Of a DNA stretch of 32,000 nucleotides, positions 1-32,000 are shown one piece after another. The notes under the pieces are model-generated. The model was not told the origin of the DNA. It saw nothing but the letters and a program-made list of their open reading frames with translations, and ran no database searches. The stretch spans positions 840,001 to 872,000 of the forward strand of contig OZ246396.1 of NCBI GenBank assembly GCA_965230905.1. The letters run 5' to 3'. The translations under genes were made by a program, and so were the position numbers. Position 1 is the first letter of the stretch, and each line of letters starts with the position of its first letter. The stretch comes from Candidatus Saccharimonadota bacterium. Its GTDB lineage: Bacteria > Patescibacteriota > Gracilibacteria > UBA1369 > 2-02-FULL-48-14.

Positions 1-146
1 ATGAATAGGAAGGCCTTGGAGATTTGATATTTATCCTTTAAATAAGCCCGGAACTTTTTGTAGTCCAGTTTCCAGCCCAGGTCCCTAATGCTTAAGTTGA
101 GGTTCTGACCGTCTATAAACGCGTAATTGTTCTCTCTCTTTTTCAT
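1..146 (-). CDS. NYN (LabA-like) domain protein, N-terminal part only; the gene runs off the left edge
   Basis: A minus-strand ATG at 146-144 opens MKKRENNYAFIDGQNLNLSIRDLGWKLDYKKFRAYLKDKYQISKAFLFI. The AFIDGQNL opening is typical of NYN/LabA proteins. The frame stays open to position 1. It is absent from the ORF track because it is truncated. Confidence 0.55.
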   Translation of the reverse strand, partial: MKKRENNYAFIDGQNLNLSIRDLGWKLDYKKFRAYLKDKYQISKAFLF

Positions 147-229
147 TTTTATTTTACTCTAACACTCTTAGTATACTCTTTTTTTGTTTAATTAGCTAAT
201 ATCTGGATGTATCTCTAATCCACACCCAT

Positions 230-331
230 ATGGCTAACAAAGAAAATTTCAAGCGCGATTCAGGCGGGAAAAAGCCTCAAAAGAGTAAGAAGGAGAAGAA
301 AATGGCAAAACAGGCTAAAAAGAACGCTTAA
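230..331 (+). CDS. Possible 33-aa lysine-rich peptide (MANKENFKRDSGGKKPQKSKKEKKMAKQAKKNA)
   Basis: ATG at 230 and TAA at 329-331. It is below the ORF-track cutoff. There is no recognisable family and its 3' end overlaps the convergent VOC gene by 4 nt. Confidence 0.2.
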   Translation: MANKENFKRDSGGKKPQKSKKEKKMAKQAKKNA

Positions 332-810
332 CTGTTGTAAGCGGCTTCCAAAGCAGCTAGGTCCAGTTTCTTCATTTGAAGCAGGGCGTGCATGACCTTT
401 TGTGTTTTCACGGGGTCTGCTCCGCTCATGAGTTTGGTCAATTGCTTTGGAACGATCTGCCAGGAAAGTCCGAATTTGTCTTTGAGCCATCCACATTGGC
501 TTTCTTCACCGTCTTTGGTGAGGGCGTCCCAGAAGTGGTCCACTTCGGCCTGGTCTTCGCAATCGATCATAAGGGAAACGGCTTCGGAAAACTTAAAAAG
601 GGGTCCGCCGTTCATGGCTGTGAAACTTTGTCCGTCGAGTTCAAATTCCATAGTCAGGACGCTTCCCTCCGCTTGGCCGGAGACTTTGGCGCTCTCGGCG
701 TCGTAGCGGAGCACGTTGCCTAGTTTGGAATTTTTAAAAAGAGACACATAGAACTCAGCGGCTTCTTCCGCTTGCGAGTCGAACCAAAGACAGGGAGAAA
801 TTTTTTGCAT
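328..810 (-). CDS. VOC-superfamily protein, PhnB-like (3-demethylubiquinone-9 3-methyltransferase-domain type)
   Basis: The ORF 328..876 was trimmed to the internal ATG at 810. The product then begins MQKISPCLWFDSQAEEAAEFYVSLF and continues GGPLFKFSEAVSLMIDCEDQAEVDHFWDAL and CGWLKDKFGLSWQIVP, which is the characteristic layout of this family. Confidence 0.85.
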   Translation of the reverse strand: MQKISPCLWFDSQAEEAAEFYVSLFKNSKLGNVLRYDAESAKVSGQAEGSVLTMEFELDGQSFTAMNGGPLFKFSEAVSLMIDCEDQAEVDHFWDALTKDGEESQCGWLKDKFGLSWQIVPKQLTKLMSGADPVKTQKVMHALLQMKKLDLAALEAAYNS

Positions 811-814
811 AAAT

Positions 815-1207
815 TTATTGCATAATGGGTTTAAGAACGCTGACACGGTTGCCCTCAGTGTCCATGAAACTTGCAAAGGTTCCGATACCCGGAATGTCCA
901 TGGGTTCGGTTAGCATTTTTCCGCCGTTTGCTTTGATTTTTTCTATGGTGGCGTTTAGATCCTGCACAGCAATCACAAAGGAAGTCACGTTGGCGGCTTG
1001 GTCTTCGAGCTTTTTATAAAAACCTCCGTTGATCATGCCGGGCTCAGTGGGACGCCCATTTTCATCGCCTTGGCTGGTGGAAGCCACCATGTAGTCTCCC
1101 ATGGCCTCACCCATGTTTTGCATCTTCCAATCAAAAGTCTTGCTGTAAAAGTCAGACATGCGCTCACGGTTGTCGTAAGGCATTTCAAAATGAACAACGG
1201 GATCCAT
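815..1207 (-). CDS. VOC family protein (glyoxalase/bleomycin-resistance fold)
   Basis: 130 aa. The opening MDPVVHFEMPYDN, the INGGFYKK segment and the C-terminal IPGIGTFASFMDTEGNRVSVLKP are typical of small VOC proteins. Confidence 0.8.
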   Translation of the reverse strand: MDPVVHFEMPYDNRERMSDFYSKTFDWKMQNMGEAMGDYMVASTSQGDENGRPTEPGMINGGFYKKLEDQAANVTSFVIAVQDLNATIEKIKANGGKMLTEPMDIPGIGTFASFMDTEGNRVSVLKPIMQ

Positions 1208-1217
1208 AAAAGTGGGG

Positions 1218-1634
1218 TTAAAGTTTTTCGACGTATTTTTTAAAGTTGTCTAAAAAGGCCTGCCAGCCGCTGCGTTGCAATTCTTCGGAGTTTTCGCTTT
1301 CTGGATCAAAGGTTTCGATTACGTGCACACCTTCAGGTGTTTCTTCAAACGTGATTTTTACGTGACGACCGTCGCCCAAATCGTATTCAAGCAGTGCGTG
1401 TTCTTTCACGTCCGTGTAGATTCCGCCAAAGTCGAAGCTAAAACTATTGTCTTTTGCGTAGAGGTGGGTTTTAAATTCGCCGCCGGTACGTAAATCGTTT
1501 ACCGCGTCTTTTGCTGCCCAGTCATCGGAGGCAAAGGACCAACCCACAATGTGCTCAGGCTTGGTCCACGCGTCCCAAACTTTGGCTAGGGGAGCGTTGA
1601 CGGTGGTTTCTATAGTGATGGGCGATTTTTCCAT
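1218..1634 (-). CDS. SRPBCC / AHSA1 (activator of Hsp90 ATPase homolog)-like domain protein
   Basis: Trimmed to the ATG at 1634, giving MEKSPITIETTVNAPLAKVWDAWTKPEHIVGW. The C-terminal part GWQAFLDNFKKYVE matches the usual pattern of this family. Confidence 0.8.
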   Translation of the reverse strand: MEKSPITIETTVNAPLAKVWDAWTKPEHIVGWSFASDDWAAKDAVNDLRTGGEFKTHLYAKDNSFSFDFGGIYTDVKEHALLEYDLGDGRHVKITFEETPEGVHVIETFDPESENSEELQRSGWQAFLDNFKKYVEKL

Positions 1635-1728
1635 AAGATGTTTTAAAAATACTTTAACAATATACACTTGTGATATATTCAGTATATCCGTTAATTTTTT
1701 TCTTATGGCTCCTGATCAATTCATAGTA

Positions 1729-2253
1729 TTACACCCTTAACGAGCCGCGGAATCCTCTAGCGGCGTAGTAGGATTCTGCACCGTTGTGGTACACGAAAAC
1801 AGTATTGTAGCGGCGATCGCAAAACAGAGCGCCGCCGAGTTTTCGAATCGCGGGAGGTGTCTTAATCCAGCTCGAGGTCTTTAAGTCGAACTCGCCCAGT
1901 TCCTGCAAAGCTCGATATTCTTCTTCCGTCAAAAGTTCAATGTCCATGTCGGCGGCCATCTCAATCGCGCTATTTTTGGGTTTGTGTTCTTTTCGAGCAT
2001 GCAAAGCGGCAGGGTCGTAGCAAAAACTTCGGCGGCCTGTGGGGCTTTCCGCGCTGCAATCAAAAAATATGTATTCGCCTTTCTCGCTCCCCACCACATC
2101 CGGTTCACCGCCGGTGCTTTCCATTTCACTCAGCGTGGCTAAGTTTTTTGCGTTCAGCTTTTTTTCCACGTCGGCCCATTTCAAACCTTTGTGGCGGTGC
2201 ATGTTTTTTTCAAAACGGTCTTTTAAGGTTTTGAGCAGTGCTTCGTTGGACAT
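1729..2253 (-). CDS. DUF4256 family protein
   Basis: 174 aa with MESTGGEPDVVG, FFDCSAESPTGRRSFCYD and the ending FVYHNGAESYYAARGFRGSLRV, which are signature stretches of DUF4256. Confidence 0.8.
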   Translation of the reverse strand: MSNEALLKTLKDRFEKNMHRHKGLKWADVEKKLNAKNLATLSEMESTGGEPDVVGSEKGEYIFFDCSAESPTGRRSFCYDPAALHARKEHKPKNSAIEMAADMDIELLTEEEYRALQELGEFDLKTSSWIKTPPAIRKLGGALFCDRRYNTVFVYHNGAESYYAARGFRGSLRV

Positions 2254-2268
2254 GATTCGTGGGTTAAA

Positions 2269-2622
2269 TTAGCGCTTTGATCCTCTCCAATACGCGATGA
2301 ACGCGAGCAGCACGGCGGGAATAATTGCCCACAGTAAACCGCTGCCGGTGTAGGTGATGTAGAAGAAGATTCCTGCGAGATCGATGATGGCCAAGCCGAT
2401 TGCTGAAACGGGTGCCCACTTTTTACACTTCTTGGCGAGAGCTGCAATGAGCCCGAGAGAAAGCAAAATTTGAACGACGCCAAGGATTATCCAAAAATAG
2501 GAAGGCAAGGTGGTAGAAGCCGACTCGGTGATGAGTTCTTGATAGTGCGTGGTCATGTAAGCGCCTCCAATAATATGCCAAAGGCCTAAAAGAACTTGAA
2601 GGAGGCTGAGGAGGATTTTCAT
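2269..2622 (-). CDS. Small integral membrane protein (about 4 TM segments, possibly DoxX-like)
   Basis: 117 aa containing four hydrophobic segments. It is the last gene of the co-oriented GC-richer block. Confidence 0.65.
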   Translation of the reverse strand: MKILLSLLQVLLGLWHIIGGAYMTTHYQELITESASTTLPSYFWIILGVVQILLSLGLIAALAKKCKKWAPVSAIGLAIIDLAGIFFYITYTGSGLLWAIIPAVLLAFIAYWRGSKR

Positions 2623-2703
2623 GGGAGCGGGTTTAAATTAATCTGATTATACGGTCAGAAGCAACTCTACTTTTTTGGCTTCTCTCATATGCCGAATATT
2701 ACA

Positions 2704-2735
2704 TGGCTCCCTTGATTGGAGGCAATTAGAACTGC
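2704..2735 (-). repeat. Partial copy of the tRNA-Asn 3' end (att-like), most distal copy
   Basis: tggctcccttgattggaggcaattagaactgc compares with the tRNA 3' end tggctcccccggttggattcgaacc. It has the same orientation and carries the 5-nt insertion shared by the whole repeat family. Confidence 0.7.
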
Positions 2736-2758
2736 ACGGCGTACACAATGTTTTAGCC

Positions 2759-3100
2759 CTAATTCCCCGCAGTTCGATGTGAAAGTCGGATGGGTTTCGG
2801 TTCTTGCATTCTTGGGCTACGCATATTCAGCTCTAAACTTTGTCCTGCTGTTAATGTTTGAACAATGTCGTAGTGAGTGGATAGTATTTCTCTCGTAGCT
2901 CCCTCTACTATATCTATCCCTGCTCGAGATTTGAATACCGTTGAATCTCTATCATTTCGGTCGCATTCGAAAACATAGATTTCACGACTTCCATCCTCCT
3001 TTAGATTGGACATCGAACCCGGTTGAGCGCCTGGCTTCAGTACTGCAATTTCTTTCCAACTACCTTCGATAGAAGTTTCAATGTGTAATAGCATATTCAA
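2759..3100 (-). CDS. Hypothetical protein (113 aa)
   Basis: ORF only. No motif recognised. It is divergent from the 3199 gene. Confidence 0.45.
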   Translation of the reverse strand: MNMLLHIETSIEGSWKEIAVLKPGAQPGSMSNLKEDGSREIYVFECDRNDRDSTVFKSRAGIDIVEGATREILSTHYDIVQTLTAGQSLELNMRSPRMQEPKPIRLSHRTAGN

Positions 3101-3149
3101 TAGGTTAGTTCGTTACTATACTTTATATCAGCAATATGTCAACAATTCA

Positions 3150-3178
3150 TTGACGTCATGGTAATAATGTTGTATCAT
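3150..3178 (+). promoter_or_regulatory. Sigma-70-type promoter for the 3199 gene
   Basis: ttgacg (3150-3155), a 17-nt spacer, then tg-tatcat (extended -10, 3171-3178). It lies 20 nt upstream of the ATG. Confidence 0.45.
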
Positions 3179-3198
3179 CCTAGCTCTTAATCTGTTCT

Positions 3199-4161
3199 AT
3201 GCACACACCTGCTACCGCCTTACAGCTTCTACAAACACCTGAATACGAGCAAATTAAAGCGCCTTTTCAAAGGGCTGTTCAGGAGTGGATTGGGGCGCAG
3301 GAGGGCAACTGGCAACGGTTGGTCGTAAACCCTCGTAGTTGTGGACTGCAAGGTCAAATGGCTTTCAATGAACGAGCTTTAGAACCCTTTCTAGGGGGCC
3401 AGTTTCGTGCGTTCTGGGATTCCCTTTCAGAAGAGCAAAGACAGCTCTTTGGACGTGCTAATAATAGAATGGGATGGAGGCACTTCTTCCTTGAAACGGC
3501 TGCTACCATGTTTGATGCAACACTCATGAATGCCATTGAGCAAGGGCTCATTCCACATCCGGATGGAAAAGTCGTTGGAACAGAACGAGCGGGAATGCCG
3601 GGTTCGCTTGAAGATGATACTGCTCGAGCTAAGGGGTCCATGACTTATGACTTGGAACAGGTTCTTGCTGAACACCTAAAATACTATTCTTCAGGTAACG
3701 CAGGAGAAGATCAGCAATTCATGGATGCCTTGATAGATTATCTTGGTTTGGATATAGACCGTGCGAATGCGTTGATGTCTAGGGTTTTGGAGCATCACGG
3801 TCTTCCCAATCTTCATAAGGCTCGACGAACTTACGGTGCACTTTTGCAGACTGCTCTGCTTCAGTGTTATGGAAAGCGAGATGCTTATTGGCGAACGACG
3901 CCCGAAGAAATTGTTCCTGATCAGGTTCAAAGTCATAGCTGGCCAAAAGCTTATCGTCAGTTACCACTTTTAGATGCTGTATTGGAATCTTCTCTTTGGT
4001 TTTATGATCCGGTAAAGATAGAAGCTTGTCATGCTGACTTGGTCGCACGTCATCCGCAGGATGCAAATCCAGAGCATGAGGCTAACCTTGCCCAAGGGCA
4101 AAGAATCATTGATGCGCTTCAAGCTTTTCGAACACGAGTTCTTGGTGAAGGACAGGTTTAA
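3199..4161 (+). CDS. Hypothetical protein (320 aa)
   Basis: A long ORF with its own promoter. No family recognised. Confidence 0.65.
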   Translation: MHTPATALQLLQTPEYEQIKAPFQRAVQEWIGAQEGNWQRLVVNPRSCGLQGQMAFNERALEPFLGGQFRAFWDSLSEEQRQLFGRANNRMGWRHFFLETAATMFDATLMNAIEQGLIPHPDGKVVGTERAGMPGSLEDDTARAKGSMTYDLEQVLAEHLKYYSSGNAGEDQQFMDALIDYLGLDIDRANALMSRVLEHHGLPNLHKARRTYGALLQTALLQCYGKRDAYWRTTPEEIVPDQVQSHSWPKAYRQLPLLDAVLESSLWFYDPVKIEACHADLVARHPQDANPEHEANLAQGQRIIDALQAFRTRVLGEGQV

Positions 4162-4173
4162 GATCCTCAGTTC

Positions 4174-4211
4174 GCAATGCATGACGTTCCTCTATTAATC
4201 TCGTGTATAAT
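4174..4211 (+). promoter_or_regulatory. Copy of the conserved portable promoter block (gcaatgcATGACG..TATAAT)
   Basis: -35-like atgacg at 4181-4186 and tataat at 4206-4211, with a 19-nt spacer. The upstream gcaatgcatgacgtt matches the blocks at 6013, 7731 and 12532. Confidence 0.5.
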
Positions 4212-4217
4212 CCGAGC

Positions 4218-5000
4218 ATGATTTTTTATGTTCAGTTAATACTATCTTTTCTTGTTGGCGGCTTATTCATTGCTTTACAAACGTTAATTGCCGAGAGAGT
4301 TTCTCCACTATGGAGGGGGGTTATACTTACGATTCCTTCCACGATGGCCTTAGGCTTGTTTTTTATAGGTTTATCAAAAAGCTCTCAAGACGTAACTGAG
4401 GCGGCAACGATTGTTCCAATAACGCTGGGGATAGACTACCTTTTTGTGGCCGTTTTCTCTTTAATGGTAGGCTTTGGCCTTTGGACCAGTCTTTTTGTAT
4501 CACTCTTCGTTTGGGGGCTTACAGCAGTGTTGATTTTACAGTTTCCACCTAACAGTTTCCTTAGCTCAACGGCTTTAGGAATGCTGCTTATAGTGTTGTC
4601 CTATCTCATGGTGCGTATTCCCACAGGAGTTCAAACCCTGAAGAAATTTCCAATGAATGCCAGGCACATTATTGTTAGAGCACTCATCGGAGGAACCGTT
4701 GTTACCCTTGCATTATTCCTTTCAAAAACTCTGGGTAATGTATGGGGAGGGCTATTTTCAGCTTTCCCGGCTACCTTTTCATCGACCTTTATTATTTACT
4801 ATTACTTGCAAGGGAAGGAAGCCATTCCTACTGTAAGTAGAGCCCTCTTTTTCCCTGGAGCCATTGGATTTATTGTTTATGCATGGGTCGCCTCAGTCAC
4901 CTTTTCTAGTTTTGGTATTTGGCTTGGGACCTTAGTTTCGTACCTGGCGGTTTTCATTTTTGTTTGCTCATGGACATTTTTAGCGCGAAGCCGAAAATAA
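4218..5000 (+). CDS. Polytopic membrane protein with an internal duplication (DUF3147-like)
   Basis: The ORF-track start (GTG 4203) overlaps the TATAAT box, so I prefer the ATG at 4218. The protein has about 8 hydrophobic segments. The two halves resemble each other (FLVGGLFIALQTLIAERV.. versus ALIGGTVVTLALFLSKTL..). Confidence 0.7.
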   Translation: MIFYVQLILSFLVGGLFIALQTLIAERVSPLWRGVILTIPSTMALGLFFIGLSKSSQDVTEAATIVPITLGIDYLFVAVFSLMVGFGLWTSLFVSLFVWGLTAVLILQFPPNSFLSSTALGMLLIVLSYLMVRIPTGVQTLKKFPMNARHIIVRALIGGTVVTLALFLSKTLGNVWGGLFSAFPATFSSTFIIYYYLQGKEAIPTVSRALFFPGAIGFIVYAWVASVTFSSFGIWLGTLVSYLAVFIFVCSWTFLARSRK

Positions 5001-5051
5001 TGCAGGATTTGATGTGCGGCAGCTATGCTGTTGGAGGTAATTGGAAATTCG

Positions 5052-5079
5052 TTGATAAATTTTAAACTTTCATTATAAT
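5052..5079 (+). promoter_or_regulatory. Sigma-70-type promoter for the 5097 gene
   Basis: ttgata (5052-5057), a 16-nt spacer, then tataat (5074-5079). Confidence 0.5.
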
Positions 5080-5096
5080 CAGACCTTATCTTAAAT

Positions 5097-5978
5097 ATGG
5101 CTAAAGAAATCGCTGAAGGCAGAAACTTATTAGGCATAAGCAATACTTACATGCGGCAGCAGCCTTGGTTTGAACATGCGCGTGGCCCCATAGAAGGAAT
5201 TCTGGCGAGTGTTCGTAAGTTAACAGTGATTCCTTATGCTTTAGCAGACCGTGATTGGTATACCCAAAAATTGGGAGCAGAATTCGCCCGTTTTGGTGTA
5301 GAATCCGTGGTTTCTCCTCATCAATTTCCAGGTTCTGAAGAACAGGTTTTAGCTGATGCCGAAGCAGTTTACATCGGAGGAGGGGATACGCCACTTTTAG
5401 TCGCTAATCTTCATGGACTTCGGCATGAAGATGATCAAACGCTGGTGGATTCAGGCGCTGCGAGCTCACAGAATCCGTTAGTTGATGTGCTTCGAAATCG
5501 TGTAGCTGAAGGAATGCCTCTACTAGGGGCAAGTGCAGGTTGGAACGTTATGTTTGGTGACATTAGAACTACTAACGATATGCATACAGCTCCTTGGAGA
5601 CTTGCTAATGGAGCCAGTGTTTCTCGTATGGATGCACTTGGTTTGTTCCCCAGACATTTGAATGGGAATCCTCACTATTTAGAAAAAGTGACACTTACGG
5701 ATGAGGACAGGGCTGCGGCAGTAGCTGTTAACGGTGATTTGGCTCAACTCATTGACCATCAGGGTGAGTCGAGAAAAGAGCGTATTGCTAGAGCTTTGAG
5801 TCAGGATCCTTCTCGAGTGATTATTGCTCTTAGGGAAGGTGCTTATTTGAGCGTTCAAGGGTCTACTATGGTTTTGGGCGGAGAAACCGGTGGGTTGATT
5901 TTTGAGAAGGGGCTGGATGCCAAAGAAGTATCGATAGGAGAAGATTTGAGCTATTTGTTGAAAAATCGAAATAGTTAG
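5097..5978 (+). CDS. Peptidase E-like protein (S51 family / type-1 glutamine amidotransferase-like fold)
   Basis: VIPYALADRDWY, AVYIGGGDTPLL and LLGASAGWNVMFGDIRTTNDM..LGLFP..NPHY parallel the PepE blocks FIPYA, GGGNTF and GWSAGAN..TIRTTNDMP..NPHF. Confidence 0.75.
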   Translation: MAKEIAEGRNLLGISNTYMRQQPWFEHARGPIEGILASVRKLTVIPYALADRDWYTQKLGAEFARFGVESVVSPHQFPGSEEQVLADAEAVYIGGGDTPLLVANLHGLRHEDDQTLVDSGAASSQNPLVDVLRNRVAEGMPLLGASAGWNVMFGDIRTTNDMHTAPWRLANGASVSRMDALGLFPRHLNGNPHYLEKVTLTDEDRAAAVAVNGDLAQLIDHQGESRKERIARALSQDPSRVIIALREGAYLSVQGSTMVLGGETGGLIFEKGLDAKEVSIGEDLSYLLKNRNS

Positions 5979-5984
5979 ACGAAA

Positions 5985-6010
5985 AGTTAGAGCGCCCAAT
6001 TTGGCTGATC
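5985..6010 (+). repeat. Junction repeat of the inverted type (agttagagcgcccaatttggctgatc)
   Basis: It differs at 3 of 26 positions from 12437-12462. Both copies lie just 3' of a plus-strand cassette gene. The AGTT..CCAAnTTGG blocks resemble the reverse complement of the att-like repeat. Confidence 0.6.
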
Positions 6011-6012
6011 TC

Positions 6013-6045
6013 GTGCATGATGTTCATTTCGCCTTTTGCTATAAT
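6013..6045 (+). promoter_or_regulatory. Copy of the portable promoter block
   Basis: gtgcATGATGttcatttcgccttttgcTATAAT, with a 17-nt spacer. It is homologous to 12532-12569. Confidence 0.5.
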
Positions 6046-6063
6046 CAAAACAAACCAAGCTAT

Positions 6064-6212
6064 ATGCCCGTCAAAAATATTCTCCAAAAAAAAGAGCAAA
6101 GTATATGAGTGCTTTTGAAGAACAGATGATTTATCACACAACTAAAACTGAAAACCCTGAGACAACGCTTCGAATGGTGAGGCAGGTGCTTCGTAAATTC
6201 CCCTCTGTATGA
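6064..6212 (+). pseudogene. Decayed copy of the small Fic-antitoxin gene
   Basis: The ATG at 6064 reads MPVKNILQKKEQSI and then stops. A second frame from 6105 reads MSAFEEQMIYHTTKTENPETTLRMVRQVLRKFPSV, which aligns with the C-terminal half of the intact copy at 12590-12769. The downstream Fic gene is missing; only a 34-codon stub follows. Confidence 0.6.
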
Positions 6213-6229
6213 AGGGTAAGGGCTCCTCT

Positions 6230-6633
6230 TTATCTACCTACGGGGATTTCTTTCAACATTTCGAAAGGGTCGACACTATGATCATAAGTTGCTGCTTTGT
6301 ACGTATCAATTAGTGCGAGAATTTTTGTATTACGTTCCAAAGAAGACATTTTTTTGATTTTTTTGCACTATATTTGTTGAGGAACGCTTTAAATGCAAAA
6401 CGTTCAACTAAGCTACTCCAATAGGTGTCTTCATTGTATTTCTCAAGACCCGCTTCCGGACCATGGGAATAGATTAGACCCGCAACATCTTCATATTTAT
6501 GATCAATAATATTAGGTTCATTTTTTGAATTTACGATCGAATTGCCGAGATGTACTAGCTCAAGTAAAGATTTGAACTGTTTTTTGAAAGTTTGATGTCC
6601 ATAAATGTTTCTTAGGAGCTGGAGCTTCTCATG
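6230..6633 (-). pseudogene. Gene remnant with no start codon and probably a frameshift
   Basis: The minus frame is open across 6310-6633 (107 codons) but contains no ATG, GTG or TTG. A 39-codon ORF (6230-6349, MSSLERNTKILALIDTY..) continues in another frame across an A-rich tract. Confidence 0.3.
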
Positions 6634-6667
6634 CTATTCGAAGATTATTTCAAATGCAAGCTTTCTG

Positions 6668-6713
6668 AAAACCCGCCATTACTTTGCAATAAGTGCGGGG
6701 AGATTAGTGAAAT
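6668..6713 (+). repeat. 46-bp direct repeat, left copy, flanking the zeta-toxin module
   Basis: aaaacccgccattactttgcaataagtgcggggagattagtgaaat differs from 7770-7815 at 4 of 46 positions by my manual alignment. Confidence 0.8.
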
Positions 6714-6715
6714 GA

Positions 6716-6877
6716 CTAAGAAACAGGTGCTATCTCTTTATTTGCAACAGCTTGCTCGTATCTGGCTAAAAGAGCCTGTTGATCTTTACTTGCCTCTTTG
6801 AGGACCCCTTTAATGAACTTCTTCTTTTCGGAAGACTTCATGTTGAGGTAATCGGAGACGGTATTGATGTGGTTCAT
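6716..6877 (-). CDS. Small ORF (53 aa) directly downstream of the zeta-toxin gene
   Basis: MNHINTVSDYLNMKSSEKKKFIKGVLKEASKDQQALLARYEQAVANKEIAPVS. Its ATG lies 3 nt after the zeta stop codon. No family recognised. Confidence 0.3.
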   Translation of the reverse strand: MNHINTVSDYLNMKSSEKKKFIKGVLKEASKDQQALLARYEQAVANKEIAPVS

Positions 6878-6880
6878 ACT

Positions 6881-7604
6881 TTATTTGAGAATTTTCTGCA
6901 GCAGATTACTATTGTACCCTGTTTTCAGGTGGCGGTCAATTTCGGTGATGTTCAAAAAGAACTCTTCGAGACCTATATTATCCTTATTTTTGATAGCAAG
7001 GTTAACTTTTACGCTTGCGCCGAATTCCTTTTTGATTTTATTCACATTCTCCTTGGCGAGGAAAAATGCCTCAATGAAATCAGACATCAAAATGCGCCTG
7101 CCTTCGAGGGCTTCGCGCTTCTTTGTGAAGTCCCAAGCAATTTTTGGATCTTGGTAAATGTACCAAATTTCCACATGCCAGTCTCTTTTTATGACTCGTG
7201 AAGGTCCCGTCCAGTATGAAATTTTTGTTATTGCCTATGGCGTGGTCGACAAGTTTATCTACTCCCTTCGATGCAGCCCCTTGAACCAGGTGAGAATTTT
7301 TGCCGTTGTAGAGGTTCCGAGGAAGCATTTCTCTGACCTCATCCGCGTCAATTCGTAAAATCTTGCCGCTGAGTTTTGGCAAACCTTTGATGAAACTTTT
7401 TGAGAATTCCGTCTTCCCAGCTCCTGGTGAGCCAGCCATAAAGATGGCCAGAGGAGTTTCCTCTTTTGATACAGGTTGAATCTTTCCAGCAAATTTTTCA
7501 ATGATTTCTTTCTTATGTTCAACAACGTACTGACGAGCTGAATCTGAAACCCTCTCGTTTCTGCCTTTCATGAGAAAGTCGAAAATTCTTCTCAATAAGT
7601 TCAT
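6881..7604 (-). pseudogene. Zeta-toxin family P-loop kinase, frameshifted
   Basis: ORF 7080..7604 carries the Walker A motif FMAGSPGAGKTEF and ILDGTF. ORF 6881..7174 continues with VEIWYIYQDPKIAWDFTKKREALEGRRI, the zeta C-terminal region. The two frames meet at the T5 run at 7186-7190 (A5 on the coding strand). Confidence 0.75.
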
Positions 7605-7644
7605 GCGCAGATTTTAACAGTGCTGAGTCCTTTCGTCGATTGGG

Positions 7645-7694
7645 AGTTCGGATACTGTCAAAATGGCTCCCCCGTATTTGATGCTATCCGAACT
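7645..7694. repeat. Head-to-head pair of att-like copies forming a 10-bp perfect inverted repeat
   Basis: agttcggata (7645-7654) and tatccgaact (7685-7694) are exact reverse complements. The right arm belongs to the att-like copy tggctcccccgtatttgatgctatccgaact (7664-7694). Confidence 0.7.
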
Positions 7695-7769
7695 TTTGTG
7701 ATGGGCGAGGGGTGGGGCTTCGGTGGAAGTGCACAATGTGCATGACGTTCATTTTTCTTGCTCCATCAA

Positions 7770-7815
7770 AAAACCCTCCATTACTTTGCAATAAGGGTGA
7801 GGAGATTAGTGAAAT
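7770..7815 (+). repeat. 46-bp direct repeat, right copy
   Basis: See 6668-6713. It is preceded at 7731-7769 by a decayed copy of the promoter block, in which the -35 atgacg survives at 7742-7747 and the -10 is lost. Confidence 0.8.
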
Positions 7816-7882
7816 TTAAAGAAAGTTTCCTGCTCTCTTACGCGTTCATCATCAGATTCGTGAGAAATTACATCGAAGTGTC

Positions 7883-7911
7883 TTGCAGGTTGGCCAATTT
7901 TACTGTATAAT
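7883..7911 (+). promoter_or_regulatory. Sigma-70-type promoter for the 7941 gene
   Basis: ttgcag (7883-7888), a 17-nt spacer ending in tg, then tataat (7906-7911). The tgtataatatata string recurs at 11896-11908. Confidence 0.5.
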
Positions 7912-7940
7912 ATATAGATTTATTCTGTTACCAGAGTCCC

Positions 7941-10106
7941 ATGCCTTCACACTTTAAGCTCTTTAAAAAAGTTCGTGTCGCACGACTTTCAGTGCTCGCA
8001 GTACTTTTGTTGACCTTTGTGGGCTTGCCCGCAGCGGGGCAAATGGCGGGTACCAATCTTTTTAAAGAGCTGGATCTCCTCACGTGGGCTTCTAGAGTAA
8101 TCCTAGCAGAAGAGGGTACTACCGAGTCGGACATGAGTGGATGGTCTGAAGAAGATTGGACAACTTACTGCGAAACGAACGACTGTGAAACTTGGACTGA
8201 AGAAGACACAAGTGAGTGGACTGAAGAAGAATGGACTGAGGGTGACACCAGTGAATGGACTGAAGAAGAATGGGAGGAAACCAGCGAGTGTACGGACTCA
8301 AGCTGTGAATATTACAATGAGGAATGGGACGATTATTGTAAAGAGAACGATTGTGAACAGTGGAACGACGGAGAGTGGGACCAAGAAGACCAAGAAAACT
8401 TTTACGAAGAAGGAGCTTGGGAGGATAAGCCCTATGAAGACTACTACTATGGTGAAGAGGGATACTATTATGGAGAAGACGGTTATTATGACGAGACGGG
8501 CACTTTTTATCCGTACGAAGAGGGAGTCTATGAAGACTACTACTATGAAGCCGCCGATGAAGAGTACTTCATGCGTCAGCAAGAAAGCATGAAAGGGGAA
8601 GTAGACCGTCTTCACGAAGAACTTTATGGCATCAAAGAAATTTTCAGCAAACTAGAGGGAATTTCTACGCCAAGCTCCCGTGTTGCAGCTTCTTTGACAG
8701 AACTCAACAACTTGTTAGAAAAGGGGCTTACGGCCCTTGAACAAATGGAGGCGGCCCTTGAAGACGGCCTCAGTGATGAAGACACCATGAGCACCTTCTG
8801 GGACACCATGGACTCACTAGGTGATGCTGCTGAAACACACATGGAAGTGCTTAAAGATTGGCTTGAAGAAGACTCAGCCGTAGCCTCGGCTTTAACTGAC
8901 GAAGAAATGGCGTTCATTACCATGGATCATGAGGATGAGGAGTATTCCGAAGACGAAATCAGCGATTATTTATCTGAACAGTATTCGGATCTAGTAGACG
9001 ACGTTGACTTCGAAAGCTTTGCTGGGAATGTCTCTCCAGAGGAAATGGAGAAAATCTTCCGCTACATCAACGATGCGATGATGCAAGAACTGCTTAAATA
9101 CATGGACGACGAACAAGCAAACGATATCTTGACCAAGATGATGAACAGCCTCACCACTTTTGGAGACAAAGGGACTGCTCTCATGCAAAATACGACAGAG
9201 GTTTTGGATGTCATGGAGGGCTTGGATTTCGATGGAGTATCGTCTTCGGAAGAAGTAGATCAACTGGAAGCACTCTACGAAGAGACAAAAGGCAGTTTGA
9301 TAACGGAAGCTAGCAAAGATGATTTGAAGGAAGTTTGGGCTGACGTGGAAGATGCTTTAGCACTGGGCAATGTGAGCAAAGAAACCATGAAGGCTTACGT
9401 AGCAGAACTGGATCAACTTCTTGACGAAAACAAAGAGAGTCTAGTCTTGGAGGACGAGGTGGAATTCTATGATGCTACTCTAGACGAAAATGCGTGGTAC
9501 TTCGATGAACTGGCAGAAGCTCGTGATCAAGACATTATTTCTGGTGATAAAGATTCCAATGGAAATCCAACGGGTTATTTCCGCCCCGGGGACGAAGTTA
9601 CCAAAGCTGAAGCGCTCAAAATGATTTTAGAGGGAGCCGGACTCAACGGAAGTTCAGGCAATAGCTCCGACTCCAGCGCGGACGGTAAATGGTACGAAGA
9701 ATATGTTAAACATGCAGAAGAACTTGGTCTGCCTTACCAAGGAGATTGGGATGAAAGCTGTGATCGTGGAACCGTTGCTGCGTGGACTGCAGAGATATTC
9801 GTGGGCGACGTGGCCGGCCTCGATATCGCTGAGTTCGAATACGAAGGCACTTTCGATGACGTGAGCGATTCAGATCCCAATGTGGAATATTATCAAGCAG
9901 TTTACGAGTACGGGATCTTTACGGGAGACGATGCCACCGGAGATCTTCGTCCAGATGACCTTATCAACCGTGCTGAAACCACCAAGGTTATTATGACCGC
10001 AGTGGAAGAAGTGGTTGAAACGGCAGAGATTGAGGAAAAACTGGATGACGTGGGAACTTTGCTGCAGAGGGCTGCCGTTCTTAGCAAGTTCTTTTCTCTG
10101 CTGTAA
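7941..10106 (+). CDS. Secreted, extremely acidic repeat protein with two C-terminal SLH-like domains
   Basis: The N-terminus has a signal-like segment (LSVLAVLLLTFVGLPAAG). It is followed by TSEWTEEEW repeats, two C..NDCE.W modules and a Y/E/G-rich tract. The C-terminal blocks YFRPGDEVTKAEALKMIL and FDDVSDSDPNVEYYQAVYEYGIFTGDDATGDLRPDDLINRAETTKVIM match the SLH pattern (F.DV...GI..G..F.P...ITRAE). Confidence 0.8.
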   Translation: MPSHFKLFKKVRVARLSVLAVLLLTFVGLPAAGQMAGTNLFKELDLLTWASRVILAEEGTTESDMSGWSEEDWTTYCETNDCETWTEEDTSEWTEEEWTEGDTSEWTEEEWEETSECTDSSCEYYNEEWDDYCKENDCEQWNDGEWDQEDQENFYEEGAWEDKPYEDYYYGEEGYYYGEDGYYDETGTFYPYEEGVYEDYYYEAADEEYFMRQQESMKGEVDRLHEELYGIKEIFSKLEGISTPSSRVAASLTELNNLLEKGLTALEQMEAALEDGLSDEDTMSTFWDTMDSLGDAAETHMEVLKDWLEEDSAVASALTDEEMAFITMDHEDEEYSEDEISDYLSEQYSDLVDDVDFESFAGNVSPEEMEKIFRYINDAMMQELLKYMDDEQANDILTKMMNSLTTFGDKGTALMQNTTEVLDVMEGLDFDGVSSSEEVDQLEALYEETKGSLITEASKDDLKEVWADVEDALALGNVSKETMKAYVAELDQLLDENKESLVLEDEVEFYDATLDENAWYFDELAEARDQDIISGDKDSNGNPTGYFRPGDEVTKAEALKMILEGAGLNGSSGNSSDSSADGKWYEEYVKHAEELGLPYQGDWDESCDRGTVAAWTAEIFVGDVAGLDIAEFEYEGTFDDVSDSDPNVEYYQAVYEYGIFTGDDATGDLRPDDLINRAETTKVIMTAVEEVVETAEIEEKLDDVGTLLQRAAVLSKFFSLL

Positions 10107-10130
10107 TTATTTCGATGCATTCATAGAAGC

Positions 10131-10177
10131 GGTCCCTCTACTCACCATAACCTGGGAGTTGGAGGGGCCGTTTTGGG
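10131..10177 (+). terminator. Possible intrinsic terminator
   Basis: ggtccctc (10131-10138) pairs with gaggggcc (10162-10169), including one G-U pair, and is followed by gtttt. The 23-nt loop is long for a terminator. Confidence 0.3.
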
Positions 10178-10221
10178 TGAGAACAATTTTACTCCAAACC
10201 ACGGAAATTCGATCATCCAAA

Positions 10222-10251
10222 TGGCTCCCCACTCTGGAGGAAGTTAGAACT
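10222..10251 (-). repeat. Partial copy of the tRNA-Asn 3' end (att-like), degenerate
   Basis: tggctccccactctggaggaagttagaact. Confidence 0.55.
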
Positions 10252-10924
10252 ATATTGGCCAAACTCTACCTGGGTAATATAGGCGTACCCCTTTAATTCT
10301 ACATAGATGCGCAATCGGGATGTTGTAATGGCTCTGCCAATCTTTAGTGACACCGCATGCCGCTCTTAATTCTTCTGAATATGGCATTACAAGTACAACT
10401 GGATCCACTCTTTGATCCTGATAAATAGGGTCAAAAGCACCCCTTATTGCGTACATGGCTGCAGTATGAAAACCATCTAAAGTTGAGTTTACTGATCCAT
10501 CGGATTCATTTGGGTGATTATTGGTTACTATCACCGAATTTCCTTCAATTTGTACGAAACGTAGGCGTCTAAGTAGCGTACCTCTAAAAAGATGTCTTTG
10601 ACCTCCAAGCTCACTTTCTTCGAAAGTTGGTAGCTGAAGGGCCAAAGCTTCGGAAGTTTCTGTGAGTTTTCTCTCTAAGGAGTCTTTTTGCCTGCTAAGT
10701 TGGACAAAGCTCCGGCGCCATGGACTTTCTTCCATGAGTCTATTCACTTCATCTGTCCATGAATTGTCGTTGGTTATTCTTAGTGCATCAACAATTCTCA
10801 TCTTACTGGCAAGAACACCTGAAGATTGATCTCCCCTCTGTGCTTGCTCGAGTTGTACACGGTCGTATTCGCCAGCAAGCTTTGAGTGTTCTTCACAAAT
10901 TGAAGAAAGGTCAGATGATGACAT
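10250..10924 (-). CDS. Hypothetical protein (224 aa), a single-gene cassette
   Basis: A clean ORF lying between two att-like copies. A minus-strand gctataat box sits about 20 nt upstream of the ATG. No family recognised. Confidence 0.6.
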   Translation of the reverse strand: MSSSDLSSICEEHSKLAGEYDRVQLEQAQRGDQSSGVLASKMRIVDALRITNDNSWTDEVNRLMEESPWRRSFVQLSRQKDSLERKLTETSEALALQLPTFEESELGGQRHLFRGTLLRRLRFVQIEGNSVIVTNNHPNESDGSVNSTLDGFHTAAMYAIRGAFDPIYQDQRVDPVVLVMPYSEELRAACGVTKDWQSHYNIPIAHLCRIKGVRLYYPGRVWPI

Positions 10925-10973
10925 AGATTCAATAAAGAGCGTGATTATAGCTCATAAAGCTTTTACGTCCAAA

Positions 10974-11004
10974 TGGCTCCTCAAGTTGGAAGCAATTAGG
11001 ACTG
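10974..11004 (-). repeat. Partial copy of the tRNA-Asn 3' end (att-like)
   Basis: tggctcctcaagttggaagcaattaggactg. It ends 3 nt before the hicA stop codon. Confidence 0.7.
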
Positions 11005-11007
11005 AAT

Positions 11008-11238
11008 TTACTTTACTTGTTTCATAAACTCATCCACAGTTATATCCATATCTCGTATAAACTGCTTTAGCAGACCTTTCCCTATAGTTTTTTTTGGGTG
11101 ATTTGGGACAGAAAGAATATTGTTACCATTTGCACTTTCAAATATAACATGACTGCCTTTTTGCCTCACCGGCAAATAGCCAAACTTTTTTAGAATCTTC
11201 TCGAGCTCTTTGAATTTTAAGATAGGTAGATAACTCAC
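11008..11238 (-). CDS. hicA: HicA family toxin (mRNA interferase)
   Basis: 76 aa. KELEKILKKFGYLPVRQKGSHVIF..VPNHPKKTIGKGLLKQFIRDM matches the HicA pattern, including the GSH motif. Confidence 0.85.
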   Translation of the reverse strand: MSYLPILKFKELEKILKKFGYLPVRQKGSHVIFESANGNNILSVPNHPKKTIGKGLLKQFIRDMDITVDEFMKQVK

Positions 11239-11468
11239 GCGGCAAGTGATATTTCCTCAGTGGCGATGAACTTTGGATAGTATTTAAGTTCTTTGAATTC
11301 CATTTTGTTTTTCTCTCCTAGATGCTCAATACAAAGCTCCATTGCTTCTGTAATATTCTCCAAAGCTTCCTCGTAGGTGTCACCTTGGGAGTGGCACCCC
11401 TTGATGGCCGGACAGGAGGAAATGTATTTCCCGTCTTCGTCGCGCTGTATAAGTACTTGGAATTTCAT
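11235..11468 (-). CDS. hicB: HicB family antitoxin, short form (UPF0150 fold only)
   Basis: 77 aa. MKFQVLIQRDEDGKYISSCPAIKGCHSQGDTYEEALENITEAMELCIE matches the HicB N-terminal domain. No C-terminal DNA-binding extension is present. It overlaps hicA through a 4-nt ATGA. Confidence 0.8.
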   Translation of the reverse strand: MKFQVLIQRDEDGKYISSCPAIKGCHSQGDTYEEALENITEAMELCIEHLGEKNKMEFKELKYYPKFIATEEISLAA

Positions 11469-11743
11469 GTGCTAGTGAGGTTTATAAAGTCATTATAGCA
11501 TTCAGCATTGTCGGCTGCTAGGTCCATAGATTTAAATATTTCGCCTTTTTTATTTTTATAGATGCCTTTTCGGTAAGAAAATTGGTTCTTGACTGTATCT
11601 TTTTCAATCCATCTTCTCTCTTTTTTCGTCGTATATTCTTCCTTCCCGACGTAGGCGTGACCAAGGAAGGTTTTTTCCCCATTGTCATCCTCGAAAAAGA
11701 TCTCAGCTAATCTTCCGTTAATAAGTGCAAAACACCAACCCAT
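11465..11743 (-). CDS. Conserved small protein (92 aa), first gene of the hicB-hicA operon
   Basis: MGWCFALINGRLAEIFF.. It overlaps hicB through a 4-nt ATGA. A paralog lies at 13340-13576, and the first 17 codons of the two copies differ only at synonymous positions. Confidence 0.7.
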   Translation of the reverse strand: MGWCFALINGRLAEIFFEDDNGEKTFLGHAYVGKEEYTTKKERRWIEKDTVKNQFSYRKGIYKNKKGEIFKSMDLAADNAECYNDFINLTST

Positions 11744-11797
11744 AAAATTAATTATTCTAAAACTAGAACGGTTAATACTTATGAAAGTTACATAAAA

Positions 11798-11829
11798 TGG
11801 CTCCCCAAGTTGGATGCAATTAGAACTGC
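11798..11829 (-). repeat. Partial copy of the tRNA-Asn 3' end (att-like)
   Basis: tggctccccaagttggatgcaattagaactgc. Confidence 0.7.
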
Positions 11830-11931
11830 GGTGTTGGTGTGAACGACTTGATAAACTAGGTCCATGGGAGCCAATTGTTTAATCCACATTTTTATTGTAT
11901 AATATATATACTCTTAGTTGGACTTCTTTCT

Positions 11932-12414
11932 ATGTCGCTAAATGAAAAACTAACTCAGACCTCTGATCCACTTCGTTCAGTCTCGGATGAGGATTTGATA
12001 ATTATACTAAATAGAGCCATAGAAGGAGGTTTTTCTCCTTTAGATTTTATGAACTGTAACTACTATGATCTGAAACAACTTCAGAGGCTAGCTAGAGGAG
12101 AAAAGGAGAAAGCCTTGGCAGGTGGAGCTAGTCGTCTTGATTCTTTGCTGCAAACTTTAGGGGAAAAGATCCCTGAGCGTATGCGAATAGATACTCAGCG
12201 AATAAAATCAGGAGAATGGAAACTTCCCACAGGTGACATTCGCTCGGAAGCCTATGAGCTAGAGATGGCAGAGTTGACTGATGCGGTCGATAGAGTTGGG
12301 AAAAATTTAGATCGAATAACCGATATTGGACCTGAAGTAGCATCTTTACAAAAAAGTGTAGAAAGAATGGCAGCTGCTTTCCGTCCAGACGAAGAGCAGG
12401 GGATAGTTCATTGA
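11932..12414 (+). CDS. Hypothetical protein (about 160 aa)
   Basis: The ORF 11875..12414 was trimmed to the ATG at 11932, because tg-tataat at 11896-11903 lies inside the longer ORF. No family recognised. Confidence 0.55.
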   Translation: MSLNEKLTQTSDPLRSVSDEDLIIILNRAIEGGFSPLDFMNCNYYDLKQLQRLARGEKEKALAGGASRLDSLLQTLGEKIPERMRIDTQRIKSGEWKLPTGDIRSEAYELEMAELTDAVDRVGKNLDRITDIGPEVASLQKSVERMAAAFRPDEEQGIVH

Positions 12415-12436
12415 TTTCTATTTTGACTTCATAAAA

Positions 12437-12462
12437 AGTTCGAGCGTCCAATTTGGCTGGTC
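12437..12462 (+). repeat. Junction repeat of the inverted type (agttcgagcgtccaatttggctggtc)
   Basis: It matches 5985-6010 and lies 22 nt after the stop codon of the 11932 gene. Confidence 0.6.
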
Positions 12463-12487
12463 ACGGTTTTAATCTGTAAAATTAAAT

Positions 12488-12519
12488 TGGCTCTCTAAGT
12501 TGGAAGCAATTAGAACTGC
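12488..12519 (-). repeat. Partial copy of the tRNA-Asn 3' end (att-like)
   Basis: tggctctctaagttggaagcaattagaactgc. Confidence 0.7.
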
Positions 12520-12531
12520 ACTGCTTCGTTT

Positions 12532-12569
12532 GCAATGTGCATGACGGTCGTTTTTAAGTTTGCTATAAT
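12532..12569 (+). promoter_or_regulatory. Portable promoter block driving the antitoxin-Fic operon
   Basis: gcaatgtgcATGACGgtcgtttttaagtttgcTATAAT. The -35-like box is at 12541-12546 and the -10 at 12564-12569, with a 17-nt spacer. Confidence 0.55.
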
Positions 12570-12589
12570 CCAAATACTTCAATCAAAGT

Positions 12590-12769
12590 ATGCCGATCCA
12601 AAAAATGTTAAAAGCGTTCAGGTCCTATCAAAAAACTCGTGGTAGTAAACGGGCTGCTTATATGAAGTCTTTTGAGGCAAAAATGATTTATCGAACCACT
12701 AAAACTGAGAACCCAGAAACGACTCCTCTCTTGGTCAAGCAGGTGCTTCGTAAATACAAGTCTGTATGA
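12590..12769 (+). CDS. Small Fic antitoxin (59 aa) carrying the inhibitory motif
   Basis: MPIQKMLKAFRSYQKTRGSKRAAYMKSFEAKMIYRTTKTENPETTPLLVKQVLRKYKSV. T36-T-K-T-E40-N41 fits the [S/T]xxxE[G/N] inhibitory helix of class I Fic antitoxins. Its stop codon overlaps the Fic ATG (gtATGA). It falls just below the ORF-track cutoff. Confidence 0.65.
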   Translation: MPIQKMLKAFRSYQKTRGSKRAAYMKSFEAKMIYRTTKTENPETTPLLVKQVLRKYKSV

Positions 12770-13383
12770 AACGCACAGGAGAAACGGCTTATAAGGAAAC
12801 TGCATTTGGTATTCTTCCACGATCAAAACTGATCCCTCTAGAGATTGAGGGGATTAAGAGGGCCTGGGACTTTGTGTTGGAACAGGAACTTAAGGGCAAA
12901 ATTTTAATCACACCCTCTTCTCTCCAAAAGATTCATGCAGTCGGTTTTGGATGGATTTTCCCTGAAATGGGTGGAAAGTTTAGAACGACTGAAGTGACAG
13001 TTTCCAAACATAAACCGCCGCGCTTCTTTCAAGTTCCTCAATTGATGGAAGATTTTACCGAGGATTTGAAGGTTAGGCTGAAGGGTTTGCCTGAATTTGA
13101 AGGAGAGGGCTTTTTGAAAGAACTTGTAGAGCTTTTAGCATGGACGCACCATCGATTCTTATGGATTCATCCTTTTTTCGATTACAATGGTCGAATAGCT
13201 AGACTGCTCATCAGTATGATTTTGATGAACTTGAATTTACCTCCGATAGAACTTCGAGTGGAAACTAGGATGAGTAGGATTAAATATGTGAAAGCTCTCA
13301 GCGAAGCGGATGAAGGAGATTTTACTTCGCTTGAAAAACTTATTCGTGCAGCTCTTGAGGAGGCTGCTGGGGATTTGGGTTGA
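12766..13383 (+). CDS. Fic/DOC family protein with a variant active-site motif
   Basis: 205 aa containing HPFFDYNGRIAR. The canonical motif is HxFx(D/E)GNGRxxR, so a Tyr replaces the first Gly. Confidence 0.85.
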   Translation: MKRTGETAYKETAFGILPRSKLIPLEIEGIKRAWDFVLEQELKGKILITPSSLQKIHAVGFGWIFPEMGGKFRTTEVTVSKHKPPRFFQVPQLMEDFTEDLKVRLKGLPEFEGEGFLKELVELLAWTHHRFLWIHPFFDYNGRIARLLISMILMNLNLPPIELRVETRMSRIKYVKALSEADEGDFTSLEKLIRAALEEAAGDLG

Positions 13384-13576
13384 TCTCTGTATACTTCCCA
13401 CCTTTGTATTTGAATTGGTAGCTACTGATATCCTTTTTAATCCAAGTTTTTTCCTGTTTGGTTTTATATTCTTCTTCCTCAACAAAACAATGTCCTTCCA
13501 GTAAAGTTTTTTTACCTTTTTTATCAAAAAAGATCTCTGCAAGTCGTCCATTGATGAGTGCGAAACACCAACCCAT
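13340..13576 (-). CDS. Paralog of the MGWCF small protein (78 aa from the ATG at 13576)
   Basis: MGWCFALINGRLAEIFFDKKGKKTLLEGHCFVEEEEYKTKQEKTWIKKD.. The 30 nt upstream of the ATG are identical to 11744-11773. The 3' end runs convergently into the Fic 3' end, so the C-terminus may not be native. Confidence 0.5.
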   Translation of the reverse strand: MGWCFALINGRLAEIFFDKKGKKTLLEGHCFVEEEEYKTKQEKTWIKKDISSYQFKYKGGKYTEINPNPQQPPQELHE

Positions 13577-13629
13577 AAAATTAATTATTCTAAAACTAGA
13601 ACGGTTGATGTTTATGGAAGTTACAAATC

Positions 13630-13659
13630 TGGCTCCCCAGGTTGGAAGCAATTCGAACT
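13630..13659 (-). repeat. Partial copy of the tRNA-Asn 3' end (att-like), the copy closest to the tRNA sequence
   Basis: tggctccccaggttggaagcaattcgaact. It equals the tRNA 3' end apart from one mismatch and the 5-nt insertion. Confidence 0.75.
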
Positions 13660-13837
13660 AATCTACTAAATCTCTGTAAAAATTCTCACGCGTTCCAATC
13701 GCTACAACGATAATATTGTTCCTTACTTCGTAGGCAACTCTATATTGGGTATGTACAAAACTAAAATGATGGGATCGTAGATTCTTAACCAGGGTGTATG
13801 CGTTAATAAAGTGGCGCGCCTTGCCGGAGGGTTTGAC
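13658..13837 (-). pseudogene. RelE/ParE-family toxin remnant, N-terminally truncated with no start codon
   Basis: The minus frame reads VKPSGKARHFINAYTLVKNLRSHHFSFVHTQYRVAYEVRNNIIVVAIGTRENFYRDLVD and then stops. The YRVAYEV..IIVVAIG.RE..Y tail is the RelE/ParE C-terminal pattern. An in-frame stop lies at 13838-13840 and there is no partner antitoxin. Confidence 0.55.
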
Positions 13838-13873
13838 TTAAGCTATTTTTAACTCTATAAAATTTGCTTTTAC

Positions 13874-14773
13874 ATGCACGAAGGATATCTAAATAGAGCT
13901 GGTAAGCTGTATGAAGCGGCTGTTGGAGCATGTGGCCCAAGAACAGTGGAGGGTCAAAAACGATATACCGATGGTTTTGAGGCCTACTTAAAAGGATATG
14001 CGGTAGCATTAGCAGAAAGCTCACAAGACGATGGAGGTAATGATCTCGAGAAAATAGATGGACAATTTAAGAGTATATTTGATTGCGCTAAAACAGAAGC
14101 AAAATTCAGTAACCAAGAGTGGGACCGTATAGCATGGGAACCCACAACGAGAATATCAATAGATAGGTGGATAAGGACGGTTATGTCTTTTAATGATGAT
14201 CATAATAATGAGATTGATCAAGAATTTTTTCCGGTAGATTTAATTTTACACTTTCTCAACGATATTAAAGAACGATCCCAACAATCTGGTGGGAGGCTGG
14301 ATCTGGTTGATCAATATAATATTGCCCTAAATTTAACGGGTAATGATTTAATCAGCGCTGCCTTGTTAGCACATGCGGCTTACAGGTCAGTCGGGCGAGT
14401 ATTGGACACAAGAGTGAGCGGTAAATTACGTTTTCCGGTGGAAGCTTCAGACGGAAGGATTTCTATGATAGATATTGCTAAAAGTACGGCGCACTTCAAC
14501 ATGGGCGATGCAATATGTGCCGACCCCCTGGGGGATACTTACCATTTTTGGGCACAGTTTAGTACAGGACTCGTTCTGGAATTATATGGAGATAGACCTA
14601 TTCGAGCTACTCAAGCAAAGGTGGTTAAAGCGATTTTTAGAATCGGGCCAGATTTAATGCGCTTTGGTCGTGAAACTATTAGGGGTCATAAAATGATTGC
14701 CGGCAATCATAAGCAAGTTGACTTATATGGATTACAGTTAGGTTCTGAGATGGGTAGATCAATCTCTCAGTGA
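13874..14773 (+). CDS. Hypothetical protein (299 aa), the cassette nearest the tRNA
   Basis: A clean ORF ending 26 nt from the tRNA 3' end. No family recognised. Confidence 0.6.
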   Translation: MHEGYLNRAGKLYEAAVGACGPRTVEGQKRYTDGFEAYLKGYAVALAESSQDDGGNDLEKIDGQFKSIFDCAKTEAKFSNQEWDRIAWEPTTRISIDRWIRTVMSFNDDHNNEIDQEFFPVDLILHFLNDIKERSQQSGGRLDLVDQYNIALNLTGNDLISAALLAHAAYRSVGRVLDTRVSGKLRFPVEASDGRISMIDIAKSTAHFNMGDAICADPLGDTYHFWAQFSTGLVLELYGDRPIRATQAKVVKAIFRIGPDLMRFGRETIRGHKMIAGNHKQVDLYGLQLGSEMGRSISQ

Positions 14774-14799
14774 ATATTCTAAACTCGCAAAATACTAAA

Positions 14800-14874
14800 T
14801 GGCTCCCCCGGTTGGATTCGAACCAACGACCCAGCGATTAACAGTCGCTTGCTCTACCACTGAGCTACAGGGGA
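14800..14874 (-). tRNA. tRNA-Asn (anticodon GTT)
   Basis: The manual fold of TCCCCTG-TA-GCTC-AGTGGTA-GAGC-A-AGCGA-CTGTTAA-TCGCT-GGGTC-GTTGG-TTCGAAT-CCAAC-CGGGGGA-G-CCA gives a 75-nt cloverleaf with an encoded CCA. Confidence 0.93.
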
Positions 14875-14964
14875 ACGTATTAACACTCAGGTGGTTTGCA
14901 CCACGAAAATGCAGAGGGAGTATAGCGAAAGGCCCAGGGAGCCGCAAATGAATTTTACCTGCCG

Positions 14965-16161
14965 TTAGCCAACGCGGACCTTCCAGATTTCGCGGGCAAC
15001 GTTTTGGTCTTTGCGTTCGTAGAAGAAACTGGGGCGTTCGTGTTCGGAAAGCGGCACGATCGTTGTGTACTTTTTAAGAATGGCTGGCAAGTTGGGGAGG
15101 AAGTGACGGTCGTTTCGTTCTTTATGGAAAGGCGCCGTGAAAACCACGGTGATGGGTTCTTTTGTGATCTTTTTCAGGTTGGCGAAGAATTTCTCGAGGA
15201 GTTCTTCCACGGAGTCTTGGATGAGTTTGAGTTCGTCTGGAGTGGGCATTTTGGTGAGGCGAGGGCCGAGCCAGGTTTCGGTCACAATACAGAAAGGGGG
15301 AGGGGGGCGGTCGCCGGCGGTACATTCGGTGGCGTCGGCTTGCATGGTCATGTAAGGCATTTTTTCTTCACCGAATTCGCGTTGCTCCATGAGCCAGTCG
15401 AGGTTGAGTTTGGTGTCGCGGATCATAGAAAGTTCCAGATCCATTCCCCAAGCGGGGTGGCCCATCAGCACGGCTTCTTGCAGCACGGTTCCGCTTCCAC
15501 AAAATGGGTCCACAATGGTTGCGCCTTGCGCCGGTTGCGCTAGGTTGATGAGGATTTGTGCCAATTTAGGCGGGAACATTCCGTTCTTGGCGTCCTTGGA
15601 AGGGCGGCCGAAGTCGCGTTTGGAGTACCATTCAAAGTCTTGGATCGCGAGGGTGCGGGCCAGGTACCATTTGGTGTCGCTCTTAAATAGATGCAGTTCC
15701 ACCGCGCCGCGTTCGAGCAAATGCTCGTGCCAGGCCTGCACGGAGGACAGATTTTGGAAGTCTTTGTTCACAAAGCGCACGTTTCCGAGTTCTTTCACAG
15801 CTTTTTTAGCGCCAATCAGCAGGGTTTTGATGGTTTTCTCGTTTTTTGGGTGCATGCTCAGGCCGTAACGCATCTTTCCTTTATAGCCTTTGAATTCGCT
15901 TTCGAGCGCCTGGGTGAGCCATTGTTCAAAATTCAGTGGCATGCCGGCGGGTCCAGTCTGTAAAACTTCACAAATACGCACAATTCCACCCATGCCATTC
16001 AGGGCCGCCTTGGCATCTGGCAAAAAGCCTTCCACCACAAATCCGTCTTCCACTTCATCCAAGATTGCGTCCGGGTGGGACATGAGTGCCTCAATTTCGG
16101 CTTTAGCTAGCCCTTTTCCGTGACCGGTTTGGTAGATGTAGTGTTTTAAAATGTTTTTCAT
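14965..16161 (-). CDS. Class I SAM-dependent RNA methyltransferase (UPF0020 / Trm11-like)
   Basis: Motif I is IVDPFCGSGTVLQEAVLMG. The N-terminal YIYQTGHGKGLAKAEIEAL is typical of this family. I prefer the ATG at 16161 over the TTG at 16170. Confidence 0.7.
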   Translation of the reverse strand: MKNILKHYIYQTGHGKGLAKAEIEALMSHPDAILDEVEDGFVVEGFLPDAKAALNGMGGIVRICEVLQTGPAGMPLNFEQWLTQALESEFKGYKGKMRYGLSMHPKNEKTIKTLLIGAKKAVKELGNVRFVNKDFQNLSSVQAWHEHLLERGAVELHLFKSDTKWYLARTLAIQDFEWYSKRDFGRPSKDAKNGMFPPKLAQILINLAQPAQGATIVDPFCGSGTVLQEAVLMGHPAWGMDLELSMIRDTKLNLDWLMEQREFGEEKMPYMTMQADATECTAGDRPPPPFCIVTETWLGPRLTKMPTPDELKLIQDSVEELLEKFFANLKKITKEPITVVFTAPFHKERNDRHFLPNLPAILKKYTTIVPLSEHERPSFFYERKDQNVAREIWKVRVG

Positions 16162-16245
16162 GTGGAGCAAGGGTACAGCAAAACTTTGATTTGTGCACGC
16201 GGTCCGTGCGAGTTACATTGTGCCTACCCCCTTTAACATCAAATT

Positions 16246-16701
16246 ATGGCTTTCTCCCTCAACCGTGCGCAGGTAATTGGCAATGTGACTCGCGACCCTG
16301 AAGTTAAAAATATAGCCAGCGGACAAACGGTGGCTTCGTTCAGCGTAGCGACCAATTCTAGCTGGACCGACAAGATGGGAGCGAAGCAAGAAAAATCTGA
16401 ATTCCACAACATTGTGGCGTGGGGAAAACTCGCGGAAATTTGCCAAGCCTATGTTAAAAAAGGCCGCAAGCTTTATGTAGAAGGACGCATGCAAACTCGA
16501 GATTGGGAAGGGGAGGATGGTGTGAAACGTTACCGCAGCGAAATCGTGGCTGAAAACTTGATCTTGCTCGACCGTAGCGGCGCCCCAGAAGGTGGCGTGA
16601 CCTACGACCGTGAACAAGCTCCTGATGCATTCAAACCTCAAAAACAAGAAGCGGCTGTTGCAGAAGCGGAAGAAGTGACTTTGGATGATTTGCCATTCTA
16701 A
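16246..16701 (+). CDS. ssb: Single-stranded DNA-binding protein
   Basis: LNRAQVIGNVTRDPEVK, the OB-fold core FHNIVAWGKLAEICQAYVKKGRKLYVEGRMQTRDW and an acidic tail ending DDLPF. Confidence 0.93.
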   Translation: MAFSLNRAQVIGNVTRDPEVKNIASGQTVASFSVATNSSWTDKMGAKQEKSEFHNIVAWGKLAEICQAYVKKGRKLYVEGRMQTRDWEGEDGVKRYRSEIVAENLILLDRSGAPEGGVTYDREQAPDAFKPQKQEAAVAEAEEVTLDDLPF

Positions 16702-17409
16702 ATGATAGCTATGGACGTGCCCGACAATAGTCTTAGTCAGGTTGATCTGAATGATGTTCCACGAGATGTGTTGATTAAACTTACCGAGAATGTTCTTCAA
16801 GATGGTAGTCCGGTTTGCTTACCTGGAGATTATTTGATCGTACGTCATCCGGATACTCTGTCCTTTGAGTTGAAAGCTTTTCGAGACGCGGTGCGTCAGA
16901 TGGATCCAAATGTAGCCTATGCACTTTTAGGAACTCGTGGAGATATTTTTACGATATTTACTTTTGCCGATGATATCCACGATGGTAAGGGAGTCTCTTT
17001 TGTTGGAGCTAAGCCCGGTCGTGTGAAGCCTGGATCTAAGGAAAATATTAAACTCAGTCCTATTACCGGTGAAAAAGTTCCTGTTTCTACTCAGCGAGTA
17101 AGTCAACTTCCCAAAAACCGACCTCTTTTCTTGGCGGCTGATTACCATAGAGTTTCTTCTGAAGGAGGCTTGAGTTTGCACAAACTGCCTGAGGGTTCAA
17201 AACCAGGCACGACTAATCCCCTCCTATCAATGATTTATGTCTGCAAAGGTACTCAGGTCGAACTCGTTGAAGAAGGAGGCAAAGTACGTTTTGTAACGGG
17301 TGGAAATGCGAATGAAGAAAGAAGGCTTATCCTGGAGGATTCTCAATTGGAGGTCTTTGTTCCTGAGGAACAGGTTAAGTACCAGAGAGGTTTAGGGCTT
17401 GAAGCGTAA
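16702..17409 (+). CDS. Hypothetical protein (235 aa)
   Basis: The ATG directly abuts the ssb stop codon (TAAATG). No family recognised. Confidence 0.55.
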   Translation: MIAMDVPDNSLSQVDLNDVPRDVLIKLTENVLQDGSPVCLPGDYLIVRHPDTLSFELKAFRDAVRQMDPNVAYALLGTRGDIFTIFTFADDIHDGKGVSFVGAKPGRVKPGSKENIKLSPITGEKVPVSTQRVSQLPKNRPLFLAADYHRVSSEGGLSLHKLPEGSKPGTTNPLLSMIYVCKGTQVELVEEGGKVRFVTGGNANEERRLILEDSQLEVFVPEEQVKYQRGLGLEA

Positions 17410-17815
17410 ATCAAAAGCGCGGATCAAGGGACACGTGTTGCACTAATGGCTAACAGAGGTGTGAACCGCGCTCTTGCATAATTGGATTAAGGACTTCTAG
17501 TGCTCCGTCGAATGGTGTTTTAGACGATTCGGGGAGAGGAGTCTTTCTGCCAATTCCTCATATACTCCGTACTTTTATTTTTGTTTTTGATTCTTATGAG
17601 CTCTGGCGTGAGCTAAACCCTTCCGAAGAAGTGTTTTGTCCCAAAGAATTTAAATTTTAGTTGGAGCAGAGAGGGACGGCGGTTGATCCATCGCATAGTC
17701 TAAGGCGGGATCAGCGGCCATCTCTTTCAACTCCGGCATTTCAAAGAACAAATCTAGTTAGTATAGCACAAAAGCGGCTTGAATGAAAGGGGGCTAAGCC
17801 TCTACACTACGAGTC

Positions 17816-18397
17816 ATGGAAGCACTTTTAGGACATCTCTACCTCATCCTCGGTCCGTCTGGCTCCGGTAAAGGAACCGTGCTCAAGGCGCTGCGGGCGA
17901 ACCACCCGGAGTTTGTGTTCCCTATTTCTTGCACCACGCGCGAGCCGCGGCCTGGCGAAAAAAGCGGCGAAGTTTACTATTTTGTGAGCAAAGATGAGTT
18001 CAAGCAACGCATGGCCGCTGACGACTTTTTGGAATGGGCGGTGGTGCACGGCGAAAATTATTACGGCACGCTCAAGGAAGAAATTTTGAAGCCGCTGCGT
18101 GAAGGCAAAACCGTGATTCGTGAGGTGGATGTGCAGGGCCTGCGCTCGATTCGTGAGCTGATTCCCAAGGAACATTTGTGCTCCATTTTTTTGACCGTGG
18201 ACGGCTGGGAAACTTTGCGTCGCCGCATTTTGCACCGCAGTGAATTGCCTGAGGAAGAACTGGAACGCCGCCGCGAGAGTTTTCTTCATGAAATGGAATG
18301 GGCCAAGGAGTGTGATCGCACTATTGTGAGCGTGGAAGGGGAGATCACTAAGCTGATTGCCGATACTGAAGAGGCTATTGCAAGCCGCTGTGCATGA
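17816..18397 (+). CDS. gmk: Guanylate kinase
   Basis: P-loop GPSGSGKGT, together with ISCTTREPRPGEKSGEVYYFVSKDEF and REVDVQG. Confidence 0.92.
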   Translation: MEALLGHLYLILGPSGSGKGTVLKALRANHPEFVFPISCTTREPRPGEKSGEVYYFVSKDEFKQRMAADDFLEWAVVHGENYYGTLKEEILKPLREGKTVIREVDVQGLRSIRELIPKEHLCSIFLTVDGWETLRRRILHRSELPEEELERRRESFLHEMEWAKECDRTIVSVEGEITKLIADTEEAIASRCA

Positions 18398-18412
18398 TTT
18401 CTTAGTTCGCAT

Positions 18413-18440
18413 CGCCTCTTGCAGAAGCGTTGAGCTTTTT
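18413..18440 (+). terminator. Possible intrinsic terminator after gmk
   Basis: An imperfect hairpin cgcctct-tgc-agaagcg (one mismatch) is followed by ttgagcttttt. Confidence 0.35.
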
Positions 18441-18456
18441 GTATGCTTCCCGACGT

Positions 18457-18530
18457 TGGGGATTAGCCAAGTGGTAAGGCAGCGGGTTCTGGTCCCGCCA
18501 TCGGGGGTTCGAATCCCTCATCCCCAGCCA
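18457..18530 (+). tRNA. tRNA-Gln (anticodon CTG)
   Basis: In the manual fold the acceptor TGGGGAT pairs with ATCCCCA, the anticodon arm is GCGGG-TTCTGGT-CCCGC, the T-loop is TTCGAAT and the end is G-CCA. Length 74 nt. Confidence 0.92.
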
Positions 18531-18719
18531 TGAGTTGCATGACAAAGCCTTGTGACCCGCAAGGCTAGCTTGCACGTGCATGCGGAGATCTGGTTGGATT
18601 TACTCCTTATGTGGTCTTTGGGAAGCGTCCCTATTACTAGACCCGAGAAGGTAGCTTGGAGTGGCATGATTGGAATTCTTACTTTATCTGTTAAGATCAC
18701 TTTGTTTTAAAAAAATTGT

Positions 18720-19637
18720 ATGGATCTGGAGTTCATAATAAAGAAAAAAATTCGCCTTAATCTTCAGTTGGGTGCTGACCTTTTTGGCCTAGCCAACTTT
18801 ATTCCACATCCCGATGGTTCGGTTTTCATAAATTGCCCAGACCTCTTTTTCCCTGCTTCAAGGTATCTCTTTGGTGTTGTGGTTATGCCCCCTGGTGTAC
18901 AGCGATTGGGAGAGTATAGGCTTACTGAGGAGAATGGCTTCGTTCACACACACCAGCTCCCGAAGTTAACCTTACATCCAGATGGCTATATTCATGCCTC
19001 ACTTTCTTCCCCTCAAGACATAGATAAAACTCGCCGAATCCATATCGGGTCACGCTTAGGAGAGCTGAGTGGAAAGACAATCGCCACTTTGGATTGGAAA
19101 AACCTAAAAGATTTTTTGCCAAATCCACGTAGGCGCGCTGGTTATCACTTTATAAATATGAATGTGGAGAGTAAGCCACCTGATCGTCTCATGGCTTTTT
19201 TAAAAACTTCTTACGACCTAAAGGATCTCCTACCTGACCTTGAGTATGAGATCAACGGTGTAAGAGAGGCAGTTGAGTTACCACTTCCTACGAACCTAGA
19301 AAAAGAGTTAAAAGATGGAGAATTCGTTGTCTTTAACAGTGCAATAAGAAATTTCTTGAAAGTAAGGATGATAGATGAAGCAACGGGCAATATTATCCCT
19401 AGCACCAATCATCTTTTCACGTTCATCTTTGGCATCAGAGATAAAAAGGCTAACAAGATACTGTGGTATTTAATGAACCTTATTCACCCAGCAGATGTGC
19501 CTAGACCAGCTGATAGTACTTCAGGTTTTACTTTTATGGGTGCGATGAAAAACTGGGAAGAAGATCGTCTACGTGAGACTGGAGAACGCTTGATGGTTAT
19601 TGGTGACTCTTTTCAACCGCCTTCTGAAGTAACGTAA
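18720..19637 (+). CDS. Hypothetical protein (305 aa)
   Basis: ORF only. Its 3' end overlaps the convergent recombinase gene by 41 nt. Confidence 0.55.
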   Translation: MDLEFIIKKKIRLNLQLGADLFGLANFIPHPDGSVFINCPDLFFPASRYLFGVVVMPPGVQRLGEYRLTEENGFVHTHQLPKLTLHPDGYIHASLSSPQDIDKTRRIHIGSRLGELSGKTIATLDWKNLKDFLPNPRRRAGYHFINMNVESKPPDRLMAFLKTSYDLKDLLPDLEYEINGVREAVELPLPTNLEKELKDGEFVVFNSAIRNFLKVRMIDEATGNIIPSTNHLFTFIFGIRDKKANKILWYLMNLIHPADVPRPADSTSGFTFMGAMKNWEEDRLRETGERLMVIGDSFQPPSEVT

Positions 19638-20889
19638 CTTCTCCACTCTTCAAATACAGTTGTCCTTCCAGGCATTGAAGAAAGTTTCTTTTCTCCAGTG
19701 AAGTGCCGTGCTTTAGGATATAGCCGATGTAGGTTTCGTTATTGATCTCACTGGCTTTGTCTCCGAGCGTCATTGTTTGCATTTCGTTGAATTTTTGAAC
19801 CTCTCGAGTGATTTTCTTATGAATTTGTAGATCCTTGTCCTTAAATTGCTCCACCATCTTGGCTATCGACTCGATCAGTTTTTCTTCTCGAATATATTTT
19901 TCATGGCAGGTCTTTGTGCCACCGAACTTTGTACATTTGTAGTAGAGGTAGCGTTTATTGAAACGGTTGAATCTTTCTTCCCCACAAACACCAGAGCCAC
20001 AGGTTCCGCATTTAAAGAGTCTGCTGAAGTAAAAATCCTTGCTGCCCCATTTGGATTTTTCGTAGGTCTTTATCATCTGATTGGCCAGTTGCCACTGTTC
20101 CTTTGTTACAATGGGTTCATGATTTCCCTTGTACCAATTTCCGCTTTTTACTGGGTATTCAAATTCGCCATAGTAGAAGGGATCCTTGAAAATTCTATAG
20201 GTCATGCTCAGAGCAACTTTCTTTCCGCTTCTGGTACGAAAGCCCTCGTCACTCAAATAGTCATTCACCTGCCTCCCGCTCAAGCCAGATTCAGTAACAT
20301 ACTCAAACATTTTCCTTATGAAAGGCACTCTTTCTGAATCCAGCATGATTTTGCTTCCGGCTGAGTAGTTTTCCGGATCCCTGTAAAGTTTGTATCCGAG
20401 GGGTGGAAGCCCGGGCTTTTTACCGTGTTCGCATTTTGATCGAAGTCCTCGTTTTACGTTCGTTCCTCGATTGTCGTTCTCAAGTTTGGCCTGGCTACAA
20501 AGGATCATTAGGAGGAACTTTTCATTAGGATTGTTTGTGAATGTTTGACCGTAGGTTCTGATATGCAAAAGCTTCTTTGAGTCCATTAAATCCACGAGTG
20601 TACCTAAGTCTCCAGCGTTACGGCTGAGACGGTCTGGTGCCCACGTTAGGATCGCGTTAAACAGACCTTGGTCTATATCTTGAAGTAAACGATTGTATTC
20701 GGGTCTACCTCCTACAGCTTTGGCACTTTTGCTCTCCTGGCGCATCTCCACTATGTTGAGGTTTTCCTGTTTAGCAATTTTGAGCATCTCTGTGATTTGA
20801 GAGTCGATGCTCATGGCCTGTCTTTCGTCCGATTCTGAGGATTTACGTGCGTAAAGGCAGTATTTTAGGTCGATCGTGGCTTCTGTCAT
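19597..20889 (-). CDS. Large serine recombinase (resolvase domain, recombinase domain and zinc ribbon)
   Basis: The N-terminal YARKSSESDERQAMSIDSQ carries the catalytic Ser context, with DRLSRN nearby. The C-terminal CGTCGSGVCGEE..YYKC provides the Cys cluster. Confidence 0.88.
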   Translation of the reverse strand: MTEATIDLKYCLYARKSSESDERQAMSIDSQITEMLKIAKQENLNIVEMRQESKSAKAVGGRPEYNRLLQDIDQGLFNAILTWAPDRLSRNAGDLGTLVDLMDSKKLLHIRTYGQTFTNNPNEKFLLMILCSQAKLENDNRGTNVKRGLRSKCEHGKKPGLPPLGYKLYRDPENYSAGSKIMLDSERVPFIRKMFEYVTESGLSGRQVNDYLSDEGFRTRSGKKVALSMTYRIFKDPFYYGEFEYPVKSGNWYKGNHEPIVTKEQWQLANQMIKTYEKSKWGSKDFYFSRLFKCGTCGSGVCGEERFNRFNKRYLYYKCTKFGGTKTCHEKYIREEKLIESIAKMVEQFKDKDLQIHKKITREVQKFNEMQTMTLGDKASEINNETYIGYILKHGTSLEKRNFLQCLEGQLYLKSGEVTLLQKAVEKSHQ

Positions 20890-20947
20890 ATCTTATGGGT
20901 TAAGGTCTACCCACATAGATGACAGAACGATCCGACAAGTCTAGAGG

Positions 20948-21862
20948 CTAATAAACAATTTTATGCTGATCTGGACCGACATGCTCAAGTCGCCCCTTTT
21001 CTCCCACTAGGTTTTTATCAAGGATTTCACAGCAATCTTTAAGGCTCAAATTTCTTCCTTCACCAAAATATTTATAAAAGTTGCTTCCGTGATGTTTGTT
21101 GCCGGTAAATCCTCTCTGTGGATTCACTACTTTCTCATTAATTGAAATACTATTTTCTTGATTCAAAAAACTAATTATTTTTTTGTAGACTTCTTCTTTT
21201 AAACCTTGAGGAATGTCTGGAAATTCGCCGTGAGACATCTTGTGTCTCAGTCCACTTGGCCCCCAGCATTGATTATACAATTTATTTCCCAGTATTTTTT
21301 TCAGCAATTCTGGATCTACACCGTCAATTTGCTTCTCATGCTTACATTCCTCACATTTAATGGTTCTCTTGCCCTGTGCAAGATTTTCTAAAGCACTGAA
21401 AAGCATATAAAGACTGGTATGTAAGGTACTGGCATTGGTCGAATCCACCATAAAGTCGTAAAATCCATTGCCTATACCTGACTGATACAAAGCTTCTAAG
21501 CATTCAATTTCGTTTTTTCCAAAATGTAGGCCAACTCCTTCTACGTCTTTAGTGTGATTTATAAATACGATTTTCTCCTTATAATTTAGATTCAGGACAA
21601 AGAAAGGCTCTAAAACAAACTCCAATGCACACTGGCTTATAAAAGCAATCTTGGGAAGTATTGTTCTAAGCTCTCCACGGAAAGTATTCGCAGCTTCATG
21701 CCATGATTTTGCTTCCACCTCTTTACTAGCAAGCCAGTAGTCTGTCAGCCATCCATCACGCAGATTAAATTCATAATGTTCGAAATGGATGCCCTCAAAG
21801 TCAAATGGCGTTTCGCATGTGGCCATCGTCTTGATCCTATGTTTAATCAGGTATTTAGTCAT
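20948..21862 (-). CDS. Hypothetical protein (304 aa) with an Rx4H HEPN-type motif
   Basis: GLRHKMSHGEF contains R-HKMS-H. It is preceded by a helical stretch (TSLYMLFSALENLAQ) and a CEEC pair. The ATG lies 2 nt after the stop codon of the upstream gene. Confidence 0.6.
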   Translation of the reverse strand: MTKYLIKHRIKTMATCETPFDFEGIHFEHYEFNLRDGWLTDYWLASKEVEAKSWHEAANTFRGELRTILPKIAFISQCALEFVLEPFFVLNLNYKEKIVFINHTKDVEGVGLHFGKNEIECLEALYQSGIGNGFYDFMVDSTNASTLHTSLYMLFSALENLAQGKRTIKCEECKHEKQIDGVDPELLKKILGNKLYNQCWGPSGLRHKMSHGEFPDIPQGLKEEVYKKIISFLNQENSISINEKVVNPQRGFTGNKHHGSNFYKYFGEGRNLSLKDCCEILDKNLVGEKGRLEHVGPDQHKIVY

Positions 21863-21864
21863 AA

Positions 21865-22827
21865 TTATTTTTTCAAGAAGGAGTCTAGATCCTCAAAAGA
21901 ATTGAATAAATTTGAGGGAGATAGTTTTAAAATAATCGCCATTAATTGTTCTGTCAGCCTTATGAACATATCCATCTCTTTTAGGTCGACTTGATCAGTT
22001 TTAATTCCAAAGTGGATTAGCCGGTTTCTGGTTTTACTTATTCTCTGAATATTTTTCCGTGCTTTTTCATCAATATTTTTTAAGAAATACTGATTTAGTA
22101 TAAATGCAATTTTCTTATCCCCACTCATTTGTTCAATAGCCGAATTGTCCAGCCATTTTCTGTTTTTTATTGCGAAAATATGCTCCCAAATCGTCCAACA
22201 GAGAATAAATGAGGTTTCTCTTATTTGACGTTGAATAGCAGAACGAAATAAGAACAAAAAATACCCCCCTTCGTATTCCTCTTGCCATTCCTTACTTGAA
22301 ATCGTGACTAAAACTTCATTGAGACTTTTTTCGAATCCAATATTAACTTTATCCCAATAAAATATAGGCGTTTGCCCCATTTGTTTTTGGGTTCGTATTT
22401 CGCCAGTTTTCCTGCTTTTAAAAACCCAATCACTTTTTAGAGAAAGCAGCAGCTGCGCACCGTAATGATGCATTCTATGCTCAGCCATGACTATGCTACC
22501 ATTCTTGTCAGGCCAATCTTTTTTGAAAACGTTTCTATCAGTAAATATAGAAAAAAGCAGCAAAATGTCATCAAGTTGTTTTAGCGGACTTTGCCAGGAC
22601 AAGACTGCTTTTTTCTCCTTAATAGGTAGTTGCACAACTGCTGTAATTTGATGGCTGCCAACTTGTACTTTTGTTTGAAACTCGCTTCCACTTGAATCTA
22701 CCAAGTGCATCATCTTATCGAAAGCTTCTTTATAGTTAGGAATCCGTTTAAAACTATAATCGCCAACCTGGATCTCATATACATAGGGAGGAAATTCTAG
22801 ATTGAAAATGGGTAATTCTGAGGTCAA
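21865..22827 (-). CDS. Hypothetical protein (320 aa) with a C-terminal Rx4H HEPN-type motif
   Basis: ISKTRNRLIHFG contains R-NRLI-H, with Asn after the Arg as in many HEPN families. It sits in a helical C-terminal region. The start codon is TTG, so the start is uncertain. Confidence 0.6.
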   Translation of the reverse strand: MTSELPIFNLEFPPYVYEIQVGDYSFKRIPNYKEAFDKMMHLVDSSGSEFQTKVQVGSHQITAVVQLPIKEKKAVLSWQSPLKQLDDILLLFSIFTDRNVFKKDWPDKNGSIVMAEHRMHHYGAQLLLSLKSDWVFKSRKTGEIRTQKQMGQTPIFYWDKVNIGFEKSLNEVLVTISSKEWQEEYEGGYFLFLFRSAIQRQIRETSFILCWTIWEHIFAIKNRKWLDNSAIEQMSGDKKIAFILNQYFLKNIDEKARKNIQRISKTRNRLIHFGIKTDQVDLKEMDMFIRLTEQLMAIILKLSPSNLFNSFEDLDSFLKK

Positions 22828-22913
22828 TTTGTGGCCTTTTTACAGCGTGCTCATAGCTTACTACCTTTATGCCATAATGACACTTGTTTTCAGATTCACT
22901 TCACTTTTACAGC

Positions 22914-23390
22914 TTATTGAATTTTGCAATTTCTCAAAATCACATTCATCAAGTAGTCGGGCTTTTCGCCTGTTAAGGTAATTTGTTGTCCTTGAGTGAG
23001 GCTTGCGGCTTTTTCAAGCTCGGAATCTTCCAACATGCATTGAACGGTTCCGATTATGTCGCCAGTTTTCAGGGACACGTACATCGTATCCAATATGTCT
23101 TTTCCGATAGTGCTGATTGTCCCACTGACTTCGATGGTTTTGCCTTTATATTTTTCATCGGCAGCCACTTGATTACCTTTATAGTCGGAAAACAGCTGAG
23201 ATGCCGTTACAGTTGTAACTTCTTCAACGACTTCAGCCGTCGCTGCTGTTTCGGTTGTTGAGGTGCTCTGTCCCTCCTTTGGGCTTCCTAGAGCTGAAAC
23301 GACGGTGAAGAATAAGAAAACGCCACCAATCCCTGTTAATATCTTATGACGTTTGAACCAACTTTGGTTCTGAGTGTGTTCGGTAGCCAT
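22914..23390 (-). CDS. Membrane-anchored OB-fold protein (tRNA_anti-like family)
   Basis: An N-terminal TM segment (ILTGIGGVFLFFTVVSAL) is followed by SQLFSDYKGNQVAADEKYKGKTIEVSGTI, the hallmark stretch of this family. Confidence 0.65.
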   Translation of the reverse strand: MATEHTQNQSWFKRHKILTGIGGVFLFFTVVSALGSPKEGQSTSTTETAATAEVVEEVTTVTASQLFSDYKGNQVAADEKYKGKTIEVSGTISTIGKDILDTMYVSLKTGDIIGTVQCMLEDSELEKAASLTQGQQITLTGEKPDYLMNVILRNCKIQ

Positions 23391-23450
23391 ACTTTTGTTG
23401 GGTTAAAAGGTTAAGCTACAGGCATATTATCCGATTTTGGGTTATTATCA

Positions 23451-23465
23451 ATCCTAAAATAGGAT
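23451..23465. promoter_or_regulatory. Candidate operator palindrome upstream of the XRE gene
   Basis: atccta-aaa-taggat is a perfect 6-bp inverted repeat lying 8 nt upstream of the ATG, in the divergent intergenic region. Confidence 0.4.
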
Positions 23466-23472
23466 ACTCTTT

Positions 23473-23688
23473 ATGAGCACAATAGCTTCAAAAGAGTACC
23501 GGGAAATCATCGAACGCCTTATTAAGGCTAGGAAAGATGCTGGTCTTACGCAAGTAGAGGTCGCAAAACTTTTAGGTAAACCTCAATCCTTCGTTTCAAA
23601 AGTTGAAAGTCGAGAGAGGAGACTAGATATTGTTGAAATAAAACAATTTGCAAAGATCTATGCGGTCAATGTTTCGGATTTAATTTAG
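23473..23688 (+). CDS. XRE-family helix-turn-helix regulator
   Basis: 71 aa. RKDAGLTQVEVAKLLGKPQSFVSKVESRERRLDIVE is a classic HTH_3 pattern. Confidence 0.85.
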   Translation: MSTIASKEYREIIERLIKARKDAGLTQVEVAKLLGKPQSFVSKVESRERRLDIVEIKQFAKIYAVNVSDLI

Positions 23689-23722
23689 GCTATTAAATAT
23701 AGAGGGGTAGTGTTGGCATTTT

Positions 23723-25237
23723 TTAATGCCACTGAACTCTTTTATATCCAAATCTATCTTCATATTCCGTACGATCTAAATAATGTGATGTGGAAGATCC
23801 ATCGTTATGCAAAAATGCTAACATCAAACCGCTTCTTTGTTTTTCCTGAGCCGCGAATGTGATTAACATGGTAAGTGCGTCTACAAGGTCATCATGCCTT
23901 TCAAGACCAAAGTTCAACAATTGTTGAATAAGTTTTTCGCATCCTTGCTCTGGAAATAGGATCTGACCTCTCTCAAATAAGTGTGAAACTAACATTAGTC
24001 GAGCACTTTTATCTCCCCTTGGGGTTACGCCTTCTACAATGCAGCCTCTATTTTTTAAAGTTTCAATTGCTGCTTTTTGATACGCAACATCTTCTACAAT
24101 CAGCTTTGCTTCATGAGCGTCATGGATATTCTTAGCCGTGTTAATGGTTTCTTCAAAGGTCAACCTGCTGTTAATAGGGTTTGGTAGAATGTAAATTGCC
24201 ATCTTTTCTCCATAGCCATGCACTTGTGCGCTGACCATTGCAGTGCAATCTGCCTTTTGATTTTGTGAAATAGCTAAATCTATCCCAGTTAGTACTTTTC
24301 TAAATTTGAATTCTCTGTTTTTCTTATCTTTCTCTGGTAACTGAGTGTAGTAGTGAATCCACTTTGGGAAAATAATTCGATCCGTATTCGTTACGATATT
24401 GAGCATGTACTCCCTTTGCCACGATGATTCTTTTCCGATCCGTTTCTTTTCGTTTAGGATGCTTTCCTCACTAGGGAACTTAGCTGGCCACAAACAGTTT
24501 TCCTTATCATCGAGCAAGGGATAAGCGCGAAATTCGCCATTAAACTCTTTTCTTTGAATACGGCCTTTGAGTCTCATGATGAAAGAATCTTCATGTAGAA
24601 GGTTTCCGATAACAACAAGGCGTGTGTCTGGAGTACCTGCAGGTATGATTTCGCTTGTGATTGCATCATCTACTTTATCTCTCCCTTCTAGAGTTTTTAC
24701 TGAGTTAATATCTTCAACGTCGTCGCAGATTATAAGATCAGGTCGATGAGCACCGTGACGAGTACCACGGATGCTTTGATCTATAGATACTGCTGTGATT
24801 CGTGCCCCAAAATTTGGGATTTCAAGTGTATATGAGTTCCATTCGTCTTCGATTTCCTTAAATGGCCCCAGATCTCTCATCAAAAGGGTATTATTTTCTA
24901 ACTCCTGTTTGATATTCTTCAAATGCCGTTTAGCTTGTTCCTGAGTAAAGCCAACGATTACAACGTACTTGCATTGTCGTTTCCCTAAAATAGACCAGAT
25001 AGGAAGACTCATGTTCATGATGGTAGACTTTCCAGAACCTCTAAAAGCCACAATTACGGTGTTTCTTACCGAATCACTCTCCGTTAGTGCAAACATTTCC
25101 TTTTGAAAGTCTGCGGTGTCGTAGCCAATGTAATGGCCAAAATAGATATGAAAGAAAAAATAGTGGCTTTCATATGCAAGCTTTCTTCGAGCTGCGCTGC
25201 TTTTTATGATGTTTTGAAGGTTTTCAATTTTTTTCAT
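23723..25237 (-). CDS. terL: Terminase large subunit
   Basis: Walker A-like AFRGSGKST, Walker B LIICDDVED and a C-terminal nuclease-like region (GIDLA.., IVEDVAYQ, DDLVDAL). Confidence 0.85.
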   Translation of the reverse strand: MKKIENLQNIIKSSAARRKLAYESHYFFFHIYFGHYIGYDTADFQKEMFALTESDSVRNTVIVAFRGSGKSTIMNMSLPIWSILGKRQCKYVVIVGFTQEQAKRHLKNIKQELENNTLLMRDLGPFKEIEDEWNSYTLEIPNFGARITAVSIDQSIRGTRHGAHRPDLIICDDVEDINSVKTLEGRDKVDDAITSEIIPAGTPDTRLVVIGNLLHEDSFIMRLKGRIQRKEFNGEFRAYPLLDDKENCLWPAKFPSEESILNEKKRIGKESSWQREYMLNIVTNTDRIIFPKWIHYYTQLPEKDKKNREFKFRKVLTGIDLAISQNQKADCTAMVSAQVHGYGEKMAIYILPNPINSRLTFEETINTAKNIHDAHEAKLIVEDVAYQKAAIETLKNRGCIVEGVTPRGDKSARLMLVSHLFERGQILFPEQGCEKLIQQLLNFGLERHDDLVDALTMLITFAAQEKQRSGLMLAFLHNDGSSTSHYLDRTEYEDRFGYKRVQWH

Positions 25238-25655
25238 TTGAATTGAGATTAGATGGCAATAAAAGTCCGGCGTGTTTTAGGGCGGTAGTGATTTGCTCTT
25301 CCTGCTCTAGGGTGAGCTTGGTATTTGTTTTAAGTTCTCCGGATAGCTCTACTCGAGTTTTGTAATCTGGGTGATTATTCTTGAGCCAGAATATAATTCC
25401 GGTCATGTTGCCATCCCGTACGGCCTTTAGTAGCTGCGATTCTGCCATATCGTTAACGAGGCTTTTTCCTCGGCATAGAGCTTCATCCGCTTCTTCTGCA
25501 AATTTCTCGTCTTCTTTGCGCCAGCGGTAGTAGCTAGCCCTTCCAACTCCGACTTTTTCACAGGCGATTTGAACAATTGGAGTTTTACGAAGCTGCTCGA
25601 TGAGCTCCGCTTTGTTTTTATCTGTTTTTTGCGAAATGTTTTCGTCCATATTCAT
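25224..25655 (-). CDS. Terminase small subunit-like HTH protein
   Basis: 143 aa. IACEKVGVGRASYYRWRKEDEKF is an HTH segment. The gene overlaps terL by 14 nt in the position usual for terS. Confidence 0.6.
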   Translation of the reverse strand: MNMDENISQKTDKNKAELIEQLRKTPIVQIACEKVGVGRASYYRWRKEDEKFAEEADEALCRGKSLVNDMAESQLLKAVRDGNMTGIIFWLKNNHPDYKTRVELSGELKTNTKLTLEQEEQITTALKHAGLLLPSNLNSNEKN

Positions 25656-26407
25656 GGGATTAGTAAGCTAGCTTTTTGGCCAGTCATTTTTTCAAAGCGG
25701 TCTATGATCACTTGGCAGTAAACGGGATCTATCTCGACACCAATGCATATTCGTTTTGTTTGCTCGCAGGCAAGTAATGTTGAGCCGCTTCCAAGAAAGG
25801 GGTCATAAACAAGTTCACCGATCTTTGTGCTGTTCAAAATCAGTCTTCGAAGAAGTGGGATTGGTTTCATCGTGGGATGAAGAGTGTTCTTTAAAGGTTT
25901 CGGAGCTATGAGAACGCTTTTATCCTTATAAAGTGGGATTTCATGCTTTCCTTGCCAGCCATAGGCTATGAGTTCATGCTGGGGACAGTAGTCCAGCCGT
26001 CCTATAACCGCTCCCGTCTTCACCCAAATGAGAAGCTGAGACAGTTTAAAACCTTGGCTAATTAAGGCTTCACGGAGGCTGAAAACCATTCTGTCCGAGT
26101 TGAATATGTAGTACGAGTTTTTATCTTTCAGGTATGGTTTTATAAGTTTCAGCCAGCTCTCGGAGAACTCCTGATAAACTTCTTCGTTTTGGATCTGGTC
26201 ATTTGCAATTTTCTTGTGATTGCTCGCCTTATAGTCCACACCATAAGGCGGATCTGTGAGGATTAAATTAAACTTCTGCTCACTTAAAAGTTCTTGAACA
26301 AGCTTTTCAGCTCTAGAGTCGCCACAAGCGAGTAGATGATTTCCGAGTTTATAAATGTTTCCAGGCTTAATTAAGGAGCTTGGCTTTTTTTCCAGTGAGT
26401 TTTTCAT
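25652..26407 (-). CDS. DNA methyltransferase, beta class (N6-adenine or N4-cytosine)
   Basis: Motif IV (LTDPPYG) precedes motif I (DPFLGSGSTLLACE). Confidence 0.85.
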   Translation of the reverse strand: MKNSLEKKPSSLIKPGNIYKLGNHLLACGDSRAEKLVQELLSEQKFNLILTDPPYGVDYKASNHKKIANDQIQNEEVYQEFSESWLKLIKPYLKDKNSYYIFNSDRMVFSLREALISQGFKLSQLLIWVKTGAVIGRLDYCPQHELIAYGWQGKHEIPLYKDKSVLIAPKPLKNTLHPTMKPIPLLRRLILNSTKIGELVYDPFLGSGSTLLACEQTKRICIGVEIDPVYCQVIIDRFEKMTGQKASLLIP

Positions 26408-27665
26408 AACGAGTGATGATTAAAGAGCAAAATAAGGGATCCAGTTCCACCATGAAGCACGACCGCTTCATTTGCTCTGCAGCAATCAAAGTAGCTCCAG
26501 AGCCGCCGAACAGTTCTAGGATAGTGTCTCCAGGTTTTGTGCAGCGACGGATGATCTTTTCATAGAGCGTTGGTGGTTTCGAAGTTGGATGCAGATATTC
26601 ACTTGAAGGCAAGCGGCTTTCTAGCCAAATATTGAATAAGTCCATGACCTCGCCGTGGAGGCGATTACCCGTGCTTACCTCCTTGTTTAGAATTTCGTTA
26701 AAATTGGTGTGATATTGAGACAGGAAAGGCTCTCCAGTTATTCCATACACGCAGGGTTCATAGACTTTGTTGAAGGCCACTTGGGGCGTAGCCATTTGGT
26801 TGTTCTTGAGCCAGATGCAAACCCGTTCATTTTTAATACCAACTTCTTCATAGAGTTCCTGAATAAGGCCGATGTAGCGTTCGTCACACCAGTAGGCAAA
26901 GTGACAATCCTTCTGAGCAATTGAAAGAGCGTTCTCGATCGTCTTTTTAAGAAAGGATTTATAGTCGACTCTACTTTTATTGTCTTGAACTTTAGTACCG
27001 CCGTATTTCCCCTTGGTTCCGATTCCGTTGTTGTAATTCAAGGAAATGTTGAAGGGTGGATCCGCGCAGACCAGCTCAATAGAAGTTTTACCGGCCAGTC
27101 TTTGAACGACCTCCAGCTTTGTTGAATCGCCACAAATAAGGCGGTGGTTTCCAAGTTCGTACATTTCACCTTCCTTTACGAAGGGCGTGATTTTCTTTAT
27201 TTCCTCTTGTTCATCAAAGTGGTCGTCCTCTGTCTCAAGCACCTCATCCCAAATGTGGTGAAGGTCTGAGTCATCAAAGCCAATGTCTAAAAGGAGGGAG
27301 ATATCAAAATTCTTAAGCAGATCGTAGTCCCAAGCTCCTTGGTCACGGTTAAGGCGAAGGTTGAGTTCTACCTCCCTTTCTTCCTCCGGGATATTAATGT
27401 ATACTACTGGAATTTCTGTGCATCCAAGGTCTTTAGCGATTTTCAGGCGAAAATGACCGCCAATTACAATATTTTTACGATTAGGTGCTGAGTTTACGAG
27501 GATGGGGTCTACAATGCCAAAGCTCTTTATACTTTCTGTGAGGTCTTCTACTGCTTTCTTATCCCACTTCCTTGGATTGTATGGAGCAGGGTTTAGATCA
27601 GTAACTAAAACATTCGTGATCTTTAGGATTCGTGAGTTGTCTTTCATAGGATGCGGGTTAAGCAT
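26367..27665 (-). CDS. ParB-like nuclease domain fused to a beta-class DNA methyltransferase
   Basis: The N-terminus NPRKWDKKAVEDLTESIKSFGIVDPILVN..GGHFR is ParB-like. It is followed by CADPPFN (motif IV) and LFGGSGATLIAAE (motif I). Confidence 0.85.
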   Translation of the reverse strand: MLNPHPMKDNSRILKITNVLVTDLNPAPYNPRKWDKKAVEDLTESIKSFGIVDPILVNSAPNRKNIVIGGHFRLKIAKDLGCTEIPVVYINIPEEEREVELNLRLNRDQGAWDYDLLKNFDISLLLDIGFDDSDLHHIWDEVLETEDDHFDEQEEIKKITPFVKEGEMYELGNHRLICGDSTKLEVVQRLAGKTSIELVCADPPFNISLNYNNGIGTKGKYGGTKVQDNKSRVDYKSFLKKTIENALSIAQKDCHFAYWCDERYIGLIQELYEEVGIKNERVCIWLKNNQMATPQVAFNKVYEPCVYGITGEPFLSQYHTNFNEILNKEVSTGNRLHGEVMDLFNIWLESRLPSSEYLHPTSKPPTLYEKIIRRCTKPGDTILELFGGSGATLIAAEQMKRSCFMVELDPLFCSLIITRYEKLTGKKAKLLN

Positions 27666-27720
27666 CCTTAGTTTTTCACGGAAAAAAGGTTCTTTAGATT
27701 TCTTATTTCCCCACTAATTA

Positions 27721-27760
27721 CAGAAGAAAATAAAATAAGAAATTCCAAGAAAGGGAATTT
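27721..27760 (-). terminator. Intrinsic terminator after the 27766 gene
   Basis: aaattcc (27740-27746) pairs with ggaattt (27754-27760) as a perfect 7-bp stem with a 7-nt loop. On the minus strand it is followed by cttattttattttcttc. Confidence 0.5.
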
Positions 27761-27765
27761 GTTTC

Positions 27766-28434
27766 CTAGTATTCAAAGTTCCTAAAAATCAGCCCTTCTC
27801 CTGGGATCACATCTATTATCTTAAGCTCCTCATGTGTTGTAACAGGCATTTGAATATTTTTCCTAACCTTCCGACGTAGAAGTTGGCTCTTCACATTGTG
27901 TATCTGCTTTTCTCGTTTTTCCTTTAGTAGAATTCGTTTTTTACCCTTCGATCTGAAAAAATCATAAATTTTTTCATAGGAGCAAAACCCCTTTTTGTCT
28001 GAGTACTTTAAAAGAGCAATGAGCAGTAGATACTCAAGCCCATTTTTATTGATAAAATTTGCATTTTTTCCATAAAAGTAAATTTCTCCTTCTACTTCTT
28101 CAATTGCCATCCTTGGGTGCGTTATTATTTCTTCTGTTTCTCTTTCTCGCCAAATTTCCCTTGAGATAGGAGGCGTAGAGGGGATTAGATTATAAGTAGA
28201 CAGTGGGATAGAGCTGTTGATTGAATCAATAGCTCTCATAAGGTATTCACCCAGTTCGGACGCTCTATCAACAGCATTCATAACAGCAGGCAGCGCAAAA
28301 TTCTCCGCAATCCTATCTGCTTGTTTTAGAGCTTCGGCTACAAAAGGCTCAAGCCTAGCTCTAGTTTCTTCTGTCTCTAATAAAGCCTGTGCTTGGATTT
28401 TTTTTATAATTTCAATTCTTTCGTTTATTCCCAT
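27766..28434 (-). CDS. Hypothetical protein (222 aa)
   Basis: ORF only. The basic C-terminal half could bind DNA, but I recognised no motif. Confidence 0.55.
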   Translation of the reverse strand: MGINERIEIIKKIQAQALLETEETRARLEPFVAEALKQADRIAENFALPAVMNAVDRASELGEYLMRAIDSINSSIPLSTYNLIPSTPPISREIWRERETEEIITHPRMAIEEVEGEIYFYGKNANFINKNGLEYLLLIALLKYSDKKGFCSYEKIYDFFRSKGKKRILLKEKREKQIHNVKSQLLRRKVRKNIQMPVTTHEELKIIDVIPGEGLIFRNFEY

Positions 28435-28561
28435 TTGAAGCGTAAAGTTGGATGTTGTAATAATAAGTTTTCTAGCATCTCGAGTAAAGCTTTGGCTATT
28501 GGCTTTTGTGGCTCCTCCTTAATCTTTTTGCTATCGTCATTATTAATTCATGTATCTATAT

Positions 28562-28708
28562 ATGCATGACTTTAAAGAACTAAAGAAGAGGAACGGAAAG
28601 AATAAGCAACTCTGGGTAACGATTACTTTTTACGCTGACGAAGAGGAGTGCAGTATTGCTTATGAGAAAACTATTCGTGCCATTTTAAGGCTAAATTTAT
28701 TTCATTAA
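28562..28708 (+). CDS. Possible small ORF (48 aa)
   Basis: MHDFKELKKRNGKNKQLWVTITFYADEEECSIAYEKTIRAILRLNLFH. It is below the ORF-track cutoff and has no family. Confidence 0.2.
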   Translation: MHDFKELKKRNGKNKQLWVTITFYADEEECSIAYEKTIRAILRLNLFH

Positions 28709-28720
28709 CTTTTAACCTAT

Positions 28721-29308
28721 ATGAAATTATCAGATGAAGCCGTTCGTGAATTTCAGGAAATTTATAAAAAGAAATACGGGAAAGAAATTTCTCATGCTGA
28801 GGCATACGAGTCTGGAAGTAGGCTTTTAGGCCTTTTTGAAGTTCTACTCAAAGGGGCTCAGGTAGAACGTGCGAGAAAATTGAGGCTGAAAGATGAACCT
28901 AAAGGCTTCCATATCAATGGTGGCCCATATACTTGTTTCATCTGCGGTCAATATGTGAGCGACGAAGAGACTTGGTACGATAAATATGGAATCAAGTGCT
29001 TGGTATGCCAGCGTGCTGTGGAGAAGCGGGTAGTGCCTGGGAAAATCTGTCAGGACAAAGACTCGTGGTACTCCATGTGGGAACTGGATCACTACTTCAA
29101 GATTAAACATCAAACTGCACGGAAGCTCATCCGACAAGGCAAGTTGAAAGCCAGGGTCATCACTTCGCAAAGTGACGATGCTTACTGTTTTGTTTTTCTC
29201 ATCAAGGAGAACCCCATTCTAGGTTCAAAGCCGAAGTCCACCTTGGTCAAACATGAAGATGGTCGCTTTAGTACTAGTCTGGAGGAAAGAACTATTCAGT
29301 TTGATTAG
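28721..29308 (+). CDS. Hypothetical protein with a zinc-ribbon-like CxxC..CxxC
   Basis: 195 aa containing CFICGQYVSDEETWYDKYGIKCLVCQ. Confidence 0.55.
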   Translation: MKLSDEAVREFQEIYKKKYGKEISHAEAYESGSRLLGLFEVLLKGAQVERARKLRLKDEPKGFHINGGPYTCFICGQYVSDEETWYDKYGIKCLVCQRAVEKRVVPGKICQDKDSWYSMWELDHYFKIKHQTARKLIRQGKLKARVITSQSDDAYCFVFLIKENPILGSKPKSTLVKHEDGRFSTSLEERTIQFD

Positions 29309-29336
29309 AGCTTCATTCTTGATCGAATTGTCCCAA

Positions 29337-30773
29337 TTATTGATGATACAAAAATCCTGCTATTAAAAATAAAACTGCGGCGATGCCTGCTGAAGCGAAG
29401 TTATATGGGTTAGCATATTTTAGATACTTCATGTGATCGGCGCCGGTAACACCAGATGCCATATTGGTCATTCCAGCTACTGGTGAAGTGGTGTCTCCAA
29501 ACGTTCCGCCAGTAATAACTGCTGCTACACAAATTGGAATTGAGACGCCACTGGATACAGCAATGAAAATTGCAAAAGGCATAATTAGTGAAGCTGTGGC
29601 CCAACCCTCCCCAATAAAATAAGTCACAAGAGAAGATATGAGAAAAAGTGATACAGGGATGCTCCATATGGGCAGCTGATTTCCCAAAAGCTGTTGGATG
29701 AAATCACTCAAACCTAATTCCTGCGAAACGTCACCCAAAGCCCATGCGATCACGAGAATAATCAATATTCTCATTAGTTCGTTTCCTCCCGAGATCATGT
29801 CTTCGGTCATTTTCTTTAAAGGGTACTTTTGGAAGGCATAAAGCAAGCCCGTAATAAATATTGAAATAGATAGTGCAACCAACATTGCCATATTAGGGTC
29901 GGTGGCGGAAATAATGGATGCAATAGTTTCATTTACTCCATTCTCACCCCTGCCAAAGTACCAGAAGAAAAAGAAACAAAGGGAAACAACCGTTAACATG
30001 GGTACTATTAGGTTGATTATGCGTGGTTTTATTTGTGGCTTTTCATCACCCATAGACATACTCATTTCGTCAGCAGTCTCTTTGTGATAATGCTCACCCT
30101 GTTTTCCTAAAGGCTGTTTTCTCCATTGAAAAAATATGGTGCTGAAAGTGATGAGAAGAACCACAATACTATAAAATTCAAAAGGAATAGCGCGAAGTAA
30201 AACGCTATAAGCCGATTGCTCTTCAAGTACTCCTGCAGATTCCAATCCCTGACTGATATTGGCTATATTGAACCCTACGAAAGTCGTAGCTATTGGAATG
30301 ACTTCAAGAACCGGACTGGCTGTATTATTGATCATGAATGCAAGCCGTTCCTTCGCTATTTTATGTTTTTCTGCGAGTGAACGCATGATGGACCCCGCAC
30401 CAACAATTCTGAAGTCACAATCAATGAACGTAACGGGTATCAATGCCCACAAGGTGTAAAAGACTCCACGGTCGCTTTTGATGTATTTACCGAGCCAACT
30501 TGAAAAGGCCTTGATGCCGCCTGCATTTTTTATAAGTGTGATCAAGCCGTTGAACAAATACAGAAAAAGTAAGACCTGTAAGTTACTTGTGTCCGACAAT
30601 ATCTTTAATATATTTTCTATGGCGACTTCCAGTCCGCCTATAATTGATGGGTCCAATAAATAGGAACCCACCAATAAACCCAAGAGGAGCGACGGTAAAA
30701 TCTTTTTTGACCAAATTGCAAAAGCAATGGTGATCACTGGGGGCAGAACTGAAAGCCAAGTTAGAGTTTCCAT
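29337..30773 (-). CDS. Na+/H+ antiporter NhaC family protein
   Basis: 478 aa and polytopic. The N-terminus WLSVLPPVITIAFAIWSKKILPSLLLGLLVG and the overall layout are typical of NhaC-family transporters. Confidence 0.75.
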   Translation of the reverse strand: METLTWLSVLPPVITIAFAIWSKKILPSLLLGLLVGSYLLDPSIIGGLEVAIENILKILSDTSNLQVLLFLYLFNGLITLIKNAGGIKAFSSWLGKYIKSDRGVFYTLWALIPVTFIDCDFRIVGAGSIMRSLAEKHKIAKERLAFMINNTASPVLEVIPIATTFVGFNIANISQGLESAGVLEEQSAYSVLLRAIPFEFYSIVVLLITFSTIFFQWRKQPLGKQGEHYHKETADEMSMSMGDEKPQIKPRIINLIVPMLTVVSLCFFFFWYFGRGENGVNETIASIISATDPNMAMLVALSISIFITGLLYAFQKYPLKKMTEDMISGGNELMRILIILVIAWALGDVSQELGLSDFIQQLLGNQLPIWSIPVSLFLISSLVTYFIGEGWATASLIMPFAIFIAVSSGVSIPICVAAVITGGTFGDTTSPVAGMTNMASGVTGADHMKYLKYANPYNFASAGIAAVLFLIAGFLYHQ

Positions 30774-30820
30774 AGAAATTTAAATTAAAGGATCTTTTCT
30801 TTCGAGTATCATGTGATTTC

Positions 30821-31345
30821 CTACGCAGATGGGGTAATTGGTTTTTCACTTTTTTGAAGTCGACTCACCAGTTCTATTAAACGTCCTGGATAGGGTACAT
30901 ATTTGAACTCAAGTGTTTGATAACTGGTAGGTAAATTCATTTCTACTTCTCCGTAGTGTAAAAGATTCTTAATCAGTCCTCGTTGGTGTTTTTCAATTTC
31001 ATTGATCTCTTGGATATTGATATAGCTCATGTCGTGGCGCACATAAGGGAAGAAGCGGAAGTCGATGATTCTCCTTTTTGTGACTGCTAAACCTGAAAGC
31101 TGTAAGGACAGTAGATAGAGAAAGAGCAAATGATGCGCAATCAAAATGGTGCCGTAAGCTATAAAAGTAACCACCATAGCTGCTGGATGAGCCAGCTCAT
31201 GTAGGTTGGTACCCAGCCAGAACAAGAAAGCTCCTAATGAAAGCCCAACTAAGTAAAGAGAAAGCGGCAAAAGGAAAACCATCCAATGTTCGTGCAGGAG
31301 CATAAGTAAAGGTTCCTTGTTTTGGTCTTGTTCATGGCTGTTCAT
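30821..31345 (-). CDS. Membrane protein with a C-terminal bacterial PH (bPH_2/YdbS-like) region
   Basis: Three TM segments are followed by VTKRRIIDFRFF..MSYINIQEINEIEKHQRGLIKNLLHYGEVEM. Confidence 0.5.
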   Translation of the reverse strand: MNSHEQDQNKEPLLMLLHEHWMVFLLPLSLYLVGLSLGAFLFWLGTNLHELAHPAAMVVTFIAYGTILIAHHLLFLYLLSLQLSGLAVTKRRIIDFRFFPYVRHDMSYINIQEINEIEKHQRGLIKNLLHYGEVEMNLPTSYQTLEFKYVPYPGRLIELVSRLQKSEKPITPSA

Positions 31346-31348
31346 AAA

Positions 31349-31579
31349 TTAGATGGAAAACAAGTACAGAGTAAATCCTAAGGTTAGTACTAGAAGCGCA
31401 ACGGCGTAGAATTTTAATAAAAAATTAAGAGCAGGTGTCTCAATTTGTTTTTTGTTTTCGTAGCCTAGTATTTTCATCTGTGTGTTTGTATATCCAAAAA
31501 TATCTTTCTGAATAAGAACGTACCAAAGAACCGTAAAAAGGTGTGAGATTCCTAAAATGATCCATAATATCAGATTCAT
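31349..31579 (-). CDS. Small membrane protein (76 aa, 2 TM)
   Basis: ORF with two hydrophobic segments, closely spaced with its neighbours. Confidence 0.45.
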   Translation of the reverse strand: MNLILWIILGISHLFTVLWYVLIQKDIFGYTNTQMKILGYENKKQIETPALNFLLKFYAVALLVLTLGFTLYLFSI

Positions 31580-31585
31580 GAGAAA

Positions 31586-32000
31586 TTAATTGTTTAAATC
31601 CCATTTAAAATTGCGCTCTTTAACACCGCCAATGTCTTTCAAAATAAGCTCAATAGCTCCTGGCTTGTTTCCCGTTTTTTCAAAACTTAAAATGCCTTCC
31701 TGATGATGAGATTGCTCGCTCGACATTTCCCAAGAAAAAGCTGAAAGGGTTTGCCTATTGTCGAGGAGCAGCTCTGCGTCACCCTTTAGATCTTCCGGTA
31801 GTTCACCAGAATGGGTGTTCAGCTCAATCTCAAAGCTCCAATTGTCGGATTCCAATGAAGTGATTGGATTAACAGTTACTGTGACCCCTCCTTCATCACT
31901 CGTCAGGGTGTTAGTATCTTGTAACTCTTTATTTTTGATCGTTATCCAATAAACAAGCAAGACCACACCAATGGAAATAGCAATGAGTCCTAAGCTTAGA
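31586..32000 (-). CDS. Membrane-anchored hypothetical protein, 5' end outside the window
   Basis: The frame stays open upstream of the track start (GTG 31966) and reads ..LSLGLIAISIGVVLLVYW, a TM helix, so the true start lies beyond 32000. Confidence 0.5.
   Translation of the reverse strand, partial: LSLGLIAISIGVVLLVYWITIKNKELQDTNTLTSDEGGVTVTVNPITSLESDNWSFEIELNTHSGELPEDLKGDAELLLDNRQTLSAFSWEMSSEQSHHQEGILSFEKTGNKPGAIELILKDIGGVKERNFKWDLNN

What the first reader, a model, noticed from the sequence alone, without database searches (positions are those of the whole stretch)
2704..14874. Seven degenerate copies of the tRNA-Asn 3' end split a 12-kb island into mini-cassettes that lack any recombinase
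Seen in the sequence: the functional tRNA-Asn(GTT) lies at 14800-14874 on the minus strand. Moving away from its 3' end, partial copies of that end recur in the same orientation. On the plus strand they read TGGCTCCCC..GTTGGA..GAAC, which is CCA, acceptor and T-arm in tRNA sense. The copies are at 13630-13659, 12488-12519, 11798-11829, 10974-11004, 10222-10251, 7664-7694 and 2704-2735. The intervals between them are short and each holds one small functional unit:
- 13660-14799: a 299-aa unknown protein plus a RelE remnant.
- 12520-13629: the antitoxin-Fic pair plus a truncated MGWCF gene.
- 11830-12487: an unknown protein of about 160 aa.
- 11005-11797: the MGWCF-HicB-HicA operon.
- 10252-10973: a 224-aa unknown protein.
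- 7695-10221: the acidic SLH protein.
- 2736-7663: a four-gene block plus decayed modules and the zeta toxin.
Most units have their own TATAAT promoter. None of the ORFs of 60 aa or more in this span shows recombinase or transposase motifs that I can recognise.

Established knowledge: integrases that target tRNA 3' ends leave displaced partial tRNA copies, and repeated insertion builds tandem arrays.

Inference: this is an accretion hotspot whose units (many under 1.2 kb) are far smaller than ordinary integrative elements and encode no recombinase. They would have to be moved in trans, or they are fossils. The architecture is closer to integron cassette arrays or to cargo-only tRNA-island satellites than to a classical genomic island. 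It may represent an undescribed cassette-capture system.
Basis: partly seen in the sequence, partly recalled or inferred. Interest (0 to 1): 0.85.

Follow-up and report, generated by a model that had tools for sequence, protein, structure and literature searches.

The report
Serine-recombinase scars beside tRNA-Asn
The seven "degenerate tRNA ends" are really the cut-off 3' ends of serine-recombinase genes, left behind each time a small gene packet was inserted next to tRNA-Asn, in a layout that recurs across many bacterial phyla.

Summary
In detail: six strong copies and one weak copy of a ~32-nt repeat lie in one orientation between 2704 and tRNA-Asn (14800-14874). None occurs elsewhere in ~49 kb of this genome.

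They are not displaced tRNA ends. They share only TGGCTC(C) plus a T-stem-like stretch with the tRNA, then carry a 5-nt insertion. On the + strand they encode W-L-P-x-L-[DE]-x-[IFV]-R-T. This is the conserved C-terminal tail of a family of large serine recombinases (LSRs, ≥1,800 homologs) whose own 3' end spans the attachment core.

In L113, L137 and L141 the LSR ORF reads into the tRNA-Asn complement and the severed tail lies at the far end of the element. The 5-nt offset matches the published attP/attB half-site rule.

The island is therefore a tandem accretion array, oldest units distal. Its units encode no recombinase. Similar arrays occur in other Peribacteria, and one 1.14-kb unit is shared by two genomes with both breakpoints on the core.

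How the LSR-less units move (in trans, in cis, or not at all) is unresolved. The closest precedent is the Dehalococcoides ssrA islands. I call this a new variant of a known kind.

The parts
14800..14874 (-). tRNA-Asn(GTT), the integration target. Its 3' end read on the + strand is TGGCTCCCCCGGTTGGATTCGAAC, the B-type half-site.
   Evidence: The T-loop complement TTCGAAC starts 17 nt after the T of TGG.
13630..13713 (+). Tail copy, subfamily a: WLPRLEAIRTNLLNLCKNSHAFQSLQR*. This is a P'-type half-site plus the orphan 3' end of an LSR gene.
   Evidence: The 27-aa tail is conserved in L084 (81% nt identity over 147 nt).
12488..12544 (+). Tail copy, subfamily a: WLSKLEAIRTALLRLQCA*.
12430..12487 (+). 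'Trailer' left of the 12488 tail. It is a decayed copy of the ~55-nt hairpin module that in other Peribacteria sits directly left of tRNA-Asn and of many tails.
   Evidence: nhmmer E 5e-11.
11798..11842 (+). Tail copy, subfamily a: WLPKLDAIRTAVLV*.
10974..11027 (+). Tail copy, subfamily a: WLLKLEAIRTEFTLLVS*.
10222..10296 (+). Tail copy, subfamily b: WLPTLEEVRTILAKLYLGNIGVPL*.
   Evidence: Same subfamily as L084 3591, L130 2433 and L134.
10147..10221 (+). Possible remnant of the last ~25 codons of an LSR gene body, in frame with the 10222 tail (weak).
   Evidence: tblastn of LSR C-terminal fragments, 37 aa, E 0.002. In-frame reading.
7664..7694 (+). Tail copy, subfamily c (WLPVFDAIRTFV type), broken by a 1-nt insertion.
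   Evidence: aligned with L084 4982 and L034 3618.
7645..7694 (.). 50-bp near-palindrome centred on TGGCTC|C at the 7664 junction (unexplained).
   Evidence: 16 of 25 mirrored matches against a background maximum of 14. DNA fold z-score -2.3.
2704..2735 (+). Outermost tail copy, subfamily a, with an in-frame stop (WLP*LEAIRT). This is the junction with the conserved chromosome (DoxX gene 2269-2622).
   Evidence: The same outer junction follows the DUF4256/DoxX genes in L081 and L084.
5980..6013 (+). Trailer remnant marking a former junction. Compared with 12434-12574, the 71 nt holding the rest of the trailer and the tail have been deleted. A decayed antitoxin copy follows.
   Evidence: (D2, D10, D11).
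13714..14799 (.). Unit 1 (newest): 299-aa unknown protein (13874-14773, +).
12545..13629 (.). Unit 2: 59-aa antitoxin and Fic (12590-13383, +), plus a truncated paralogue of the 92-aa gene (13340-13651, -).
   Evidence: A homologous Fic unit lies behind a different tail subfamily in L034.
11843..12429 (.). Unit 3: unknown protein of 160-179 aa (+).
11028..11797 (.). Unit 4: 92-aa unknown protein, HicB and HicA operon (-).
10297..10973 (.). Unit 5: 224-aa unknown protein (10250-10924, -); its 3' end runs on to 10250, overlapping the tail-b ORF (10222-10296).
7695..10146 (.). Unit 6: 721-aa acidic SLH-domain protein (7941-10106, +).
2736..7644 (.). Oldest block, at least two former units. It holds a 113-aa ORF, a 320-aa ORF, DUF3147 and peptidase S51, then decayed antitoxin modules and a zeta-toxin fragment (7080-7604, -).
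14965..16170 (-). Conserved chromosomal flank (methyltransferase). It is syntenic next to tRNA-Asn in L087, L112, L054 and L133.

Best explanation
Each repeat is the element-side (P') half of a large-serine-recombinase attachment site. It is at the same time the last 13-27 codons of that recombinase's own gene. In this LSR family the crossover core TGGCTC(C) is the complement of the ...GAGCCA 3' end of tRNA-Asn and lies at the W-L codons near the end of the ORF. On integration the gene body ends up fused to the tRNA complement and reads ...W-L-x-x-L-D-S-N-Q-R-P. The severed tail (W-L-P-x-L-[DE]-x-[IFV]-R-T...) marks the far end of the insert. The tail's TT(A/C)GAAC motif sits 5 bp further from the core than the tRNA's TTCGAAC, as expected for an attP half-site compared with an attB half-site. 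Repeated recombination at this core has stacked units between the chromosome (DoxX gene) and the tRNA. The newest units lie next to the tRNA and the distal ones are decaying. At least three tail lineages contributed. The units carry only cargo (toxin-antitoxin pairs, Fic, a surface protein, a peptidase, unknowns) and no recombinase, so they are non-autonomous. I infer that they were placed, and can be reshuffled, by an LSR encoded elsewhere. That LSR could be a resident or visiting element acting in trans, or one that travelled with them and then left (accretion and cis-mobilisation). Shown: the identity of the repeat, the integrated geometry in relatives, the position of the core, the recurrence of arrays, and unit-level exchange at the core. 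Inferred: the order of insertion, and who moved the LSR-less units.
For: The repeat is coding on the + strand: the arginine codon switches between AGA and CGA, and substitutions are conservative across phyla. It forms the C-terminus of full-length LSRs in L071, L127, L128 and P0089/P0071, and of LSR C-terminal fragments (L062, L135/P0151, P0152). In L113 the LSR ORF runs into tRNA-Asn and its tail lies 5.5 kb away; the two junctions share only TGGCTCC. L137 and L141 show the same arrangement. Of the best 120 of at least 1,800 homologs, 87 end in the translated tRNA complement. LSRs that are at least 90% identical diverge right after W-L and are fused to different tRNA-Asn stems. The 5-nt offset (motif at +22 against +17) is constant and matches Rutherford et al. 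2013, PMC3783163. In 22 loci the tail lies 0.4-5.5 kb downstream of tRNA-Asn in this same geometry, and only one of those intervals holds an LSR. Arrays occur in Peribacteria L133, with at least 5 tails in 7.4 kb, and in L134, L131, L054 and L084. A single unit is exchanged between L131 and L133 with both breakpoints on the core. The distal copies carry a stop codon or a frameshift, and one junction has been deleted.
Against: No LSR with a matching tail was found in the ~49 kb of source genome I could read; the rest of the 1.3-Mb genome was not searchable. Canonical LSRs recombine only attP with attB, so stacking requires either relaxed specificity (as with Ccr) or regeneration of attB, and neither was shown. 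No strain-level presence/absence variant or circular junction was seen in the source population; all contigs are about 100% identical. The left half-sites are not understood: the junctions lack dyad symmetry, and the nature of the trailer is unresolved.
Confidence: 0.6

Rival explanations
1. Pure fossils. Every unit was once a complete LSR element that integrated in tandem. Each recombinase (and replication) gene was later deleted, and nothing in the array is mobile today.
For: Distal tails are broken and one junction is deleted. Possible LSR 3' remnants lie left of the 10222 tail and left of the tRNA. L135 is a truncated LSR gene that still has its tail. Most hits of the HMMER search are short C-terminal fragments. 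The source population shows no variation.
Against: 21 of 22 tail-to-tRNA intervals lack an LSR, and some are only 0.4-0.65 kb long. A unit that is 99.7% identical sits in different contexts in two genomes, with both breakpoints on the core and no LSR nearby. A conserved ~55-nt module with the same left end recurs at many junctions, which random deletions would not produce. Many of the short fragments may simply come from short contigs.
Confidence: 0.25
2. The neighbouring LSR (19597-20889) is the enzyme that services the tRNA-Asn array.
For: It is the only recombinase in ~49 kb. It belongs to the same superfamily (E 1e-16 to the L071 LSR). Its close relatives also diverge at a junction inside their own 3' end, and some are fused to a tRNA complement. 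tRNA-Gln and tRNA-Asn both end in AGCCA.
Against: Its pre-junction sequence (...LKSGEV) and its fused partners (W-L-E/G-S-G...) differ from the ...KKPF[DE]x11W / W-L-P-x-L-D-S-N design. It sits beside tRNA-Gln, not tRNA-Asn. It has no WLP tail, and no tail-like copy of the tRNA-Gln end exists in the window.
Confidence: 0.08
3. One reading: the repeats are displaced, mutated copies of the chromosomal tRNA-Asn 3' end, left by classical tRNA-targeting (tyrosine) integrases.
For: 15 of the first 17 nt match the tRNA end, and this is how classical islands are arranged.
Against: All copies share a 5-nt insertion and downstream sequence that are absent from the tRNA. The same variant is conserved as protein-coding LSR sequence in many phyla. 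In other hosts only TGGCTC matches the local tRNA. No tyrosine recombinase is associated.
Confidence: 0.03
4. The repeat is a generic dispersed element (REP or MITE) or a chance motif.
For: It is short, A/T-flanked and multi-copy.
Against: Six matches against 0.01 expected. All copies are in one orientation within one island, with none in 37 kb of surrounding genome. In other genomes the repeat is tied to tRNA-Asn.
Confidence: 0.01

Closest known systems
Dehalococcoides ssrA genomic islands with the DsiB serine recombinase (McMurdie et al. 2011, PMC3146451)
   Same: The integrase is a CcrB-like large serine recombinase. [quoted passage not shown] Tandem islands sit downstream of a tRNA-like gene and are bounded by repeats of that gene's 3' end. 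Fifteen islands lack an integration module and were proposed to be cis-mobilisable.
   Different: The target here is tRNA-Asn, not tmRNA. Hosts are Patescibacteria and many other phyla. Units are 0.4-5 kb rather than large islands. There is no six-gene integration module. The repeat is recognised here as a P' half-site with a 5-bp shift and a conserved peptide. Homology of these LSRs to DsiB itself was not tested.
SCCmec / pseudo-SCC composite islands (CcrAB, CcrC)
   Same: Large serine recombinases insert cassettes at the 3' end of one conserved gene. Tandem arrays are separated by short direct repeats, and ccr-less elements occur (own knowledge; outlined in PMC3146451). The window's other LSR has weak, sub-threshold similarity to CcrB.
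   Different: The SCC target is rlmH, a protein-coding gene. The recombinase gene does not span the att core. SCC cassettes are tens of kb long.
CIMEs and accretion-mobilisation (ICESt1 family; concept cited in PMC3146451 and reviewed in PMC5704250)
   Same: These are non-autonomous units that keep att sites but have no recombination module. They are stacked by site-specific accretion and moved in cis by a neighbouring element.
   Different: Those systems use tyrosine integrases and conjugative elements. Here an LSR is involved and no transfer genes are present.
Tycheposons and Prochlorococcus tRNA islands (10.1101/2020.12.28.424599)
   Same: Elements are stacked at tRNA genes and separated by partial tRNA copies. 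Integrase fragments and extra partial tRNAs are scattered through the islands. Cargo-carrying elements have replication genes. 27 of 937 carry an LSR.
   Different: The hallmark enzyme there is a tyrosine recombinase, and the repeats are true partial tRNAs. Here the repeat is a recombinase-gene tail that shares only 6-7 nt with the tRNA at the crossover.
Integron cassette arrays
   Same: Arrays of short, mostly single-operon, recombinase-less units, rich in toxin-antitoxin genes, each bounded by a recombination site.
   Different: There is no IntI tyrosine recombinase, attI or Pc. The sites do not fold like attC. Units have their own orientation, and insertion is at a tRNA end.
SSV1-type and Mx8-type integrases whose attP lies inside their own gene (own knowledge)
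   Same: Integration splits or re-tails the integrase gene, so the integrated and free forms encode different proteins.
   Different: Those are tyrosine recombinases. SSV1 splits its gene near the 5' end.

Membership tests
tRNA/tmRNA-targeting serine-recombinase islands (ssrA-GI/DsiB type) | Integrase is a large serine recombinase (resolvase, recombinase and zinc-ribbon domains) | tested here: met
   The family carrying this tail has PF00239, PF07508 and PF13408. This was shown in relatives, not inside the window's island.
tRNA/tmRNA-targeting serine-recombinase islands (ssrA-GI/DsiB type) | An integrase gene is present in the island under study | tested here: not met
   Pfam, NCBIfam and PHROGs find no recombinase in 2704-14874. 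All seven or more units are of the module-less kind.
tRNA/tmRNA-targeting serine-recombinase islands (ssrA-GI/DsiB type) | The recombinase ORF runs across the att core at its 3' end | tested here: met
   L113, L137 and L141 read into tRNA-Asn. 87 of 120 homologs end in the translated tRNA complement. Divergence starts right after W-L.
tRNA/tmRNA-targeting serine-recombinase islands (ssrA-GI/DsiB type) | Tandem units downstream of the target gene, bounded by same-sense repeats containing its 3' end | tested here: met
   Window; L133, L134, L131, L054 and L084.
tRNA/tmRNA-targeting serine-recombinase islands (ssrA-GI/DsiB type) | Sequence homology of the recombinase to DsiB | not tested
Some family members are fused to ...CCACCA-type ends (W-W...), which is suggestive only.
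Canonical LSR att sites (Rutherford et al. 2013 model) | The zinc-ribbon-domain motif lies 5 bp closer to the centre in attB than in attP | tested here: met
   For the right half-site, TT(A/C)GAAC starts at +22 in tails and TTCGAAC at +17 in tRNA-Asn in all pairs (PMC3783163). The tail position is fixed by the search pattern. The tRNA position is fixed by tRNA structure.
Canonical LSR att sites (Rutherford et al. 2013 model) | Imperfect dyad symmetry of the two half-sites around a central dinucleotide | tested here: inconclusive
   About a centre at TGGCTC|C only the 7664 junction is symmetric (16 of 25). The attP of intact-tail LSR genes (L127, L128, L071; also the truncated gene in L135) gives 4-8 of 25, which is background. 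The true centre and the left half-site are unknown.
Integron | IntI tyrosine recombinase with adjacent attI and Pc | tested here: not met
   No tyrosine-recombinase domain was found in any window ORF scanned.
Integron | attC sites: imperfect inverted repeats that fold as single-stranded hairpins | tested here: not met
   DNA folds of 80-nt junction windows give z-scores from +0.7 to -1.3. The exception is 7664 at -2.3.
Tycheposon | Hallmark deep-branching tyrosine recombinase and hallmark replication genes in the element | tested here: not met
   None in the island. Free relatives carry Rep or DnaD_N together with an LSR.
SCCmec / pseudo-SCC | Ccr recombinases and insertion at the 3' end of rlmH | tested here: not met
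   The target is tRNA-Asn. The window's LSR scores 97 bits against a CcrB cut-off of 900.
REP / MITE | Dispersed copies in both orientations, with terminal inverted repeats or target duplications | tested here: not met
   Single orientation, single island, none in the flanks. The repeat is tRNA-Asn-linked elsewhere.

The most novel reading that the evidence does not exclude
The units are true cassettes of an integron-like system driven by a serine recombinase. Each would be a non-autonomous mini-element made only of cargo plus the two arms of an LSR attP: the tail on one side and the ~55-nt 'trailer' on the other. A resident or visiting LSR, whose own gene carries the prototype site, would excise, insert and reshuffle them in trans at the 3' end of tRNA-Asn. 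Integration would regenerate a usable target each time, which implies relaxed directionality. This would be a main route of gene flux in the small genomes of Patescibacteria and would also occur in Acidobacteria and other phyla.
Probability: 0.3. Interest if true: 0.85.

Novelty: new variant of a known kind. Interest (0 to 1): 0.62.

Why it matters
There are four reasons.

1. It corrects a tempting annotation. "Partial tRNA" repeats beside tRNA-Asn can be the severed ends of recombinase genes, and they identify the type of enzyme that built an island even when that enzyme is gone.

2. It brings into view a very large, apparently unstudied LSR family (at least 1,800 homologs, most of them sequenced in the integrated, tRNA-fused form). 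The attB is predictable and nearly universal (the tRNA-Asn 3' end; other members use other tRNA ends), and the attP can be read off the gene itself. This is attractive for genome engineering and for testing the attP/attB half-site model.

3. Integration swaps the enzyme's C-terminus. That is a built-in switch that could control directionality.

4. Few mobile elements are known in Patescibacteria. Arrays of sub-kb to few-kb toxin-antitoxin, Fic and surface-protein units, exchanged precisely at the core, give a concrete and testable mechanism for their accessory-gene turnover.

Tried and rejected
- **Genome scan truncated.** It was informative all the same.
- **No strain variation.** All Hainich and Logan contigs carrying island proteins are about 100% identical to the window, so no presence/absence test was possible in the source population.
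- **Cognate LSR in Peribacteria.** Word-indexed search with the L135 fragment found only 2 proteins. The full HMMER search found 633, but with no link to the source genome.
- **Source genome flanks.** Extending by about 8 kb on each side found no LSR and no further tails. One exact-protein look-up failed.
- **Acceptor-stem matching rejected.** I considered that the third tail codon tracks the host tRNA acceptor stem. In most pairs only TGGCTC matches.
- **Trailer as a decayed LSR 3' arm.** There is a suggestive shared 9-mer and in-frame readings, but the alignment scores are not significant, with z from -1.1 to 3.2. Left open.
- **Terminators at unit ends.** Conserved hairpins with compensatory changes exist in L133, L131 and L134. 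In the window, however, the 70 nt left of each junction fold no better than random island segments.
- **Dyad symmetry.** Negative for all junctions except 7664.
- **Smaller checks.** The RelE remnant was not found. Promoter enrichment is weak. No copy of the tRNA-Gln 3' end bounds the second island.
- **Literature.** No open-access paper was found on LSRs targeting tRNA-Asn or on such elements in Patescibacteria. Durrant et al. 2022 does not mention tRNA.

Full report
**1. Checking the observation**

ARAGORN and Rfam place tRNA-Asn(GTT) at 14800-14874 on the minus strand. The repeat finder returns a 37-nt family with copies at 2699, 10217, 10969, 11793, 12483 and 13625, 73-89% identical to the reference copy. 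A degenerate pattern built from them matches exactly these six sites, against 0.01 expected by chance. The seventh copy, at 7664, is weaker (nhmmer E 0.08) but real. It aligns with copies in two other genomes and carries a 1-nt insertion.

All copies lie on the + strand, between the tRNA and 2704. No copy occurs in the rest of the window, or in 17 kb of additional flank recovered from the same 1.3-Mb contig.

No ORF in 2704-14874 matches a recombinase or transposase in Pfam, NCBIfam or PHROGs. Two details did not hold up. No RelE remnant was found. Promoter-like sites are only weakly enriched.

**2. What the repeat is**

The copies match the tRNA only over TGGCTCCCCnnGTTGGA. They then share a 5-nt insertion and further sequence that the tRNA lacks. 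They therefore resemble each other more than they resemble the tRNA.

These came from Saccharibacteria, Peribacteria, Peregrinibacteria, Parcubacteria, Bryobacterales and other Acidobacteria, Actinomycetota and proteobacteria.

The matches vary the way coding sequence varies. In the + strand frame they read W-L-[P/G/R...]-x-[LVM]-[DE]-[AVE]-[FILV]-R-T, and the arginine is encoded by either AGA or CGA.

- In L071 this peptide ends a 544-aa large serine recombinase (LSR); L062 holds the C-terminal part of another.
- In L113 the decisive arrangement is visible. A 492-aa LSR ORF runs straight into the complement of tRNA-Asn (...CAENSN-WLRRLDSNQRPRS*). The tail copy (WLPLVDALRTMNEHQV...*) lies 5.5 kb away at the other end of the insert. 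The two junctions share only TGGCTCC.
- L137 and L141 repeat this arrangement.

**3. The recombinase family**

A search with the L113 enzyme gave at least 1,800 homologs with resolvase, recombinase and zinc-ribbon domains. Of the best 120:

- 87 end in W-L-x-x-x-[DG]-S-N-..., the translated tRNA complement. Most of these are exactly 492 aa long.
- Others are fused to other tRNA ends (W-Y, W-Q, W-C).
- A few keep a tail.

An index-free HMMER search with a Peribacteria-type C-terminal fragment found 633 relatives. They again diverge immediately after the W codon.

Within clusters at least 90% identical, the same enzyme is fused to tRNA-Asn genes with different stems, and the difference begins at the third codon. 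This places the crossover in TGGCT(C) and shows recent movement between hosts.

Free or internal forms with an intact tail occur in two places:

- L127, a 5.9-kb contig at 42x coverage with a Rep gene, the LSR and four cargo genes.
- L128, which has DnaD_N and the LSR followed by two LSR-less units.

**4. Fit to known LSR mechanics**

Rutherford et al. showed that the zinc-ribbon-domain motif is the same in attP and attB but sits 5 bp closer to the centre in attB (PMC3783163). Here TTCGAAC starts 17 nt after the T of TGG in tRNA-Asn, and TT(A/C)GAAC starts 22 nt after it in every tail.

The "5-nt insertion" is therefore what distinguishes a P' half-site from the tRNA's B half-site. If the cut lies within TGGCTC, the right half-sites measure about 20 bp (B) and 25 bp (P'), which are the canonical sizes.

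The left half-sites remain unclear. Junctions show no dyad symmetry about TGGCTC|C, apart from an unexplained 50-bp near-palindrome at 7645-7694.

**5. The window's array**

The source is a Patescibacteria MAG from Hainich groundwater. Its relatives are Peribacteria and Peregrinibacteria, judged from synteny of the flanking methyltransferase, SSB and Gmk genes and from the DUF4256/DoxX flank.

The outer junction lies right after DoxX in the window (2704), and the corresponding tail follows the same left-flank genes in L081 (7601; only DUF4256 was detected there by similarity). The whole 12.1 kb is therefore inserted material.

The tails fall into three subfamilies, so several LSR lineages contributed:

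| Subfamily | Peptide | Window copies |
|---|---|---|
| a | WLPxLEAIRT | 2704, 10974, 11798, 12488, 13630 |
| b | WLPTLEEVRT | 10222 |
| c | WLPVFDAIRTFV | 7664 |

The tails nearest the tRNA are intact. The distal ones carry a stop codon (2704) or a frameshift (7664). One former junction, at 6013, has lost 71 nt including its tail. This gradient fits insertion at the tRNA end.

**6. Arrays elsewhere**

- In 22 of the scanned loci a tail lies 0.4-5.5 kb downstream of tRNA-Asn in the same geometry. Only one of those intervals holds an LSR.
- A Peribacteria-specific pattern found L133 in metagenomes. This 1.19-Mb contig has at least five strong tails in 7.4 kb after tRNA-Asn. The same search found L134, L131 and L130.
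- L054 and L084 also carry arrays.
- L141 has an LSR element next to the tRNA and, beyond it, a 650-bp unit holding only a zeta/AAA_33 kinase gene.

**7. Test of breakpoints**

L131 and L133 share a 1,143-bp unit (tail, a 326-aa ORF, trailer) at 99.7% identity, with unrelated sequence on both sides. Identity starts at AAAA|TGGCTC of the unit's own tail and stops inside TGGCTCCCCA of the next tail.

On the right side, the two sequences stay identical through the roughly 75 nt shown upstream of the core (the whole trailer) and begin to differ just after it. On the left side there is no flanking homology at all. Site-specific exchange therefore fits better than homologous recombination.

Two further comparisons agree. 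The similarity between L034 and L112 ends exactly at TGG, with different tail subfamilies following. Homologous Fic units sit behind tail-a in the window and tail-c in L034.

**8. How the recombinase-less units arise (inference)**

Three routes are compatible with the data:

- (a) Trans-mobilised mini-cassettes that keep only the att arms.
- (b) Cis-mobilisation. An LSR element integrates beside older units, leaves using a distal site, carries them to a new host, and later excises alone.
- (c) In-place loss of the recombinase genes.

For mobility (a or b):
- The clean single-unit exchange between L131 and L133.
- The tiny size of some units.
- The 21 of 22 LSR-less intervals.
- L128, where an intact LSR is followed by LSR-less units.
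- A recurrent ~55-nt "trailer" with a common left end, found left of many junctions and also left of tRNA-Asn itself in L112, L133, L087 and L054. Its hairpin shows compensatory changes.

For decay (c):
- The broken distal tails.
- A truncated LSR in L135.
- Weak LSR-like remnants left of the 10222 tail and of the tRNA.

Whether the trailer is the native tRNA downstream flank or a degenerate LSR 3' arm could not be settled. That question decides whether internal junctions are attL-like or attP-like.

Classical LSRs recombine only attP with attB, so stacking implies relaxed specificity or regeneration of attB. This is not shown here.

**9. The recombinase in the window**

The only recombinase within ~49 kb is the LSR at 19597-20889, beside tRNA-Gln. 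Its close relatives also diverge inside their own 3' end (after ...LKSGEV), and some run into a tRNA complement. It has the same design but belongs to a different lineage. It is an unlikely servicer of the tRNA-Asn array.

**10. Comparison with known systems**

The closest precedent is the Dehalococcoides ssrA genomic islands. There, a CcrB-like LSR gene (dsiB) always overlaps the att site at its 3' end. Islands are stacked downstream of the tmRNA gene between 20-bp repeats, and 15 islands lack an integration module and were proposed to be cis-mobilisable (PMC3146451).

Other partial matches:
- SCCmec composite islands, CIME accretion and tycheposon islands share parts of the logic.
- Integrons share only the look of the array. 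There is no IntI, and the sites do not fold like attC.

I found no open-access description of tRNA-Asn-targeting LSRs, of their conserved tail, or of such arrays in Patescibacteria.

**11. Verdict**

The repeats are scars of serine-recombinase attachment sites, which are also gene tails, rather than decayed tRNA ends. The array is a tandem accretion of non-autonomous units at tRNA-Asn.

This is a new variant of a known kind. It is widespread, compact and mechanistically legible. The open and interesting question is whether the units behave as true cassettes.

Noticed in passing
window 18457-28434: A second island lies right of tRNA-Gln(CTG). It holds a 305-aa ORF, an LSR (19597-20889, -), a HEPN_Apea protein, a tRNA_anti-like protein, a large terminase, an HTH protein, an N6/N4 methylase and a ParB-methylase. 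Relatives of this LSR that are at least 90% identical match it up to ...LKSGEV and then diverge, several into W-L-E/G-S-G..., which is a tRNA complement. This lineage therefore also has its junction inside its own 3' end. No copy of the tRNA-Gln end bounds the island.
   Followed up: partly
window 19602-19640: An 11-bp perfect inverted repeat, GTGACTCTTTT...AAAAGAGTCAC, lies at the 3' end of the LSR gene, where it overlaps the convergent 305-aa ORF. It could be a bidirectional terminator or a recombination site.
   Followed up: no
window 7645-7694: A 50-bp near-palindrome is centred on TGGCTC|C at the 7664 junction, with 16 of 25 mirrored matches against a background maximum of 14. No other junction, and no attP of an intact-tail LSR gene, is symmetric.
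   Followed up: partly
window 6668-6713 and 7770-7815: A 46-nt repeat (91% identical) with a CCCGC/GCGGG stem lies upstream of ORF 6779 and of the SLH gene. It may be a shared 5' regulatory element.
   Followed up: no
window 11691-11829 and 13524-13661: A 137-nt block (86% identical) spans the start and promoter of the 92-aa 'MGWCF' gene plus the adjacent tail. The second copy of the gene (13340-13651, -) is truncated. Several Logan contigs break exactly at this repeat.
   Followed up: partly
window 8118-8270: The SLH protein gene contains acidic 39-nt tandem repeats (WTEED-type).
   Followed up: no
L123 4661-5061: A Hainich H51 contig matches window 14462-9803, but its last 400 nt do not align. 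This may be a variant inside the SLH gene or an assembly chimera.
   Followed up: no
L127 (5,936-bp contig, 42x coverage): The contig holds Rep (REP_ORF2-G2P), an LSR with an intact tail and four cargo genes (SRAP, trypsin-like and others), with no tRNA. It is a candidate free, replicating form of such an element. No terminal overlap was found.
   Followed up: partly
L112 808-861, L133 (tRNA-Asn flank), L054 6221-6301, window 12430-12487: A trailer hairpin lies downstream of tRNA-Asn. Its loop contains a second TGGCT, and its left arm mirrors the tRNA T-arm. At window 10222 and 10974 a similar left arm abuts the core directly.
   Followed up: partly
proteins P0088, P0103, P0125, P0206, P0211 and others: Members of the same LSR family are fused to other tRNA ends (W-Q-G..ESNH, W-Y.., W-C-P.., W-W..DSN). 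The family as a whole therefore targets several CCA-encoding tRNA or tmRNA genes.
   Followed up: no
L129 3786-4113: A subfamily-a tail lies 220 nt from a tRNA-Gln(TTG) gene rather than from tRNA-Asn.
   Followed up: no

What the first reader, a model, noticed from the sequence alone, without database searches (positions are those of the whole stretch)
5985..12519. Cassette junctions carry oppositely oriented repeat partners that form imperfect palindromes (attC-like or TIR-like geometry)
Seen in the sequence: a second junction motif, agtt(a/c)gagcg(c/t)ccaatttggctg(a/g)tc, occurs at 5985-6010 and 12437-12462 with 3 differences in 26 nt. Each copy lies just after the stop codon of a plus-strand cassette gene.

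Its AGTT..CCAAnTTGG blocks resemble the reverse complement of the att-like repeat (AGTTCTAATTGCTTCCAACTTGG). This resemblance is weak and is my inference.

At 7645-7694 the inverted relationship is explicit. agttcggata and tatccgaact are perfect reverse complements flanking tggctccccc. At 12437-12519 the two orientations face each other across about 25 nt.

The junction at 5985-6045 equals the junction at 12437-12569 minus the 69-bp segment 12463-12531, which contains the att-like core. This looks like a filled site and an empty site of the same junction.

The block 2704-6010 (four genes) and the block 11798-12462 (one gene) are each bracketed by one direct-type and one inverted-type copy.

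Inference: the junctions could fold as hairpins in single-stranded DNA, as integron attC sites do. Alternatively they could act as terminal inverted repeats of non-autonomous elements.
Basis: partly seen in the sequence, partly recalled or inferred. Interest (0 to 1): 0.65.

Follow-up and report, generated by a model that had tools for sequence, protein, structure and literature searches.

The report
Serine-recombinase att sites at tRNA-Asn
The repeated junction motifs are attachment sites of a large-serine-recombinase system that has stacked about eight small recombinase-less gene modules next to a tRNA-Asn gene in a tiny-genome (CPR) bacterium, so the palindromes are double-stranded recombinase binding sites, not integron-style hairpins or transposon ends.

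Summary
The motifs sit where stated and none are expected by chance.

The main repeat (seven copies, 2699-13661, all one orientation) ends at a tRNA-Asn gene (14800-14874, minus strand). It shares with that gene only the 7-nt core TGGCTCC, which is the tRNA 3' end.

The rest of the repeat is a P'-type half-site of a large serine recombinase (LSR). The same motif occurs in many phyla. In relatives it forms the last codons (WLPxLDxFRT) of LSR genes. After integration, the antisense of the tRNA replaces those codons (WLRRLDSNQRP).

The distal 9-mer lies 5 bp further from the core than its counterpart in the tRNA. This is the rule that distinguishes LSR attP from attB.

The palindrome at 7645-7694 is an intact 50-bp attP of a zeta-toxin module. 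That module is circularly permuted in a related contig.

The "second motif" is a left-arm half-site plus a core-like TGGCT. Its extra spacer is unexplained.

I found no integron integrase, no attC consensus and no conserved hairpin. No LSR of this family lies in the window, so the modules are either trans-mobilised cassettes or relics.

The parts
2699..2735 (+). Main repeat copy 1, the outermost junction. Core TGGCTCC is at 2704-2710, followed by a P'-type arm. The left flank is chromosomal and syntenic with L055.
2736..5984 (.). Module 1 cargo: ORF 2759-3100(-), ORF 3199-4161(+), DUF3147 protein 4203-5000(+), S51 peptidase 5097-5978(+).
5985..6010 (+). Second motif copy 1: a left-arm half-site (AGTTAGAGCGCCCAATT) plus core-like TGGCT. 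No P' arm follows it.
6105..6212 (+). Orphan small ORF, paralogous to the putative antitoxin 12590-12769. It is 87% identical in DNA to the L023 copy. Its toxin partner is missing.
   Evidence: (D2)
6668..6713 (+). 46-nt repeat X, left copy. With 7770-7815 it brackets the circularly permuted zeta-toxin module.
   Evidence: (D6)
6881..7604 (-). Zeta-toxin gene split into two ORFs (7080-7604 and 6881-7174). It is the cargo of the module whose attP follows.
7645..7694 (+). Intact 50-bp attP-like site. P arm is AGTTCGGATACTGTCAAAATGGCT, central CC is at 7669-7670, and P' arm is CCCGTATTTGATGCTATCCGAACT. Dyad matches are 16 of 24.
7770..7815 (+). 46-nt repeat X, right copy.
   Evidence: D6
10217..10253 (+). 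Main repeat copy 2. Its left arm AATTCGATCATCCAAA is of the second-motif type and abuts the core directly.
10969..11005 (+). Main repeat copy 3.
11793..11829 (+). Main repeat copy 4. It closes the HicA/HicB module (11008-11468).
12437..12462 (+). Second motif copy 2: left-arm half-site plus core-like TGGCT. A conserved spacer (TTTTAATCTGTAAAA) lies between it and the next core.
12483..12519 (+). Main repeat copy 5. It is followed by a promoter-like site at 12541-12569 and the putative antitoxin plus Fic/Doc pair (12590-13383).
12466..12536 (+). 71-nt segment absent from the paralogous junction at 5985-6045. It contains the whole att site of copy 5.
13625..13661 (+). Main repeat copy 6.
14800..14874 (-). 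tRNA-Asn (GTT), the anchor (attB) of the array. On the + strand its 3' end reads TGGCTCCCCCGGTTGGATTCGAACC.

Best explanation
The region 2699-14874 is a composite island anchored at the 3' end of tRNA-Asn. It was built by serial site-specific integration by a large serine recombinase (LSR).

Each main repeat has two parts. The first is the crossover core TGGCTCC, which is the reverse complement of the tRNA 3' end GGAGCCA and probably holds a central CC dinucleotide. The second is a 24-nt P'-type half-site.

Within the half-site, an inner TGGA block sits at the same distance from the core as in the tRNA. A distal 9-mer (ATTAGAACT here, TTTCGAACT in most phyla) sits 5 bp further out than its counterpart ATTCGAACC in the tRNA T-arm. 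This is how LSRs tell attP from attB.

The inverted partners are the left (P) arms of these sites. Site 7645-7694 is a complete 50-bp attP. The second motif is a P-type arm joined to a core-like TGGCT.

Shown:
- the site anatomy;
- the anchoring at tRNA-Asn;
- homology of the motif to the 3' ends of LSR genes;
- module shuffling exactly at the core.

Inferred:
- that an LSR encoded elsewhere in this genome made the array;
- that the recombinase-less modules were inserted as circles in trans, rather than being deletion relics of full elements;
- that the tRNA-side junction can be re-used as attB. The staphylococcal cassette chromosome SCCmec suggests this by analogy.
For: 1. The array ends at tRNA-Asn, in the matching orientation.

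2. The same pattern hits more than 118 loci in Acidobacteriota, CPR phyla, Deltaproteobacteria, Actinomycetota and others. In 15 of these loci a tRNA-Asn lies within the 8-kb block, always in the same orientation as the motif; in 14 it lies only on the side of the motif's P' arm, and L105 has one copy on each side.

3. Motif and local tRNA share TGGCTCC (7/7 in 12 of 13 pairs). The next 6 nt do not copy the tRNA.

4. The motif reads in frame as WLPx[LV][DE]x[FILV]RT, with synonymous CGA/AGA swaps.

5. LSR ORFs (Resolvase + Recombinase + Zn ribbon) run through the motif in L048, L091 and L086, and into an intact tRNA-Asn in L079.

6. Of the 120 closest homologues of the L079 LSR, at least 59 end in a W-L-x-x-x-D-S-N... 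tail encoded by the antisense of a tRNA. A few end in WLPxVDxLR[NT].

7. L126 carries a Rep gene, such an LSR and an unsplit site, with no tRNA.

8. The distal 9-mer matches the tRNA at 82/117 positions with a 5-bp shift, against 21/117 unshifted. This follows the rule in PMC3783163.

9. The zeta module is circularly permuted between the window and L111. Homology breaks exactly at TGG.

10. Similar arrays without an LSR occur in L111 (6 sites), L120 (3) and L090 (5).
Against: - No LSR of this family, nor any pseudogene of one, lies in the island.
- The only LSR in the window (19597-20889) belongs to a prophage-like region. It is only 24-30% identical to this family and lacks the W-L tail.
- No LSR carrying the Peribacteria-type tail (WLPKLEAIRT) was found.
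- Canonical LSRs do not recombine hybrid junctions, so repeated insertion at the same tRNA needs a tolerance that I have not shown.
- The left arms of most copies show no clear dyad symmetry. Across phyla there is no fixed-offset inverted partner.
- The extra core-like TGGCT and the 29-nt spacer at 12437-12487 are unexplained.
- All copies of the source contig carry the same island, so there is no evidence of current activity.
Confidence: 0.75

Rival explanations
1. Integron-like cassette array. The junctions are attC sites that fold as single-strand hairpins and are recombined by an integron-type tyrosine recombinase.
For: The cassettes are short and recombinase-less, and toxin-antitoxin cargo is typical of chromosomal integrons. 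The junctions are imperfect palindromes of 50-90 nt. One junction folds well.
Against: No tyrosine recombinase was found in any window ORF tested. No RYYYAAC...GTTRRRY pair lies at any junction; the window holds 4 such pairs against 6.8 +/- 3.9 in shuffles, and none is at a junction. The box order is reversed (GTTC...GAAC). Two of the three nominated junctions and the other repeat copies fold no better than shuffles. Cargo genes point both ways and have their own promoter-like sites. The site is homologous to the coding ends of LSR genes.
Confidence: 0.03
2. Terminal inverted repeats of non-autonomous transposons (MITE-like). Each block bracketed by one direct and one inverted copy would be such an element.
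For: Blocks 2704-6010 and 11798-12462 are bracketed by inverted partners. The 71-nt segment looks like an insertion.
Against: I saw no target-site duplications. All seven main repeats share one orientation and end at a tRNA gene. Only two of eight modules have the inverted partner. The 71-nt indel is not bounded by repeat ends. No transposase is associated.
Confidence: 0.04
3. A classical tRNA-gene island made by tyrosine integrases. The repeats would be displaced tRNA-Asn 3' fragments left by successive integrations.
For: A tRNA lies at one end, with direct repeats resembling its 3' end in the right orientation. Tandem arrays of this kind are known.
Against: Identity with the local tRNA stops after 7 nt. 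The rest of the repeat is conserved across phyla regardless of the local tRNA sequence. The associated integrase genes are serine recombinases. No tyrosine integrase was seen near the sites examined.
Confidence: 0.06
4. RNA-level elements. The second motif and the repeat would act as terminators or insulators after cassette genes.
For: The second motif follows stop codons. A related version in L058 and L111 forms a 7-bp hairpin followed by a T-run.
Against: No terminator-like site lies at any junction. The fold z-scores are not significant. There is no Rfam match. No compensatory changes appear among the five composite sites.
Confidence: 0.05

Closest known systems
attP/attB sites of large serine integrases (Listeria phage A118-family integrase, phiC31, Bxb1)
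   Same: About 50-bp attP and about 40-bp attB. Imperfect dyad around a central dinucleotide. An inner block at the same position in both sites. A distal 9-bp motif shifted 5 bp towards the centre in attB (PMC3783163). The integrase gene lies next to attP in relatives.
   Different: The target is the CCA end of a tRNA gene. [quoted passage not shown] The recombinase ORF crosses the crossover point, so its last ~13 codons change on integration. In this window the modules carry no recombinase.
SCCmec composite islands made by CcrAB/CcrC at the 3' end of rlmH (from my own knowledge, not tested here)
   Same: Large serine recombinases. Integration at the 3' end of a conserved gene. Tandem modules separated by direct repeats, with imperfect inverted repeats at module ends. 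Recombinase-less pseudo-elements.
   Different: The target here is a tRNA, not rlmH. The host is a CPR bacterium. The modules are much smaller (0.7-3.3 kb). The recombinase is not identified in this genome.
Tycheposons and other tRNA-anchored tandem islands
   Same: Successive integrations at a tRNA push older elements outward. This leaves tRNA-like repeats and degraded elements, and a minority use large serine recombinases.
   Different: Most of those use tyrosine integrases and leave true tRNA fragments of tens of nt. Here only 7 nt are shared. The repeat is a P' arm conserved across phyla.
Integron cassette arrays (attC)
   Same: Small recombinase-less cassettes separated by imperfect palindromes. 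Toxin-antitoxin cargo.
   Different: No integron integrase, no attC consensus and no conserved hairpin. Gene orientation is mixed and genes have their own promoters.

Membership tests
Large-serine-recombinase att sites | Site of about 50 bp with imperfect dyad symmetry around a central dinucleotide | tested here: met
   At 7645-7694, 16 of 24 arm positions are symmetric about CC, with p = 6e-4 against shuffles. The other copies show only the right arm clearly.
Large-serine-recombinase att sites | Distal (zinc-ribbon-domain) motif shifted 5 bp towards the centre in attB relative to attP, with the inner motif unshifted | tested here: met
   82/117 matches with the 5-bp shift against 21/117 without it. 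TGGA sits at the same position in both. The rule is from PMC3783163.
Large-serine-recombinase att sites | Cognate recombinase gene (Resolvase + Recombinase + Zn ribbon) adjacent to the site | tested here: inconclusive
   Met in relatives L048, L079, L086, L091 and L126. Not met in the window island. The window's only LSR (19597-20889) is a distant relative inside a prophage-like region.
Large-serine-recombinase att sites | Recombination activity at the central dinucleotide | not testable with these tools
   There is only comparative evidence. Homology between the window and L111 breaks at TGG.
Integron (attC cassette array) | Integron-type tyrosine recombinase next to the array | tested here: not met
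   No Phage_integrase-type hit in any window ORF scanned.
Integron (attC cassette array) | R'' RYYYAAC and R' GTTRRRY boxes in that order | tested here: not met
   No such pair at any junction. The observed order is GTTC...GAAC.
Integron (attC cassette array) | Conserved single-strand hairpin at every junction | tested here: not met
   Only one of ten folded junction strands or regions stands out clearly. The IntegronFinder attC model itself was not available.
tRNA-gene genomic island (Islander type) | Intact tRNA gene at one end, and a displaced tRNA fragment in the same orientation at the other end | tested here: inconclusive
   The tRNA and the orientation are met. The 'fragment' shares only 7 nt with the tRNA.
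tRNA-gene genomic island (Islander type) | Tyrosine integrase inside the island | tested here: not met
MITE / TIR non-autonomous transposon | Terminal inverted repeats with flanking target-site duplication, at dispersed sites | tested here: not met
   I saw no duplications. All sites lie in one array in one orientation.

The most novel reading that the evidence does not exclude
A cross-phylum family of small integrative replicons (Rep + LSR + cargo) uses the CCA end of tRNA genes as attB. It is built so that the recombinase's own C-terminal ~13 residues are swapped on integration: WLPxLDxFRT from the element, WLxxxDSNxRP from the antisense tRNA. This could give the enzyme a built-in read-out of its integration state. 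In CPR bacteria the same sites would have given rise to integron-like arrays of recombinase-less cassettes, inserted in trans next to tRNA-Asn.
Probability: 0.25. Interest if true: 0.8.

Novelty: new variant of a known kind. Interest (0 to 1): 0.6.

Why it matters
tRNA genes are the classic targets of tyrosine integrases. In the literature I read, serine recombinases were said not to be known to target them, or appear as a small minority. Here a widespread LSR family appears to use the tRNA CCA end.

The attP/attB pair can be read directly from sequence and obeys the structural 5-bp rule. That makes the specificity of these enzymes predictable. It also gives a ready set of natural integrase and att pairs for organisms that lack genetic tools, including CPR bacteria.

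The window also shows how a 1.3-Mb genome can hold a flexible pool of toxin-antitoxin and other small modules without an integron.

Tried and rejected
1. I first read the repeat as a displaced copy of the tRNA-Asn 3' end. I rejected this because bases after TGGCTCC do not follow the local tRNA.

2. I tried a model with the crossover in the T-loop (TTCGAA) and one with it in the variable NNNN. I rejected both. The LSR tails diverge right after W-L. The NNNN differs among copies of one array, while TGGCTC is invariant in every copy.

3. Rfam gave only tRNA hits.

4. An attC consensus scan found nothing at junctions.

5. A terminator scan found nothing at junctions.

6. I looked across phyla for a fixed-offset inverted partner. 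There were 18 scattered hits in 120 sites and no preferred offset.

7. I looked for an LSR pseudogene in the island with tblastn and found none.

8. A possible LSR 3' remnant lies upstream of 10222 (WELEGPF...WLP). A protein search found no homologue, so I left it as a weak hint.

9. A metagenome scan for the Peribacteria-type site gave only 3 loci and no LSR.

10. A viral-contig scan gave 1 hit.

11. I looked for strain variants of the island through a flanking protein. All copies were identical.

12. PADLOC on the unknown cargo proteins gave nothing except the methyltransferase outside the island.


Full report
**1. Checking the observation**

The second motif is at 5985-6010 and 12437-12462, with no matches expected in shuffles. 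It starts 6 nt and 22 nt after the stops of ORFs 5097-5978 and 11875-12414.

The main repeat (consensus AAATGGCTCCCCAAGTTGGAAGCAATTAGAACTGC) has six clear direct copies, at 2699, 10217, 10969, 11793, 12483 and 13625. A diverged seventh copy lies at about 7660. All are on the + strand.

The two paralogous junctions (5982-6213 and 12434-12770) differ by a single 71-nt indel at 12466-12536.

The inverted resemblance of the second motif to the main repeat is weak. It is p = 0.007 for 12437 and p = 0.2 for 5985. It recurs in diverged copies in other genomes.

**2. What anchors the array**

ARAGORN and Rfam find a tRNA-Asn(GTT) at 14800-14874 on the minus strand. On the + strand its 3' end reads AAATGGCTCCCCCGGTTGGATTCGAACC. 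The repeats resemble this, point the same way, and all lie downstream of the tRNA.

The window therefore holds about eight modules between 2699 and the tRNA. Their cargo is:
- an S51 peptidase with a DUF3147 protein and two unknown ORFs;
- an orphan small ORF;
- a frameshifted zeta toxin;
- a 721-aa SLH-domain protein;
- HicA/HicB;
- a putative antitoxin with a Fic/Doc protein;
- several further unknown ORFs.

No tyrosine recombinase was found in any ORF of the window that I scanned.

**3. The motif is not a copy of the tRNA**

I scanned one genome per species with a degenerate pattern. About one hit was expected by chance.

The consensus is TGGCTCCCC-NNNN-TGGACGCATTTCGAACT.

A tRNA-Asn lies within the 8-kb block in 15 loci. 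It is always in the same orientation as the motif. In 14 loci it lies only on the side of the motif's P' arm; L105 has one copy on each side.

Motif and local tRNA share only TGGCTCC (7/7 in 12 of 13 pairs). The following 6 nt match at 0-5 positions. So the shared core is the tRNA 3' end GGAGCCA. The rest of the motif belongs to the mobile partner.

**4. The partner is a large serine recombinase (LSR)**

In frame, the motif reads W-L-P-x-[LV]-[DE]-x-[FILV]-R-T. The variation looks like that of coding sequence, for example CGA/AGA both encoding Arg.

Most copies are not inside long ORFs. In L048, L091 and L086, however, an ORF with Resolvase, Recombinase and zinc-ribbon domains runs through the motif. 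In L079 the same kind of ORF runs into an intact tRNA-Asn.

Among the 120 closest homologues of the L079 enzyme, at least 59 end in ...N-W-L-x-x-x-D-S-N-Q-R-P. That tail is the antisense translation of a tRNA T-arm. Others end in tails from other tRNA species. A few end in WLPxVDxLR[NT].

One of the latter, P0069, sits on a 5.9-kb contig with a rolling-circle Rep gene and an unsplit site, and no tRNA. This is consistent with the free form of the element.

The tails diverge immediately after W-L. This places the crossover in TGGCTC(C).

**5. The site geometry follows the LSR rule**

The palindrome at 7645-7694 is centred between 7669 and 7670, which is the CC of TGGCT[CC].

Counting from that centre, the P' arm has TGGA at positions 8-11 and the distal 9-mer at positions 16-24. 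In the tRNA, TGGA is again at 8-11 but the 9-mer ATTCGAACC is at 11-19.

Across 13 motif/tRNA pairs the 9-mers match at 82/117 positions with the 5-bp shift and at 21/117 without it.

Rutherford et al. showed that the zinc-ribbon-domain motif occupies 16-24 in attP half-sites and is shifted 5 bp towards the centre in attB (PMC3783163). Part of the agreement here follows from the universal T-loop and from my search pattern. The 5-nt insertion itself is a property of the window's own repeats.

**6. Evidence that modules move at the core**

The zeta-toxin module is circularly permuted between the window and L111, an 8-kb contig that I take to be from a close relative. L111 2569-2735 matches window 7661-7824. 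L111 2680-3716 matches window 6668-7671.

In L111 the module is opened at the core and joined to unrelated arms on both sides. In the window its two ends are joined, giving the intact attP at 7645-7694. This explains why 7645-7694 is the only junction with strong dyad symmetry, and the only one that folds better than shuffles (z = -3.3 and -3.45).

In the window, a 46-nt direct repeat (6668-6713 and 7770-7815) brackets the permuted copy. I cannot say how it got there.

Arrays of sites without a recombinase also occur in L111 (six sites in 8 kb), L120 (three) and L090 (five).

L055 shares the window's left chromosomal flank up to the first repeat.

**7. The second motif**

Relative to its own TGGCT, the block CGTCC lies at -14 to -10. 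This mirrors GGAAG/GGACG at +10 to +14 of the P' arm. AGTTCGA lies further out. So the second motif is a left-arm half-site with a core-like TGGCT.

The distal block is 2-3 nt off both the P-type and the B-type spacing.

The same arm (AATTCGATCATCCAAA) abuts a real core directly at 10222.

At 12437-12519, and at four junctions in L111 and L120, the arm is separated from the next core by a conserved 28-29-nt spacer (TTTTAATCTGTAAAA...). The last 21 nt of that spacer resemble the 3' end of CPR LSR genes (14 of 21 for L079, 12 of 21 for L126, by eye). This may simply reflect a shared P arm.

I cannot explain the two-core arrangement.

The 5985 junction lacks the spacer, the core and the P' arm. 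The 71-nt difference is not bounded by cores, so I read it as an ordinary deletion that fused two modules. The region 6213-6668 also looks decayed.

**8. Rivals**

- The attC reading fails on integrase, consensus boxes, box order and conserved folding.
- The TIR reading fails on orientation, anchoring and the absence of duplications.
- A classical tyrosine-integrase island fails because only 7 nt are shared with the tRNA, and the associated genes are serine recombinases.
- A terminator role finds no support.

**9. Open points**

No LSR of this family, or remnant of one, is in the island. The window's LSR (19597-20889) sits in a prophage-like region with a terminase and methyltransferases. It is 24-30% identical to this family and lacks the W-L tail.

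I found no Peribacteria LSR with the matching tail.

Whether the modules are inserted in trans, or are deletion relics of Rep + LSR elements, is undecided.

Repeated insertion at the same tRNA requires that the hybrid tRNA-side junction be accepted as attB. That is known for SCCmec (my knowledge), but not for canonical LSRs.

**10. Novelty**

tRNA-anchored tandem islands and LSR site geometry are both known. [quoted passage not shown] The tycheposon study reports LSRs in 27 of 937 elements.

I found no description of three things:
- a cross-phylum LSR family that uses the tRNA CCA end;
- a recombinase ORF that crosses the crossover point;
- arrays of recombinase-less cassettes built on these sites in CPR bacteria.

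My literature search was limited.

Noticed in passing
window 19597-32000: A prophage-like region. It holds a large serine recombinase (19597-20889, -), an Apea-like HEPN protein, a terminase large subunit (23723-25237), two N6/N4 DNA methylases (one fused to ParB-N) and an HTH repressor. The recombinase's 3' end overlaps ORF 18720-19637 by 40 nt. tRNA-Gln lies 1 kb away. Its att site was not determined.
   Followed up: partly
P0001-P0120 (homologues of the L079 recombinase); L079 5065-6576: In this LSR family the last ~13 codons are supplied either by the element (WLPxVDxLRT) or by the antisense of the target tRNA. Tails such as WQGHVESNHD, WYPRQDSNLRP and WCPGVDSNHRP suggest tRNAs other than Asn, and the W codon always corresponds to the CCA end.
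   Followed up: partly
L126 1-5936: A 5.9-kb contig with a rolling-circle Rep (REP_ORF2-G2P), an LSR, and SRAP and trypsin-like cargo. It has an unsplit att site and no tRNA, so it is probably the free form of such an element. I found no terminal overlap to prove that it is circular.
   Followed up: partly
window 6668-6713 and 7770-7815: A 46-nt direct repeat (91% identical) that encodes ...NPPLLCNK(C)GEISE... in small ORFs. It brackets the permuted zeta module. The two copies differ in a way that keeps a short stem (CCCGC/GCGGG against CCTC/GAGG).
   Followed up: no
window 6881-7604 (-): The zeta-toxin gene is split into two overlapping ORFs (Pfam positions 7-108 and 125-189). This is probably a frameshift pseudogene.
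   Followed up: no
window 11465-11792 and 13340-13625: Two paralogous small minus-strand genes with 102 nt of 87%-identical upstream sequence. They form the left arms of two different repeat copies, so the same module end occurs twice in the array.
   Followed up: no
window 8118-8270: An acidic 39-nt tandem repeat (TSEWTEEE-like) lies near the N-terminus of the 721-aa SLH-domain protein (7941-10106).
   Followed up: no
window 11866-11877: GGGAGCCAATTG, an inverted copy of the core, lies 37 nt downstream of repeat copy 4. The match is weak (nhmmer E = 2.6) and may be chance.
   Followed up: no
L123 (source contig): The window comes from a 1,307,106-bp contig (ENA ERZ1292638 NODE_1, Hainich groundwater samples). 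Its tRNA-Asn is identical to that of a Peribacteria genome (L058), so the host is probably a Peribacteria/Peregrinibacteria-type CPR bacterium.
   Followed up: partly
L058 2105-2173; L111 (oriented) 6345-6414: A variant left arm, AAGTTCGCATCCAGTCTGGGTGGATGC...TAATCTGTAAAA, forms a 7-bp hairpin followed by a T-run. It carries an inverted P'-like block with B-type spacing, directly left of tRNA-Asn in L058.
   Followed up: no

Follow-up and report, generated by a model that had tools for sequence, protein, structure and literature searches.

A short ApeA-like HEPN protein and a putative HEPN-type protein of an undescribed family as adjacent cargo of an integrative element

Two adjacent genes beside a recombinase, each encoding a single Rx4H string, raise the question of whether they form an obligate two-component HEPN system or two effectors that act independently. 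The window, which is the whole stretch of 32,000 nucleotides analyzed here, carries gene A (21865..22827, minus strand; 320 aa) and gene B (20948..21862, minus strand; 304 aa), separated by the junction TAA-tt-ATG, with 2 nt between stop and start. Both ORFs, their junction and their co-oriented neighbors, as reported in a first-pass annotation, were confirmed. The start of A is the TTG at 22827; it is the sole start 5' of the conserved N-terminus, and four codons before it the frame is closed by a stop. The start of B is the ATG at 21862, which the N-terminus of its family confirms. A and B share their orientation with an upstream OB-fold gene and a downstream large serine recombinase, and are probably co-transcribed. 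In a promoter and terminator scan, counts were at the level of shuffled sequence.

We located one Rx4H string in each protein, ISKTRNRLIHFG (R267-H272) in A and SGLRHKMSHGEF (R206-H211) in B. The annotation had cautioned that such strings can arise by chance, and this proved justified: for a protein with the composition of A or B, 0.3-0.4 Rx4H strings are expected. The string alone is therefore not significant, and its conservation is what counts. BLASTP found no similarity between A and B, and hhalign aligned the motif alone, with a probability of 1.7-5.5%. On these two comparisons, the idea that A and B are paralogues was rejected at any detectable level.

For A, the statement that no named system could be recognized has to be revised, as A is an ApeA-like HEPN protein. 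Searched alone against the Pfam family HEPN_Apea (PF18739), A scored 23.5 bits (E=8.2e-5), 0.9 bits under the cut-off of 24.4, and the consensus of its family scored 28.8 bits (E=1.8e-6); PF18739 was matched by 26 of 38 homologues. According to the Pfam match positions, the domain spans residues 205-301 (21925..22215, minus strand). In alignment A2, W214, E215 and F218 are invariant, as are R267 and H272 across 38 homologues, down to 43% identity. The latter two delimit the putative catalytic motif R267-N-R-L-I-H272 (22012..22029, minus strand), which we assigned from its conservation, and the pattern R[NS]xx[IVT]H is kept in 118 of 120 homologues. Altogether, 185 homologues were identified, mostly from Patescibacteria MAGs. 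A thereby combines an Rx4-6H motif with a polar residue after the arginine and, at the consensus level, a match to a curated family profile. By profile and motif, A is a HEPN protein of the Pfam HEPN_Apea family. PADLOC, which had been proposed as a check, yielded weak matches of A to Cas13-ApeA and DUF3644 models only and no match for B. The N-terminal domain of A (residues 1-195) matched no family in Pfam or PADLOC, and PDB sequence-profile searches with the A-family alignments A1 and A2 returned chance matches only.

B belongs to an undescribed family. It had no match in Pfam, PADLOC, PHROGs or NCBIfam, and an NCBIfam run on 80 members of the family gave no match either. The family comprises 288 representative clusters at 50% identity (E<=1e-3) from many phyla, and its range of about 290 clusters covers bacteria and a Woesearchaeota archaeon. 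Only R206, H211 and R250 are invariant columns in an 80-sequence alignment (A3, about 30% identity). The first two bound the putative catalytic motif R206-H-K-M-S-H211, followed by G212 (21230..21247, minus strand), and this motif is kept in every full-length member but one (P0233, 270 aa). The residue after the motif arginine is H in 86, N in 48 and Q in 7 members (141/145), so the motif of B has the Rx4-6H form with a polar residue after the arginine that is typical of HEPN proteins. R250 lies in a P248-Q249-R250 loop (21113..21121, minus strand), of which all three residues are invariant in alignments A4 and A5. Furthermore, at least 90% of sequences keep E159, and in 55 of 111 the residue at +4 from it is K or R.

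We utilized AlphaFold2 to predict the structure of B, which gave a pLDDT of 86.3 with a 26-sequence alignment and of 48.8 with a 4-sequence alignment. The predicted structure consists of an N-terminal alpha/beta domain (residues 1-110), a putative helical HEPN-like domain (residues 116-236; 21155..21517, minus strand; delimited by DSSP on the model) and a C-terminal beta-rich region. DSSP assigned helices to residues 132-143, to 147-161, which contains E159, to 184-200 and 205-210, which carry the motif, and to 221-236. In the model, R-[H/N/Q]-x3-H-G is located at a distorted helix end, preceded by an E-x3-K helix and then an insert. In the published description of the HEPN layout (PMC3710099), helix 2 bears a conserved acidic residue (E-x3-[K/R]), an insert separates it from helix 3, and helix 3 carries the motif at its distorted end; in the order of its secondary structures, B agrees with this description. 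The insert of B is a CxxC beta-hairpin between putative HEPN helices 2 and 3 (residues 162-183; 21314..21379, minus strand; strands 163-169 and 176-182). The CEEC pair that had been pointed out in B is present there (C170 and C173), but it is not a feature of the family, as the insertion is confined to the window clade in alignment A4; a family zinc site at this pair was rejected accordingly.

Foldseek comparison of the B model with PDB and BFVD returned no match below E=1e-3, and for this reason we infer, rather than demonstrate, a HEPN fold for B. PDB sequence-profile searches with alignment A3 and with an alignment of the HEPN region (A6) gave chance matches only, and the B consensus matched none of the Pfam HEPN families. 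Individual B members showed sporadic sub-threshold matches to HEPN_Swt1, HEPN_MAE_28990, HEPN_RiboL-PSP and four CARF_HEPN models. Cross-matches of the same type are also obtained with family A, a bona fide HEPN family. The HEPN identity first proposed for both proteins holds for A through its HEPN_Apea match; for B, the invariant motif in a helical position was recovered and the structural match was not. Sequence and model together suggest that B carries a HEPN-type fold and signature.

A and B are cargo of an integrative element in the genome of an uncultivated Patescibacteria bacterium; its core of about 8 kb (19597..27665) was recognized from Pfam matches and from co-linearity with four loci, L001-L004. 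The gene order is recombinase, B, A, OB-fold gene, HTH gene, TerL, a small HTH/terS-like gene, a methyltransferase and a ParB_N-methyltransferase. The large serine recombinase of the mobile element (19597..20889, minus strand) matches Pfam Resolvase, Recombinase and Zn_ribbon_recom. The OB-fold protein (22914..23390, minus strand) is membrane-anchored and tRNA_anti-like (PF12869, E=3.5e-22); its gene also matches PHROG 8545, "superinfection exclusion Sie-like" (E=3.7e-21), which makes the protein a candidate for Sie-like exclusion. This gene heads the co-oriented string, and an HTH_3 regulator is encoded on the plus strand (23473-23688). The core genes are co-linear and 55-67% identical in L001-L004, where A is absent; L001, a sister element in another genome, carries B without A. 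The A/B pair is retained in the close relatives L005-L007. The idea that a flanking 305-aa ORF belongs to the conserved element was rejected, as this ORF and its L001 counterpart are not homologous. Searches for att direct repeats and for tandem repeats at the locus found none, an Rfam search gave tRNAs and no other RNA match, and the ORF list and Pfam revealed neither an MNT gene nor a small upstream ORF.

We then compared the genomic contexts of the two families. Of 54 A-family metagenome loci that were informative, having 900 nt or more of DNA downstream, none contained a B gene; three further A contexts also lacked B, and A is solo in L008-L012. Solo A genes share 74% identity with the A of the window. 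Restriction-modification genes, recombinases, HicA and Ymh are frequent neighbors of A, and no conserved partner of A was found in the contexts examined, consistent with the single-gene function of ApeA. B is likewise mostly solo: about 38 of about 40 B lineages have no A-type neighbor, and an A-type gene lies upstream in only 2 of the approximately 40. Seven B genes are located inside Type I or IIG restriction-modification operons, and the gene orders seen are hsdM-B-hsdS, hsdM-hsdS-B, Eco57I-type methyltransferase-B and Fic-B; in L018, B without A occupies the same hsdM-hsdS slot. Its neighbors include diverse toxins (A and Fic) and an Xre HTH gene. In L021, L022 and L025, a distant A-like gene (RNQLAH, 318-324 aa) is directly upstream of B, and the B genes of these three loci belong to a separate, distant branch of the B tree. 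Searches of INPHARED phages and PLSDB plasmids with A, B and the B consensus gave no match, and the A family had none in IMG/VR. Homologues had been expected in defense or mobile contexts, and both families do occur by restriction-modification operons, recombinases and toxin genes. They had also been expected to co-occur; apart from the distant A-like/B pair, A and B are not neighbors across lineages.

These observations make it fairly probable, in our judgment, that the locus is defense cargo with two independent, stacked single-gene HEPN-type RNase effectors and not an obligate pair. The presence of B alone in the homologous element and the lack of A/B similarity beyond the motif argue for the independence of A and B. 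We infer RNase activity, dimerization, latency with a trigger and an anti-phage role for both proteins. A may function as a "mini-ApeA", in which the C-terminal HEPN_Apea domain (E215, R267-N-x3-H272) would homodimerize to give a composite RNase site of the usual metal-independent kind. Until an infection signal, A would be kept latent by the conserved N-terminal domain (about 195 aa); once activated, it could cut tRNA or other RNA, as full-length ApeA does. B would be a second latent RNase, which in other genomes typically stands in a PrrC-like "second line" context.

The annotation had instead proposed a two-component system, possibly a heterodimer. A and B would then be a dedicated two-HEPN system, either sharing a composite active site in a hetero-oligomer or dividing the roles of sensor and executor between them. 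The 2-nt spacing between the A stop and the B start, together with the second, distant A-like/B pair on another branch of the B tree, does suggest some functional link between A and B, and L005-L007 retain the pair. However, B is missing from all 54 A loci, and in about 38 of 40 lineages, the sister element L001 and the hsdM-hsdS slot of L018 among them, it stands alone. The A of the window has solo counterparts, and known single-HEPN proteins homodimerize. With no A/B similarity beyond the motif either, the comparison does not support the proposal, and we regard a dedicated system as unlikely. A more far-reaching version, which we consider doubtful, is that B represents a new, broad restriction-modification-linked HEPN family that in at least two lineages forms a hetero-oligomeric two-HEPN RNase with a short ApeA-like partner, providing mobile RNA-targeting immunity for Patescibacteria, which mostly lack CRISPR.

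It is quite unlikely that B is no HEPN RNase at all and instead serves as an accessory of restriction-modification or mobile elements, be it a regulator, an immunity or antitoxin partner, or an enzyme with other R/H/R chemistry. The absence of any fold or profile match to a HEPN would fit such a role, as would the third invariant residue, R250, in a P-Q-R loop outside the HEPN definition, and the proximity of B to diverse toxins and an Xre HTH gene. Nevertheless, R-[H/N/Q]-x3-H, the upstream E-x3-K helix and the insert match the HEPN signature point by point, and the weak database cross-matches are enriched for HEPN models. Moreover, B is usually solo and so cannot be a dedicated antitoxin. 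Highly improbable, in our view, is that A and B are chiefly an addiction or stabilization (toxin) module of the mobile element rather than anti-phage defense. They do adjoin the recombinase of an integrative element, and HEPN toxins are known in toxin-antitoxin systems, but the locus has no antitoxin-like partner: the adjacent nucleotidyltransferase antitoxin or tandem RNA repeats of HEPN-MNT and type III (AbiF-like) systems are absent, as is a small upstream ORF, and an RNA antitoxin is unlikely given the lack of tandem repeats and of Rfam RNAs beyond tRNAs. Both families are also found mainly in restriction-modification or chromosomal contexts, not on plasmids.

A extends the size range of ApeA-like HEPN nucleases down to about 320 aa, a minimal form that is frequent in genomes of Patescibacteria (candidate phyla radiation), and its swapped sensor domain could reveal how new triggers come to control HEPN effectors. 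B represents a sizeable family missed by current defense-finder and domain libraries, in a classic restriction-modification-embedded slot; should it be confirmed as an RNase, both the HEPN superfamily and defense annotation would gain a new family. The cassette as a whole suggests that small terminase-bearing integrative elements carry stacked defense genes in ultra-small bacteria.

Among known systems, ApeA is the closest to A. ApeA systems act through a single gene, whose product is a HEPN tRNA/RNA nuclease (10.64898/2026.01.26.701840; 10.64898/2026.03.20.713152). A shares with Ec1ApeA and Ec2ApeA the HEPN_Apea domain (PF18739) with its RNxxxH motif and is likewise a stand-alone gene near restriction-modification and defense genes, and the likely shared mechanism would be a latent RNase that dimerizes through its HEPN domain. 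In contrast, characterized ApeA proteins, at about 470-600 aa, are built from N-terminal, Mid and split HEPN domains and assemble into decamers or dodecamers; A does not have this architecture, is about half as long at 320 aa, and carries an N-terminal domain of about 195 aa unrelated to that of ApeA. The small HEPN proteins of HepT/MNT, AbiD/AbiF/Abi2, RnlA, DARNA/PD-T7-3 and Ymh differ from A and B, which have no MNT or other antitoxin partner, no RNA antitoxin repeats and no above-threshold profile match to them; they resemble A and B in having one HEPN domain per polypeptide, an Rx4-6H motif with a polar residue after the arginine, and defense-island contexts. PrrC and RloC, anticodon nucleases linked to restriction-modification, have an ABC-ATPase N-terminal domain fused to HEPN, whereas A and B have neither an ATPase domain nor sequence similarity to them, and the B of the window lies on a mobile element and not in a restriction-modification operon. 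Even so, members of the B family, as well as some A homologues, likewise occur in Type I operons, between or beside hsdM and hsdS; the Rx4H signature is common to both families, and by analogy the latent second-line logic would be the same.

Genes A (21865-22827, minus strand, 320 aa) and B (20948-21862, minus strand, 304 aa; exact sequence NCBI MEK9159312.1) meet at a TAA-tt-ATG junction. TTG 22827 is the sole possible start of A, given the stop codon four codons further up, and B starts at ATG 21862, in agreement with its conserved family N-terminus. A membrane-anchored OB-fold gene (22914-23390, minus strand) lies co-oriented 86 nt upstream of A, and a large serine recombinase gene (19597-20889, minus strand) follows 58 nt downstream of B. 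The first-pass annotation had proposed that A and B form a two-component HEPN abortive-infection or toxin pair; its two-ORF layout, both of its peptide strings, which carry the HEPN-type Rx4H motif, and its CEEC pair were all confirmed in the sequence. Composition predicts 0.30 and 0.41 Rx4H motifs per protein, and one was seen in each, so the motif alone is uninformative and a conservation test was needed.

A matched Pfam HEPN_Apea over residues 218-299 (E=8.2e-5, 23.5 bits), below the cut-off of 24.4, and PADLOC Cas13-ApeA weakly, and its first ~195 residues matched nothing. Its 185 homologues come mostly from Patescibacteria MAGs; the name 'HEPN domain-containing protein' is attached to several of them, and a precomputed PF18739 match to many. 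R267, H272, W214 and E215 were invariant among 38 aligned sequences (identity down to 43%), and R-[N/S]-x-x-[I/V/T]-H was kept in 118 of 120 homologues. The family consensus matched HEPN_Apea at 28.8 bits (E=1.8e-6), as did 26 of the 38 members individually, with weaker cross-matches to the RiboL-PSP, DUF3644 and Swt1 HEPN models. The consensus match and the invariant R267/H272 support the proposed HEPN reading of A. Judged from its sequence, A is a HEPN_Apea-domain protein, though not a canonical ApeA.

Searches of B against Pfam, PADLOC, PHROGs and NCBIfam gave no match, and a word-indexed search returned just three close relatives. An exhaustive profile search yielded 288 clusters (50% identity) at E<=1e-3 and 203 at E<=1e-10, with members nearly all ~300 aa long. 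B belongs to a real family, so far undescribed. Its alignment (80 sequences, mean column identity 30%) contains exactly three invariant columns, R206, H211 and R250, and every full-length member except P0233 (270 aa) carries [L/I/V]-R-x4-H near position 200-215. The residue after the motif arginine is H (86/145), N (48/145) or Q (7/145); at least 90% of sequences share E159, and in 55 of 111 the position four residues on is K or R. The CEEC pair noted as a feature of B is present, but the CxxC hairpin (21314-21379, minus strand, B residues 162-183) is an insertion restricted to the window's B subclade. Separate Cys-containing inserts occur at this site in a few unrelated members, and the position, between putative HEPN helices 2 and 3, seems especially prone to zinc-ribbon-like insertions.

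We utilized AlphaFold2, with 26 diverse homologues as input, to model B. The confident model (pLDDT 86.3) comprises helices at residues 132-143 and 147-161, the latter with E159, a β-hairpin (163-182), a helix (184-200), a break, a short helix (205-210) bearing R206 to H211, and a helix at 221-236. In the published description of HEPN domains (PMC3710099), helix 2 carries an acidic E-x3-[K/R], helices 2 and 3 are separated by an insert that varies, and the end of helix 3, which is often distorted, bears Rx4-6H, whose R is followed by a polar N, D or H; the predicted element order in B fits this layout. Sub-threshold matches of B members were enriched for HEPN models (Swt1 in two members, MAE_28990, RiboL-PSP and four CARF_HEPN), and the genuine HEPN family A shows the same scattered pattern. 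Foldseek of the model against PDB and BFVD gave nothing below E=1e-3, PDB sequence-profile searches were negative, and the B consensus matched none of the Pfam HEPN families. These negative searches limit the HEPN fold of B, as the annotation read it, to a well-motivated inference that is fairly probable.

Three contexts of the A family were inspected, and A is solo in each: its neighbours are Type III restriction-modification genes, AAA_15, PDDEXK and a recombinase in the first, Ymh-HEPN and HicA in the second, and AAA_28 in the third. HsdM/S, IIG enzymes and serine recombinases also adjoin it in several loci. Among 36 further B loci, spanning Saccharibacteria, Parcubacteria, Peribacteria, Gracilibacteria, Gammaproteobacteria, Alphaproteobacteria, Nitrospirae, Omnitrophota, Elusimicrobia, Binatia and one Woesearchaeota archaeon, B is solo in most. 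Restriction-modification genes are recurrent B neighbours, arranged as hsdM-B-hsdS (L018), hsdM-hsdS-B (L020), N6_Mtase/SLFN-B (L040) or Eco57I-type IIG methyltransferase-B (L035, L050); others are Fic, an abutting Xre HTH gene and a transposase. In L134 (3877-5915), a Fic gene (DUF4172+Fic) lies 17 nt upstream of a B homologue, an order that recalls the published link of Fic/Doc toxins with restriction-modification-associated HEPN genes. In L013/L014 (5745-7311), a B homologue called at 436 aa, with a ~130-aa N-terminal extension, abuts an Xre-type HTH gene (stop 5999, start 6001), resembling a toxin-antitoxin pair, with Mrr_cat or SLFN_AlbA_2 genes nearby. Neither family was found in INPHARED phages or PLSDB plasmids, nor the A family in IMG/VR. 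Restriction-modification neighbours, recombinases, HicA and Fic bear out the suggested defence context of both families.

A dedicated A+B two-component system is mostly unsupported. Detectable A-B similarity is confined to the motif. Of 80 metagenome A loci, 54 reach 900 nt or more beyond A on its downstream side, and 0/54 contain a B-family ORF. The sister element in another Patescibacteria genome (L001-L004) has B and lacks A. Solo A genes share 74% identity with the A of the window, and most B genes are themselves solo. In favour of a true hetero-system, a distant full-length A homologue lies directly upstream of B in L025 (878-2802; Saccharibacteria MAG), L021 (841-2747) and L022 (901-2807; both Gammaproteobacteria MAGs), inside Type I restriction-modification operons and, in L025, between hsdM and hsdS. 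These A-like proteins (318-324 aa) carry an RNQLAH motif and match the A profile at E ~1e-8 to 1e-9. Their B genes fall on another branch than the window's B in a rough neighbour-joining tree, placing the A-then-B order in two separated lineages of about forty; this recurrence suggests more than chance adjacency, far below obligate linkage, and we consider a true hetero-system unlikely. Between the Saccharibacteria MAG and the Gammaproteobacteria MAGs, the A-like genes share 76% identity, suggestive of a recent cross-phylum transfer.

That B is not an RNase at all would agree with the lack of structural, PDB-profile and Pfam HEPN matches, but runs against the invariant R206/H211 and the HEPN-like helix order (PMC3710099), and is quite unlikely. 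Neither an RNA antitoxin nor a tandem repeat was found at the locus, and an A/B addiction module is very improbable.

A ~8-kb core (window 19597-27665) is co-linear with L001 3989-10229, at 55-67% aa identity. Recombinase, B, OB/Sie-like, TerL, small HTH/terS-like and ParB_N-methyltransferase genes are conserved between the window and L001-L004. The conserved core contains no capsid, portal or tail genes and resembles a satellite-like or mini integrative element more than it does a prophage. The OB gene, which matches Pfam tRNA_anti-like (E=3.5e-22) and PHROG 8545 'superinfection exclusion Sie-like' (E=3.7e-21), adds a third exclusion candidate to the co-oriented string; its homologue is inverted in L001. 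Tandem N6_N4 DNA methyltransferase genes (25652-27665, minus strand) share a 41-nt overlap; the upstream gene carries a fused ParB_N domain, and the second (25652-26407) is absent from L001. A 305-aa ORF without a family match (18720-19637, plus strand) converges on the recombinase 3' end, overlapping it by 41 nt; it shares no homology with the 346-aa ORF at this position in L001 and was rejected as a conserved part of the element. Just beyond it, a tRNA-Gln gene (18457-18530) could be the integration site; no att repeats of the element were found. L001 and L002 differ beyond 11261, and the L003/L004 contigs end at 11437; that assemblies sharing the element diverge or end downstream of it suggests that the junction next to its recombinase end is variable or a point of rearrangement.

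Overall, in the best-supported reading, A and B are latent HEPN-type RNases that work independently of each other and share the cargo slot beside the recombinase with a Sie-like exclusion protein. Each would homodimerise to build its own composite site, and each N-terminal domain could sense its own signal. By analogy, A may act like ApeA, cutting tRNA or other RNA upon an infection signal. Characterised ApeA proteins (~470-600 aa) are built from N-terminal, Mid and split-HEPN domains, assemble into dimers and doughnut-shaped oligomers, and, as single-gene systems, cut tRNA anticodon loops or phage RNA (10.64898/2026.01.26.701840; 10.64898/2026.03.20.713152). A shares their HEPN_Apea domain but has just 320 aa, with residues 1 to ~195 unmatched, and is a new short variant of the known ApeA-like HEPN kind. 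B is an undescribed family, most likely belonging to the known HEPN kind; it might work as a PrrC-like nuclease, differing from PrrC in having no ATPase domain.
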